NCBI GenBank assembly: GCA_002269645.1 | Contig: NIVC01001260.1 | Coordinates: forward strand, 39,487 to 103,486 | Source of the DNA: Macrostomum lignano | Taxonomy: Eukaryota | Length of the DNA stretch: 64,000 nucleotides | Direction: 5' to 3' | Shown: positions 1-64,000 of the stretch, in pieces | How the letters are laid out: every line of letters starts with the position of its first letter | How positions within the stretch are numbered: position 1 is the first letter of the stretch | The notes under the pieces: model-generated | Database searches by the model: none | Told to the model about the DNA's origin: nothing | Seen by the model: the letters and a program-made list of their open reading frames with translations, nothing else | Translations under genes and position numbers: made by a program

Positions 1-340
1 TATGGGGTAGGTAACTGACTTCTATGGTAGATAACTGACTTCTATGGTAGATAACTGACTTCTATGGTAGATAACTGACTTCTATGGTAGATAACTGACT
101 TCTATGGGTAGCTAACTGACTTCTATGGTAGATAACTGGCTTTGATGGTAGACAACAGTCTTCTATGGTAGACAACTGACTTCTATGGGGTAGGTAACTG
201 ACTTCTATGGTAGACAACTGACTTCTATGGTAGATAACTGACTTCTATGGTAGATAACTGACTTCTATGGTAGATAACTGACTTCTATGGTAGATGACTG
301 ATTTATATGGTAGATAATTTACTTTATTGGCAGATAATGA
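1..340. repeat. 20-bp minisatellite (CTATGGTAGATAACTGACTT)n, truncated by window start
   Basis: Direct tandem copies visible, degenerating toward ~340. Confidence 0.95.
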
Positions 341-902
341 CTTCAATGTTAAACAATCATATGATAGATTTTAAAAAGAAGATGCTGGAATAACGTTTGC
401 AAAAATTTCTACAAGAGTTTGCACCCGGAATTCCCAAAGCCTAATACTATCTGCTCTAGCCCGCTGCACCCCAAGTGCATATTGTGCACCCGTGGGCAGT
501 GTAAACTCCAACAGGATTGTGCAGCCAACTGTACTTGCAGACAGCGGCTGCATTTTTGTTTCTGTCTAAAAATAGCGCTTACCAGTGCTGGCATGAGGTA
601 GTGCCTGCTAAAATTTGACAACCAACAAGCTATTCAATTTCTAAGTGTAGCTTTACTGTACTTTTTACTTACTAACCCAATACGTAAAGTTTTAATTTGC
701 AGAAATAAAAAATTGATATACTGTTCCTGGATAAAAATTTAGATAGAAAAGTTAACTGTCTGTACTAGTATTGAATAAACAAATAATCCGCGGTAAATTG
801 TTAAAATTAAAAACGAAGTTCTAAGCAATCATTTAAATCAATATTTTTCTAAACTGTTTAGTCATGAAACTCTAGTTGCTCATTATTTCGCCTCTTCATC
901 GC

Positions 903-2017
<1,115 letters not shown>

Positions 2018-2444
2018 CTGGTCGGTCATAAGAAAAATTTTATTTGAGAAAGAGCCAAACTCTGCTAATCTGTTTTGCTTCGCCCGCCGCCATTGCAACT
2101 GTACTCAACGGTTTGCCAGCTTTATCATGAGAATGCTAATGCCTTGTATTAATTTTGGCCATTGCATCAAATTCAAAATTGTATGATAAATGCCGACTCA
2201 ATTTTATAACTCAAATTATGCCTAGTGCCTTGTACTGCAACTGCATCAAGCTCCTTTCAATCGAAATTATTATAACTTTTTTGTCTGCCTACGTAGAAGT
2301 AGTGTATGATGCGATGAGCAATCTAGACTTGATCAGTGGCTTAATTTTTCTGGGCTGAGATTTTTCCAAATAAATTCTGAAACGAAATAGTCTACTTGTT
2401 TGAAGTAGTAAAGTAAGTAAAATATGGTCATACGCCAAAAAAGA

Positions 2445-3960
2445 GCCAGGTAGGCCATAGAAGAGACAGGTAGGCCATAGAAGAGACAGGTAGGCCATAG
2501 AAGAGCCAGGTAGGCCATAGAAGAGACAGGTAGGCCATAGAAGAGACAGGTAGGCCATAGAAGAGACAGGTAGGCCATAGAAGAGACAGGTAGGCCATAG
2601 AAGAGCCAGGTAGGCCATAGAAGAGACAGGTAGGCCATAGAAGAGCCAGGTAGGCCATAGAAGAGACAGGTAGGCCATAGAAGAGACAGGTAGGCCATAG
2701 AAGAGCCAGGTAGGCCATAGAAGAGACAGGTAGGCCATAGAAGAGCCAGGTAGGCCATAGAAGAGACAGGTAGGCCATAGAAGATACAGGTAGGCCATAG
2801 AAGAGACAGGTAGGCCATAGAAGAGACAGGTAGGCCATAGAAGAGACAGGTAGGCCATAGAAGAGACAGGTAGGCCATAGAAGAGACAGGTAGGCCATAG
2901 AAGAGACAGGTAGGCCATAGATGAGACAGGTAGGCCATAGAAGAGACAGGTAGGCCATAGAAGAGACAGGTAGGCCATAGAAGAGCCAGGTAGGCCATAG
3001 AAGACACAGGTAGGCCATAGAAGAGACAGGTAGGCCATAGAAGAGACAGTTGGCAATAGAAGAGACAGGTAGGCCATAGAAGAGACAGGTAGGCCATAGA
3101 AGAGACTGGTAGGCCATAAAAGAGACAGGTAGGCCATAGAAGAGACAGGTAGGCCATAGAAGAGACAGGTAGGCCATAGAAGAGACAGGTAGGCCATAGA
3201 AGAGCCAGGTAGGCCATAGAAGAGACAGGTAGCCCATAGAAGAGACAGGTAGGCCATAGAAGAGACAGGTAGCCCATAGAAGAGACAGTTGGCAATAGAA
3301 GAGCCAGGTAGGCCATAGAAGAGACAGGTAGGCCATAGAAGAGACTGGTAGGCCATAGAAGAGACAGGTAGGCCATAGAAGAGCCAGGTAGGCCATGGAA
3401 GAGCCAGTTGGGCAATAGAAGAGACAGGTAGCCCATAGAAGAGACAGGTAGGCCATAGAAGAGCCAGGTAGGCCATAGAAGAGCCAGTTGGGCAATAGAA
3501 GAGACAGGTAGCCCATAGAAGAGACAGGTAGGCCATAGAAGAGACAGTTGGGCAATAGAAGAGACAGGTAGCCCATAGAAGAGACAGGTAGGCCATAGAA
3601 GAGACAGGTAGGCCATAGAAGAGACAGGTAGGCCATAGAAGAGACAGGTAGGCCATAGAAGAGCCAGGTAGGCCATAGAAGACACAGGTAGGCCATAGAA
3701 GAGACAAGGTAGGCCATAGAAGAGACAGGTAGGCAATAGAAGAGCCAGGTAGGCCATAGAAGATACAGTTGGCAATAGAAGAGCCAGGTAGGCCATAGAA
3801 GAGACAGGTAGCCCATAGAAGAGACAGGTAGGCCATAGAAGAGACAGGTAGCCCATAGAAGAGACAGGTAGCCCATAGAAGAGACAGGTAGGCCATAGAA
3901 GAGCCAGGTAGGCCATGGAAGAGCCAGTTGGGCAATAGAAGAGACAGGTAGTCAGGTAGG
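2445..3960. repeat. 20-bp minisatellite (GTAGGCCATAGAAGAGACAG)n
   Basis: Roughly 75 tandem units with GAGCCAG/GACAG and TTGGCAATAG variants. Confidence 0.98.
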
Positions 3961-4425
3961 TTACAAAAGAGCCAGGTAAGTTATAGAAGAGCCAGATAGG
4001 CCAAAGAACAGTTAAACGACAGCAATGTCAAGGATCTACCATCTCCTATCTACGACAGCTTGCGCTTCTACCAATGCATAAAAACTTTCACATCAATCAT
4101 CACTTTGCAAGCCAAATAAGCTGAAGTAATGCTCCATTAGGTCTCGGAAATGCAATAAAAAAGTAAGACTTGGTAACACTAAGTCAACATATCTGATGGA
4201 CTAGCAGTGACGGCAGTGACTCGTTAATGTATTTTTCATCATTACTAATAGATCGCATCCATTCAGAAAAAAACAGATCCAGCAAAATCCAACTTTGCAA
4301 ATTGTAAATGTTTCGACAAATACGCTCGTAGAACGATAAATTTTCCTGCTGGAAACTCGCACAATGTCCATTTGTAGCTCCACGTTTATCGCTTCTGACT
4401 TACACTTAAAAATAACTTGTATATT

Positions 4426-5555
4426 CTAGGAAACGAGTAGTTCAAACTCCCTCATGGTGTAGTAATAGCCGAATGGCAAATACCAGTTAATACCAGAAGC
4501 AAAAGACGCTGTGCTCAGAGCCGAGGGCGGTGTGAAGTACAGGCCGTTTGGGTTGGTTTAGTGACAATTTGCGTACCACCAACCTCCTTTGTAGAGCATA
4601 CTGCAACTCTGTTGAGACCTAAGGTCGTTGTCTGAATCGTATTCGTTGCACCAGGCCATGCAGTCTCTCAGACTCGGGTGGCTGCCATGTAAACCGGAGA
4701 CACTCAAACGGAACTTGTCGGTCTCGCTGGCCACGGAGAAGCTGGAGTAGTCGGCCCAGAACTCCGTGCCATTCCACAGCCTCATTCGCATGCGAAGTGC
4801 TCGACCAGACGGCCAGGTCAGAGAGTGCACAGCTCGCAGACCTGCAGTTGTCAAGCACAGCTCAATGCTGAGCAGCTCACAGCCACAGGAGGCCAGCGCT
4901 ATCAAAAAGTGCATCAATACCGTCATGACCGCACTGCACTGCACTCACCGAGCCAGTGGTTCGTGTGGGCTCCCTCTCCGAAGCCGGCTGCGTACTCGGT
5001 CCAGTTGCGATAGAAGTCTGTCGAGTTGTCCGCCCGACGCTGGATGCTGATCCAGCAGTCGCTGAGTGACGTCACAAACACCTGCAGTGAGGCATTGAGA
5101 GCTGCGGTCAGGCAAGTGCTGTCAGTTACCTGGCTGTCAGGTGAGTCAGTGCACGCTTGCTACTCACCCTGATGCAGCACGGAGACTGGTGAGTGTGAGG
5201 CGTCAGTCTGCGACACACAGCGCCACTTCGGCTTGCTGGAATGCGAATGAGCTCAGCTGGGTGAGCAGCTTCATCAGGTTTAAGGCATCGAGCATGCAGC
5301 CAGGACTCACTCACCCACGATGCACTGGGGCTGCTGAGCACCGTCTCGAGGGATGAAGACCAGCAGCTGGTGAGCGAGCAGGTGCTTGGCAGCCTGTGCA
5401 GCGCACTGCAGCACATCGCTGGCTTGGTTGATGGAGGAGACGAAGAAGTGGCGGACTCGACCGCCCGACCAGCTGCTGCTGTGCACCTCATTTAGGATGA
5501 CAGCAGCAGAAGTTGTTGTCAAGGCAACTGTTAGGAATGCCAGCAGTTGATTCAT
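4426..5555 (-). pseudogene. FReD paralogue A (signal peptide, N-terminal domain, fibrinogen C domain); premature TAA at 4560-4558 and an in-frame 15-nt deletion removing the GMKFST region
   Basis: Exons ~5555-5315, 5235-5168, 5081-4949, 4841-4426. Motifs IQRRVDxSTDFYRNWTEYAAGFG and GGWWY. After the stop the frame continues TNPNGLY...REFELLVS*. Confidence 0.85.
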
Positions 5556-6384
5556 TGTTGGGAAGTTAAAATCGTGTAGCTGAATGGCGCGATTTTGTGC
5601 TGCAGCTGCAGTCTACGCTCGAAGTCCTTGGAGTTCTGCAGCTCTTCGGAGCTTGCTGGAATCCCGTTTTTATCAGAATTTGCTGCCATTCATCCATCCT
5701 TGTGATTGGTCTGCAGCTCTTGGCCCTCTTCTTGTCATCAGTGTTGCACACTGTCTATACTCTATAGAATCTCTCTGGCATTGTTCTTCACTGAGCGTCA
5801 GTCAATGTGTCTAAAAGTAGCTTTCTTTGTTTAAGTTAGAACCCCTAAATTTTCTACTCTAGCAAATTTGAAGTATACTTGCATAGCCGCTTGAGATGAG
5901 AACTGAGCTTTACATGTAGAGCTGTGCGGAGAGTTTGCTCAAAATTGTTGTTGGAAAATTGTTTTGTGTTAGGGGCAAGGGCGTTCACTGCTTAGTTTCT
6001 TACCCCATTTTTACGCTGCTCAAATCTGTCGTTTAATTCGTCTTTGTTTACCCCATCTTACAATATCGATCTAACAAAAATGCAAGGTTTTCTAAATCTT
6101 TTTTCTAACGCGGATGCACTCTTAATTTCTTTCCCGTTGTTAGGCATGTACACATGCCTACATTCTGAGCATCTAAGTAGTGCCGCAGTTTAGGATAGAC
6201 ATGGATAAAGCTGATTAATCCATGTAGAGATGCACTCATGTTTCACTTTAGTTTCATTATAGAGCAGAGTAGAGTGATGTGTCCTTCAAGAGCAAAAGCT
6301 CGGGTCGTATATTAGTATTAAATAAATTATGCATTCATTCTGGCGTCGAAGGCACTATACCCACATTTCTCAAAGGACTTCGCA

Positions 6385-7535
6385 ATGCATAAAGCACTGC
6401 TCCATCTCATTCTTCTGCACGCGATTAGTGTTTCAGGGCAGATTTCGCTGCCCGAAGTGCACAGCAGCAGCTGGTCGGGCGGTCGAGTCCGCCACTTCTT
6501 CGTCTCCTCCATCAACCAAGCCAGCGATGTGCTGCAGTGCGCTGCACAGGCTGCCAAGCACCTGCTCGCTCACCAGCTGCTGGTCTTCATCCCTCGAGAC
6601 GGTGCTCAGCAGCCCCAGTGCATCGTGGGTGAGTGAGTCCTGGCTGCATGCTCGATGCCTTAAACCTGATGAAGCTGCTCACCCAGCTGAGCTCATTCGC
6701 ATTCCAGCAAACCGAAGTGGCGCTGTGTGTCGCAGACTGACGCCTCACACTCACCAGTCTCCGTGCTGCATCAGGGTGAGTAGCAAGCGTGCACTGACTC
6801 ACCTGACAGCCAGGTAACTGACAGCACTTGCCTGACCGCAGCTCTCAATGCCTCACTGCAGGTGTTTGTGACGTCACTCAGCGACTGCTGGATCAGCATC
6901 CAGCGTCGGGTGGACAACTCGACAGACTTCTATCGCAACTGGACCGAGTACGCAGCCGGCTTCGGAGAGGGAGCTCACACGAACCACTGGCTCGGTGAGT
7001 GCAGTGCAGTGCGGTCATGACGGTATTGATGCACTTTTTGATAGCGCTGGCCTCCTGTGGCTGTGAGCTGCTCAGCATTGAGCTGTGCTTGACAACTGCA
7101 GGTCTGCGAGCTGTGCACTCTCTGACCTGGCCGTCTGGTCGAGCACTTCGCATGCGAATGAGGCTGTGGAATGGCACGGAGTTCTGGGCCGACTACTCCA
7201 GCTTCTCCGTGGCCAGCGAGACCGACAAGTTCCGTTTGAATGTCTCCGGTTTCCATGGCAGCCATCCCGCGATGTACGACAGCCTCGCTTCGCACAATGG
7301 AGCCATGTTCAGCACCTTAGATTCTGACAACGATGGTAGTTCAGGTCACTGCAGCACCTACTACAAAGGAGGCTGGTGGTTTTCAAGCTGCTACATGTGC
7401 AGTCCTAATGGTTTGTACTACAACCCACCTGAGGCGCTGGAAACCGCCATTAACAATGGAATCGTTTGGAAATTTCCATTCGGTGCTGGCTACTCGATGC
7501 AGGAGTTCGAGATTCTTGTGTCCGCTAAAGCCTAA
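6385..7535 (+). CDS. FReD paralogue B, secreted fibrinogen-related (ficolin/angiopoietin-like FBG domain) protein, apparently intact
   Basis: Exons 6385-6628, 6708-6775, 6862-6994, 7102-7535 with GT-AG and consistent phases. IQRRVDNSTDFYRNWTEYAAGFG, NHWLGL, FSTLDSDND, GGWWFSSC and PNGLY motifs; hydrophobic signal peptide. Confidence 0.9.
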
Positions 7536-8809
7536 AAGCCAGCTGCTGGGAACGTTATTGAAGGTTAAAACTAGACCTTTACGCCGAAATGATAAGTCTA
7601 CTTCTTGGCTTCGAATACTGACTGATTTAGGTAACTTTTAGTGACCATTGATAAGGCTGATCCTATCTAAGGCTCTGTTCGAGTTTTCGAACTGTGCAAT
7701 TCGTTTAAACAATGATTTTTTACAGAATACTACGAGCGTGGTTGTTAAGAAATGATTACAAATATGGATGGAAGATCTTGGACTTTGTTGCGGGAGCATT
7801 AAATTAAAAGCAACTTTAAAATACACTTGATTTAGACTGGAATAGCGCGGGACAGAGCTGATATATGCAGTACAGCACCAAGGACGCCAGCACCAAGATG
7901 TGGTACGGGTATAGCGAAGAAACTCGCAAGACATGAAACTTAGACTTTGGTGTCTCAGGGATCACGGAAGTGAAAAATCCCTGTTGGGCAAATAATAAAG
8001 GAAAAGCGCGAGATCTTCGATCTGCTTGCATAGAAGTTTTGATACTTTCGGAGAGGAATTGACGCTAATATTTGCGGATGATTTGTGTGGTATCTTGCTA
8101 ACCAAACAAAGCTTCCAGACTTGATGCAATGATCGCATTCTTTGCATGGATATTCTTCTACATGTACATGTAGGCTTCGTATACATACATCAACCAATTT
8201 AATTGGATGTTGCTTTGAATTTAATTAAAAATTGTATTTTCAAGTAAATTTAATTTGGAACTATAGCATCCAATACATCTAAGAGTACATGTACGTACGT
8301 GCAGTCTAATGTTGCGTTGATGGAAGATCATCATCCGGAAGTGTATTGGCAGTTTTCAGGGTGACGTGCAGTGGTGCTAATTATTGTTGATTGTTGCATG
8401 TAATTTCTTGCCAATTCATGAGTTACTACATGTAGGTACATACATATGTATTCGTACATGTATACTCATATATAACACTCGCTGCATGGTCTTAATCCCT
8501 ATCCACATATACATAGGACACAGCAGCCCCTAATTAGCTACTGTGCATCCAGCATGGATACTGTATATGATTGGGTCCTGCATGCATTGGCGCTGCTGCG
8601 ACGTGAGCGTGAAAAGTTGCCATCAACTTTGCAAAAAGTAAGTTTATCCCAACTTACTTTTTGTATCCTCGTATGCGCGTATGGACGTTCATCTGAATTG
8701 TGTCGAGCGGAAATGGATTCAAAAACTCATAAGTCAAGACTATATATATAGTAGCTGATCAAACGGCGTATACTAACGGCCTAACTGAAAGATACTAAAA
8801 ACACAAAAA

Positions 8810-9581
8810 TGTGTCAGCAAAAAGTGGTCACCTTTTTTCGCTGGATTTCAAGCATAGATGGACCGGTTTTGCCTCAGCTAATTATTGCTCCACTAGTAGG
8901 TTGATTAAAGTTATGCAAATCGATGCAGAATGTGAGCATACTGTCGACATCTTTGACAAATAGCTGCTTTTACATTGCACTGACGTATGACATCGTTATC
9001 CGCGGATGCAATATGTAAAAGCACATACTTTCATCGACGTCGATAGACGTTGGTAACGTAATGTAGCTGCCACCAAACAACGACTTCGTCTTCACTCTCT
9101 ACTCTGAACTCTAACAACCATGTCATGCAATTAAAAATGCGCTACAATACACAACCGTATTCAGGTGTTCTGAAGTGTATCGTTGAACACCATCGGACAA
9201 ACTGATGCAGACTTCTGAATTGGATTCAGAAAAAAGCATGCAAGCAGCAATCGGGGAATGGAAAGGAAAATTTATCTTTGGATTCATCATGATCCCATCC
9301 ACTGTTCCATCTGTTTTTGTTGATTGGTTTCTTTTCCTTTTTAGGGCATCCGTTATTACACATATTTTGCGTTCATTCCTCTTTCCAACGTCAGAAAAGT
9401 TTTTAGCGTATTTCACTTTCAATAACAGATATGCATGTACTGCATATTCCCTGCATCGATTTGAGACATAACAGGCGTATAGCTTTTAAGCAGCCTAGTG
9501 AAGGATGTTGAGGCGAAACCGGCATTCTATGTGTGGAATCGAGCGAAATAGGTGACCACTTTTTATTTTGAGTTGACACAC
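8810..9581. mobile_element. Degenerate MITE/non-autonomous DNA transposon with ~130-bp imperfect terminal inverted repeats
   Basis: Three motif pairs in mirror order: TGTGTCAGCAAAAAGTGGTCACCT (8810) vs AGGTGACCACTTTTT...TTGACACA (9551-9581); ACCGGTTTTGCCTCAGC vs GTTGAGGCGAAACCGG; GTTATGCAAATCGATGCAG vs CTGCATCGATTTGAGACATAAC. No clear TSD. Confidence 0.65.
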
Positions 9582-10135
9582 AGTGTTTTTAATAGATTTC
9601 TGTCACTCACGTAACCGGCTTTAAACTTTTAATTACGCAATTGGTAAAACAATATTTAAAGTCCTGTTGTAATACAATATTAAACTGAAGCCTATAGTAA
9701 AACAATTTTTGTACTGTTTAAAATTTAATTTTAAGTCCTGCAGCACAGCTTTTTTACGCGTAAACTCTTTTTCAGTTTTCCCCTTGGTTTGAAAATTGAT
9801 ATGTAATTTTATGCAATCTTTTATAATGCAATCCAACTCTATGCATCTTTTATCTTTATTTATCATTGTTTTATACAGTCTTTAAGCCTGACGTGGTGCC
9901 CTTCCTTTGATGTTTGTGATCGAAAGTAACATTTTTTTATAAATTGGTATTGCCCTTGCTTTTCCTTTTTGCTTTTCTAGCTAAGGAACCTGGCCTGGCC
10001 TGGGCTTGATGCATGCATGCTATGATTATAGGCCTATCCCTATACCAAATGCATTGGGATAATTAGGTTAGAGACACTTTGGACTTTACATGAATTTTCA
10101 TTTTTCCATAACAATGGGCACCTTCCTGACTATGG

Positions 10136-10593
10136 CCTAGGCATACCTTTAGTTCACAATCATTTACATGTATTTCTGCTATTTTAATGATCATCATAAA
10201 CTGAAGTAGATATATAGGCCTAGGATCCTTATTATTGCCATGCTATAGCCATAGCATGGGAAAAATTATACTATAGGTTGACTTTTCCATTTAGTTTTTC
10301 TAGTAAAATGAATAAGCCTAGGCCCCTAGTTTAACAATGTTTGCTTTTTTCGAGCAAGCCATGATCACTTAAATTGAAAATTACATGGGGATTGTGTTGT
10401 GAACCAAAATTAATGCATGTAAAATGATGGTATATAGAACAGAAGCCCAAAGGAAAGAATGAATGCCAAATTTTTTTCCATCTAGGGCTAGGCTATTATT
10501 TCCAGGATCCTAGGCCTATATATAGACTTCAGTTATGATCATTAAAATAGCAGAAATACATATAAATGATTATAAACTAAAGGTAGGCCTAGG
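10136..10593. repeat. Foldback: ~90-bp near-perfect inverted repeat arms (10136-10228 / 10505-10593) with weaker inner extension
   Basis: CCTAGGCATACCTTTAGTTCACAATCATTTACATGTATTTCTGCTATTTTAATGATCAT...GGCCTAGGATCC is mirrored by GGATCCTAGGCC...ATGATCATTAAAATAGCAGAAATACATATAAATGATTATAAACTAAAGGTAGGCCTAGG. Confidence 0.85.
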
Positions 10594-10875
10594 GGGTTAG
10601 TAGTGATTTTATATCCTAAATTATTTGATAAATAGGATCTTAAATAGCTATAGAATTATCTACTTTGCCTTTTGATTTACAAATAATCATTATTTAGGGC
10701 ATATGGCTATATGTATTTCTGATTTTTTGCCACTTAGATGATTATAAACCAAAGTAGATATATAGGGTCCTATTGAACAAACAGTTCTAAAATATAAAAT
10801 GATAAAAAAACCTAGGCCTACTTAACTTTGGTTTACAATGAATCATTTATATATATTATTTATACTATTTAAATA

Positions 10876-11775
10876 AAGGCAGTTGTTATTAGTAAGACCT
10901 TTTCATGTATACTGATTAATATTTTGTTGTATACTAGTAGACACTAGTGTAAATGTATAAGAAAAGCAGTGTATTCAATTTGGCATAATTTGGTATATAA
11001 GACAAACACTAGTATAACAACATAATAATCAAGGCCAATCTGAGGCCCTGGACGACAGGCTCAAGGCTCGGCTGTTTCAGGCAGTCATCGAGACTGTCCT
11101 GTTGTACAACGCCAAGACTTGGACCCTGACGGACGCCTTGGAGAGGCAGCTGGACGCTGCATATGCAGCAATGCTGCGTGCAGCTTTCGGAGTGCGCAGC
11201 AGCCCAGGCAGCGAGACCAATGCCACACTCTACACTAGGGCGCGCCTGACGCGGCCTTCTGACCTGCTGCGCGGGCGGCAACTTCAACTGGCTGGCCACG
11301 TCATCTGGTCGGAGGCCCGCTGTCCTGAGCCGCTACACGATATGCTGCTGCTCAAGCTGCAGGGACTGCACAGGCGAGGCCAAGGGCGAACAGTGCAATA
11401 CCCTGACCAACTTTTGAGTGACGCTGGTGCCCCGGACCAAGTAGGGGAATGCGACTTCCTGAGGGCAATGGCCCAGAGACGCGCTTTCTGACTGCTCCCC
11501 CCTTTCTGGCTACTGTGTGGCCGGCGGGAGCAGTACCTTGTTGTTGTTGTTGTATAATAATCAAGAAACGAGTAAGAAGTCTTTGAAGTCTAGGATCACC
11601 GTTGTAGTTTCTATAAAATAGATATTTTAGCATTATCAATTTAACCAGTCAAATAATAAAAAGCCTATTTGTCCGGTATTAACCAGATGAACGGGAAAGC
11701 ATGGCCATTATCCAGTAACCAGACAAATAACCACATCGCTATTTGTCCAGTCACCGGACAAATAACAACTGCCTT
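10876..11775. mobile_element. Possible small TIR element (perfect 15-bp inverted ends) hosting the RTE insertion
   Basis: AAGGCAGTTGTTATT at 10876-10890 and AATAACAACTGCCTT at 11761-11775; no TSD seen. Confidence 0.45.
11034..11553 (+). mobile_element. 5'-truncated RTE-clade non-LTR retrotransposon fragment with (TTG)n tail and 12-bp TSD
   Basis: Translates RLFQAVIETVLLYNAKTWTL...LQLAGHV...RRGQGR, typical of the RTE post-RT region. TSD ATAATAATCAAG at 11022-11033 and 11554-11565. Confidence 0.85.
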
Positions 11776-14767
11776 AAATGAATATAAACCAATATAGATA
11801 TATAATTATAATTATACAATCTTCTTTGTCAAAAACTTGCACACATATAAACATTTTAACATTATTTTGTATTAGTTAAGTTGGCATTAGATCCTTTAAT
11901 GACTAAAAAATAAAGAATATTGTATTGTAATGTTATAGTTTTCGATTGCTAGTTTATAATTAAAAACATGTTTTGTATTTTATATCTTTCTAATATGGAT
12001 TGTTATCAATTCAAGGATTGTAAACTAAAAGAATGCCAAAAGTATGACTTTGTTTGTATACTAGGATTATAAATGTATCATTGACACAATGTTTCTGCTG
12101 TGTCATATATCAAGATGTATACTAATATACGCTAAAAATGGCAAGTTATATATTGCTATATATTGTTATATATTGTTATATATTGGGATCCTGGCATATA
12201 TGTTGCCTTCCAAACCATGGAATGTAGCCAATAAGGTTTTTAAGATAAGGAGATTCTTTATGAAGATTGATTTTTATAGTTAATATTCAACTAAAGCATA
12301 GAGATGAGACTTTTTCAAGTTTTGGTAGGTCTATATAAACTTTTTAATCTTCAATCATTAGAACTACTTAGATAAAAAAGGTAGAAAATCAATTTGGTAA
12401 AAATAGGTTTTTTTTGCCAAAAGTGTTGTTTTATTAAACAAAAAAATAATAAGCAAATATATAACAATGTTTAGTTTTATGTACATTTATTTGTTTAATT
12501 GGCAGTTGCTCTATAGTAATGCTTATTGCTATGTAGACACATGCTTTTGGCAGTGACATACAGCATTGATCCTTTGCTATTTAATAATAAAGCAGGGGTA
12601 CTCTGAGTAAAGGTAGCTATTATTATTGTCAAGTTATAACATATTTTATAGTGGTTCAACCCCAATGTAATCACAAGTTTAACTACAATTTGGTGAATTC
12701 ACAACCTTTTTTGCTTTAACCAGTTTGTAAGGTTGTGTATATTTCTTTGCCTTTTTCTCTTTTTTTTGTCACAGGCCTTTTGGCTCTCTATAAGAATCCT
12801 ACTAAATGCCACCAAAAGCTGTCCCAGGGCTCTTATTTATTCCTTTGTCTAGCCTTACTTGCTGCCACCAAGCTTTTGCAGGGGTTATCCCTTCTTGTTA
12901 GTATTGCTGGTTCTTACTTACCCTTTACTCGTAGCGCATGTACTTCTATTGGTAGCGTATGTATTTTTATTGGTAGCGTATGTACTTTTATTGTACTTTC
13001 TGGCCTGAGCGGTCTATTAGCACTGTCTATTCTATTCCTATATTCCCCTAAAATATTATTCTCCCAGTCCTGGGCATTCCCTAGATCAGAGGGTCACAGC
13101 TTATGCTCTTTCTCTGCCCTGAGGCAGTCTTTCCCTCGCTCTGAGGCGGTTCTCCTGCCCTGAGGCGAATTTACTATTACTGCCCTGAGGTGATCTCTCG
13201 CTGTTAGCGATCTTCTCCCAATCTGGGGGTAATCCTTATAGAAATGAACAATCCAAATAAGAATTCTTTAAAGACTTCTTATTGAATGAACTTATTGCTT
13301 CAATATTATTTGAACAAGCGAATGAAGCGAGCAAGTTGCTCTTCTTGGCCCCATCTGGGCTCCTATTTATACCATTTCGTATATATATTTAAAACAAACT
13401 TTGATTTTTTTACAATATTATTTGCGCACACAACGTTAAAACAAAAATATTACTATTTGGCGGAAATTTGAATATGGTAATTTCTAAGAAAGCAATTGTT
13501 CGCGTAGACTAAAAATAAAGCCATATTTCATACTGTAAAGCAGATATATTACACTGCCTCATTTTAACTTGTTTCATTACTTTCATTATTGATATTATAC
13601 ATCTCTACATCCATTGCAAGTTTCATTAATAGTATAATTGCCATTGTTTACTTTTCATATCTTAGTAGTCATTGATAATAACTCAGAAAATAATAAAAGT
13701 ATACTAATTGATTGCAAAATCAATAAGGCAATATGTTGTATGCATATTATAAAATGAAAGAAAGAGAAAATGTAGTGTTGACAATTTCCATTCCTGTAGT
13801 AGTATAGTTGTACTATGTTTACTACATTTAAATATGCTGCAAATTGTCATTTTTTATAATCAATCATAAATCATGCCCAGACTAAAAATCAATATATTTC
13901 ATGCCTAACTAAATATTTTACACTTGTTTAACCTCTAATATTTTAACTGCTTGCAGGTTTCTGCAGGTAAGAACACAAAAATAGTGCAGAGAAGAAACAG
14001 CCTACAGATGGCGCATAGACAGCACATAGATGGCATACAGGCAGCATATGATCATCTATCAAAAATTGTTCCAGCACATTGCGCCACCTTTCTGACTATG
14101 GCTGAGGCATAAAAAACAAACTAGGGTACCAAAACATAGCCACTATAAAGAATAAAAACTTTTTTCTAAGTATATTATAAAAAAATTAACTTTAAATTTG
14201 GCATAATAAATCTAGAGCCAAGATGCTGAATTAGTAACCATATCTTTTTGAACCATATAGCTATAGATAAATTTATTGTCTTTTTTAAATCATATTTCAT
14301 TATAGTTGAAAAAATTCTTAGTAAATGAACATGCGTTTTATGTATTCTAAAAATATAATATAAACCTTGCCTAATAAGCCTAATATCTTAGTTTCGATCA
14401 AGTTTTGTTTTTTTGTTCCAACTAGGCCTACAATAAATATTAGAAATTTTATGTGCATATAATAAAATTACATAGCATAATATCTATCATATTTACATTG
14501 AGATGTTTATTTTAAGGTTATTATATCTTATAGAAAGTATATAATAATGTAAAAGTCTTGACTACCCAAGCACTTCAGATTTATTTATTTAACATTATGA
14601 CTGGATATACCAAATATTTCTTTGTCTGTATGTGAAAATAGAAGATTAATTACCTTACTGTTTGTTAATGTCTTTGCATGCAGCCCCAGGCCGCTATCAC
14701 CAACATCACTGTTAAGAATCCTAATTTTTCATCAACTCAAAGCTAACACTCGCCTATCAAAGCAACC

Positions 14768-16001
14768 ATGGCTCCAATTGTTGTCACCCTGCCAGATGGC
14801 AGCAGCGATGCGAGGATTGCTGCTCAGACGGCTTCCATTGCCGAACTGAAAGTCTGGGCAGCCAGCCGTTGCGGCCTGTCTCCACTGCAGTTGGGCGTCT
14901 TTGCCGCTTCTGGTGCCGCGCTTGACGATGCCGACTCTTTGGTCGGTCTGGACTGTGCTGAACTGCAGGTTTGTCAGCTGAGCTTGTATTCGATTCACTA
15001 TTTATAGATTTAGGAATTCCATGCAGGCTCATCTGAAAGATCAAAAATTTATCACGAGCACGAATTCACAACTGAAAGGTCGGGGGGATTCCCTACAGAC
15101 CCACAACTGATGGATCCAGGGGATTTCCCACAGACCCACATCTGTAGGATCGGAGGGGATTCCCCACAGACCCACATCTGTAGGATCAGAGGGGATTCCC
15201 CACAGACCCACAACTGTAGGATCAGAGGGGATTCCCCACAGACCCACATCTGTAGGATCGGAGGGGATTCCCCACAGACCCACATCTGTAGGATCAGAGG
15301 GGATTCCCCACAGACCCACAACTATAGGATCAGATGGGATTCCCCACAGACCTACAACTGTAGGATCGGAGGGGATTCCCCACAGACCCACAACTGTAGG
15401 ATCGGAGGGGATTCCCCACAGACCCACAACTGTAGGATCGGAGGGGATTCCCCACAGACCCACAACTGTAGAATCGGAGGGGATTCCCCACAGACCCAAC
15501 TACTGTAGGATCAGAGGGGATTCCTTACAGACCCAAAAATGAAGAATTGGCGGATTCCCACAGACCCACAACTGAAGGGGGGAATTCCTACAGACCCACA
15601 ACTGAAAGATAAGGGGATTCCCCACAGACCCACAACTGAAAGATAAGGGGATTCCCCAGAGACGCACAACTGATGGCTCAGGGTTCCTATTGCATCTCAG
15701 TCCGGTCTACCGCGTAGTATATCAGGAAACAAAATTCTCACCAATACACGAATGCGGACTAATCTCACACATGCATCGCTAATCTCCCTGCCAGGTGCAG
15801 GCCCTGCTGCCCGGCGGCAAAGTGCACGGTTCGCTGGCTCGCGCCGGCAAAGTGCGCGGCCAGACGCCTAAAGTGGCCAAACAGGAGAAGAAGAAAAACA
15901 AAACCGGCCGGGCTAAGCGGCGAATCCAGTATAACAAACGGTTTGTTGCCACCGTCAACCTGCCTGGCGGTCGTCGCCGCGGTCCCAATGCCAACTCTTA
16001 A
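14768..16001 (+). CDS. FAU: Ubiquitin-like FUBI-40S ribosomal protein S30 fusion (exons 14768-14968, 15795-16001; ~135 aa)
   Basis: GG|[26 protein letters not shown]...RRIQYNKRF is the RPS30 signature; phase-0 GT-AG intron joins an N-terminal Ubl-sized domain. Confidence 0.95.
15080..15670. repeat. 36-bp minisatellite (GGGGATTCCCCACAGACCCACAACTGTAGGATCGGA)n in the FAU intron
   Basis: Direct tandem copies, about 15. Confidence 0.95.
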
Positions 16002-16254
16002 TTCTTAGAAATCATGTTCAAGACTGATTTATTGCTTATTCAGCAAGTCAGCAATGTGAAACTATTAAACGAACTGATTAAAATTTTGTGACTCCAGTCT
16101 TTGGCAGTCTTTGGAGCGGCTTGGATTGAAAAAAAACAACGCGTGTCTGTGTTTGTGTCTTTGCCCTTTTGAATTTTTAGCAACAACTAGTAGTTAAGTA
16201 AGTGTCGAGGGTATATTTTCCTAATTAGGCGTATCCTATTTATCATAATCAGGA

Positions 16255-17220
16255 AATTAGGTATTTTTCCAAATTAGGTATGTTTCCTAATCAGGTATGT
16301 TTTCTAACTAGGTATGGTTCCAAATTAGTTATGGTTCCAAATTATGTATGGTTCCAAATTAGGTATGGTTCCAAATTATGTATGGTTCCAAATTAGGTAT
16401 GGTTCCAAATTAGGTATGGTTCCTAATCAGGTTTGTTTCTAATTAGGTATGGTTCCAAATTAGGTATGGTTCCAAATTAGGTATGGTTCCAAATTAGGTA
16501 TGGTTCCAAATTAGGTATGGTTCCAAATTAGGTATGGTTCCAAATTAGGTATGGTTCCAAATTAGGTATGGTTCCAAATTAGTTATGGTTCCAAATTAGG
16601 TGGGTTTCCAAATTAGGTATGGTTCCAAATTAGGTATGGTTCCAAATTAGGTGGGTTTCCAAATTAGGTATGGTTCCAAATTAGGTATGGTTCCAAATTA
16701 GGTGGGTTTCCAAATTAGGTATGGTTCCTAATTAGGTATGGTTCCAAATTAGGTATGGTTCCTAATCAGGTTTGTTTCTAATTAGACATGGTTCTAAATT
16801 AGGTATGTTTCCTAATCAGGTATGTTTTCTAACTAGATATGGTTCCAAATTAGGTATAGTTCCAAATTAGGTATAGTTCCAAATTAGTTATGGTTCCAAA
16901 TTAGGTATGGTTCCAAATTAGGTATGGTTCCAAATTAGGTATTTTTCTAATTAGATATGGTTCCAAATTAGGTATTTTTCTAATTAGATATGGTTCCAAA
17001 TTAGGTATTTTTCTAATTAGATATGGTTCCAAATTAGATATTTTTCTAATTAGATATGGTTCCAAATTAGGTATTTTTCTAATTAGATATGGTTCCAAAT
17101 TAGATATTTTTCTAATTAGATATGGTTCCAAATTAGGTATGTTTCCTAATTAGGTATGTTTCCTAATTTGGTGTGTTTCCTTATTTGGTATGTTTCCTAA
17201 TTAGGTACTTTTCCAAATTA
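16255..17220. repeat. 17-bp minisatellite (TTAGGTATGGTTCCAAA)n with a 33-bp higher-order variant near 16900-17130
   Basis: Direct. Confidence 0.95.
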
Positions 17221-17777
17221 GGCATATTTTGTTAATTAGGGTAATCTTTCGTTAGAAAAAGTGGTTATCCGCATGATAAAAAAATCCTGTTTTGTTTTTA
17301 TAATTCTTTTAAAATATTGTGTAAGTCATGTTTACGTATCAATAAAATTCCAATAAAACAGGTAAGAATTGTGTGATATGTTTTAGATGCATAAATCGAC
17401 ATCATTTAGTACAGACAGACTGTTGGTGAAGCAATTCTCGGTAAGTACTTGATGTACTTTTCAGATTTTATTCGTCTTAATAGAGGCAGATTCTTTAATA
17501 ATTACTGAGCTTGAATGATCGCGCACAAAAATGATGAGAAACTTTCCCTCACAATGAAATTTAATTGACTGCTAGTGGTCATTATTCATTGATTATAAAC
17601 TAATTTGTCTCTGAATTGTGCGCGGCATTGAGATGGCTGAATCAGTTTGTGTTTCATTTATTTTCATCCTTTTTTATTGCCAATCTCACTTTCTGTCTAT
17701 TTTGTTTACCATGCGGATAACCAATATATTATTTTAATTTTTAGCTGATAACTGAAGTCTCCATTTGCAGCAGTAGC

Positions 17778-18315
17778 GGCCATAGACAATAATGCCTTGC
17801 CTTTTCTAGTAGTATAATGTTTCGTTAATAGTTTCTTAGACATCCATAGTCTATGGTCAGGCCATAGACAATAATGCCTTCCCTAGTAGTATAATGTTTC
17901 GTTAATAGTTTCTTAGACATCCATAGTCTATGGTCAGGCCATAGACAATAATGCCTTCCCTAGTAGTATAATGTTTCGTTAATAGTTTCTTAGACATCCA
18001 TAGTCTATGGTCAGGCCATAGACAATAATGCCTTCCCTAGTAGTATAATGTTTCGTTAATAGTTTCTTAGACATCCATAGTCTATGGTCAGGCCATAGAC
18101 AATAATGCCTTCCCTAGTAGTATGTTTCGTTAATAGTTTCTTAGACATCCATAGTCTATGGTCAGGCCATAGACAATAATGCCTTCCCTAGTAGTATGTT
18201 TCGTTAATAGTTTCTTAGACATCCATAGTCTATGGTCAGGTCATAGACAATAATGCCTTCCCTAGTAGTATAATGTTTCGTTAATAGTTTCTTAGACATC
18301 CATAGTCTATGGTCA
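17778..18315. repeat. ~77-bp tandem repeat (about 7 copies) ending ~75 bp upstream of the PSMA4 start
   Basis: GGCCATAGAC starts at 17860 and 17937 (period 77); internal palindromes. Confidence 0.93.
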
Positions 18316-18391
18316 AAAATAAAAACTATGCATGCTGAATCGGTTACGAGCGAAGAAGACACAAAAATATTATTAATAATAAACGACAACA

Positions 18392-19153
18392 ATGGCACGC
18401 CGGTACGATACTCGCACTACAACATTCTCGCCAGAGGGCCGCCTGTACCAGGTAGAATACGCCATGGAAGCTGTAGGACACGCTGGCACCTGTATGGGCA
18501 TACTGGCTCGCGATGGAATCGTACTGGCTGCTGAGAGGCGCAATATTAACAAACTGTTAGACGAGCCGGCCTTCTCTGAGAAAATCTACATTATTAATGA
18601 CGATCTGTGCGTAGCAGTGGGCGGCATCACAGCCGATGCTAATGTGCTCATCGATGAGATGCGTTTAAGCGCTCAACGCTACCTGCTGCAGTACCAGGAG
18701 CCAATGCCTGTTGAGCAGCTGGTGTCCTCTATCTGCGATATCAAGCACGCCTACACAATGTTTGGCGGCAGGCGACCATTCGGTGTCAGCATGCTGTACT
18801 CTGGCTGGGATCTGAACTACGGCTTCCAGCTCTATCAGAGCGATCCCAGCGGCAACTTCAGCGGCTGGAAGGCCACCTGTATTGGCAGCAATGCAGCCGC
18901 TGCCAACAGCATGCTGGACCAGGAGTACACAGAAAATATGAGCATTGATGAGGCGCTCAGCCTCACTATTAAAGTGTTGAACAAATCCATGACAATGAGC
19001 AAGTTATCTGCCGACAAGGTGGAGGTGGCCGTGTTCACTCGGAAAGAGGGTCACACCTATCTGAGCCTGCTGCCTCAGTCTAAAGTTGAGAAGCTCATCA
19101 AGGATCTGGAGGAGGCCGAACTAGCCAAGAAGGAGGCGGAGAAGAAAACCTAA
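18392..19153 (+). CDS. PSMA4: 20S proteasome subunit alpha type-4 (alpha3), intronless CDS
   Basis: [34 protein letters not shown] and [18 protein letters not shown]. Confidence 0.97.
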
Positions 19154-19809
19154 GCTGAATTGTTTTAAACTGTCATTGTTTAAAACGAATGTCGGATATA
19201 TAATTATTCATTAACTTCTTTCCCAGTGTGTTCACTTCGTCTACGCAAATTACGCAAAAAAACCTGCGCGCCAGAAATTTACTACTTAGTAAACGAGTAG
19301 GCTAATAGTCGTATCATTAATAGTATTTATTTTAGGTTGAATAAGTGAACGCTTATCTGTATACCTGTTATCTGACCGAGGAAAAGTAATAAAAATGCAA
19401 TGTCCCTAACTGGGTTTTTGTACCCAGTAGTAATTTTCTGTTCAAGTCTAGTATATTCAGGTGCCGATAATATTTAAGAAATAAATTGTTCAAACTTCAA
19501 TGGCTCCTTTAAGCCCAGCGCAAGCACCAGATGAGTGCGTGTTGCTTACAATTTTTGCAGTTTTTTTCATAATCTAGCGCAAATTTTTATTGAATTTTAT
19601 ATGATTTTTATTACTAAACGTTTTTAAAGGCAGTAATAGAACTCTATTCCATTAATTTATTTGCATGGATTTTGCTTCAGAACTAACCATATGCAGTGTA
19701 ACTGCTTATTCAATATACTCGTAAAATTACTAAATTTAGGTATGGTATTTGAATGTTATGCTGCATGCTCTGAAATCCCATCAAAGTTGAGGCAGATTCA
19801 ATGGCACAT

Positions 19810-21015
19810 TAAAAAGCAGACTCAGAACAGCGGCAGATTCAATGGCAGATTCAGAACAGCGGCAGATTCGATCAATAGCAGATTCAGAACAGTGGCAGAT
19901 TCAATAGCAGATTCAGAACAGTGGCAGATTCAATAGCAGATTCAGAACAGTGGCAGATTCAATAGCAGATTCAGAACAGTGGCAGATTCAATAGCAGATT
20001 CAGAACAGTGGCAGATTCAATAGCAGATTCAGAACAGCGGCATATTCAATAGCAGATTCAGAACAGTGGCAGATTCAATAGCAGATTCAGAACAGTGGCA
20101 GATTCAATAGCAGATTCAGAACAGTGGCAGATTCAATAGCAGATTCAGAACAGCGGCATATTCAATAGCAGATTCAGAACAGTGGCAGATTCAATAGCAG
20201 ATTCAGAACAGTGGCAGATTCAATAGCAGATTCAGAACAGTGGCAGATTCAATAGCAGATTCAGAACAGTGGCAGATTCAATAGCAGATTCAGAACAGTG
20301 GCAGATTCAATAGCAGATTCAGAACAGTGGCAGATTCAATAGCAGATTCAGAACAGTGGCAGATTCAATAGCAGATTCAGAACAGTGGCAGATTCAATAG
20401 CAGATTCAGAACAGCGGCATATTCAATAGCAGATTCAGAACAGTGGCAGATTCAATAGCAGATTCAGAACAGTGGCAGATTCAATAGCAGATTCAGAACA
20501 GTGGCAGATTCAATAGCAGATTCAGAACAGTGGCAGATTCAATAGCAGATTCAGAACAGCGGCAGATTCAATGGCAGAGTCAGAACAGCAGCACATTCAA
20601 TAGCAGATTCAGAACAGTGGCAGATTCAATAGCAGATTCAGAACAGTGGCAGATTCAATAGCAGATTCAGAACAGCGGCAGATTCAGAACAGCGGCAGAT
20701 TCAATGGCAGATTCAGAACAGCAGCACATTCAATAGCAGATTCAGAACAGCGGCAGATTCAATAGCAGATTCAGAACAGCAGCACATTCAATAGCAGATT
20801 CTGAACAGCGGCAGATTCAATGGCAGATTCAGAACAGCGGCACATTCAATAGCAGATTCAGAACAGCAGCACATTCAATAGCAGATTCAGAACAGCAGCA
20901 CATTCAATAGCAGATTCTGAACAGTGGCAGATTCAATGGCAGATTCAGAACAGCGGCACATTCAATAGCAGATTCAGAACAGCGGCAGATTCAATAGCAG
21001 ATTCAGAACAGCGGC
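19810..21015. repeat. 29-bp minisatellite (AGCAGATTCAGAACAGTGGCAGATTCAAT)n
   Basis: About 40 tandem units. Confidence 0.97.
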
Positions 21016-21180
21016 TGGATTTAATGAGACTCAGTAGAAGCAGAAGCAGAGCATGGCTCCACGTGTTCACACTGTCATAGGTTTAAGAATGCAAGGAGAC
21101 CACTTTATATTAAAATTTAATTTTAAGCTAATATAAACTAAAGTTTGTATTGAAGCTCATATGCAATTAATCATAATCTG

Positions 21181-24100
21181 ATGCTGTCGCAGACTCTGCG
21201 CTCCATCGCACCTAATCGCCGCGGCGTGTTGTTGGCTGCCGCAGCGGTCAAGTTGAGCACATCGTCGACTTTGCGGTTAAGTTCAAATTTGCCACCGCTA
21301 GCGTCCTCGCTTTATCCTCCGATTAGTGCAGACGGTCGAAGTCTTAGTCGCGGTCCATACAGTCGCATTGAACCGGCAGATCTGCTTGTATTTGCTGATA
21401 TTATCGGTCAGAATCATGTGATCACAGATCAGTTTGAGGTTTTTGCGGCTAACACTGATTGGCCGAGAGACTGTCGAGGTCAGGGTGGTCACGTGCTGAG
21501 GCCGGGCTGCGCGGAGGAGGTGTCTGTGATATTGCGGCACTGCCAGAAGCGCAGGATTGCTGTTGTACCTCAGGGAGGCAACACCGGCCTGGCTGGAGGC
21601 GGCGTGCCCGTGTTTGACGAGCTGGTCCTGTCGCTTAGTAGAATGAATCGAGTGCTTGAGGTGTGCGGAGTTTTGTGATTCCTTCTTTTCAGAGAATCCT
21701 TGCATCCAGGACAGTGAACGTTCAAGAAATCAGTGTTCCTTTGTTGTCATTATTATTCATCCACACGTGTCTGGCCATTATTTTCACTCCTTCACTCTTC
21801 ACATCTTACACTCCATGTCTCCTTGGCTCCATTGTTCCACTCCGTGTCAGTTTGTCGCCATTATCTTCACTCCATGTCAATTTTTCGCCATTATCTAGCT
21901 TTACTCCATGTCAGTTTGTCACCACTATAATTTTTTTACTCTAAAACTATCTCAACTCAAATCGAACTCCAAGATTGACGCCGTGGCAGGCACAGTGGTT
22001 GCCGAGGCGGGCTGCGTCCTGGCCGATCTGGACTCTCACCTGTCTGAGCACGGTCTCACTGTGCCGCTAGATCTTGCCGCCAAAGGTAGCTGCCAGATTG
22101 GCGGCAATTTATCCACTAACGCGGGCGGAATTTGTGTGCTACGCTACGGTTCGCTTCGCGGCTCAGTTCGTGGATTGGAAGTTGCGCTGGCTAACGGAGA
22201 GTTGATTGACTGCGGTAGAGTTAACGAGCACGAGAGTAGGCTGGTACAGCTGATGATTGGCAGCGAAGGCACGCTGGGCGTATTGACTAAAGTGACGTTG
22301 GCGTGTCCGCCTAGGCCTGCTAATGTCCGGCTGGTTCTGATTGGCTGCGATAGCTTTCAGGTTTGCCCATGGTTGTTCGTTATTTCTTAGAAAATATAAT
22401 TCTGCGGGCACCCTGGCGCAACGCTTTCGGCGACATTGTCCTGCAACCAGCGCTGAGGCAATTCCGCTGACTCCTGAGTGCGCACATAGGGTGTACAGCG
22501 ATTTAGACCATGGGTCGGCAAACTCCGGCCCGCGGAGCCTCTCTATCCAACCCCCTCAGGTTCTTTGAAATTTCACAATAGCAATCCGGCCCGCTCAATG
22601 TTTGTCTCTTCTCAGTTCTCTCCCTCTCTTTTCTCTCCTCTCCTCTCTCCTCTAATCTATTCTCTCGTCTCCACTCCTTTCATTTCTCCTCTCATCTTGT
22701 CACACTGGGCACTTAACTGTCTGTCAAGGTCAGAGGATGACATCAAGCAGTTCCCCTGAGCCGTGGGTCAGAAGTGAAAGCCACAGATAGTCAGTCGGTC
22801 CAGCAATCCTAAGAGTTGGGGGGCCGTAGCCCAGCGGTAGCGCAGCTGCTCTGGTGTGCCAGCGACCCAGGCTCGATTCCAAGTGCAGTCACATTAATTT
22901 GGGGCTGAATTGGAATCTCGGCTTGGCTCTGCTCGTGCAATTAACGGCCTTGAGAGCCAACCCCCAAGGCGCAGTGAAGTGTACATGCCTAACGATAAAA
23001 TAAAGTTAGGGCCGCTGTACACTCCTGTGTGAGTGTGTGCCTGCGTACGTATCCGCGCGCTTGTGTGCCTGCTCAGGGGAGTCGGCGGAATGGGCAGTAA
23101 TGCCTCTCGCCGGTTGTGTGCCTATGTCGCTTAAAGTGCGCCAGGGTGCACACAACCCCCCTGCCTCTAATAAAAAAAAATCCTAAGAGTTGCCTTGAAC
23201 TCCTGGGTTGCCATTCCAGAATAGAGTTAGGGCTCAAGTTCCTCTGCATCATCCACCATGATCTTAATATCCGCAGTCGGTGCTTCATCTATTCTCGGCC
23301 GCTCGCAGTACCCTGGCCGAGACTCTGTCCGCATTTGAGATCATGGACGCCGCTACTATGTCGGCCGTGTCAGATAATCTCAAACTAAATTGTCCGCTTA
23401 GCGGCAGTAGCGAGTTCTTTGCCCTGGTTGAAACCGCCTCTTGCAATGCTAGCGGCTCGAATGATGCCGGCAAGTTGGATAGGTTTTTGGAATGCCTGGT
23501 CTCTCTCAACCATGGTGAGTAACCGTGTATAGGAGGGCACTTGATGAAGTTTATAGGGTTCGTATCTGAGAAGGATGTACGAACGTAGGATATAGATTTT
23601 AGACCAATCAATCTAGACATTTAGATAGAGATATATAGAAGATATCAGTCAAGTCCAAAGACATTGATTGATATCGGGAGAGGATTCTTATATAAAGTTA
23701 AGGGCTCTTATAAATTTGAACTTATTTATAATGATCTAAAAAACTTGATTAGAAAGATCTAAAGAAATTATTAAAGAGATCTATAGAAATTGATTAGAGA
23801 GATCTAGATACATTTATTAGAAAGATCTAGAGCCTTTGGTCAGAGAGATCGAAAGACATTGATTAGAAAGATCTAGAACCTTTGGTCAGAGAGATCTAGA
23901 GACATTGATTAGAGAGATCTAGAGACATTGATTAGAGAGATCTAGAGACATTGATTAGAGAGATCTAGAGACATTGATTAGAAAGATCTAGAACCTTTGG
24001 TCAGAGAGATCTAGAGACATTGATTAGAAGATCTAGAGACATTGATTAGAAAGATCTAGAGACATGATTAGAGAGATCTAGAGACATTGATTAGAGAGAT

Positions 24101-24940
24101 CTAGAGACATTGATTAGAAAGATCTAGAGCCTTTGGTCAGAGAGATCTAAAGACATTGATTAGAAAGATCTAGAACCTTTGGTCAGAGAGATCTAGAGAC
24201 ATTGATTAGAGAGATCTAGAGACATTGATTAGTGATATCTAGAGACTATCATTATCGATCTTCAGGTTTTATAATGAGCTACGAGCTATATGCCTCTCCA
24301 GAGACTTGATGCATATTCAAAAGCTTAAATAGCAATATAGAACCTTTTACATATATCTAGAGATTTTGTAGAGATCTATACAGATCGGTCATACATGTAG
24401 GATCAGAGGTTGATAAAAAATGCACTTAAAGTATAACAAAAACTCGTCAGAAAGCGCCGGCTCCATCGACGCCGTTATATCAAACGATTCGCGCCAATTT
24501 GGCGTCATCTGGGCGCTAAGAGAGCGCGCATTTGAGGCGCTGGTGGCCGACTGCGGACCGGCCGGTGGCTACATGCAGTTTGATGCGTCAGTGTCCGACA
24601 GGCTGGACATGCAGCGGCTTGTGCTGGCCACCAGGGCAGAGTTCGGCCAGCTCGATTGCGTCATTCGCGTGGCCGGTTTTGGTCACCTTGGCGACGGTAA
24701 TTTGCACCTGGTGGTGACGGCGGATCCAGCCGGGGCTGCCGGCTGCGGCCTGTGGCCCCGCGTGGAGGCCTTCGTCTACGGCTGGCTGTCCCGGCGGCGG
24801 GGCTCCATCAGCGCTGAGCACGGCCTGGGCTGGAAGCGGAGCGCGTACCTGGGTGAGGGCTGGCGGACAGGCAGACAGACAGACAGACACACAGACAGGC
24901 AGACAGACAGACAGACAGATAGACAGGCAGACAGACAGAC

Positions 24941-24975
<35 letters not shown>

Positions 24976-25389
24976 TAGACAGACAGACAGACAGACAGAC
25001 ACTAAGAGAGACACTAAGACAGACACTAAGACAGACACTAAGACATACTAAGAGAGACACTAAGACAGACACTAAGACAGACACTAAGACATACTAAGAC
25101 AGACACTAAGAGAGACACTAAGACAGACACTAAGACAGACACTAAGACATACTAAGACAGACACTAAGAGAGACACTAAGACAGACACTAAGACAGATAC
25201 TAAGACAGATACTAAGACAGACACTAAGACAGACACAGTCAGCCAGTCAGAGCACTATTTATGCCATCCGCAGGTCACTGCAAGAGCCCAACAGCTGTAT
25301 CCGTGATGGCGGGCATCAAGCGACTGCTGGATCCCCAAGGGATTCTCAATCCGTACAAAGTTCTGCCACCCTCGGCACTATCATATTGA
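21181..25389 (+). CDS. D2HGDH: Mitochondrial D-2-hydroxyglutarate dehydrogenase (exons 21181-21660, 21974-22360, 23277-23514, 24451-24852, 25274-25389; ~540 aa)
   Basis: VVPQGGNTGLAGGGVPVFDE, KGSCQIGGNLSTNAGG, IGSEGTLG, GHLGDGNLH, GSISAEHGLG, ILNPYKVLP. All splice phases are consistent; N-terminus is transit-peptide-like. Confidence 0.95.
22507..22600 (+). mobile_element. Possible hAT-family MITE terminus in D2HGDH intron 2
   Basis: CATGGGTCGGCAAACTCCGGCCCGCGG resembles hAT/Charlie ends (CAGGGGTCGGCAAAC..CGGCCCGC); matching opposite end not found. Confidence 0.4.
22819..23178 (+). mobile_element. Full-length tRNA-derived SINE (~360 bp) with A-rich tail and 14-bp TSD
   Basis: Pol III A-box-like TAGCCCAGCGGTAG, B-box-like GCTCGATTCC and TAATAAAAAAAAA tail. 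TSD AATCCTAAGAGTTG at 22805-22818 and 23179-23192. Confidence 0.85.
23600..24245. repeat. ~23-bp minisatellite (GAGATCTAGAGACATTGATTAGA)n in D2HGDH intron 3
   Basis: Direct, degenerate at the 5' end. Confidence 0.9.
24865..25235. repeat. (GACA)n grading into 12-bp (GACAGACACTAA)n in D2HGDH intron 4
   Basis: Direct. Confidence 0.95.
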
Positions 25390-25911
25390 TGAAGATTGCA
25401 GCTTCCCAAAATTGAACATTGATTCAAAATTGACACATGTGGACACATTCGCATTATTGGTTGCAATTTACATGTAACATTTGATAATGTATTTTTCGAA
25501 GTCAATTCCTGGTGATATTTGTTGCTGGCTGTGACTTTTAGCCTTCATCCGCTAATCTGATTAAATTTGCTATTTGGAAAGGTGCTTTGCATTCTTTTGA
25601 TTGCCAATCAATTTTAAAAGCTTTATAAACATTAACTGATTGATAATTTGATGACTGTTTTCTATTCGCTATTGCCAGTTTGTTTATTAAATCTTTTAAT
25701 TTACTTATTAAGCACTAAATTATTTTTAATGATTCTTAGGGGTGAGATTTCGGATCCAATGATTCTTAGGGGTGAGATTTCGGCTCTATTGGTTATATTG
25801 GGGTGAGATTCTCGTCTTCTAGGAATTCAATTACTTTAAATGAGAATTTAAGATGCAAGATTTTCATAATTGAAAACCAGAGCGCATCCATAATGAATTT
25901 CAGCAAGCAAT

Positions 25912-27483
25912 ATGTCTTCCAGTCTAGCCTCGAAAGTTTCGGAAAAAGAAATTATTGAGAAAGGACGCTCTCTGCTGCAATCCGAAATTAGTAGCTTGTT
26001 TCAGTCTAAAGAGACTGCAGCTTCTGTAATGCAGCTGGTTGATGTTTTGATGGCGTCTGAGTTAAAGGTAATTAAAAACTTTACCCAGTCCTGGTTACGT
26101 CGTAAGTACTTGAAAATTTTATTAAACAATCAATATCAACTCTTTATTCTAGAAGCATCCTCAGTCAAAGTCGTCACCAGAACGTCTCGCCGTAACCGCT
26201 GAACCATCTAACAATTCTCTTGAATCCCAGGAATTGGAAAAGCAGTTAAAAGATAATACAGATGTGAGTCATTTTGTTGTTTTGACACTAATACTACCTC
26301 AGCCAATTAGAAGGCTTCATTTGGCACCCACAGTACTCCAGCCAATAAGAAAGCTCCAGTTGAACACCCAGTCCACTCCAGCCAATTAGAAAGCTGCCTT
26401 CGGACAACTATTCCACTCCAGCTATTCAGAGAGCTCCATTTGGACACCCACCCCACTCCAGCCAATTAGAGAGCTCTATTTGGACACCAACCCTACTCCA
26501 AGCTATTAAAAAGCTTTATAGCTAACTTAACAGGGAACAGTCATACAGCTTTTCAATAGCTTTTAATAGCTTTCAACTTTAGGGACTTATCCCTAAGGTA
26601 TCTTTTTCTCATCTTATTGATAATTAAATATTGATTACAATTGGACATTTATGCTATCAATCAACTCATTTTTGCGCAGCTATCCCTGGCTAATCAACAG
26701 TGGCTAGAATTTTGGCAGCGTCAGCGCGCTGATTGGCAGCGAGAATCGGACGAATTTGATAATCTTCAGGCAGAAGTGCACCGCTACTTGAAGGAATTAA
26801 ATGGTTTTGGAGCAACAGATAACGTTTCAGTGGAAACAGGAAATACCGGTCCAACCGGAAGTACCGGTCCATCCGGAAGTACCGGTCCAACCGGAAGTGC
26901 CGGTCCAACCGGAAGTACCGGTCCAACCGGAAGTGCCGGTCCAACCGAAAGTACCGGTGCAACCGGAAGTACCGGTCCAACCGGAAGTACCGGTCCAATT
27001 GGAAGTGCCGGTCCAACCGGAAGTACCGGTAAATTCAGAAGTGCCATTGGAACCGGAAGTGCCATTGGAACCGGAAGTGCCATTGAAACCGGAAATGAAA
27101 CTAAAACAGAGCTCGAATCTCCATCGAATTCAGTCGAATCTCTCCGCCAGGAAATCGATCGCCTATCGATCGGTCTGGCATCGGCGACAAGTCGACGCGC
27201 CGAACTCGAGCTCGAACGCTCGCGCCTACTGGCCGAGGCGAACGCCTCGCGCGCCAAATTCGAAGACGAACGACGCCAGCGCGAGTCTGCGCACGAGGCG
27301 CTCGACGCGTTGCGCGAGAATTATTTTAATAGCGCAGCCGCCGCCGCCGCTCCGGTGCCGCCACCGCGGATGAAGCGGAACGCGGAAGCTGCAGCATCGC
27401 CTGCTCAGATTTTACCGCCGCAGAAGCCGCTGCCGCCGTGTCCTTCGGCCCCGCGTCGATCCTGGCTTCCATTAAAACCTTGA
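25912..27483 (+). CDS. Orphan coiled-coil protein with internal Gly-X-Y (GPT/GST) repeat (exons 25912-26067, 26153-26263, 26680-27483; ~356 aa)
   Basis: Three phase-0 exons with AAG|GTAATT, TTCTAG|, GAT|GTGAGT and GCGCAG| sites. Helical/charged segments flank an 18-bp coding repeat. Confidence 0.7.
26300..26510. repeat. Imperfect ~38-bp repeat (CCACTCCAGCCAATTAGAGAGCTCCATTTGGACACCCA-like) in intron 2 of the coiled-coil gene
   Basis: About 5 degenerate copies. Confidence 0.75.
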
Positions 27484-27602
27484 AGTGCCGAAAGGCCTTG
27501 CAGGCCAGAATCACAGATGCTAGAATAACTAGTTGGGCCACTCAGCACATTTGCGTGTAAGCTACTTTCAGTTCAGTAGCTAGTTAAACGGAAGCATTTT
27601 AA

Positions 27603-27896
27603 TGTATTTTTAAAGCCAAGGTTCATTTATTGCCCGTAAGCGTGCCCCTTAACGGGGTGACGTTTACGGTTGTTAATGACCGGTCGGGCACCGCTCCTTT
27701 GCGCTCTCCCCCCTGCCCTGGCCGCTTTGTGCTCCGTGCGTACTCTCTCTCCCCCCTTCGCTCCCCCTCCCCCTCCGTCTCTCTGCCCCGCGCGCACCCA
27801 CCCCCCGCTCTGGTTTTATAGGCTGCTCGCGTGGTTACCCCCCACTTAAACCTCCAACCGCGCCTTTTCACGCTACCCCCGCCCCGCCCCACCCCA
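27603..27896 (-). promoter_or_regulatory. GC-rich promoter-like or solo-LTR-like cassette (GC boxes, TATAAAA, downstream AATAAA)
   Basis: On the minus strand: GGGGCGGGGCGGGG ~27890, CCTATAAAACC ~27820, AATAAA ~27630; TG...CA ends possible but no TSD. Confidence 0.35.
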
Positions 27897-28666
27897 ATTT
27901 TTATTGCCTTAACTCAGAATTCCAGCCTAAGGCTGCCATGTACATTTCAGAGGCTAAATGTACATTATTTCTGAACCTGTTTACGCCTGCAAGCTTGGCC
28001 TTCTAAACTTATCAAAGTCATTTCAGCTGCCTTTTTTATAAAATAGCTTCTGTATTCGTCTTTGCTACTGAACTGATAGTAGAAAGCTGTTTTACTAAGC
28101 ATACAGCCCATCTAGTTATTTTAGTATCTGTGGCCAGAGTTTATAATGAAATCTGATAAACAACAGAAAAAGCATCGCTTCAGCTGAGACACTACCGTCA
28201 GCCCCCCTGAACCACTTTCTACCCCCATCAATATTGTGTACTTTTTCGTCCTTTTTACACAACATGCCGACATCCTTTGTTGGATTGCAAACTCTAGTTA
28301 AACTGTCTCTAGTTCATTCTTAAACCTTTTTATTGAAGAGTTTTCAACTTTTTAAACAGTTAGTCAACGTCTTCTGCTTCCTGTGCGCTTCGATTTAAAA
28401 TCCGGCTATAAGCACAGCTATTTATCTATAATTATACTATTTATGTATTTTTATCTTACATTCAATGTAAGATTGGTGGCGAAATGTACACTGACACTGA
28501 TAAAATAAAGTTAATAATTTTAAGCTTCGATTTCTAATCATAAACGCGTACGACTAAGTTTGTACTTAAATTCGTTATTTATTTTTGCAACGCAACTGTT
28601 GCACAAATTACGCAACGCTATACTATTCAGGTTCCGAAAAGACAGCCAGAATCCAGTAAACTCCAC

Positions 28667-29805
28667 TCAGATAAGCATCTCGATTTCCTTGACTGAATAG
28701 TAGTAGCCAAATGGAAAGTACCAGTTGATTCCCACGGCGAACTCTTCCGTGTGCAGAGCAGCGGGTGGATAAAAGTACAAACCGTTTGGATTCGTCCTGT
28801 GGCACGCCGAGTACCACCAACTTCCGCGGAACTTCTTGGCGCAGTTCCGCATCGATACGTCATTGTCCTTGTCGTGGGTGCTGAACTTCATCCCGTTGCA
28901 CCAGGTCATGCAGTCTCCCAGACTCGGGTGGCTGCCATGGAAACCGGAGACATTCAACCGGAACTTGTCGGCCTCGCTGGCCACGGAGAAGCTGGAGTAG
29001 TCGGCCCAGAGCTCCGTGCCATTCCACAGCTTCATTCGCATGCGAAGTGCTCGACCAGACGGCCAGGTCAGAGAGTGCACAGCTCGCAGACCTGCAGTTG
29101 TCAAGCACAGCTCAATGCTGAGCAGCTCACAGCCACAGGAGGCCAGCGCTATCAAAAAGTGCATCAATACCGTCATGACCGCACTGCACTGCACTCACCG
29201 AGCCAGTGGTTCGTGTGGGCTCCCTCTCCGAAGCCGGCTGCGTACTCGGTCCAGTTGCGATAGAAGTCTGTCGAGTTGTCCACCCGACGCTGGATGCTGA
29301 TCCAGCAGTCGCTGAGTGACGTCACAAACACCTGCAGTGAGGCATTGAGAGCTGCGGTCAGGCAAGTGCTGTCAGTTACCTGGCTGTCAGGTGAGTCAGC
29401 GCACGCTTGCTACTCACCCTGATGCAGCACGGAGACTGGTGAGTGTGAGGCGTCAGTCTGCGACACACAGCGCCACTTCGGTTTGCTGGAATGCGAATGA
29501 GCTCAGCAGGGTGAGCAGCTTCATCAGGTTTAAGGCATCGAGCATGCAGCCAAGACTCACTCACCCACGATGCACTGGGGCTGCTGAGCACCGTCTCGAG
29601 GGATGAAGACCAGCAGCTGGTGAGCGAGCAGGTGCTTGGCAGCCTGTGCAGCGCACTGCAGCACATCGCTGGCTTGGCTGATGGAGGAGACGAGGAAGTG
29701 GCGGACTCGACCGCCCGACCAGCTGCTGCTGTGCACCTCATTGAGGATGACAGCAGCAGAAGTTGTTGTCAAGGCAACTGTTAGGAATGCCAGCAGTTGA
29801 TTCAT
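28667..29805 (-). CDS. FReD paralogue C, apparently intact
   Basis: Exons 29805-29565, 29485-29418, 29331-29199, 29091-28667; FSTHDKDND, GSWWYSAC, TNPNGLY. Confidence 0.88.
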
Positions 29806-30535
29806 TGTTGGGAAATCGAAAACGTGTTTGGCTGAAGGGTGCGATTTTGCGCTGCAGCTGCAGTCTACGCTCGAAGTCCTTGGAGTTCTGCAGCTCTTCG
29901 GAGCTTCCTGGATGGAGTCCCGTTTTTAACAGACAATTTGCTGCCATTCGCTGCGTGTTCTACTAACATCCTTGTTTGTTATTGGCCCTCTTCTTGTGCC
30001 AAGAATATTTTATCAGTGATATGCGCTGTTTTGCTGACACTGTTGGATCTTTACTTTTTATTGATAATTTTTAGCTCTTCTGTCCTACTCGAAGCCAGTG
30101 AAGCTGTCATGATAGAAACCTTTTATGACAAGCGTAGCAATTCGTTATAGGAGCATCTGGCCTCTGAAGTGCATTTTTTATTAGTTTACTCGTATTACTT
30201 GTTTTTTTAGCAATCATCATATTCTACAGAATTGATAATTTTTTACATCTGTTAGTCGTGCAGCTGTGTAACCTCCTGCTGTCAACAACCCTTTCTCACT
30301 GGCAGTTTTGACTGGCATTGCGCCGTAGGCTTTTTCTTCTCGCCTGGTATTTCTCAAGCCTTATTATTTTTCTTTATCAAATCGACTTGACAAATTGCGC
30401 AAATTTAGGAATAAATATAATGACAGTAGCCAGCAGTTTAAGGACTTGTTTCCCTTCAAACGCTTGTCCGTCTCTACAAGATGTTTTGCTACAGCAAATA
30501 AAATATACAAGAAAGACGATAATTAGTATTCAAAT

Positions 30536-30813
30536 TCAGCTCCTGTAACTATAATTCCGCAAAACCAGCAGCGCAGCGGCTTGGCGACAGGTTGATTCAG
30601 CAGCACCGAGGCAGCTGCTATTCGCTTTGCTGGTGCTCTCATTAGGCATGGACTTTTTCCTGTCCGATCTGCTTGGTGAAGCTGCAGCCTCTCTGTTGCT
30701 ACTGTTGTTAGTAGTCTCTCCAGGTCGCAAAGCTGTGCTAATTCTTCTGCCAATTTTTATCAGTCCGTCCTTGATGCTGGATCGACGTTTTACAGTTATT
30801 GGTGTTGAGGCTG
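30536..30813 (-). pseudogene. 5'-truncated, internally deleted copy of the disordered-protein gene at 35911-37004
   Basis: STPITVKRRSSIKDGLIKIGRRISTALRPG...KKSMPNESTS is near-identical to the 36667-36480 region; its 5' half is replaced by the LINE tail. Confidence 0.85.
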
Positions 30814-33572
30814 CTTGACTTGACTTTGACTTAGCTGCAGGGCTGTTCCGGAGGGGACACAGTGGGAAGGCGCAGACGCCCATTCCGCTGATCCCTGAAC
30901 GGCCGACGCGTCGCTATGGACGAAGGGTTGGCGCCGCCCAGGGAGGTCTCTGGTGTCGCAGCAGCTATGGTGCTCTCTGGAAAGGAGAGTTCAGCCCTGC
31001 GGGTGGCCCGGAGGTAGCGCATGATGCTCTCTGGCTCTCATGCTATCTGGACCTGGAACAACGTCGGAGTAGCGTTGTCTAAGCTGATTAAAATTTTCGG
31101 TTTTGCTCGCTTCAGTAATTGATGTGTGTGGCCCGAGGTAAGTGAGTCTGGCTCGCATGAAGGCGGGACAGATGCTGACGAAATGTTCAGCGGTTTCGTC
31201 ACCTGAGTTGCAAAAACTGCAGATGACGTTGGTGGTATTGCCCTGCAAGTACTGGTGCCTCGAAAAGCAGTCGTGACCTGAGAGGGTCATGTTGGCAGCC
31301 CGGATGTCTCTTTACGAGAGGCGCAAGAGGAGCTTCCGGAGCTGGTGAGAGGGCTGAGGGACAGCGCCTCTGGATTGCCTGCATGGAGTACAGTTCGACC
31401 AGGTCGAGCGGTGCTGGGTCCTGATCAACGCTTTGATGCGCGAGTCGATGACACAGCCAGGAATTGGGACAAGGGGTTCGGGACAGAGAGGAGCCGGAGG
31501 CACCAACTTTTGCAAGGGCGTCAGCCAACTCATTCCCTCGGATCCCCACATGCCCCGGAACCCACTTAAGGGTGATTTTGTTGGTGGAACCCAACATGTT
31601 GATGAGTTTGATACAGTCGAGGACTGTAGCAGAATTGACGCTGCAGCCACTGATGACGTGCAAGGCAGCTTGGCTGTCCGAATGGAAAATGATGTTCTAC
31701 CGGTTACGCCAGTGGCGAGAAGCTCTGCATTGCAAGAGCTGATGGCGAGAACTTCATTTTGGAAGACACTGGAGTTGACCCCAGTGTACTGAGCGTTGGT
31801 TGCGATGACCCGCCCGTTCAGGAAGATCCCAACACCAAAGCCGGTGTTGACTGACTGCTTAGAACCGTCGGTGTAGCAATGGAGCTCACCAGGGTTCCAG
31901 TGGTCATTGATGGTATCGCGCGGGTCGATAGCTACAGAGTAGCGTTGTCTCAGGTTGAGCGTTGAGGCAGTGCCATCGGTGAAGACGCGATTGGCCTGAC
32001 ACTCGTTGAGAAAGTTGAGGCACAGGTCGCTATGCGGGACGAGGTTCCGCTTAGCAGGTGCCCTCATGTAGAGGAATTCGACGCCGGCATCAAGTAAACA
32101 CCGCGTCGCTCTAGCCGCCTCACACCTGACGAAGAGGTCGAGTGGCGGTAGAACAAGGAAGGCCCCAGCAAAGGGTGTGGGCCTGGTGGCATTGCAGATA
32201 AGCCTACACGCCTTGCCCTAGATCGTGTTGAGCAAATCTGCATGGCTTTTGACCTGGGTGGCGCTGACCCAGACAACATAAGCGTACCTAATGGCAGGTC
32301 TAACCACGGAAGTGTAGATCCACCAAATACGCTTTGGGGATAAACCCCATGAAGTGCCAAGTGCCCACCGAGCTGGGCCAGGATGGCTGAGGCACGCTTG
32401 GCTTTTGCTTTCACGTGGAAGGACCAGTTGAGCCGGTGGTCTAGTATAACCCCGGGACATCTGGTCTGTTGCGAGAAGACAATATCTCTGCCGCATAGCT
32501 GCAGAGGCCTTATTCAGCGTATTCGATTGGTGAACATAATGGCAACAGCTTTGGGGCTCAGAGAGTTCCAAACCGTTGTCATTGGCCCAGGATTCTGCTT
32601 TGCGGATAAAGCTCTGCATCAGATCCCTGAGCGTGCTGGGGGACGGCCCAGCCACAATGGCAGTGACGTCGTCAGCATACCCGACTTTGAAGACGGGATC
32701 AGGTCGGGAGTCGCCCAGAAGAGCGTCCATGACCAGGTTTCAGAGCGTCGGGGTGAGGAATCCGCCTTGGGGTCCACCCTTACAGACTCTGGTGGAGGCA
32801 GTTTGCCCTAGGAGTTGGGCAGTGACCGTACGGTTAGAGATCATGTACATGATCCACCGTATGAGGGTAGCGTGAGCTTTGCGGTTTTGATGGGCCCTCT
32901 GAAACGCTTCAAAGAAAACGTTGTCTAAGGCGCCAACAATGTCGAGAAAAAGAGCCAGGGCGTAACCGTCACCCAGTACCGCCCGTTCAATCTTCTCGAC
33001 TATCGCATGCAGGGCGCTGTCAGTCGACCTCCCGGTACGGAAGGCGTGCTGATGATTGCTGAGGGGCATCGCTGTCAGCTCGCAAGAAAGCAGCCGCCAG
33101 AGAATAAGCCTCTCAGTGAGCTTAAGCATTGCTTATGTTAAGCTAATTGGCCTGAAGGCCTTGACGCTCTGGTAGTCACCCTTCCCAGGTTTGGGAATGA
33201 AGACTACCCGAGCTTCAGTCCAGCACTTGGGCACATACCCCAGCTGGATAGAGGCCCGCTGGATAAATTGCGGGTAAGTCTAAGAACGAGGGTATCTTGG
33301 CTACTTCACGGAGAACAGGGTAGATACCGTCGGGACCAGGAGATTAGAAAAGCTTGAAGGCTCTGACTGCACGAGTGATTTAATCTTGTTGGGTTGGGTT
33401 CCGATCTATAGCAGTGGGTACCCTCGGGAAGAATGTACTCCTGGGTCCTCCTGGTCCTCCAGAGAATCCTCAGGGTCCCGGTCTTCATGCACTGTGATGG
33501 AGGCTTTTGGCCTTCCGCCTGAGTTTCCCCAGCTCCGGGTTCCACCACGGCGCCGAGGTCTTGCCTCTGTAG
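30814..33572 (-). mobile_element. 5'-truncated, decayed non-LTR retrotransposon with RT, RNase H and C-terminal CCHC (I-group, LOA/R1-like)
   Basis: PWWNPEL, VFIPKPGK..KAFRPISLT, FLDIVGALD, PQGG, GYADD, RNase H YTDGSK..FQNEV, CSFCNSGDETAEHFVSICP. Stops and frameshifts; short (TCAAG)n 3' tail; APE endonuclease absent. Confidence 0.92.
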
Positions 33573-33769
33573 CCGGCTATAAGCACAACTATTTATCTAT
33601 AATTATGCTATTTATTTTTAATCTTATATTTAATGTAAGATTGGTGGCAAAATGTACACTGATAATATATATATTTCTTAATTTTAGGCTTCGGTTTCTA
33701 ATCATCGTAAGCACGTACGGCTAATTTTCGTATTTGGATTCGCTATTTACTCTCGTATTAACGAGCTAT

Positions 33770-35001
33770 TTATTTATTTATTTCGATGCACCCGTTGCAC
33801 AAATTACGCAACGCTTTAGTATTCGGGTTCCGAAAAGATAGCCAGAATCCAGTAAACTCCACTCTGACGAGCATCTCGATTTCCTTGACTGAATAGTAGT
33901 AGCCAAATGGAAAGTACCAGTTGATTCCCACGGCGAACTCTTCCGTGTGCAGAGCAGCGGGTGGATAAAAGTACAAACCGTTTGGATTCGTCCTGTGGCA
34001 CGCCGAGTACCTCCAACTTCCGCGAAACTGTTTGGTGCAGTTCCGCATCGATGCGTGATTGTCCTTGTCTTGGGTGCTGAACTTCATGCCATTGTGCTAG
34101 GCCATGCAGTCTCCAACGCTAGGGTGGCACGCGGAGAACCCCGAGATGCTCAGCCGGAACTTGTCGGCCTCGCTGGCCACGGAGAAGCTGGAGTAGTCGG
34201 CCCAGAGCTCCGTGCCATTCCACAGCCTCATTCGCATGCGAAGTGCTCGACCAGACGGCCAGGTCAGAGAGTGCACAGCTCGCAGACCTGCAGTTGTCAA
34301 GCACAGCTCAATGCTGAGCAGCTCACAGCCACAGGAGGCCAGCGCTATCAAAAAGTGCATCAATACCGTCATGACCGCACTGCACTGCACTCACCGAGCC
34401 AGTGGTTCGTGTGGGCTCCCTCTCCGAAGCCGGCTGCGTACTCGGTCCAGTTGCGATAGAAGTCTGTCGAGTTGTCCACCCGACGCTGGATGCTGATCCA
34501 GCAGTCGCTGAGTGACGTCACAAACACCTGCAGTGAGGCATTGAGAGCTGCGGTCAGGCAAGTGCTGTCAGTTACCTGGCTGTCAGGTGAGTCAGTGCAC
34601 GCTTGCTACTCACCCTGATGCAGCACGGAGACTGGTGAGTGTGAGGCGTCAGTCTGCGACACACAGCGCCACTTCGGTTTGCTGGAATGAGAATGAGCTC
34701 AGCTGGGTGAGCAGCTTCATCAGGTTTAAGGCATCGAGCATGCAGCCAGGACTCACTCACCCACGATGCACTGGGGCTGCTGAGCACCGTCTCGAGGGAT
34801 GAAGACCAGCAGCTGGTGAGCGAGCAGGTGCTTGGCAGCCTGTGCAGCGCACTGCAGCACATCGCTGGCTTGGTTGATGGAGGAGACGAAGAAGTGGCGG
34901 ACTCGACCGCCCGACCAGCTGCTGCTGTGCACCTCATTGAGGATGACAGCAGCAGAAGTTGTTGTCAAGGCAACTGTTAGGAATGCCAGCATTTGATTCA
35001 T
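33770..35001 (-). pseudogene. FReD paralogue D with in-frame TAG (34099-34097, where paralogue C has Trp), WW>WR change and loss of the normal stop (extended tail)
   Basis: Exons 35001-34761, 34681-34614, 34527-34395, 34287 onward; reads ...DCMA*HNGMKFSTQDKDN... Confidence 0.85.
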
Positions 35002-35910
35002 TGTTGGGAAATCGAAAACGTGTTTGGCTGAAGGGTGCGAATTTGCGCTGCAGCTGCAGTCTACGCTCGAAGTCCTTGGAGTTCTGCAGCTCTTCGGAGC
35101 TTGCTGGAATCCCGTTTTTATCAGAATTTGCTGCCATTCAATGCGCGTTCAGCTAACATCCTTGTGATTGGTCTGCAGCCCTTGGCCTTCTTCTTTTGGC
35201 AGGAATTTTTTTCAGTAATGCGCCATGTTGACACTGCTGGCTGCTAACTTCTTGTTTCTACCATTTATTTTTTTGGTCTCCGTCTTACTCTTGGCAATTT
35301 GACGCTGTCGATAATAGCTGTTACCTGTTATTTTTTTTTACAAGAGTAGCAGTTTTTATACATGCATGTACCTGGTCCCCTTTTTGTGTATTTATCGTGT
35401 TTTCTAGAATTTATCGGATGTTATATTCTATCAACCCCCCTGCTTTCAAAAATCTCTTTTTCATTTGCAGTTTTGACTGGCGCCCTGTACTCTATGTTCT
35501 TGCCTCTCAGTTGTCAAGTTTTCATATCCACTTGCCTTATGATTTCGAGAATTGAAGAACCCCATGACAGCTAGTATTTGTTTAAAGACTTCTTTCTCTT
35601 CAGACGCTTTTCACGTCACGTTTCTAACGGATCTGTTGCAACAGCAAATAAAAGATACAAGAAATGTTATTATTTAATGAGCACTAAGAATCGTTAAATT
35701 GTTATTATAAAATCTTGTAAAATTAGAGGTCTACTATAAGTAGTCAAGAGGAGCATATCTACTTACTTTTGCCTATTACGAATCTCGTTATTAAATTATA
35801 TACTCTTTTGGCTTGCTAGGCCAAATGTTCGCGAATGGGTTTTTTACGAGTGTAGAATTAAAAGCAGATTCAGCTCTGGATACTTTGATTCCGCAAGATC
35901 AGTTTCAATC

Positions 35911-37004
35911 TCACACCATCGTGCGTCGTCTCAGTGGCGTCTTATCCGACGTCATCGCTCGGGCCGAGGCGGCGGCGGCAGCTGCGACGGCTAAAGTCGC
36001 CGCGGACTCCTGATGCTGCTGCAGCCTTGGGGCTGGTGTCGGCTTGAGTGCAGTCGGACTTCTGAAAAAAGGATTGAATCAAGTCAACTTGGTAAAGAAT
36101 TTGTGCTGCGTTCCAATTGCATCGGATAGATAGATGAAGTCTAAAGTCCTCATGCGAGCTAAATTGTGGGCGCCGTGGCTCCGGAAACGCCTCTTAGGGA
36201 AGCAAACAACGCTGAGGTAATTCTGCCCATTCTGCTGATTCTTGAGCGCCGATAGTGTACACACACTCACACAGGGTGTACATTGGCCCCGACTCTCTTA
36301 TCGTCAGGCATGTACACACTCTGTGCCTTGAGAGTTGGCCATCATGGGTGCAAGTCGCGCGCGTTTACCGCTAACGCCATTCGCTACCCAACCTGTGCGT
36401 CATCGCCGATGTACAGTCTCAAGCCCCATCAATCTCACCCGGCAACGCCCTGGCGATAGGTTGATTCGGTTGCAGCACCGGGGCTGGTGCTCTCATTAGG
36501 CATGGACTTTTTTCTGTCCGATCTGCTTGGTGAAGCTGCAGCCTCTCTGTTGCTACTGTTGTTAGTAGTCTCTCCAGGTCGCAAAGCTGTGCTAATTCTT
36601 CTGCCAATTTTTATCAGTCCGTCCTTGATGCTGGATCGACGTTTAACAGTTATTGGCGTTGACGCTGGTGTTGCAGCTTTCACTGGAGATCGCATGGAAT
36701 GTTCAGTCTTGTTGAACTCGGAGCTGCTAGTGGTTGCCCCGATGGCGATGGCCGCGGCAGATCCGAACCGTCTTGGAGCCGCAAGTTTGGAAGTACTTTG
36801 GCCGACGTTCAAGTCAGTGACTGACGGCGATTGTCGCTGCCGCAACTGCTGCTGCTGCTGCGCCAGGAAACCCAACCGATTGTACTTTTCTATCAGGTAT
36901 TGAACCCTTGGTGGGGTGGAGTATTCTTCGTCTTCGCGTCGCTGGTCGATTAGTCGGTTCGGCTGCTGCAGCTGTGGCGGTTCTGGCAGTTTCCTTCCAG
37001 TCAT
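35911..37004 (-). CDS. Orphan low-complexity/disordered protein (exons 37004-36439, 36061-35911; ~238 aa)
   Basis: Donor GG|GTGAGA at 36438 and acceptor TTTTTTCAG ending 36062 give a phase-2 join, continuing SPTALKPTPAPRLQQHQ...RRRTMV*. Confidence 0.65.
36190..36345 (-). mobile_element. Diverged partial second copy of the SINE at 22819-23178
   Basis: GCCAACTCTCAAGGCACAGAGTGTGTACATGCCTGACGATAAG...TGTACACCCTGTGTGAGTGTGTG...GAATGGGCAG aligns by eye with the SINE body. Confidence 0.7.
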
Positions 37005-37673
37005 GCTTTTTTGTCAGTGCCTGAGAATCGAGACTGATCGTCACCCAAGTAAGAAAAGCTCGCAGGGTCCCAGCAATCGATTTACATTTTCATTTAGCCT
37101 TGTTCTCTATGTTTAACTTTAGTCTATGGCCTTCGTATTGGTGTGTCTGCTCAGGTACGCTCGCGCTGAGAAGTTTAGACTCGGTGATGACATATGTTAT
37201 TAAATCTCGTTATTAAATAAAATTACTGCCACACAAGCAATAAGATTAATTTTCACTTTGTAAGTTAGCTCTTGAAAAATAATTGTAGCAAATCAATCAA
37301 TATCGGAATTTTTAAATAAAATTTTTATTAAAATTGACAACCTACAAAAGTATGTCTGACCTTGAATTCTCGAATTAAGGTTTCTAAACTTTCATTGAAC
37401 CTTTCTGGAATATTAGAATTCACGATCTTGAATATGATAGTTTAAACCTCATCTGGATATGCTAACTATTGATGGAAACGCGACAAAAACAATATGATTT
37501 ATGAGAATAATCAAATCGCACACAGTATTGACTAGGGGGGAAGGCAGTTTCTGATGCAAAATCAAGGCGAACATGTCCGTGGTTTTGAGCAAAAAAGGAT
37601 TTTAAGGTTTTCGCTAATGCCGTCATGCAGATGGTAAACTCCCTAACAACAAGGCTTCAAAGGACCAGCTTCA

Positions 37674-40194
37674 TCAAGCTCCATCCTTAGCCGAGTCTGT
37701 ATTAAAAAAGTTAACAACATCGTCGTACAGCACTTTGGCAGCGTTGTATCCCCACACGAAGTCCAGGTGGTTGTAGTCGGACACGTTCCTGTCTCGCGCC
37801 AGAGTGTGCTTAATCTGCGGCAGCAGCAGGCTGAAGTCTGTGGGATCCGCCAGCCAGTCCTTCTCGCCATGGTACACCGCCAGAGGCACCCGGATGTTGT
37901 ACAGATTGTACTGAGGCGGCGTGGGCTGGCCGTACCGGCGCATATTCTCAGTCTTGCCGTAGTCGTACTTCTGAAATCGCTTGTGCTGCACAGCCTGCGC
38001 GTAGTGCACCAGATTCATGGCCGAGGTGCCAGCCGGCGTGTGGCTGATGTACACGGGCAGGCGGGTCATGTTGGTGTAGCGACAGTCAAATCCGCACAGC
38101 AGGAAAATCACATTGCTGCACAGAGGCGACAGAGCATCGCCGCACACGGCTAAGGAGAGGAACTTCAGTAGGCGGGTGGTTGGCAGAAATTCTCCGTGAC
38201 CGAAGAAGTCGATGGCATCGGCGAGGCTGGTGGCCAGAGGAGCGATCAGCCGGATGGGGCTCTCGATGTAGCCGACGGTGGCAACTGGGGCGAGCAGAGC
38301 GGCCGCTCTCACCAGCGAGTTGAGGGTGCGGTTCTGACTCCAGGCTGAGGGCGGGACAGTTTTTGAGTTTGACTGTGTGAAGATGGTGGGAGAAGACTGT
38401 GTGAAAATGGTGGGAGAAGACTGTGTGAAGATGGTTGAAGAGGACTGTGTGAAGATGTTTGAAGAAGACTGTGTGACGATGCATGGTTTGTAGAAGGCTA
38501 TGTGAAGATGGTTGAAGAGGACTGTGTGAAGATGGTTGAAGAGGACTGTGTGAAGATGGTTGAAGAGGACTGTGTGAAGATGGTTGAAGAGGACTGTGTG
38601 AAGATGGTTGAAGAGGACTGTGTGAAGATGGTTGAAGAGGACTGTGTGAAGATGGCTTGAAGAAGACTGTGTGAAGATGGTTGAAGAGGACTGTGTGAAG
38701 ATGGTTGAAGAGGACTGTGTGAAGATGGTTGAAGAGGACTGTGTGAAGATGGTTGAAGAGGACTGTGTGAAGATGGCTTGAAGAAGACTGTGTGAAGATG
38801 GTTGAAGAGGACTGTGTGAAGATGGCTTGAAGAAGACTGTGTGAAGATGGTTGAAGAGGACTGTGTGAAGATGGTTGAAGAGGACTGTGTGAAGATGGCT
38901 TGAAGAAGACTGTGTGAAGATGGTGGAGAAGACTGTGTGAAGATGGTGGGAGAAGACTGTGTGAAGATGGTGGGAGAAGACTGTGTGAAGATGGTTGAAG
39001 AGGACTGTGTGAAGATGGCTTGAAGAAGACTATGTGAAGATGGTGGGAGAATACTGTGTGAAAATGGTGGCAGAAGACTGTGTGAAGATGGTTGAAGAGG
39101 ACTGTGTGAAGATGGCTTGAAGAAGACTATGTGAAGATGGTGGGAGAATACTGTGTGAAAATGGTGGCAGAAGACTGTGTGAAGATGGTTGAAGAGAACT
39201 GTGTGAAGATGGCTTGAAGAAGACTGTGTGAAGATGGTGGGAGAAGACTGTGTGAAGATGGTTGAAGAGGACTGTGTGAATATGGTACAGATTCGTCCCG
39301 GTGATTTCTTACCTGCCAGAGCAATCTCTGTTCCCTGAGAATGGCCAACATAATAAACCTGTTTAGCTCCAGTCTCCCCAATAACCGCATCAATCATTGC
39401 TGGCAGATCGAACTCCGCCATCTGGTCCCAGGAGAACTTCCAGAACTCCAGCTGGTGTGGACTTAAGCGCACGTGCGCCTTGCTGTAGGTGTTGCCGCGC
39501 ACGTTGCCAAGCCAGACGTCGTAGCCGGCCTCGCTGAGTCTGTAGGCCAGCGATTGGTTGGCCAGGTTGGACACCCAGGTGAAGCCGCTGTCCAGCAGGC
39601 CGTGCACCAGCAGAACCGGAGTTGGATGCCGTTGAATGGCTGGCATGATTCGTTGAACTCCCAGAATGTAACCGTCAGCTGTTGTGACATTGTAGCTTTT
39701 CACTTTGAAGCCTTTGTCGCTGATTACCTGCATGGCAAACACATTGGTAGTCAATCAGTAGTGTGTCCATCATCATGGTCAGACACAATCAGTAGTGTGT
39801 CCATCATCATGGTCAGACACAATCAGTAGTGTGTCCATCATCACGGTCAGACACAATCAGTAGTGTGTCCATCATCACGGTCAGACACAATCAGTAGTGT
39901 GTCCATCATCACGGTCAGACACAATCAGTAGTGTGTCCACCATCATGCACAGACACACTCAGTAGTCCATCAAGCCGGATCACGCACCTGTTCAATAGTC
40001 TGGAACACCTCCGGATCGATGTGCTTCGGCGGCGGCCATTCGTCACCGCAGCCGCCAGGAAACCTGGCCGCTGTCGCGTAGAAACCTGGCGGCACCAGAC
40101 TGCCCACCATGGTGGTGACGGACAGAGACAGCAGATAGAGACACAGAATCGCTCCCATGGCTGCTAGGACCAGTGCAATCTGCAAGCGGCCCAT
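37674..40194 (-). CDS. Acid lipase (LIPA/gastric lipase family; exons 40194-39988, 39727-39313, 38344-37674; ~430 aa; alternative upstream ATG at 40263)
   Basis: VTTADGYIL, LVHGLLDS, WLGNVRGNTYS, catalytic GHSQG, GEKDWLAD, YNHLDF; splice phases consistent. Confidence 0.93.
38355..39285. repeat. 24/25-bp minisatellite (GACTGTGTGAAGATGGTTGAAGAG)n filling lipase intron 2
   Basis: Direct. Confidence 0.96.
39750..39965. repeat. 34-bp repeat (TCAGTAGTGTGTCCATCATCATGGTCAGACACAA)n in lipase intron 1
   Basis: About 6 copies. Confidence 0.92.
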
Positions 40195-40364
40195 GCCGCT
40201 CCTGTGCGCTGATATGTAGAGCCTGTTTCTTGCCCGGCGCAGTCTGCGCCAAGCGCAGTGCATTGAAGCAGCTCGATTGGTCAGAGATCGGGACTGCTTA
40301 TGGATAGCCAGCCGCCAGGGGGCCTGCAGAAGGAGTTGAGGGCTGTTGTGTAGCAAGCGATATT

Positions 40365-42709
40365 CTAAACAGATACTGCATGAGTTGCTTGCCTGGCAAT
40401 GCGAACCGCGTCTTTATCAGTCACCTTTGGACTGTCGGCCCAACCCCCGGTGCTAAAAATGTTCTGTCCAAAGCAAGTTTGTGACTTTTCTTCTCCAAAA
40501 AGCGACTGTTTACTGGATTTAAACTGTATCAAGTTGACATGCGCATATGACTCTGCAACAGGCAGCTTGGGTATTTGACTAAAATATTTATCTGGGTATC
40601 TGCTTTGTGTGAATTCTGCTTCGCGCATGTTTCTAGCTTCAGATAGGGAGCCAACTAAATAGCTGCACAAATGGATGGCAGATGCACGGTTAGAACCCAG
40701 CTGTCAGCGAGAGGATGTTATAGATTGGTTTCCATGTTGCTAAAGCCCCTGGTGCTAAAGCAACTGTTGCTAAAGCCCCTGGTGTTAAAGCCCCTGGTGC
40801 TAAAGCCCCTGGTGCTAAAGCCCCTGGTGCTAAAGTCCCTGGTGTTAAAGCCCTGGTTCTAAAGCCCCTGGTGCTAAAGCCCTGGTGCTAAAGCCCCTGG
40901 TGCTAAAGCCCCTGCTGCTAAAGCCCCTGGTGCTAAAGCCCCTGGTGCTAAAGCCCCTGGTGCTAAAGCCCCTGGTGCTAAAGCCCCTGGTGCTAAAGCC
41001 CCTGGTGCTAAAGCCCCTGGTGCTAAAGCCCCTGGTGCTAAAGCCCCTGGTGCTAAAGCCCCTGGTGCTAAAGCCCCTGGTGCTAAAGCCCCTGGTGCTA
41101 AAGCCCCTGGTGCTAAAGCCCCTGGTGCTAAAGCCCCTGGTGCTAAAGCCCCTGGTGCTAAAGCCCCTGGTGCTAAAGCCCCTGGTGCTAAAGCCCCTGG
41201 TGCTAAAGCCCCTGGTGCTAAAGCCCCTGGTGCTAAAGCCCCTGGTGCTAAAGCCCCTGGTGCTAAAGCCCCTGGTGCTAAAGCCCCTTGGTGCTAAAGC
41301 CCCTGGTGCTAAAGCCCCTGCTGCTAAAGCCCCTTGGTGCTAAAGCCCCTGGTGCTTAAGTCCCTGGTGCTAAAGCAACTGTTGCTAAAGCCCCTGGTGT
41401 TAAAGCCCCTGGTGCTAAAGTCCCTGGTGTTAAAGCCCTGGTTCTAAAGCCCCTGGTGCTAAAGCCCTGGTGCTAAAGCCCTGGTGCTAAAGCCCCTGGT
41501 GCTAAAGCCCCTGGTGCTAAAGCCCCTGGTGCTAAAGCCCCTGGTGCTAAAGCCCCTGGTGCTAAAGCCCCTGGTGCTAAAGCCCCTGGTGCTAAAGCCC
41601 CTGGTGCTAAAGCCCCTGGTGCTAAAGCCCCTGGTGCTAAAGCCCCTGGTGCTAAAGCCCCTGGTGCTAAAGCCCCTGGTGCTAAAGCCCCTGGTGCTAA
41701 AGCCCCTGGTGCTAAAGCCCCTGGTGCTAAAGCCCCTGGTGCTAAAGCCCCTGGTGCTAAAGCCCCTGGTGCTAAAGCCCCTGGTGCTAAAGCAACTGTT
41801 GCTAAAGCCCCTGGTGTTAAAGCCCCTGGTGCTAAAGTCCCTGGTGTTAAAGCCCTGGTTCTAAAGCCCCTGGTGCTAAAGCCCTGGTGCTAAAGCCCCT
41901 GGTTCTAAAGCCCCTGGTGCTAAAGCCCCTGCTGCTAAAGCCCCTGGTGCTAAAGCCCCTGGTGCTAAAGCCCCTGGTGCTAAAGCCCCTGGTGCTAAAG
42001 CCCCTGGTGCTAAAGCCCCTGGTGCTAAAGCCCCTTGGTGCTAAAGCCCCTTGGTGCTAAAGCCCCTTGGTGCTAAAGCCCCTGGTGCTAAAGCCCCTGG
42101 TGATAAAGCCCCTTGGTGCTAAAGCCCCTGGTGCTAAAGTCCCTGGTGTTAAAGCCCTGGTTCTAAAGCCCCTGGTGCTAAAGTCCCTGGTGTTAAAGCC
42201 CTGGTTCTAAAGCCCCTGGTGCTAAAGCCCCTGGTGCTAAAGCCCCTGCTGCTAAAGCCCCTGGTGCTAAAGCCCCTGCTGCTAAAGCCCCTGGTGCTAA
42301 AGCCCCTGGTGCTAAAGCCCCTGGTGCTAAAGCCCCTGGTGCTAAAGCCCCTGGTGCTAAAGCCCCTGGTGCTAAAGCCCCTGGTGCTAAAGCCCCTGCT
42401 GCTAAAGCCCCTGGTGCTAAAGCCCCTGGTGCTAAAGCCCCTGCTGCTAAAGCCCCTGGTGCTAAAGCCCCTGGTGCTAAAGCAACTGGTGCTGGAGCTC
42501 CATTTGCAATTTGAAATTCCAGAAGGTGAAATACTAGGAATTTTATTGCTAAAAAAACTAAAAGCTTCTAACATTCATATAATGGGCTTCAATACCCTAT
42601 TGCACTACAAGAATTTAGACTTAAAAAATGACTCACAATTTCCATGGAGGCGTCATCGTCAAAGAAATATTTCCCCAAAGCAGTCCTTTTTATAATTCGC
42701 AACGTGTCT
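40365..42709 (-). CDS. Candidate exons of an unidentified gene (42709-42637 DTLRIIKRTALGKYFFDDDASMEI; 40662-40365 YLVGSLSEARNMREAEF...HAVSV*)
   Basis: Open frames bounded by AG and GTGAGT/TAG. The connecting exon and its donor are uncertain; no family recognised. Confidence 0.3.
40736..42490. repeat. 15-bp minisatellite (AAGCCCCTGGTGCTA)n, ~1.75 kb
   Basis: Direct; explains the LKPLV ORFs. Confidence 0.98.
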
Positions 42710-43515
42710 CTAGGAATTTAAGAGCTTTTGACAAAGGAGGCTTACAGCTCTACTGGCCAAACCAACAAGTTTTAAGAGTATGGCTGACTCAACAAAAAGC
42801 AGGAGAGAGGCAGGTGAAGCACTCTAGCTACTGAGAACAACTGTGAGACTCAAACTGGACAGGCTACAGTGGGGGACAGAGTTGGAATGCCCCAAGGTAC
42901 AGAGCGTACAGTCTATTGGGTTGGGCGTGAGTGCAGTTTCAAGCTGCCATGACAACGACAATGTGCGAGGAGCTTTTTGGGGGAGGGTGGGGAGAGACTA
43001 GAGGGGGTGAGAGATGAAGCATTGTATTAAAGAAAGAGAGTACATCTGAGAGGTACAGAATGTAGCTACATATGTTAATATACTAATGATGTCTTTTAGG
43101 AAGCTGTTGAAATAAGCAACATACTACTTTAAGCGTCGTTAATAGTAGTAATAATAATAGTTTAGTACAAACTACAAGCTACTAGAATAACTATGATAGC
43201 TGCTAGCAAAAATGCGCTCATCTATTCTTTTTCAGTAGCTAAGTTAGTGTTTTTGCCTATAATAATAGTAAAATAATTGTCACCTTTAATTTTTACAAGA
43301 TATTTAAAGTTTTAGTAAGACCCATAAAAATAGCATCTTCATACTGTTTTACTGACTACAGACGAACTCAAAACAAAAATGAGTTAAAAAACTGTATAGT
43401 GTAGCGCTCGTAAAACTTGAAAAAAAAAACAATTTCAGGGTGCGTGTGTGCATAGGAGTGTGCAAGAGGGATAATAGTTGGCGCATCAGCCTCTTGGCTT
43501 CCTCTTGCCCGCTTG

Positions 43516-43652
43516 TGACTTTGATCTCTCTCCTTACTGGTCTCTCATTGGCTGAGCCAGATTGGGCCTGCCCCTAGGACTAGGCCGTCTGACTTTGATC
43601 TCTCTCCTTACTGGTCTCTCATTGGCTGAGCCAGATTGGGCCTGCCCCCTAG
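43516..43652. promoter_or_regulatory. ~62-bp direct duplication carrying four reverse CCAAT boxes upstream of the 44079 gene
   Basis: TGACTTTGATCTCTCTCCTTACTGGTCTCTCATTGGCTGAGCCAGATTGGGCCTGCCCCTAGG at 43516 and 43590. Confidence 0.5.
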
Positions 43653-44078
43653 GCTGATTTTCGTTCGTCTTGCGTTCACGTGTGTACACCGAGTTAATGC
43701 TTGTAATGCTCAACCCCACAGAAAGGAAGGGGATTTTAGCTACCACATTAAATTATTATGATCCTGTACAGATTAACTACTGAGATAATAGTAGAAGCTC
43801 TAATTTTTCACAAAATTTAAAAAGTTTGTGGACTAATAGTTAGTGGCACATATATCATTTATGCCTTTGAATACGACGCGGTATTTAAGAAGTGGTCCTT
43901 GTAAATTAATTTGTCATTTTTTATTTTATCTGTCTATGGCTCAAACCGGCATTAGTCAGTCTCCTGATTGAAAGCACCCGAGTGCTTTCCATTAATTATT
44001 CATTATAATATGTCCCTTCGTATTATAAATAGTTTCAGTTTGACACGGCAATGTAAAAAGGCCTCGGCCTCAAGTACT

Positions 44079-47000
44079 ATGCCACGGAAGAGGCCGCTGC
44101 ACTGCACTGCGAGGCGGAGCAAAGGCCTCAAGTTTGGCCGACAGCGACATCAGTTGGAAATCCAGCAGCACCTGGCCTGCCCAGCAGCCTCCCTTATCAA
44201 TACCAACGCTGCTTCCGTTGTCTCTGCGGAATCTTCGGACGCACCTGAACGCTTTGTGCACACGGAGTTCGAATCCTTAGGCGGCCTGTTGCTGCAACAC
44301 AATTTCGGTCAAAACGATGAGTATGATGACGAGGAAGATTATTATAGTGGCTCTTGTACATCCGAAACAGTTGAAGAAATGTGCGTTCCGACAGTGGGGG
44401 CACCGGTGAAGGACGTCAACCAGCCTGCAGCAGCTGGATCTGCACCAGCACCGGTGAAGGACGTCAACCAGCCTGCAGCAGCTGAGTCTGCACCAGCACC
44501 GGTGAAGGACGTCAACCAGCCTGCAGCAGCTGAGTCTGCACCAGCACCGGTGAAGGACGTCAACCAGCCTGCAGCAGCTGGGTCTGCACCAGCACCGGTG
44601 AAGGACGTCAACCAGCCTGCAGCAGCTGGGTCTGCACCAGCACCGGTGAAGGACGTCAACCAGCCTGCAGCAGCTGGGTCTGCACCAGCATCGGTGATGA
44701 AGGACGTCAACCAGCCTGCAGCTGAGCTTGCAGCACCAGTAAAATACTTCCAATCTTTCACAGGAGACAAAGCCGATCGAGCAAAGCAGTTCCAAGATGT
44801 CTCCAAGTACTTGGACCACAGCAGCAAAATGGCATACGGATCGGCACGCAGCGTCATGCCTCAAACGGGCCACACGGAGAAGACCGACAACAAGCAGCTC
44901 GCTACGCTTGTTAAAACGGAGAACAGACAGTTGAGCATGGGACTTCCAGGCAAGGTAGAAGGCCAGCTGACTCAGCCAATACAAAAGTCCACGATCAAGA
45001 TTTCTTCAAAGCAGCTCCCGCGACCGAAATTCGATCAGAAAGTTCCAGTTAAAATCGCTAAAAAATTGTCATCATTGAAACTGGCTCCACTGCAAGAGAC
45101 AGCGAAGCCGCAGTCGGAACAAAAATCGCTCAAAAGTGTTCGGAAACTTTATTCAACCAAATCGGCCTCAGGTGAAGGCGAACCGCAGCACGGTAAGTCT
45201 GCAGCCCGAGTTCGAATCCAGGAAACGGCGGACTCGACTGTCGAATCAGGCGAGAACTCGCTGTTGGAGTTCTGGAATCCGCCAGACGGCAGCACCACAG
45301 TCGGCAATGACGATCTGACAACGGCATCTGACGGCCGGAGCAGCGGCGTGAGCGCCCTGCTCAAGAGCCGCTATCTCGCTCTGGGCACGACCAAGTACCA
45401 GAGGCTGCGGAAACTTCGCCGTTCAAGAAGTTAGTGCGGATATTAATCTGGCCATTCCAATCCCAATTAAAGAACCACAATTAAGTACAGAATGCACTCC
45501 CAATCTGGCTTTTGGCTTTTTATAGTAGTTATCTACACTGGCGTTCTCGTTAAGAATATATGAGTATCTACTCTGTCTCATTCAGATTCTCATAAGAGTA
45601 TCTACTCTGTCTCATTGAGATTCTCATATGAGTATCTACTCTGTCTCATTCAGATTCTCATAAGAGTATCTACTCTGTCTCATTGAGATTCTCATATGAG
45701 TATCTACTCTGTCTCATTGAGATTCTCATATGAGTATCTACTTTGTCTCATTGAGATTCTCATAAAGTCTCTACTCTGTCTCATTGAGATTCTCATATGA
45801 GTATCTACTCTGTCTCATTGAGATTCTCATATGAGTATCTACTCTGTCTCATTGAGATTCTCATATGAGTATCTACTCTGTCTCATTGAGATTCTCATAT
45901 GAGTATCTACTCTGTCTCATTGAGATTCTCATATGAGTATCTACTCTGTCTCATTCAGATTCTCATATGAGTATCTACTCTGTCTCATTCAGATTCTCAT
46001 AAGAGTATCTACTCTGTCTCATTGAGATTCTCATATGAGTATCTACTCCGTCTCATTCAGATTCTCATAAGAGTATCTACTCTGTCTCATTGAGATTCTC
46101 ATATGAGTATCTACTCTGTCTCATTGAGATTCTCATATGAGTATCTACACTGTCTCATTGAGATTCTCATAAAGTCTCTACTCTGTCTCATTGAGATTCT
46201 CATAAGAGTATCTACCCTGTCTCATTGAGATTTTCATAAGAGTATCTAAACTGTCTCATTGAGATCCTCATATGAGTATCTACTCTGTCTCATTGAGATT
46301 CTCATATGAGTATCTACCCTGTCTCATTCAGATTCTCATAAGAGTATCTACCCTGTCTCATTCAGATTCTCATATGAGTATCTACCCTGTCTCATTGAGA
46401 TTCTCATAAAGTCTCTACTCTGTCTCATTGAGATCTCATATGAGTATCTACTCTGTCTCATTCAGATTCTCATATGAGTATCTACACTGTCTCATTCAGA
46501 TTCTCATATGAGTATCTACCCTGTCTCATTCAGATTCTCATAAGAGTATCTACCCTGTCTCATTCAGATTCTCATATGAGTATCTACCCTGTCTCATTGA
46601 GATTCTCATAAAGTCTCTACTCTGTCTCATTGAGATCTCATATGAGTATCTACTCTGTCTCATTCAGATTCTCATATGAGTATCTACACTGTCTCATTGA
46701 GATTCTCATATGAGTATCTACCCTGTCTCATTCAGATTCTCATAAGAGTATCTACCCTGTCTCATTCAGATTCTCATATGAGTACCTACCCTGTCTCATT
46801 GAGATTCTCATAAAGTCTCTACTCTGTCTCATTGAGATCTCATATGAGTATCTACTCTGTCTCATTCAGATTCTCATATGAGTATCTACACTGTCTCATT
46901 GAGATTCTCATATGAGTATCTACCCTGTCTCATTCAGATTCTCATAAGAGTATCTACCCTGTCTCATTCAGATTCTCATAAAGTCTCTACTCTGTCTCAT

Positions 47001-49169
47001 TGAGATCTCATATGAGTATCTACTCTGTCTCATTCAGATTCTCATAAGAGTATCTACCCTGTCTCATTGAGATTTTCATAAGAGTATCTAAACTGTCTCA
47101 TTGAGATTCTCATATGAGAATCTACTCTGTCTAATTGAGATTCTCATATGAGTATCTACCCTGTCTCATTCAGATTCTCATAAGAGTATCTACCCTGTCT
47201 CATTCAGATTCTCATAAGAGTATCTACCCTGTCTCATTGAGATTCTCATAAGAGTATCTACCCTGTCTCATTGAGATTCTCATAAAGTCCCTACTCTGTC
47301 TCATTGAGATCCTCATATGAGTATCTACTCTGTCTCATTCAGATTCTCATAAAGTCTCTACACTGTCTCATTGAGATCCTCATATGAGTATCTACTCTGT
47401 CTCATTGAGATTCTCATTTCTCATAAGAGCATCTACTCTAACTCTGATCGCTCCGACCCGCAGACTTTGGAAACGAGCCCAAGGAGACGCAATCCTATCA
47501 GGTGTTCCTGGCGCTGACCTCACCCGAGGTCACGGAAATGTTTGCTTATCACGCGCCAACCATTGGCAAAATTGCGCGGTTCACCGGCTGTCGAATCCGC
47601 CTGATGCGGGCGGTTCTCAACCGCAAAACCAATGGGTCCGGCACCTGGGCGAGGTTCGCCCAGGTTGAAATCGAAGGCGCCCGTAGGGCCTCCGCTACGG
47701 TGAGGCGGAGAGTCTCAGCAGTGTTTTGATTGATATATATTGACTCTTTGTTTGACACATCTCTGACTCCTTGTCTGACACATCTCTGACTCTTTGTCTG
47801 ACACATCTCTGACTCCTTGTCTGACACATCTCTGACTCTTTGTCTGACACATCTCTGACTCCTTGTCTGACACATCTCTGACTCTTTGTCTGACACATCT
47901 CTGACTCTTTGTCTGACACATCTCTGACTCTTTGTCTGACACATCTCTGACTCTTTGTCTGACACATCTCTGACTCTTTGTCTGACACATCTCTGACTCT
48001 TTGTCTGACACATCTCTGACTCCTTGTCTGACACATCTCTGACTCTTTGTCTGACACATCTCTGACTCTTTGTCTGACACATCTCTGACTCTTTGTCTGA
48101 CACATCTCTGACTCCTTGTTTGACACATCTCTGACTCCTTGTTTGACACATCTCTGAATCTTTGTCTGACACATCTCTGACTCGTTATCTGACACATCAT
48201 TGACTCGTCTGACAAATCTCTGACTGTTTTACACATCCTATCTGTCAGGTATGTCCGTTGATCACTGTCAAGTATGTAAAGTATATCAGGTATGTCAGGT
48301 ATGTCAGGTATGTCAGGTATGTCAGTTATGTCAGGTATGTCAGGTATGTCAGGTATGTCAGTTATGTCAGGTATGTCAGGTATGTCAGTTATGTCAGGTA
48401 TACAGGTATGTCAGTTATGTCAGGTATGCCAGGTATGCCAAGTATGTAAAGTATATCAGGTATGTCAGGTATGTCAGGTATGTCAGGTATGTCAAGTATG
48501 TCAGGTATGCCAGGTATGCCAAGTATGTAAAGTATATCAGGTATGTCAAGTATGTCAGGTATGTCAAGTATGTAAAGTATATCAGGTATGTCAGGTATGT
48601 CAGGTATGTCAGGTATGTCAGGTATGTCAGGTATGTCAGTTATGTCAGGTATGCCAAGTATGTAAAGTATATCAGGTATGTCAAGTATGTCAGGTATGTC
48701 AAGTATGTCAGGTATGTCAGGTATGTCAGTTATGTCAGGTATGCCAGGTATGCCAAGTATGTAAAGTATATCAGGTATGTCAGGTATGTCAGGTATGTCA
48801 GGTATGTCAGGTATGTCAGGTATGTCAGGTATGTCAGGTATGTCAGGTATGTCAGGTATGTCAGGTATGTCAGCAAATCCAATCCCTCTCCCGCAGGTAT
48901 GCGATCGAATTCTTCGCGAGAAATTTCCCTGCTACGCCGATCGCAGAATAAAGCGACTGGACGATCGCCAATCGATTTCGACCACGCTGAGCTCCAGCTT
49001 AGCGGGCACAGCCGAGCCCCTGGCTTTTAGCAGGCAAAGGTCTGTCTCCGGCAGGCCCAGAACTGGCTCACTGCAGCGAGCAATGTCCCACCAGTTGGGT
49101 CCCACCGCGGTTTGTGCCACTGTCCAGGTGGCTGTGGCCGAGGCGGACCAGATCAACGGACAGACATAG
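44079..49169 (+). CDS. Orphan ~619-aa protein: disordered N-terminus with 16-aa repeats plus divergent KH-like domain (exons 44079-45429, 47464-47699, 48897-49169)
   Basis: Donors A|GTTAGT and ACG|GTGAGG, acceptors CCCGCAG (twice), phases 1 and 0 consistent. MFAYHAPTIGKIARFTGCRIRL...VEIEG fits the KH register by eye. Confidence 0.6.
45550..47430. repeat. 34-bp minisatellite (GAGTATCTACTCTGTCTCATTGAGATTCTCATAT)n filling intron 1 of the KH-like gene
   Basis: Period 34 (45799 to 45833); contains palindrome CTCATATGAG. Confidence 0.97.
47735..48215. repeat. 23-bp minisatellite (TCTGACTCTTTGTCTGACACATC)n
   Basis: Direct. Confidence 0.96.
48245..48872 (+). repeat. 9-bp minisatellite (GTATGTCAG)n just upstream of the acceptor at 48896
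   Basis: Direct, roughly 70 units with variants. Confidence 0.96.
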
Positions 49170-49309
49170 TTGCTAAGCAGCTTGAGTGGTATGGTGTCTC
49201 GGAGACAAATATATCGGCTATTGTTGCTTTGCTTTTTTACTTTTTGAGATTGATTTTCTCGGCCCGAAATCCTGTCTTGTAATTCTTACTGTTTTATTGC
49301 TGCATTGGT

Positions 49310-49471
49310 TGATGTGTTGATTGATTGATTGATTAATTATTGATTGGTTGGTAGATTCATTAATTGATTGGTTGATTGATGGGTTGATTTATTAATTGAT
49401 TTGTTGGTTGGTTGATTGATTGATTGATTAGTTGATTGATTGTTTGATTGATTGATTGATTGGTTGATTGG

Positions 49472-49514
<43 letters not shown>

Positions 49515-49520
49515 GTTGAC

Positions 49521-49558
<38 letters not shown>

Positions 49559-49559
49559 G

Positions 49560-49606
<47 letters not shown>

Positions 49607-49612
49607 GTTGAC

Positions 49613-49658
<46 letters not shown>

Positions 49659-49686
49659 ATTGATTAGTTGATTGATTGATTGATTG

Positions 49687-49730
<44 letters not shown>

Positions 49731-49736
49731 GTTGAC

Positions 49737-49774
<38 letters not shown>

Positions 49775-49775
49775 G

Positions 49776-49822
<47 letters not shown>

Positions 49823-49828
49823 GTTGAC

Positions 49829-49874
<46 letters not shown>

Positions 49875-49905
49875 ATTGATTAGTTGATTGATTGATTGAT
49901 TGGTT
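49310..49905. repeat. (GATT)n microsatellite
   Basis: Direct. Confidence 0.97.
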
Positions 49906-50481
49906 GAACAACGTCTGAAAGCACTTGTTCAGATTCGTTACCATGACAGCAACACATTTTAACAGTACGGTTTCTGACATATTTTTGGCACATAGATGTG
50001 TTTGAGAATGAGTTTATGACACCCCTCTGACACACACACACTGAGTCAGTTTATGACACCCCTCGGACACACACTGAGTCAGTTTATGACACCCCTCGGA
50101 CACACACCCCTCTCTGACACCCCTCTTCTCGGCTTCAGCGCCTCCGCAACCCGCGCTACATCATATACTCGAAGTAGTAAGACTCTTGAGTCAACTGGGA
50201 CTGCAGCTTCATCCACTTTAATCTGGCTGTTTCTGCGGACGGCTACCGAACTTAGCTCTTAATCTTCCTTCGTGCATAGCTAAGCTAATCTAGGAAGTTT
50301 AGTTCGTCCATAGCGAGTCTCATGCATGCCGCATATGCAAAATGAGCAAATACAGGCTACTCAAATACTTGATTTGCGGAGAGCACGCAGTGGAACGTGT
50401 TGTGGCCCGCTTAAGTTCTCTCTTACTCTTCTTTTTTAACAATTTGTTTCCCACACCGTTTTAGAGACAGTTAAAAAATAC

Positions 50482-51141
50482 TGACTGACTGACTGACTGA
50501 CTGACTGACTGACTGACTGACTGACTGACTGACTGACTGACTGACTGACTGACTGACTGACTGACTGACTGACTGACTGACTTGAGTGAGTGGGTGACTG
50601 ACTGACTGACTGACTGACTGACTGACTGACTGACTGACTGACTGACTTGAGTGAGTGGGTGACTGACTGACTGACTGACTGACTGACTGACTGACTGACT
50701 GACTGACTGACTGACTGACTGACTGACTGACTGACTGACTGACTGACTGACTGACTGACTGACTGACTGACTGACTGACTGACTGACTGACTGACTGGCT
50801 GACTGACTGACTGACTGACTGACTGACTGACTGACTGACTGACTGACTGACTGACTGACTGACTGACTGACTGACTGACTGACTGACTGACTGACTGACT
50901 GACTTGAGTGAGTGGGTGACTGACTGACTGACTGACTGACTGACTGACTGACTGACTGACTTGAGTGAGTGGGTGACTGACTGACTGACTGACTTGAGTG
51001 AGTGGGTGACTGACTGACTGACTGACTGACTGACTGACTGACTGACTGACTGACTGACTTGAGTGAGTGGGTGACTGACTGACTGACTGACTGACTGACT
51101 GACTGACTGACTGACTGACTTGAGTGAGTGGGTGACTGACT

Positions 51142-51184
<43 letters not shown>

Positions 51185-51352
51185 TTGAGTGAGTGGGTGA
51201 CTGACTGACTGACTGACTGACTGACTGACTTGAGTGAGTGGGTGACTGACTGACTGACTGACTGACTGACTGACTGACTGACTGACTGACTGACTGACTG
51301 ACTGACTGACTGACTGACTGACTGACTTGAGTGAGTGGGTGACTGACTGACT

Positions 51353-51395
<43 letters not shown>

Positions 51396-52276
51396 TTGAG
51401 TGAGTGGGTGACTGACTGACTGACTGACTGACTGACTGACTTGAGTGAGTGGGTGACTGACTGACTGACTGACTGACTGACTGACTGACTGACTGACTGA
51501 CTGACTGACTGACTGACTGACTGACTGACTGACTGACTGACTGACTGACTGACTGACTGACTTGAGTGAGTGGGTGACTGACTGACTGACTGACTGACTG
51601 ACTGACTGACTGACTGACTGACTGACTGACTGACTGACTGACTGACTGACTGACTGACTGACTGACTGACTGACTGACTGACTGACTGACTTGAGTGAGT
51701 GGGTGACTGACTGACTGACTGACTGACTGACTGACTGACTGACTGACTGACTGACTGACTGACTGACTGACTTGAGTGAGTGGGTGACTGACTGACTGAC
51801 TGACTGACTGACTGACTGACTGACTGACTGACTTGAGTGAGTGGGTGACTGACTGACTGACTGACTGACTGACTGACTGACTGACTGACTGACTGACTGA
51901 CTGACTGACTGACTGACTGACTGACTGACTGACTGACTGACTGACTGACTGACTGACTGACTGACTGACTGACTGACTGACTGACTTGAGTGAGTGGGTG
52001 ACTGACTGACTGACTGACTGACTGACTGACTGACTGACTGACTGACTGACTTGAGTGAGTGGGTGACTGACTGACTGACTGACTGACTGACTGACTGACT
52101 GACTGACTGACTGACTGACTGACTGACTTGAGTGAGTGGGTGACTGACTGACTGACTGACTGACTGACTGACTGACTGACTGACTTGAGTGAGTGGGTGA
52201 CTGACTGACTGACTGACTTGAGTGAGTGGGTGACTGACTGACTGACTGACTGACTGACTGACTGACTGACTGACTG
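50482..52276. repeat. (GACT)n microsatellite punctuated by ~20 TGAGTGAGTGGG modules
   Basis: Direct. Confidence 0.97.
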
Positions 52277-52684
52277 CCTGCCTGGCACCCAATCCGGGAT
52301 GCATGGAGGTCGGGTGTGGCTGGCAGCAAATCATTGGTCCGTGAGCAATCCGATGCTTTAGTTGATTTAGGCAGCCGTGTGAAGAGCTGGAAAACCGCGG
52401 TTTTTTGGCCAGAATCCAACGCTTATAGCGACCTGCTCTTATCGAAGACAAACTAATCAAAGGCCGTCCTCTGGTCCTGTTACCGCAGGTCCTGTTAGGT
52501 CTGGCGACAGTCTCCTATTGCTATACTTGATTAGGTTTTAGCAATTCCCATCTCCTGTGGGATTAGAATTTTCTATTCTTTGGAACAGCCCTGTCAATCA
52601 GCGAGATTGACTTTAGCTGGCAGCGCTGCTGAGGCCTTGAAGCATAAACTATTTTTTTACCTGGCAAGTGTCTTTTGCACTGTT

Positions 52685-53487
52685 TTAATCTAATCTCAGC
52701 TTGAATCCCATCGTGATATGTAATCTAGTTTGAATCTCATCGTGGAGTTTGAATCTCATAGTGCTATCTAATCTCAGCTTAAATCTCATCGTGATATCTA
52801 ATTTAAACTTGAATATCATCATGATATCTAATCTCAGCTTAAATCTCATCGTGATATCTAATCTCAGCTTGAATCCCATCGTGATATGTAATCTAGTTTG
52901 AATCTCATAGTGGTATCTAATCTCAGCTTGAAACCTATATCTAATCTCAGCTTGAGTCTCATCGTGATATCTAATCTGAGCTTGAATCTCATCGTGATAT
53001 CTAATCTGAGCTTGAATCTCATCGTGATATCTAGTCTAGTTTGAATCTCATCGTGATATCTAATCTCAGCTTGAATCTCATTGTGATATCTAATCTAGTT
53101 TAAATCTCATTGTGATATCTAATCTGAGCTTGAATCTCATCGTGATATCTAATCTGAGCTTGAATCTCATCGTGATATCTAATCTAGTTTAAATCTCATT
53201 GTGATATCTAGTCTAGTTTGAATCTCGTCGGGATATCTAATCTCAGCTTGAATCTCATCGTGATATCTAATCTCAGTTTGAATCTTATCGTGATATCTAA
53301 TCTGAGCTTGAATCTCATCGTGATATCTAATCTAGTTTAAATCTCATTGTGATATCTAGTCTAGTTTGAATCTCGTCGGGATATCTAATCTCAGCTTGAA
53401 TCTCATCGTGATATCTAATCTCAGTTTGAATCTTATCGTGATATCTAATCTGAGCTTGAATCTCATCGTGATATCTAATCTCAGCTG
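52685..53487. repeat. 30-bp minisatellite (TGATATCTAATCTCAGCTTGAATCTCATCG)n
   Basis: Direct. Confidence 0.95.
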
Positions 53488-53616
53488 TAGTCTTCACGCC
53501 TTTTACTCCTATTCAGAGTGCCATTATGCTCTAATTCGATTTAATTACTCTGGATCCCATCTCAGTCTGAATGAGAGTCACTTCAACCCGTTGCCCAGGG
53601 GTCAACTGAGGACAGC

Positions 53617-59160
<5,544 letters not shown>

Positions 59161-59234
59161 TTGGCAGGATTGCCAGATTGAAGGGGATCCCAAATACTGA
59201 AATCAAAATGATTAACGAGAATCTTGAAATGAAA

Positions 59235-59850
59235 AAATGGGGAATCCAAATGAATGTGGAGTATCCAAATGACTGAGGGGAATCCCAATGAATGTGAAGC
59301 ATCCAAATGACTGAGGGGAATCCCAATGAATGTGGAGCATCCAAATGACTGAGGGGAATCCCAATGAATGTGGAGCATCCAAATGACTGAGGGGAATCCC
59401 AATGAATGTGGAGCATCCAAATGACTGAGGGGAATCTCAATGATTGAAGGGAATGACAATGACTGTGAGGAATCCCAACTTTTGAGAGGTATCCAGCTGA
59501 CTGAGGGGAATCTTAATTATTGAAGTTAATCTTAATGACTGACGTGAATCCTAATGACTGTGGGAATCCTAATGACTGGGGAATCCCAATGATTGAAGCT
59601 AATCCTAATGACTGAGGGGAATCCTATTGACTGAGGGGAATCTAGATGACTGAGGGGAATCTGAATGACTAAGGGGAATCCCAATGATTGAGGGAAATCC
59701 TAATGACTGCGGGGAATCCTAATGACTGAGGGGAATCGATATGACTGAGGGGAATCCCAATGAATGTGGAGAATCCAAATGACTAAGGGGAATCCCAATG
59801 ACTAAGGGGAATTCTAATGACAAGTGAATCCTAATGACTGAGGGGAATCC
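59235..59850. repeat. 19/38-bp minisatellite with AATGACTGAGGGGAATCCC core, downstream of KCNIP
   Basis: Direct. Confidence 0.9.
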
Positions 59851-60549
59851 CAAAAAATGGAGGAACGCCGATGACTGAAACGAGTTATAACAATGGGGAA
59901 CCTGGTTAAATTCTTGTAACTGTACGAAGAATCGTAACATGTGGGAACCCCGATGGCTAAGGAAATTCTAAAATGAGGGGGAATCGAGAGTTTTCTCTCT
60001 CACAGAAATCCACGATAATTTTAGGTTGAGTTTCCCTTGAAGAGATTGCATATTTTTTCAGCCGACAAAGCTTGCATATTTTGTTTTTCGGTTTTGTATT
60101 TTCGTGACGTTCAATATAATTTCAATTAGTAGTTTTTTATTAGAATACTGTGTTGTTGATTTGCAACTGAAGACAGCATATACAGCACATTCTGGGACAG
60201 AATAGTTTTTCTATGCTTTACAGAGTCAAGCAAAACAATTAATTTTTATTTCTTATCTTCTTGCCGTTGCCGTGCATTTTGTCATTTTGACGAAATAGCA
60301 AAATGCCCACAACATACTACTAATATAACAAAGCGTGACAGTAGAGCAGAAAAGCAATTAAAAATATAAAAATTGTTGACTAATTTTTACAGCAATTTTA
60401 ACAAATTTTATAATGAATTCGAAATCAAAAAAAAAATATTCTCGCGGTTCTCGCAAATAAAGAATAAACCGAAAAATGGTAATAAAAGTTTGTGCAAATA
60501 TTTAAAATAGAAAAGAAACAATCTTTACTGCTGTAGCCAACCCTCTCTC

Positions 60550-61180
60550 TGATCTATCTGTCCGAGACACCAGCTATCTAACTGTCCGAGACACCAGCTA
60601 TCTAACTGTCCGAGACATCAGCTATCTAACTGTCCGAGACACCAACCCCAGTCTAATCTATCTGTCCGAGACACCAACCCCAGTCTGATCTATCTGTCCG
60701 AGACACCAACCTCCCTCTAATCTATCTGTCCGAGACACCAACCCCAGTCTGATCTATCTGTCCGAGACACCAACCTCAGTCTGATCTATCTGTCCGAGAC
60801 AGCAACCCCCCTCTAATCTATCTGTCCGAGACACCAACCCCAGTCTGATATATCTGTCCGAGACACCAACCCCAGTCTGATCCATCTGTCCGAGACACCA
60901 ACTCCAGTCTGATCCATCTGTCCGAGACACCAACCCCAGTCTGATCCATCTGTCCGAGACACCAACCCCAGTCTGATCCATCTGTCCGAGACACCAAACC
61001 CAGTCTGATCTATCTGTCAGAGACACAAATCCCAGTCTGATCTATCTGTCAGAGACACAAATCGAGTCTGATCCATCTTTCCGAGACAGCAACCCCAGAC
61101 TGATTCCTTCTGTCCGAGACACCAACCCCAGTCTGATCCATCTGTCCGAGACACCAACCCCAGTCTGATCTATCTGTCTG
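60550..61180. repeat. 32-bp minisatellite (TCTATCTGTCCGAGACACCAACCCCAGTCTGA)n
   Basis: Direct. Confidence 0.93.
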
Positions 61181-61216
61181 AGAAAGCTTTTCAACCCGAG
61201 ACGCCCTCAAATCTTC

Positions 61217-62881
61217 TCACACAGCCTCCCGAACGCCTTGAGCATCATCGGGCAGCTTCATCACAACCTCCCTACTCTTGGCAGTCTTCCCGCTCCCAGA
61301 TCCGGTGCCAATGAGCCTTCCCAGCCTGTCGCCCTCGTCCATGGTGGCCGGCAGATCCACCATGCCCCCCGTCTCCGGCAGCAGGTAGACAACGAGCAGA
61401 GTAGCCATAGCAACGCTGCCAAACACGGCAAACGGAGCCGGCGGCCAATAAGAGTCCAGCATAGCAACCAGAGTGCTGAGCAAGGCGCCAACTCGAGCCA
61501 GAGTGGAGCCGCTGCCGGCGCCCAGCGCTCTCACCGGGGTCGCGAATGCCTCGTTGGCGTACAGCCACACGGTGGTGAAGGCCAGGCAGCTCCAGAAGGT
61601 GCCGAAGATGGCGCAGGCGGTGCGCACCGCGGCGAGGCCCGGCTGCTGGATGATGAGGCTGCACGCGATGATGGCGGCGCCGATGCAGGCAAAGCAGACG
61701 CCGAGCACCGGCCTGCGGCCGAAGCGGGTGCACAGGAAGCCGCCCAGGAACCGGGAGGGCGGCTCGACCAGCGCCATGAGGATGCAGCTGAGCACCACGC
61801 TGCCGCCTAGGCTGCCGATGCTCAGGCCGACTCCGTAGTAGCACATGGCGATGGAGAAGAACTGCGCCCAGTTGAGCAGGGTGAGGCGCCTGAGTCCTGG
61901 CCTACGGAATAGCTGAGAAATGCCGGTGGACTCGGCGGTAGCTGCCGTCTTTGGCGGCGTCAGACCCTGCAGCAGCTCGACGTTCGGCGCGCTGCGTCGA
62001 TTCAAACCGGCAATCCGAATCAGCGCCCGGCCGGCCTGGCGGTGCCGGTCGGTGGCCAGCAGCCAGCGAGGCGACTCGCCCAGAAACGGAGACAGGATAG
62101 CGCCAAGCAGGCCGATGCAGCCGGCGGCGGCGAGCTGGTGTCGATAGTCCGCATGAACCAGGCGGCCAGGCCGATCGTGAGGATCCCCATGCACCAGCCG
62201 TGCGACCCGTTGAACAGCAGCTGAGATCGAAGGCGCCTCGGCGTCAGCTCGACTAGCAGCGCGCAGGACACGGTGATGACCCCGGCGGTGCCCGCGCCGG
62301 CCAGCACCTCGGCAGCCAGCAGGAGCGGGAAGGTCGGCACGACGGCCAACACGAAGGCGAACAGGCTGAGGTGCAGGGTGGCAATCAGCAGGGCCAGCCG
62401 ACGGCCGATCTTGTCGCTGAACAGGCCGTAGCTCGTGCTGCCGATCAGGAAGCCGACAAAGTACAGCGTGGCGGGCAGGCGAGACAGGGGAGCCCGGTCG
62501 CAGACCAGCATGAACCGAGTCACCACCGTGACAGCCAGGTGAGTAGAGTCAAAGCTCCAAGCGGTGCAGGCGAACTGACCCAGCAGATTCGAAGCGGTAC
62601 AGTTGCTAAGCGTCAGGCTGCATTGGTCTTCGCTGACTGTTAAGTCGCAATCGTTACTGTTGCCATGGAGATTCGAAGGTGAGGCCAGGCCAGCCAGTGT
62701 GGCGTTGACGTCGCACAGAAACTTGGGCGTGTACAGAAACAGCGCGTGGCCGAGGGACACCGCGCCCGGCAGATGTTGTTAATGAAGCCGATAACGAGAA
62801 GTAGGCAGGTGAACCGGCCAGGACCGCAGACTTTGTCGAGTAGATCTTCGAGTTGCAACTTGTGGTTGCTGGTGTCGGAGT
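61217..62881 (-). CDS. SLC22/organic cation transporter-like MFS protein; main exon carries two single-base frameshifts (~62762, ~62148), either sequence error or a young pseudogene; first exon uncertain
   Basis: TVVTRFMLVCDR, LFSDKIGRR, VELTPRRLRS, GESPRWL, RFGRR, NEAFATPVR, LLPETGG. Acceptor TAATTACCGCAG ends at 62882. Confidence 0.88.
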
Positions 62882-62999
62882 CTGCGGTAATTACAGGTGA
62901 TGAAAGTTAGTTTAATTGCTTCTGGCTTTAACTCTTTCTATGAGGGTTGTACATGTAAGTGCCTCTATAATGATGTCAGTGAATTATTTTTATTGAGTT

Positions 63000-63560
63000 G
63001 TTAGCCTTCATAGGGCAGTCAGTGTCTTCACAGGGTTGTCAGTGTCTTTATTGAGTTGTCAGTGTCTTCACAGGGTTGTCAGTGTCTTCACTGGGTTGTC
63101 AGTGTCTTCACAGGGTTGTCAGTGTCTTCACAGGGTTGTCAGTGTCTCTATAGAACTGTCAGTGTCTTTATAGAGTTTTCAGTGTCCTCATAGGGTTGTC
63201 AGTGTTTTTACAGGGTTCTCTGTATCTTCGCAGGGTTGTCAGTGTCTTCATAGGGTTGTCAGTGTCTTCATAGGGTTGTCAGTGTCTTCACAGGGTTGTC
63301 AGTGTCTTTATTGAGTTGTCAGTGTCTTCATAGGGTTGTCAGTGTCTTCATAGGGTTGTCAGTGTCTTCATAGGGCTGTCAGTGTCTTCATAGGGTTGTC
63401 AGTGTCTTCACAGGGTTGTCAGTGTCTTTATTGAGTTGTCAGTGTCTTCATAGGGTTGTCAGTGTCTTTATTGAGTTGTCAGTGTCTTCATAGGGTTGTC
63501 AGTGTCTTCATAGGGTTGTCAGTGTCTTCACAGGGTCTTCATGGGGCGTCAGTGTCTAAT
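63000..63560. repeat. 20-bp minisatellite (GTCAGTGTCTTCATAGGGTT)n
   Basis: Direct. Confidence 0.95.
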
Positions 63561-64000
63561 ACTTATTCATTGAATAAGTTTATTATACATTCATGGGTAT
63601 AAAGATTAAAATTCTGTTCAAACCTTCATAAGAATCAGGTTGAGGCACCGAAACTAAAAATAGTATTTACCAAATCACTGTTCACCTTCTTCCTTCGAAT
63701 CCTTGGCAACGAATTGGCATCCTGACTAGATCCAGTCTCTTCCGTTTTCTTTGCCTCTTCTTCTAAAAGCAATTTTTTGTTGACGGTGACTCCGCTGGGT
63801 CCTCGTTTGGCTGCACCATGCTGCTCGGTAAAGATAATCAGGGGGGGGGTCTAAAATGCTCACGCTCTCAGGAGATCGAATTTTGGTAGTAGAATAGAAA
63901 GTTAACCGTGCTAAATCCGCTTATATACACAAGTGGCCTTTCGAGGGCAGCTCAGTGCGCAGTTTTGCTCAGTTTTTATCGAATGTCACTATGTTGAGTC

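Follow-up and report, generated by a model that had tools for sequence, protein, structure and literature searches.

The 64,000-nucleotide stretch of DNA analyzed here (the window) raises the question of how four genes can be nearly identical through their central exons and introns and sharply different at their 3′ ends. A preliminary description had recognized FReD paralogues A, B, C and D and proposed that gene conversion diversifies their ligand-binding ends. Self-BLAST identified exactly four copies in the window (A 4644-5691, B 6454-7269, C 28575-30026, D 33770-35223), and a tblastn search of the window found no copies beyond these. Each gene is built of four exons and three GT-AG introns, and all four encoded proteins match the Pfam Fibrinogen_C domain (E about 1e-50). 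The 4426-35001 span containing them is exact, running from the final base of the terminal stop of A (4426) to the ATG of D (35001):

4426..5555, minus strand: FReD gene A, pseudogene-like; exons 5555-5315, 5256-5168, 5081-4949, 4841-4426
6385..7535, plus strand: FReD gene B, open reading frame intact; exons 6385-6628, 6687-6775, 6862-6994, 7102-7535
28667..29805, minus strand: FReD gene C, open reading frame intact; exons 29805-29565, 29485-29418, 29331-29199, 29091-28667
33770..35001, minus strand: FReD gene D, pseudogene-like; exons 35001-34761, 34702-34614, 34527-34395, 34287 onwards

Genes A and B are arranged head-to-head, with 829 bp from ATG to ATG. Gene B has a signal peptide of its own type (MHKALLHLILLHAISVSGQ) and is near-identical to the database proteins P0006 and P0048. 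In gene C the upstream acceptor of exon 2 (29506) has changed from AG to TG; 21 nt further on, an in-frame acceptor remains intact. Tandem repeats crowd the window.

Two of the four genes, A and D, are pseudogene-like. The last exon of A contains a premature in-frame TAA at 4560-4558 (YANCH*TNPNG), and a four-codon deletion removes the conserved ‘G-x-x-FST’ segment that precedes the Ca2+ loop. Gene D had been described as differing from C only in a SISGF block; we found 11 further substitutions downstream of it, an in-frame TAG in the last exon (34099-34097, a Tyr, Phe or Trp codon in relatives), a W->R replacement that turns GSWWY into GSWRY, and loss of the terminal stop, with the next in-frame stop at 33772-33770. 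The broken state of A and D – the stops and the deletion in A – had been overlooked.

The near-identical part of the genes is a 782-bp core (alignment columns 859-1640) comprising parts of the four exons and all three introns:

4708..5489, minus strand: core, copy A; over 782 bp, 4 sites differ from B, 11 from C and 6 from D
6454..7235, plus strand: core, copy B; alignment columns 859-1640
28958..29739, minus strand: core, copy C; alignment columns 859-1640
34154..34935, minus strand: core, copy D; alignment columns 859-1640

Only 14 core sites vary among the four copies, with 4-11 differences per pair and 98.6-99.5% identity between copies in cis. The core region of A and B forms an 814-bp inverted repeat (99.1% identity) whose arms are 964 bp apart. 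Any two copies differ at 0-3 of the 251 intron positions, and the 107 bp of intron 3 are invariant; the preliminary description of a core of ~800 bp with three introns, the third identical in all four genes, was therefore accurate. Because introns are as identical as exons, protein-level constraint is excluded as the cause of core identity. The C-D pair speaks to the order of events. Its flanks, already noted as visibly more diverged, differ by 15% plus indels, its 3′ coding sequence has a dS of 0.10, and its core differs by 0.9% – indicating that the core was homogenized after the C/D duplication. GC content falls from 61-62% in core exons and 55% in core introns to 49-53% in the ends, and the flanks have 32-42%. 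This contrast fits GC-biased conversion, but the excess may just mirror gene composition.

Both limits of the core fall within exons (1 and 4), and exon shuffling or alternative exon use was rejected on that basis. On the 5′ side, the change-point of B lies at 6457. Upstream of EVHSSSW, signal peptide included, B is unalignable, in agreement with the unrelated signal peptide first noticed there. Homology among A, C and D extends further, taking in a signal peptide (MNQLLAFLTVALTTTSAAVILN) and the preceding ~135 bp:

5490..5691, minus strand: 5′ homology extension, A (B unrelated here)
29740-29949, minus strand: 5′ homology extension, C
34936-35140, minus strand: 5′ homology extension, D

On the 3′ side, the ~288 bp following the core are 35-42% diverged in comparisons of A, B and C (each of these pairs differs at 96-121 of about 280 columns, and C-D at 32 of 288), which bears out the sharp difference reported for the last ~80 amino acids. 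The contrast between core and end is significant (Fisher p from 2e-67 to 4e-13). Beyond the ends, the 3′ flanks of the genes are unalignable. The ends themselves are:

4429..4642, minus strand: P-subdomain end of A, anciently diverged; 43% nucleotide divergence from B and from C, pS 0.77-0.90
7301..7532, plus strand: P-subdomain end of B, anciently diverged; S1 pocket remodelled
28670..28892, minus strand: P-subdomain end of C; C/D/P0001 type with DKDND, FRGSWW
33866..34088, minus strand: P-subdomain end of D; 11 of 223 sites differ from C, dS 0.10, dN 0.04

Over the last ~95 codons, synonymous sites are saturated (pS 0.68-0.91), with dN at 0.27-0.46 and omega no higher than about 0.2. The ends are thus old and constrained, and the term hypervariable does not describe them. 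In the C-terminal part each lineage, that of P0005 included, stands 48-67% (amino acids) from the rest, and core amino acid identity is 94-100% inside the group and 70% to P0005/P0007. Since the ends are as distant from one another as from that of P0005, whose core is just 70% identical, the recent change took place in the core, by homogenization.

Between core and end lies a patch of about 65 bp that exists in two versions:

28893..28957, minus strand: patch in C, LNVSGFHGSHPSLGDCMTWCN; columns 1641-1705, 5 of 65 differences from A and 21 of 65 from D
34089..34153, minus strand: patch in D, LSISGFSACHPSVGDCMA*HN; patch type II

Type II is common to D, P0001, P0002, P0003, P0033, P0035 and P0036, and the synonymous sites of the D patch are saturated relative to both C and A. 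Sites at which C matches A and not D outnumber those at which C matches D and not A by 19:3 in the patch, and the ratio reverses to 3:84 downstream (p=2.7e-15); divergence along the genes is not uniform, and topology shifts between patch and downstream sequence. The swap recurs in other family members, where types I and II each occur with C-type and P0003-type ends (a four-gamete violation), and the PHI test across core, patch and end is significant (p=0.0005). Change-points are specific to gene pairs, at columns 638, 682 and 862 on the 5′ side and 1640, 1670 and 1705 on the 3′ side. The patch is the zone in which conversion tracts terminate.

Gene A had been portrayed as a longer mosaic – C-like through WCN, resembling B at DSDND..YKGGWW and C again at TNPNGLYF. 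Its first segment stands (5 of 65 differences from C, 20 of 65 from B). The later alternation does not, as the motifs DSDND..YKGGWW and TNPNGLYF are family consensus. Past WCN, no pair predominates in the three-way site patterns (33 sites with A=B, 36 with A=C, 30 with B=C), which show no significant clustering (max-chi2 p=0.13-0.20). As far as these alignments go, mosaicism is real but local, with demonstrable shuffling only in the ~65-bp zone just 3′ of the core.

We related the ends to known structures. Pfam PF00147 (Fibrinogen_C) matches B (E=2e-49) and C (E=1e-50) far over the gathering cut-off, from profile positions 22/29 to 218 of 221. An AF2 model of B has pLDDT 80-96 over residues 119-299; the N-terminal 118 residues (the A-subdomain region) have neither a confident AF2 model nor a Pfam match. 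Foldseek against the PDB aligned the B model with ANGPTL2, L-/M-ficolin and FIBCD1 (E about 1e-17 to 1e-18, target TM about 0.8), superimposing it on L-/M-ficolin and FIBCD1 with an rmsd of 1.6-1.9 A (about 190 residues). Judged by the model and by mapped residues, the variable end corresponds to the P subdomain holding the Ca2+ site and S1 pocket, as originally supposed.

Ligand-site residues were placed by sequence mapping only, in FIBCD1 numbering. So mapped, A, B and C have Asp393, Asp395 and the Cys401-Cys414 pair (spacing 13). In place of the Ca2+ ligand Asp395, D has His, as do P0033 and P0035, both of which are intact, and P0001 has Asn. The S1 residues checked (Tyr405, His415, Tyr431, Ala432, Tyr/Trp443) are canonical in the P0003, P0039 and P0005 types. 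Tyr431 is Phe in C, D and A; P0004 has Tyr431->Glu and Tyr443->Asn; and B has His415->Tyr, Tyr431->Ile, Ala432->Asn and Tyr443->Ala. With Ca2+-site and S1-pocket residues varying between ends, distinct binding specificities are plausible.

The best nine protein matches are Macrostomum lignano FReD proteins – P0010, P0015 and P0016, lower in the list, are likewise from M. lignano – so the flatworm origin suspected at the outset is confirmed, the organism being M. lignano itself or something very closely related. In an older annotation the FReD-only family numbers about 25 gene models, with at least seven C-terminal end types; our DNA-level analysis covers four copies, and the wider family consists of predicted proteins, with some models mis-spliced or fused. 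Exons 1-2 encode no collagen-like Gly-X-Y, and Pfam gives Fibrinogen_C only, with no Ig-family match; the mature N-terminal region of about 95 residues contains no known domain. Lacking a collagen-like region, the A-D proteins are not ficolins, and lacking a transmembrane anchor they are not FIBCD1-like. By sequence, A-D are long-separated paralogues within a secreted, FReD-only, lectin-like M. lignano family, whose members are candidate pattern-recognition lectins with a putative lectin or immune function. In our literature search, neither a FReD family of this sort nor its conversion pattern had been reported from Macrostomum or any other flatworm. A previously undescribed flatworm FReD family is now documented, with members that differ at Ca2+-site and S1-pocket residues.

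From the observed divergence contrast, breakpoints, incongruence, stops and pocket-residue differences, we infer a history of recombination, and very probably one in which interlocus gene conversion has driven the partial concerted evolution of a lectin family. As the preliminary description held, conversion best explains a core that is identical down to its introns. The paralogues would have diverged anciently, leaving saturated synonymous sites in the ends and an unalignable 5′ end of B and flanks. Later, repeated non-allelic conversion would have overwritten a central tract of ~0.8-1.05 kb, introns included. Exchange probably occurred in cis (A and B are inverted and 1 kb apart, C and D direct and 5 kb apart, the pairs separated by 23 kb), and database sequences suggest that it also reached copies elsewhere in the genome. 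Because tracts would have ended at differing points, two deeply diverged versions of the ~65 bp 3′ of the core were presumably reassorted onto different ends. Past the patch, purifying selection would preserve the lineage-specific sequence of P subdomains. The boundary itself could reflect divergence of about 40% blocking heteroduplex extension, and/or selection against conversions that erase specificity. Genes A and D are disabled in their non-converted or patch part, and conversion would still keep their cores pristine.

An alternative is that conversion is part of a dedicated system, germline or somatic, that makes new ligand-binding ends, with A and D as donor cassettes. Several observations point that way: patch types are reassorted onto differing ends, pseudogene copies retain a perfect core, Ca2+-site and S1-pocket positions vary among ends, and two columns beside the Ca2+ loop and first Cys are variable in at least three subgroups (p about 0.05). 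However, the ends are ancient and constrained, recombination within the end past the patch is not significant (PHI p=0.06-0.32, in keeping with the max-chi2 result), and variable columns recur across subgroups at chance level (5 observed, 5.3 expected). The original proposal that conversion diversifies the ends is thus right about the C/D patch junction, but deeper in the end there is no significant signal, and the net outcome of conversion in A-D is homogenization. We regard a dedicated system as unlikely. A related reading has a somewhat slimmer chance: a modular repertoire in which conversion would maintain the scaffold and selection would protect specificity cassettes, with the patch zone, A and D serving as a reservoir for new combinations, possibly somatically in neoblast-derived tissues. 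If true, this would represent a FREP-like or pseudo-V-like mechanism in flatworms, a phylum in which we know of none.

Could the cores instead have been made alike by assembly, with reads from many paralogues polishing each copy of a repeat-rich neopolyploid genome? The M. lignano genome is neopolyploid and hard to assemble (PMC10733133), the window is full of tandem repeats, and near-perfect identity stops abruptly. Yet the copies keep private core SNPs (2 in A, 2 in B, 6 in C and 1 in D) and three more sites that split AB from CD. The polymorphic core positions F/L and T/A turn up again in gene models of the separate, older annotation, where F/L, T/A and N/S variants are reassorted among all end types and the core is joined to at least seven of them. 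Breakpoints are pair-specific and sensibly placed, and P0037, an A-type database member, reproduces the stop of A at exactly its position together with an identical deletion. An artefact therefore has only a small probability.

Recent duplication followed by positive selection on the ligand-binding end – the pattern of conotoxins and venom PLA2 – would account for conserved introns and core, a diverged functional end and varying pocket residues. This reading is very improbable and already largely refuted by the saturated synonymous sites and dN/dS well below 1 in the ends, the unalignable 3′ flanks and B 5′ region, and ends as diverged as that of P0005, whose core is also 30% diverged. Least credible, to the point of being nearly discounted, is purifying selection on the core as a DNA or RNA element (embedded ncRNA, regulatory module or overlapping ORF): it would suit the exon-like conservation of introns and the long open frames on both strands, but Rfam returned no match, stop codons are not depleted (46, against 44.5 in dinucleotide shuffles), the P0005 subfamily core is 30% different, and variable tract endpoints and shared polymorphisms suit exchange rather than constraint.

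Partial concerted evolution is very clear at this locus, where a lectin scaffold is about 99% identical with its introns and the ligand-binding subdomain has stayed apart until silent sites became saturated. Reads or probes from the core cannot separate paralogues of the family, and whole-gene trees will mislead. M. lignano is culturable, amenable to RNAi and transgenesis, and has undergone a recent whole-genome duplication. This tractability means that the setting of the tract boundary – heteroduplex rejection versus selection for distinct specificities – can be probed.

Classic cases of interlocus conversion with a sharp tract boundary include human HBG1/HBG2, the red/green opsins, RHD/RHCE and plant R-gene clusters. 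Like these, A-D combine a near-identical tract, introns and silent sites included, with far more diverged neighbouring sequence, pair-specific breakpoints, polymorphisms common to paralogues and raised tract GC. Unlike them, A-D show an extreme contrast (about 1% versus saturated synonymous sites) and a boundary within the last exon, where the ligand-binding subdomain starts, and many copies, inverted neighbours and pseudogenes among them, apparently exchange in this neopolyploid flatworm.

Among lectins, the predicted proteins resemble tachylectin-5A/B, ficolins and FIBCD1 in their FReD fold and, in B and C, in their putative Ca2+ ligands and Cys bridge; like tachylectin-5, they have no collagen domain. 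They differ from acetyl-binding FReD lectins in that the GGGWTV motif reads SDCWISI and follows an exon 2-encoded stretch of about 34 additional residues, and in that S1 is canonical in some end types only and strongly remodelled in B. Mosquito FREP/FBN proteins and oyster and amphioxus FReDs are lineage-specific tandem expansions of small secreted proteins, presumed to be pattern-recognition lectins. The A-D family is likewise lineage-specific, tandem-clustered, small and secreted.

The preliminary description had likened these genes to snail FREPs. Gastropod FREPs (Biomphalaria glabrata FREP3, FREP2) combine IgSF and FBG domains and are reported to diversify somatically, with gene conversion implicated (PMC3313920, PMC7588048). 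The likeness extends to a multigene family with a C-terminal fibrinogen-related domain and variation in which conversion is implicated. The analogy fails beyond that: FREPs carry one or two IgSF domains upstream of FBG and the A-D proteins, by Pfam, none, and in contrast to somatic diversification our data contain germline paralogues only, with conversion homogenizing most of the gene. A-D add a new and clean instance of a known process, and represent textbook gene-family evolution, not dedicated machinery for immune diversification.

Self-BLAST of the window identified four copies of a repeated sequence of ~0.8-1.45 kb, and translation placed FReD motifs on the minus strand in A, C, and D and on the plus strand in B.

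Copies of the repeated sequence, from self-BLAST of the window
4644-5691, minus strand: copy A
6454-7269, plus strand: copy B
28575-30026, minus strand: copy C
33770-35223, minus strand: copy D

A tblastn search of the window with the intact proteins found no FReD copies beyond these four. The preliminary description had the span exactly right: its limits are the final base of A's terminal stop (4426) and D's ATG (35001). Each gene has four exons and three short GT-AG introns (58, 86, and 107 nt); the intact genes B (299 aa) and C (288 aa) both match Pfam Fibrinogen_C (E about 1e-50). The nine best database matches are Macrostomum lignano 'Fibrinogen C-terminal domain-containing proteins' (here given handles such as P0001), with P0010, P0015, and P0016 also present lower in the list; their accessions (A0A1I8...) are those of an annotation that was not built from this window. 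Neopolyploidy, documented in M. lignano (PMC10733133), accounts for the many near-duplicate database models. An exact-protein look-up with P0003 and P0005 gave no DNA record for other paralogues, and a literature search for Macrostomum FReDs found none, the sole co-occurrence of the terms being irrelevant.

Database gene models, including those of the diverged subfamily P0005/P0007, confirm exon 2. Omitting exon 2 would also preserve the frame; we set this shorter splice model aside because the exon is present and conserved in these models. Database models splice exon 2 at an upstream acceptor (CAG/CTGAGC) that reads TG in C alone (29506-29507). C retains an intact in-frame acceptor 21 nt further on and so would be without residues ELIRIPA. 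At intron 3 in each copy (e.g., B 6995-7101), a number of database models take an alternative acceptor 60 nt upstream that adds 'ALASCGCELLSIELCLTTA' in frame into the WLG strand; the insertion reflects either mis-annotation or an alternative isoform. P0041 is a model in which two tandem P0004-type FReD genes are fused, implying that tandem pairs are present elsewhere in the genome, while P0033, which joins a D/P0001-type FReD to DDE-transposase and retroelement sequence, is probably an annotation read-through.

The preliminary description of a nearly identical, intron-containing core of ~800 bp held up on alignment. Across 782 bp (columns 859-1640 of the four-way alignment) we found only 14 variable sites, with 4-11 differences (0.5-1.4%) between any two copies. 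Starting at EVHSSSW (exon 1) and finishing at ...DKFRL (exon 4), this core contains all three introns, which differ at 0-3 of 251 bp, intron 3 being identical in all four copies. In the 288 columns 3' of the core, A, B, and C differ from one another at 96-121 positions (35-42%) and C differs from D at 32 (core versus end, Fisher tests, p from 2e-67 to 4e-13). Core dS is 0-0.06, and the few polymorphic core residues (F/L, T/A, N/S) are reassorted over all end types. Change-points were placed by maximum likelihood, pair by pair, on the four-way alignment.

Boundaries of near-identity between copies
5' boundary, B against all: column 862 (B 6457)
5' boundary, A against C and D: column about 638 (A 5691)
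5' boundary, C against D: column 682 (C 29906, D 35102)
3' boundary, D against all: column 1640 (D 34154)
3' boundary, A-B and B-C: column 1670 (A 4678, B 7265, C 28928)
3' boundary, A-C: column 1705 (A 4643, C 28893)

Both core boundaries lie inside exons, which excludes exon shuffling and alternative exon use. Neither the 3' flanks of A, B, and C nor B's whole 5' region could be aligned with the other copies. P0039, a FReD paralogue elsewhere, joins the common core exactly at EVHSSSW, which is B's 5' boundary; its predicted N-terminus is a translated LKPLV 15-mer minisatellite, a repeat family also present at window 40717-42500.

A 65-bp patch just 3' of the core (columns 1641-1705) is mosaic. 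Within it C is near A (5/65 differences) and unlike D (21/65); 3' of it C is near D (11/223) and unlike A (91/211), and among informative sites the ratio of C=A to C=D is 19:3 inside the patch and 3:84 beyond it (p=2.7e-15). Two deeply diverged versions of the patch occur: type I, (N/S)VSGFHGSHPSL.DCM, and type II, SISGFSASHP.VGDCM. Among C-type ends, C carries type I and D, P0001, P0033, P0035, and P0036 carry type II; among P0003-type ends, P0042 carries type I and P0003 and P0040 carry type II. Both patch types thus occur on both ends, a four-gamete violation, and PHI over core, patch, and end gave p=0.0005. Confined to the region downstream of the patch, PHI was not significant (p=0.06-0.32), and three-way site patterns there are even (A=B 33, A=C 36, B=C 30; clustering p=0.13-0.20 by max-chi2 permutation). 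The mosaic ends proposed earlier therefore stand as far as the patch swap and the four-gamete violation, with no significant signal 3' of the patch. The triplet patterns and permutations give no significant support to the alternation read within A's end (B-like at DSDND and YKGGWW, then C-like at TNPNGLYF): all three motifs are family consensus, from which the C lineage departed at the first two and B at the third.

The preliminary description went further, proposing conversion-driven diversification of innate-immune lectins. A dedicated, possibly somatic, system of this kind fits the reassortment of patch types onto different ends, and beyond that reassortment we found no positive support for it. 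Recurrence of variable columns across four subgroups, a measure of hot spots, was at chance level overall; variation in three or more subgroups was limited to two columns, adjacent to the Ca2+ loop and the first Cys (p about 0.05).

Two of the four genes are broken, which had been overlooked. A is interrupted by an in-frame TAA at 4560-4558 (YANCH-stop-TNPNG), and a 4-codon deletion takes out the conserved FST segment that precedes the Ca2+ loop. In D, an in-frame TAG at 34099-34097 stands in place of the Tyr, Phe, or Trp of relatives, GSWWY carries W->R, and the terminal stop is lost. D's DKDNH was rejected as a sign of decay, the change being common to intact relatives. The cores of both pseudogenes are pristine, as expected if conversion acts regardless of function. 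P0037, an A-type database protein, stops at A's premature stop and has the identical 4-codon deletion, indicating that the A lesion is real and present in another copy or assembly. Homogenisation of the cores by an assembly or polishing artefact is argued against by the recurrence of the core, its polymorphisms, and this lesion in an independent annotation, by SNPs private to single core copies at columns 861, 904, 920, 1045, 1090, 1104, 1116, 1198, 1316, 1380, and 1567, and by the pair-specific breakpoints.

Constraint on the core as a DNA or RNA element is also unlikely: an Rfam scan of the whole window gave zero matches, comparison with dinucleotide shuffles revealed neither stop-codon depletion nor overlapping ORFs in the core, and the P0005 subfamily core has diverged. 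Antisense ORFs of 170 aa opposite C and D (28751-29263 and 33947-34459, plus strand), covering exon 4, intron 3, and exon 3, are probably compositional, since core stop codons are not depleted. GC content is 61-62% in core exons, 55% in core introns, 49-53% in the ends, and 32-42% in the flanks; the high core value agrees with GC-biased conversion but does not prove it.

The ends, previously called hypervariable, are instead old and constrained. Saturation at their synonymous sites (pS 0.68-0.91; dS above 1.7 or undefined), together with a dN of 0.27-0.46, implies an omega of about 0.2 or less. Core amino acid identity is 94-100% within the group of A-D, P0001-4, and P0006, 70% to P0005/P0007, and 48% to P0009; for the C-terminal part it is 48-67% between end types within the group, 43-64% to P0005/P0007, and 45-51% to P0009. 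By this calibration, the age of the ends is close to that of the split from a subfamily with a 30% different core, and these comparisons mark the core, not the ends, as the recently changed, homogenised part. C and D confirm this order of events (3' coding dS 0.10; flanks about 15% diverged versus 0.9% in the core, bearing out the earlier impression of more diverged flanks). Saturated dS refutes recent duplication followed by accelerated evolution of the ends.

An AlphaFold model of B, confident over residues 119-299, superposes on L-ficolin, M-ficolin, and FIBCD1 (1.6-1.9 A across about 190 residues). The first 118 residues, which form part of the core, match no Pfam family and are not modelled with confidence (pLDDT below 50). 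In exons 1-2 of A-D (e.g., B 6385-6775), ~34 residues, mostly from exon 2, lie between the presumed second Cys of the A subdomain and SDCWISI, the equivalent of the GGGWTV motif. We mapped functional residues by ficolin-1 alignment and the Ca2+-site and S1-pocket definitions of the FIBCD1 structure paper (PMC3908420), whose numbering is used here. Consistent with the ligand/Ca site having been assigned to the C-terminal P subdomain, the variable end holds the Ca2+ ligands, the Cys401-Cys414 bridge, and the S1 pocket by this mapping. The Ca2+ Asp and bridge Cys positions are kept in A, B, and C.

Mapped Ca2+-site and S1-pocket residues by end type
P0003, P0039, P0005: canonical at both the Ca2+ site and the S1 pocket
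C, D, A: Tyr431->Phe
Within the C-type subgroup: variable at Ca2+ ligand Asp395, which is kept in C but is Asn in P0001 and His in D, P0033, and P0035
P0004: Tyr431->Glu, Tyr443->Asn
B: His415->Tyr, Tyr431->Ile, Ala432->Asn, Tyr443->Ala

Because pocket residues differ by end type, distinct binding specificities are plausible.

The genes neighbouring the FReD copies are ordinary.

Other genes in the window
18392-19153, plus strand: intronless proteasome alpha-subunit ORF (Pfam E=5e-53)
21181-25097, plus strand: multi-exon FAD-linked oxidase (Pfam FAD_binding_4 and FAD-oxidase_C)
58726-59160, plus strand: EF-hand protein
61217-62760, minus strand: MFS/sugar-transporter-type carrier

Micro- and minisatellite arrays are extraordinarily dense (848-3935, 15046-16980, 19756-20840, 38267-39333, 40717-42500, 45490-49980, 50462-52460, 53821-54800, 56100-58700, 59124-61221, and 62906-63645), with periods of 8, 9, 12, 15, 17, 19, 20, 22, 23, 24, 29, 32, 34, and 36 nt, and account for long spurious ORFs on both strands. 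Between C and D, ORFs at 31199-32811 (minus strand) contain, by eye, retroelement-like YADD, TDGS, and WVPGHxGIxGNExAD motifs, the last RNase H-like. A Pfam scan of two of these ORFs gave no match at E<=0.001; a degenerate non-LTR element may lie here, within the C-D duplication interval. A 185-bp direct repeat (97.8% identity) lies upstream of C (30629-30813) and D (36483-36667), at an offset unlike that of the C-D duplication unit.

The reading with most support is that old paralogues have repeatedly undergone non-allelic gene conversion. A and B would exchange as an 814-bp inverted repeat (99.1%, arms 964 bp apart) and C and D in direct orientation 5 kb apart, and copies elsewhere in the genome probably exchange too. 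Conversion would homogenise the central tract with variable endpoints, the patch representing a zone of tract termination. The P subdomain beyond it would escape because about 40% divergence may block heteroduplex extension; alternatively or additionally, selection may preserve distinct specificities.

Judged from sequence, the A-D proteins are predicted to be FReD-only, secreted, and tachylectin-5-like. They lack the collagen region of ficolins and the IgSF domain of gastropod FREPs and so are neither; conversion in FREPs has been reported as somatic (PMC3313920, PMC7588048). These genes offer an interesting model of conversion-tract boundaries and a catalogue of candidate flatworm lectins, and their pattern is not evidence for a new diversification mechanism. 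They are an unusually clean new example of a known process, partial concerted evolution, familiar from globins, opsins, RH, and R genes.

What the first reader, a model, noticed from the sequence alone, without database searches (positions are those of the whole stretch)
28402..36667. LINE sits at the exact junction of a 2.4-3.1 kb duplication, like a giant TSD that copied a FReD gene
Seen: X1 (28402-30813), then the LINE (30814-33572), then X2 (33573-36667). X2 starts at the base where the truncated LINE 5' end stops (CCGGCTATAAG, also the X1 start). X1 ends at the LINE tail, in mid-gene, while X2 continues into the intact gene. There is no short TSD and no LINE copies at the outer flanks. 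Established: target-primed reverse transcription normally gives 5-20 bp TSDs. Inference: a widely staggered second nick or insertion-coupled repair duplicated kilobases and expanded the lectin family; the alternative is tandem duplication followed by insertion with deletion.
Basis: partly seen in the sequence, partly recalled or inferred. Interest (0 to 1): 0.7.

Follow-up and report, generated by a model that had tools for sequence, protein, structure and literature searches.

The report
Kilobase gene duplication flanking one LINE
A single, old, 5'-truncated LINE retrotransposon sits exactly between two tandem copies of a 2.4-3.1 kb segment holding a whole fibrinogen-related lectin gene; this most likely arose when the LINE inserted, a rare outcome already known from human cells and a green alga.

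Summary
X1 (28402-30813) and X2 (33573-36667) are direct copies that start and end at the same bases, with no shared sequence beyond. Between them lies one minus-strand R1/I-group LINE (30814-33572).

The LINE's 3' end is complete: an independent relative ends with the same terminus and AAGTC-type tail. Its 5' end is a true truncation just after the endonuclease region. There is no short TSD, no other LINE fragment in the window, and no sign of an RNA-mediated copy.

X contains a whole 4-exon FReD gene. It is intact in X1 and carries a nonsense mutation in X2. The "mid-gene" break lies in a different, orphan ORF.

X1/X2 identity is a mosaic of gene-converted blocks (98-100%) and old sequence (K 0.13-0.27). 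LINE decay (9 stops, 5 frameshifts; d about 0.11) predicts K about 0.21, so the LINE is not detectably younger than the duplication.

Best explanation: one insertion-coupled tandem duplication, a "giant TSD" (about 0.6). A tandem duplication followed by LINE insertion with a junction-spanning deletion gives the same picture (about 0.2). No empty site or sister genome could be found.

The mechanism is already described for human L1 and Chlamydomonas Dualen, so this is a new member of a known kind.

The parts
28402..30813 (.). X1: the copy downstream of the LINE in LINE-sense orientation (2412 bp). It holds a truncated piece of the gene-B exon, a diverged intergenic stretch, a whole FReD gene and 265 bp of 3' flank.
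   Evidence: collinear with X2 and shares both end points to the base.
30814..33572 (-). 5'-truncated, decayed R1/I-group LINE (2759 bp). It has the post-endonuclease linker (PWWNPEL), RT, RNase H, a C-terminal CCHC motif, a stop at 30991-30993 and a 3' UTR. It carries 9 in-frame stops and 5 frameshifts.
   Evidence: The closest named relative is a Macrostomum lignano sequence (73% over 41% of the query); other hits are R1-type elements with Exo_endo_phos_2, RVT_1 and RNase_H.
30814..30835 (-). Canonical LINE 3' terminus and tail: ...CTGCAGCTAAGTCAAAGTCAAGTCAAG, directly abutting X1.
   Evidence: the independent relative L001 ends ...CCCTGCAGCTAAGTCAAAGTAAGTCAGTAAGTCAA and is then unrelated. 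DNA alignment of L001 reaches window 30816; the motif is unique in the window.
33573..36667 (.). X2: the copy upstream of the LINE in LINE-sense orientation (3095 bp). It is continuous on its right with the rest of the gene-B ORF.
28667..29805 (-). FReD gene in X1, intact. Exons 29805-29565, 29485-29418, 29379-29199 and 29091-28667; introns 79, 38 and 107 nt; 304 aa with a signal-peptide-like N-terminus.
   Evidence: GT-AG splice sites; Fibrinogen_C E = 2.5e-50 covering profile positions 28-218 of 221.
33770..35001 (-). FReD gene in X2, same exon structure. It has a premature stop at 34097-34099 (W to stop, GDCMA*HNG), has lost its normal stop (33863-33865), and GSWW has become GSWR.
36435..37004 (-). 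'Gene B': a 189-aa low-complexity ORF with no homologue anywhere. The first breakpoint (36667/36668) lies inside it.
   Evidence: No Pfam hit; no homologues.
30536..30883 (-). X1 copy of the gene-B exon piece (30629-30813, 97.8% identical to X2), embedded in a 115-aa ORF whose ATG lies in the LINE 3' UTR.
   Evidence: 4 differences, all synonymous third positions; the adjacent indels are in frame (18 bp, 3 bp).
28401..28402 (.). Second breakpoint in the ancestral sequence (5'-junction site). It is in AT-rich DNA 265 bp past the FReD stop codon and 181 bp past its AATAAA signal.
28997..29716 (.). Block that is 99-100% identical in all four FReD paralogues, introns included (X2 34193-34912; copy C about 4747-5466; copy D about 6477-7196). 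This is a gene-conversion tract and is useless as a clock.
35905..36438 (.). X2-specific segment of about 530 bp, absent from X1, flanked by the 10-bp direct repeat TCAATCTCAC.

Best explanation
One retrotransposition event both inserted the LINE and duplicated 2.4-3.1 kb of target DNA. It is a kilobase-scale target-site duplication, also called an insertion-coupled tandem duplication.

In LINE-sense (minus-strand) order the ancestral locus was a-X-c:
- a is the 5' part of the gene-B ORF.
- X is the rest of that exon, plus an intergenic stretch, the whole FReD gene and 265 bp of its 3' flank.
- c is the downstream DNA.

Inferred steps:
1. The LINE endonuclease nicked the bottom strand inside the gene-B exon, at the site equivalent to 36667/36668.
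2. The AAGTC-type tail of the LINE RNA was reverse-transcribed from that 3'-OH.
3. The cDNA, incomplete at its 5' end, was joined to a DNA end about 2.5-3 kb downstream (28401/28402) instead of to a second nick a few bases away.
4. That distant end was either a distant nick on the same duplex or, more plausibly, a break or nascent strand end on the sister chromatid or at a replication fork.
5. Fill-in then left a-X-LINE-X-c.

Because the hit exon was itself duplicated, the upstream copy of gene B stayed whole, so the event could be neutral and reach fixation.

Later events: gene conversion homogenised blocks of X1, X2 and the other FReD paralogues; the rest diverged; X2's FReD acquired a nonsense mutation; and the LINE decayed.

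Shown: the structure, the exact breakpoints, the complete LINE 3' end, the 5' truncation, the absence of other LINE copies, and the age compatibility.
Inferred: the single-event origin and the nature of the second DNA end.
For: - Base-exact coincidence of both LINE ends with both ends of the duplication, with no extra bases and no short TSD.
- The LINE 3' end is the family's canonical terminus plus a short-repeat tail, as shown by the independent relative L001. This is what target-primed reverse transcription predicts. It would be a coincidence for a randomly captured or templated fragment.
- LINE homology runs to within 3 bp of the 5' junction, which is an ordinary 5' truncation.
- No LINE fragment exists at the outer flanks or anywhere else in the window.
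- Introns are retained, the polyA signal lies 181 bp inside X, and there is no tail at X1's outer end. The copy was therefore made at the DNA level.
- LINE decay (9 stops, 5 frameshifts in 857 codons) gives d = 0.107 (95% CI 0.049-0.203). This predicts a pairwise K of 0.21 (0.10-0.41). Observed K in non-converted X segments is 0.13-0.27. The likelihood ratio for same age against a later insertion is 1.6-5.3.
- Precedent for kilobase TSDs or LINE-bridged tandem duplications exists: PMC5223499, PMC9977147, PMC7058536 and PMC11702581.
Against: - No empty site (a-X-c) could be found in another strain, species or paralogous locus. The organism and its close relatives are not in the searchable collections.
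- The structure alone cannot be told apart from a tandem duplication followed by LINE insertion with a deletion across the junction.
- The clock is weak. Gene conversion from X and from other paralogues distorts X1/X2 divergence. The intergenic alignment is gappy. The LINE age rests on 9 stop codons and on assuming an intact progenitor.
- FReD genes in this window also duplicated without this LINE: copies C and D form a head-to-head pair. LINE-independent duplication is therefore active at this locus.
Confidence: 0.6

Rival explanations
1. Two events. First, an earlier LINE-independent tandem duplication of a larger unit: [a b c][a b c]. Later, a LINE insertion whose 5' end was joined upstream with loss of the DNA between (an insertion-associated deletion). 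That deletion removed c of the first copy and a of the second, leaving a-b-LINE-b-c.
For: - This gives exactly the observed structure, including the intact LINE 3' junction, the 5' truncation and the lack of a TSD.
- LINE insertion-associated deletions without a TSD are well documented and appear commoner than large duplications. One study reports 90 such deletions in tumours (PMC7058536).
- The FReD family here duplicates by other routes too: copies C and D.
- The intergenic part of X looks older (K about 0.26) than the LINE point estimate would need.
Against: - It needs two rare events at the same spot.
- LINE decay is as high as expected for the age of the duplication. The likelihood ratio of 1.6-5.3 favours equal age.
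- There is no remnant of a second 'a' or 'c'.
Confidence: 0.2
2. A replication-based or end-joining tandem duplication (template switching, or sister-chromatid end joining). A LINE sequence served only as filler at the junction. It was either copied from another genomic LINE copy or captured as free cDNA at a double-strand break, without endonuclease-dependent priming.
For: - Tandem-duplication junctions often carry inserted filler.
- The endonuclease's target preference for this family is unknown, so a cleavage motif at 36667/36668 could not be checked.
Against: - The filler ends exactly at the family's canonical 3' terminus with its short-repeat tail.
- A templated copy or a random capture would be expected to end at an arbitrary internal position, or to include flanking DNA from the donor copy.
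Confidence: 0.1
3. Other origins: unequal crossing-over between two LINE copies flanking X; an RNA-mediated copy (3' transduction); a later precise insertion at an existing junction; or an assembly artefact that joined two haplotypes in tandem.
For: In each of these, the LINE and the repeat are adjacent.
Against: - There are no LINE fragments at the outer flanks or elsewhere in the window.
- X1 keeps all three introns and has no tail at its distal end, and its polyA signal is internal.
- Hitting the one junction position out of about 5.5 kb without making a TSD has a chance of about 2e-4 (inference).
- There are no N bases, and the copies differ by 12-25% and many indels outside the converted blocks, far more than alleles would. 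The joint is a clean LINE with a canonical end.
Confidence: 0.05

Closest known systems
Kilobase target-site duplications of de novo human L1 insertions in cultured cells (Servant et al. 2017, PMC5223499; earlier Gilbert 2002/2005 and Symer 2002 as cited there)
   Same: A single LINE is flanked by direct copies of more than 1 kb of target DNA. It has an intact 3' end and a variable 5' truncation. The authors attribute it to a second-strand break far from the first nick and note that it can duplicate exons.
   Different: [quoted passage not shown] This is an R1/I-group element with a short-repeat tail in an invertebrate (probably flatworm) germline. It is old, apparently fixed, and copies a complete gene. 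No repair defect can be inferred here.
Dualen LINE insertions with long flanking duplications in Chlamydomonas mutation-accumulation lines (Lopez-Cortegano et al. 2023, PMC9977147)
   Same: Spontaneous, heritable LINE insertions flanked by duplications of median length 900 bp, interpreted as very long TSDs.
   Different: Dualen has two endonucleases (RLE and APE), which the authors suggest cause the long TSDs. The element here belongs to an APE-only group: its relative L002 has Exo_endo_phos_2. Only one case is seen here, so no family-wide habit is shown.
L1-bridged tandem duplications in human tumours and L1-expressing cells (Rodriguez-Martin et al. 2020, PMC7058536; Mendez-Dorantes et al. 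2024 preprint, PMC11702581)
   Same: One LINE insertion lies at the joint of a direct tandem duplication, with the endonuclease or poly(A) side at one breakpoint. The model is that the cDNA end joins a break on the sister chromatid downstream of the integration site.
   Different: Those events are somatic and range from small tandem duplications at the insertion site through 64 kb to 22.6 Mb. None is evolutionary or shown to create a retained gene copy.
LINE insertion-associated target deletions (reported in PMC7058536 and PMC11702581)
   Same: No TSD, an intact 3' junction, and a 5' end joined at a distance. This is the mechanism of the main rival explanation.
   Different: A deletion alone cannot create a duplicate. 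It needs a pre-existing tandem duplication spanning the site.

Membership tests
LINE insertion-coupled tandem duplication (kilobase TSD) | Direct copies of target DNA on both sides of a single LINE, with copy ends coinciding with LINE ends | tested here: met
   X1 and X2 share start and end bases, with 0 bp of homology beyond and nothing between them but the LINE.
LINE insertion-coupled tandem duplication (kilobase TSD) | The LINE 3' end is complete, with its tail, at the junction (hallmark of target-primed reverse transcription) | tested here: met
   same terminus and AAGTC-type tail as the independent relative L001, ending at 30814.
LINE insertion-coupled tandem duplication (kilobase TSD) | No additional short TSD and no second LINE copy at the outer flanks | tested here: met
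LINE insertion-coupled tandem duplication (kilobase TSD) | The LINE and the duplication are the same age | tested here: inconclusive
   predicted K 0.21 (0.10-0.41) against observed 0.13-0.27. This is compatible, but the likelihood ratio is only 1.6-5.3 and gene conversion confounds the clock.
LINE insertion-coupled tandem duplication (kilobase TSD) | An empty site with a single X and no LINE exists in an allele or outgroup | not testable with these tools
   no close relative of this genome is in the searchable collections.
LINE insertion-coupled tandem duplication (kilobase TSD) | The element's endonuclease cleavage motif is present at the 3' junction | not testable with these tools
   The target preference of this LINE family is unknown. 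Only two 3' junctions are available (window and L001).
R1/I-group non-LTR retrotransposon (APE type with RNase H) | Reverse transcriptase and RNase H domains in ORF2 order, a C-terminal Cys/His motif, and relatives carrying an APE endonuclease | tested here: met
   RVT_1, RNase_H; CSFCNSGDETAEHFVSICP; relatives with Exo_endo_phos_2; one hit named R1. The endonuclease itself is missing here because of the 5' truncation. No clade-level phylogeny was made.
Fibrinogen-related domain (FReD) proteins | Fibrinogen_C domain above Pfam's threshold in a complete reading frame | tested here: met
   E = 2.5e-50, 171.8 bits (cut-off 22), profile positions 28-218 of 221 in the spliced X1 model. X2 has a premature stop. 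Lectin activity was not tested.
Unequal crossing-over (NAHR) between flanking repeats | Copies of the mediating repeat at the outer borders of the duplication | tested here: not met
   no LINE-related DNA or protein similarity outside 30814-33572.
3' transduction or retrocopy | The copy ends in a tail at its distal end, coincides with a transcript end, and spliced copies lose their introns | tested here: not met
   all three introns are kept, there is no tail at 28401/28402, and the AATAAA signal lies 181 bp inside X.

The most novel reading that the evidence does not exclude
This LINE family, or LINE integration in this lineage generally, might habitually complete integration at distant DNA ends, giving kilobase TSDs. 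It would then be a systematic engine of tandem gene duplication. The duplication would also shield hit exons from disruption and could create chimeric ORFs, such as the LINE-3'UTR::gene-B' ORF at 30536-30883, whose only differences from the parent exon are synonymous.
Probability: 0.08. Interest if true: 0.75.

Novelty: new member of a known kind. Interest (0 to 1): 0.45.

Why it matters
Kilobase duplications made by LINE integration have been seen mainly as fresh events: in repair-deficient cultured cells, in tumours, and in algal mutation-accumulation lines. Old, retained germline examples that copy a complete, still-intact protein-coding gene are rarely documented in animals.

If the single-event reading is right, this locus shows that such events can survive long enough to seed gene-family growth. 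Here the family is an innate-immunity-type lectin family. It also shows that a giant TSD can neutralise an insertion into an exon, because the exon is duplicated along with it. That would add a DNA-level route, distinct from retrocopies and from recombination between repeats, by which retrotransposons create new genes.

With one locus and no empty site, it remains a well-supported candidate rather than a demonstration.

Tried and rejected
1. Orthologous or allelic loci. The lipase ORF next to X2 has its best database hit at only 49% identity, to Fasciola. Gene B has no hit at all in either the word-indexed or the exhaustive search. Exact-protein look-ups for gene B and the lipase ORF are not on record. 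No empty site could therefore be examined.
2. X1/X2 identity as a simple clock. Rejected because a 720-bp block is identical in all four paralogues and X-specific blocks alternate between 99% and 84-88%. In 28877-28996, X1 is closer to copy C than to X2, so even some 'divergent' parts are conversion products.
3. A first LINE reading path drawn by eye put the 5' 330 bp in the wrong frame. It was corrected with homologues.
4. The 4-of-4 synonymous differences as proof of selection on the X1 gene-B fragment. Tempered: if only the X2 lineage is constrained, the chance is still about 0.15. Three of the four differences lie in the last 25 bp, as expected at the unconverted edge of a conversion tract.
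5. NAHR between flanking LINEs, 3' transduction or retrocopy, later precise insertion, and haplotype misassembly were all rejected.
6. Tandem repeats or a recognisable transposon as the source of X2's extra 530 bp. None was found, only a flanking 10-bp direct repeat. Insertion in X2 versus deletion in X1 is unresolved.
7. Microhomology at the 5' junction and an endonuclease motif at the 3' junction. Neither can be assessed without same-family copies.
Full report
OBSERVATION

- X1 is 28402-30813 (2412 bp) and X2 is 33573-36667 (3095 bp). They are collinear direct repeats.
- Both begin CCGGCTATAAG and both end ...GCTG.
- No base of similarity continues to the left of the two starts or to the right of the two ends.
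- The 2759 bp between them (30814-33572) is unique in the window. There are no N bases.

Identity along X is very uneven:

| Segment (X1 coordinates) | Content | Identity or K2P |
|---|---|---|
| 28402-28669 | FReD 3' flank | 88.1%, K2P 0.13 |
| 28700-28819 | X-specific block | 99.2% |
| 28820-28996 | FReD exon, X-specific | 83.6%, K2P 0.19 |
| 28997-29945 | block shared with other paralogues | 98.7% |
| 29946-30628 | intergenic | short collinear patches of 73-83%; K2P about 0.26 in a gappy global alignment |
| 30629-30813 | gene-B exon piece | 97.8% |

X2 also carries about 530 bp that X1 lacks. This segment (35905-36438) is bounded by the 10-bp direct repeat TCAATCTCAC.

WHAT THE PARTS ARE

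Everything relevant is on the minus strand.

The LINE.
- The insert is a non-LTR retrotransposon. Pfam finds RVT_1 and RNase_H.
- The three-frame translation shows the post-endonuclease linker (APWWNPELGKLRRK), the PGPDGI motif, the RT core (FIPKPGK ... YADD), RNase H (SDSQAAL ... WVPGHVGIRGNELAD) and a C-terminal Cys/His motif. The ORF stops at 30991-30993 and a 177-nt 3' UTR follows.
- The closest named relative is a Macrostomum lignano UniRef entry (73% identity over 41% of the query). Other hits are R1/I-group elements carrying Exo_endo_phos_2, RVT_1 and RNase_H.
- The neighbouring lipase's best hit is a trematode at 49%.
- Together these suggest, but do not prove, a macrostomid or other flatworm source.

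The 3' junction.
- A metagenome contig carrying a 60%-identical relative (L001) aligns at the DNA level down to window 30816.
- L001 ends ...CCCTGCAGCTAAGTCAAAGTAAGTCAGTAAGTCAA and then becomes unrelated.
- The window element ends ...CCCTGCAGCTAAGTCAAAGTCAAGTCAAG and then X1 begins.
- The element therefore has its complete canonical terminus and short-repeat tail exactly at the X1 border.

The 5' junction.
- The element's first residues (RGKTSAPWWNPELGKLRRKAK) align to the segment just after the endonuclease domain of relative L002 (58%, E = 9e-10).
- LINE homology thus reaches within 3 bp of 33572. The junction is an ordinary 5' truncation that removed ORF1 and the endonuclease.

The FReD gene.
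- X contains a whole gene. A GT-AG model has exons 29805-29565, 29485-29418, 29379-29199 and 29091-28667, with introns of 79, 38 and 107 nt.
- It gives an intact 304-aa protein with a signal-peptide-like start and a Fibrinogen_C domain at E = 2.5e-50.
- X2 has the same structure but a premature stop at 34097-34099 (GDCMA*HNG) and has lost its normal stop.

Gene B.
- The gene cut by the right-hand breakpoint is not the FReD gene. It is a 189-aa low-complexity ORF at 36435-37004, called 'gene B' here. It lies downstream of an acid-lipase gene.
- It has no Pfam domain and no homologue in either protein search.
- The X1 copy of its last 185 bp differs from X2 at four positions, all synonymous third positions. 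The two indels just downstream are in frame.
- This argues that the frame is coding in at least one lineage. It is only weak evidence for constraint on the X1 fragment (see 'tried and rejected').

GENE CONVERSION

The window holds two more FReD paralogues. Copy C is at 4432-5555 (-) and has an in-frame stop and a small deletion. Copy D is at 6427-7520 (+) and has a different first exon.

A 720-bp block (X1 28997-29716) is 99-100% identical in all four copies, introns included. The 3' halves of the genes are only about 55-70% identical between the X lineage and C or D. In 28877-28996, X1 is closer to C than to X2.

The locus is therefore subject to concerted evolution. High-identity blocks say nothing about age, and some low-identity blocks may be imports from other paralogues.

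EXPLANATIONS REJECTED

| Explanation | Why it fails |
|---|---|
| Unequal crossing-over between flanking LINE copies | No LINE-related DNA or protein similarity outside 30814-33572 |
| RNA-mediated copy (3' transduction or retrocopy) | X1 keeps all three introns; no tail at its distal end; the AATAAA signal is 181 bp inside X |
| Later, independent LINE insertion landing precisely on an existing junction | Must hit one position in about 5.5 kb and make no TSD, roughly 2e-4 (inference) |
| Haplotype misassembly | No N bases; copies differ by 12-25% and many indels outside converted blocks; the joint is a clean LINE with a canonical end |
| Templated or captured filler at a replication-type junction | Disfavoured, because the filler ends exactly at the family's terminus |

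THE TWO SURVIVING MODELS

Model A is a single event. Target-primed reverse transcription started at a nick in the gene-B exon. The cDNA's far end was joined to a DNA end 2.5-3 kb downstream, so X was duplicated around the LINE.

Model B is two events. An earlier tandem duplication [a b c][a b c] was followed by a LINE insertion whose associated deletion removed c of the first copy and a of the second. This leaves a-b-LINE-b-c, the same picture as model A.

Only timing or an empty allele can separate the two.

TIMING

- With the homologue-checked reading path, the LINE has 9 in-frame stops and 5 frameshifts in 857 codons.
- With 3.3% of random substitutions creating a stop in this sequence, that gives d = 0.107 substitutions per site (95% CI 0.049-0.203).
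- The predicted pairwise K for duplicates of the same age is therefore 0.21 (0.10-0.41).
- Observed K in non-homogenised X segments is 0.13-0.27.
- The likelihood ratio for equal age against insertion at a uniformly distributed later time is 1.6-5.3. This is modest support for model A.
- Combined with parsimony and rough base rates (my inference), I put model A at about 0.6, model B at about 0.2, filler models at about 0.1 and the rest at about 0.05.

COMPARISON WITH WHAT IS KNOWN

The kind of event is already described.
- In NER-deficient human cells, 57-91% of de novo L1 inserts have TSDs over 100 bp, and 38% of those exceed 1 kb. In HeLa cells fewer than 10% exceed 100 bp. The authors note that such TSDs can duplicate exons and can later recombine (PMC5223499).
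- In Chlamydomonas mutation-accumulation lines, Dualen LINE insertions carry flanking duplications of median length 900 bp (PMC9977147).
- In tumours, a single L1 event bridges a 22.6-Mb tandem duplication, explained by the cDNA joining a break on the sister chromatid (PMC7058536).
- L1-expressing cells show small tandem duplications at insertion sites (PMC11702581).

What this locus adds is a different LINE group (APE-type R1/I-like with a short-repeat tail), a probable flatworm germline, an old and apparently retained event, and a complete gene in the duplicated unit. It is a new member of a known kind.

VERDICT

One detail is corrected (the broken gene is an orphan ORF, not the FReD gene). 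One claim is qualified (the family 'expansion' currently amounts to one intact copy and one nonsense-bearing copy). Interest is moderate.

Noticed in passing
window 28997-29716, 34193-34912, about 4747-5466, about 6477-7196: A 720-bp block covering exons 1-3, all three introns and the first part of exon 4 is 99-100% identical in all four FReD paralogues. Their 3' halves (the rest of the Fibrinogen_C domain) are only about 55-70% identical between lineages. The pattern is concerted evolution of the 5' part with a diversified 3' part.
   Followed up: partly
window 4432-5555 (-) and 6427-7520 (+): FReD copies C and D form a head-to-head inverted pair; 4676-5489 against 7267-6454 is 99.1% identical. 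C has an in-frame stop (CH*TNPNG) and a small deletion. D reads intact but has a different first exon and signal peptide. No LINE is associated with this pair.
   Followed up: partly
window 30536-30883 (-) and 36435-37004 (-): The orphan ORF 'gene B' has no homologue among 1.84 billion representatives. Its truncated X1 copy differs only at four synonymous sites and has in-frame indels. It sits in a 115-aa ORF that starts with an ATG inside the LINE 3' UTR, so it is a possible chimeric gene.
   Followed up: partly
window 35905-36438: An X2-specific segment of about 530 bp is bounded by the 10-bp direct repeat TCAATCTCAC (at 35905 and 36429). The stop codon of gene B lies in the second repeat copy. 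Insertion in X2 versus deletion in X1 is not resolved.
   Followed up: partly
whole window, e.g. 984-1950 (ACAG)n, 50480-52284 (ACTG)n, 53973-54755 (TCTA)n, 2441-3951 (20-mer), 45558-47417 (34-mer), 40738-42493 (15-mer): The density of long micro- and minisatellite arrays is extraordinary: about 30 arrays of roughly 0.2-1.9 kb lie between and inside ordinary genes. The 15-mer array would encode (AKAPG)n in one frame. AGAC-type tetranucleotide arrays occur in both orientations (984-1950 against 55384-55647).
   Followed up: no
window 37674-39754 (-): This is an acid-lipase gene (Abhydro_lipase plus Abhydrolase_1). A 24-bp minisatellite of about 38 units (38371-39286) lies inside a long ORF between its N- and C-terminal coding parts. 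Whether it is intronic or coding is unknown.
   Followed up: no
L001 (JGI metagenome 3300038379, contig Ga0394873_0189874) 2431-2525: An environmental contig carries a relative of the LINE (60% amino-acid identity) with the same 3' terminus and AAGTC-type tail. This implies the family, and probably related host animals, occur in that sample.
   Followed up: partly
window 18392-19153 (+), 21181-25097 (+): Context genes: a single-ORF proteasome alpha subunit and a multi-exon FAD-linked oxidase (FAD_binding_4 plus FAD-oxidase_C). This shows that the window is ordinary eukaryotic gene space with very short introns.
   Followed up: no
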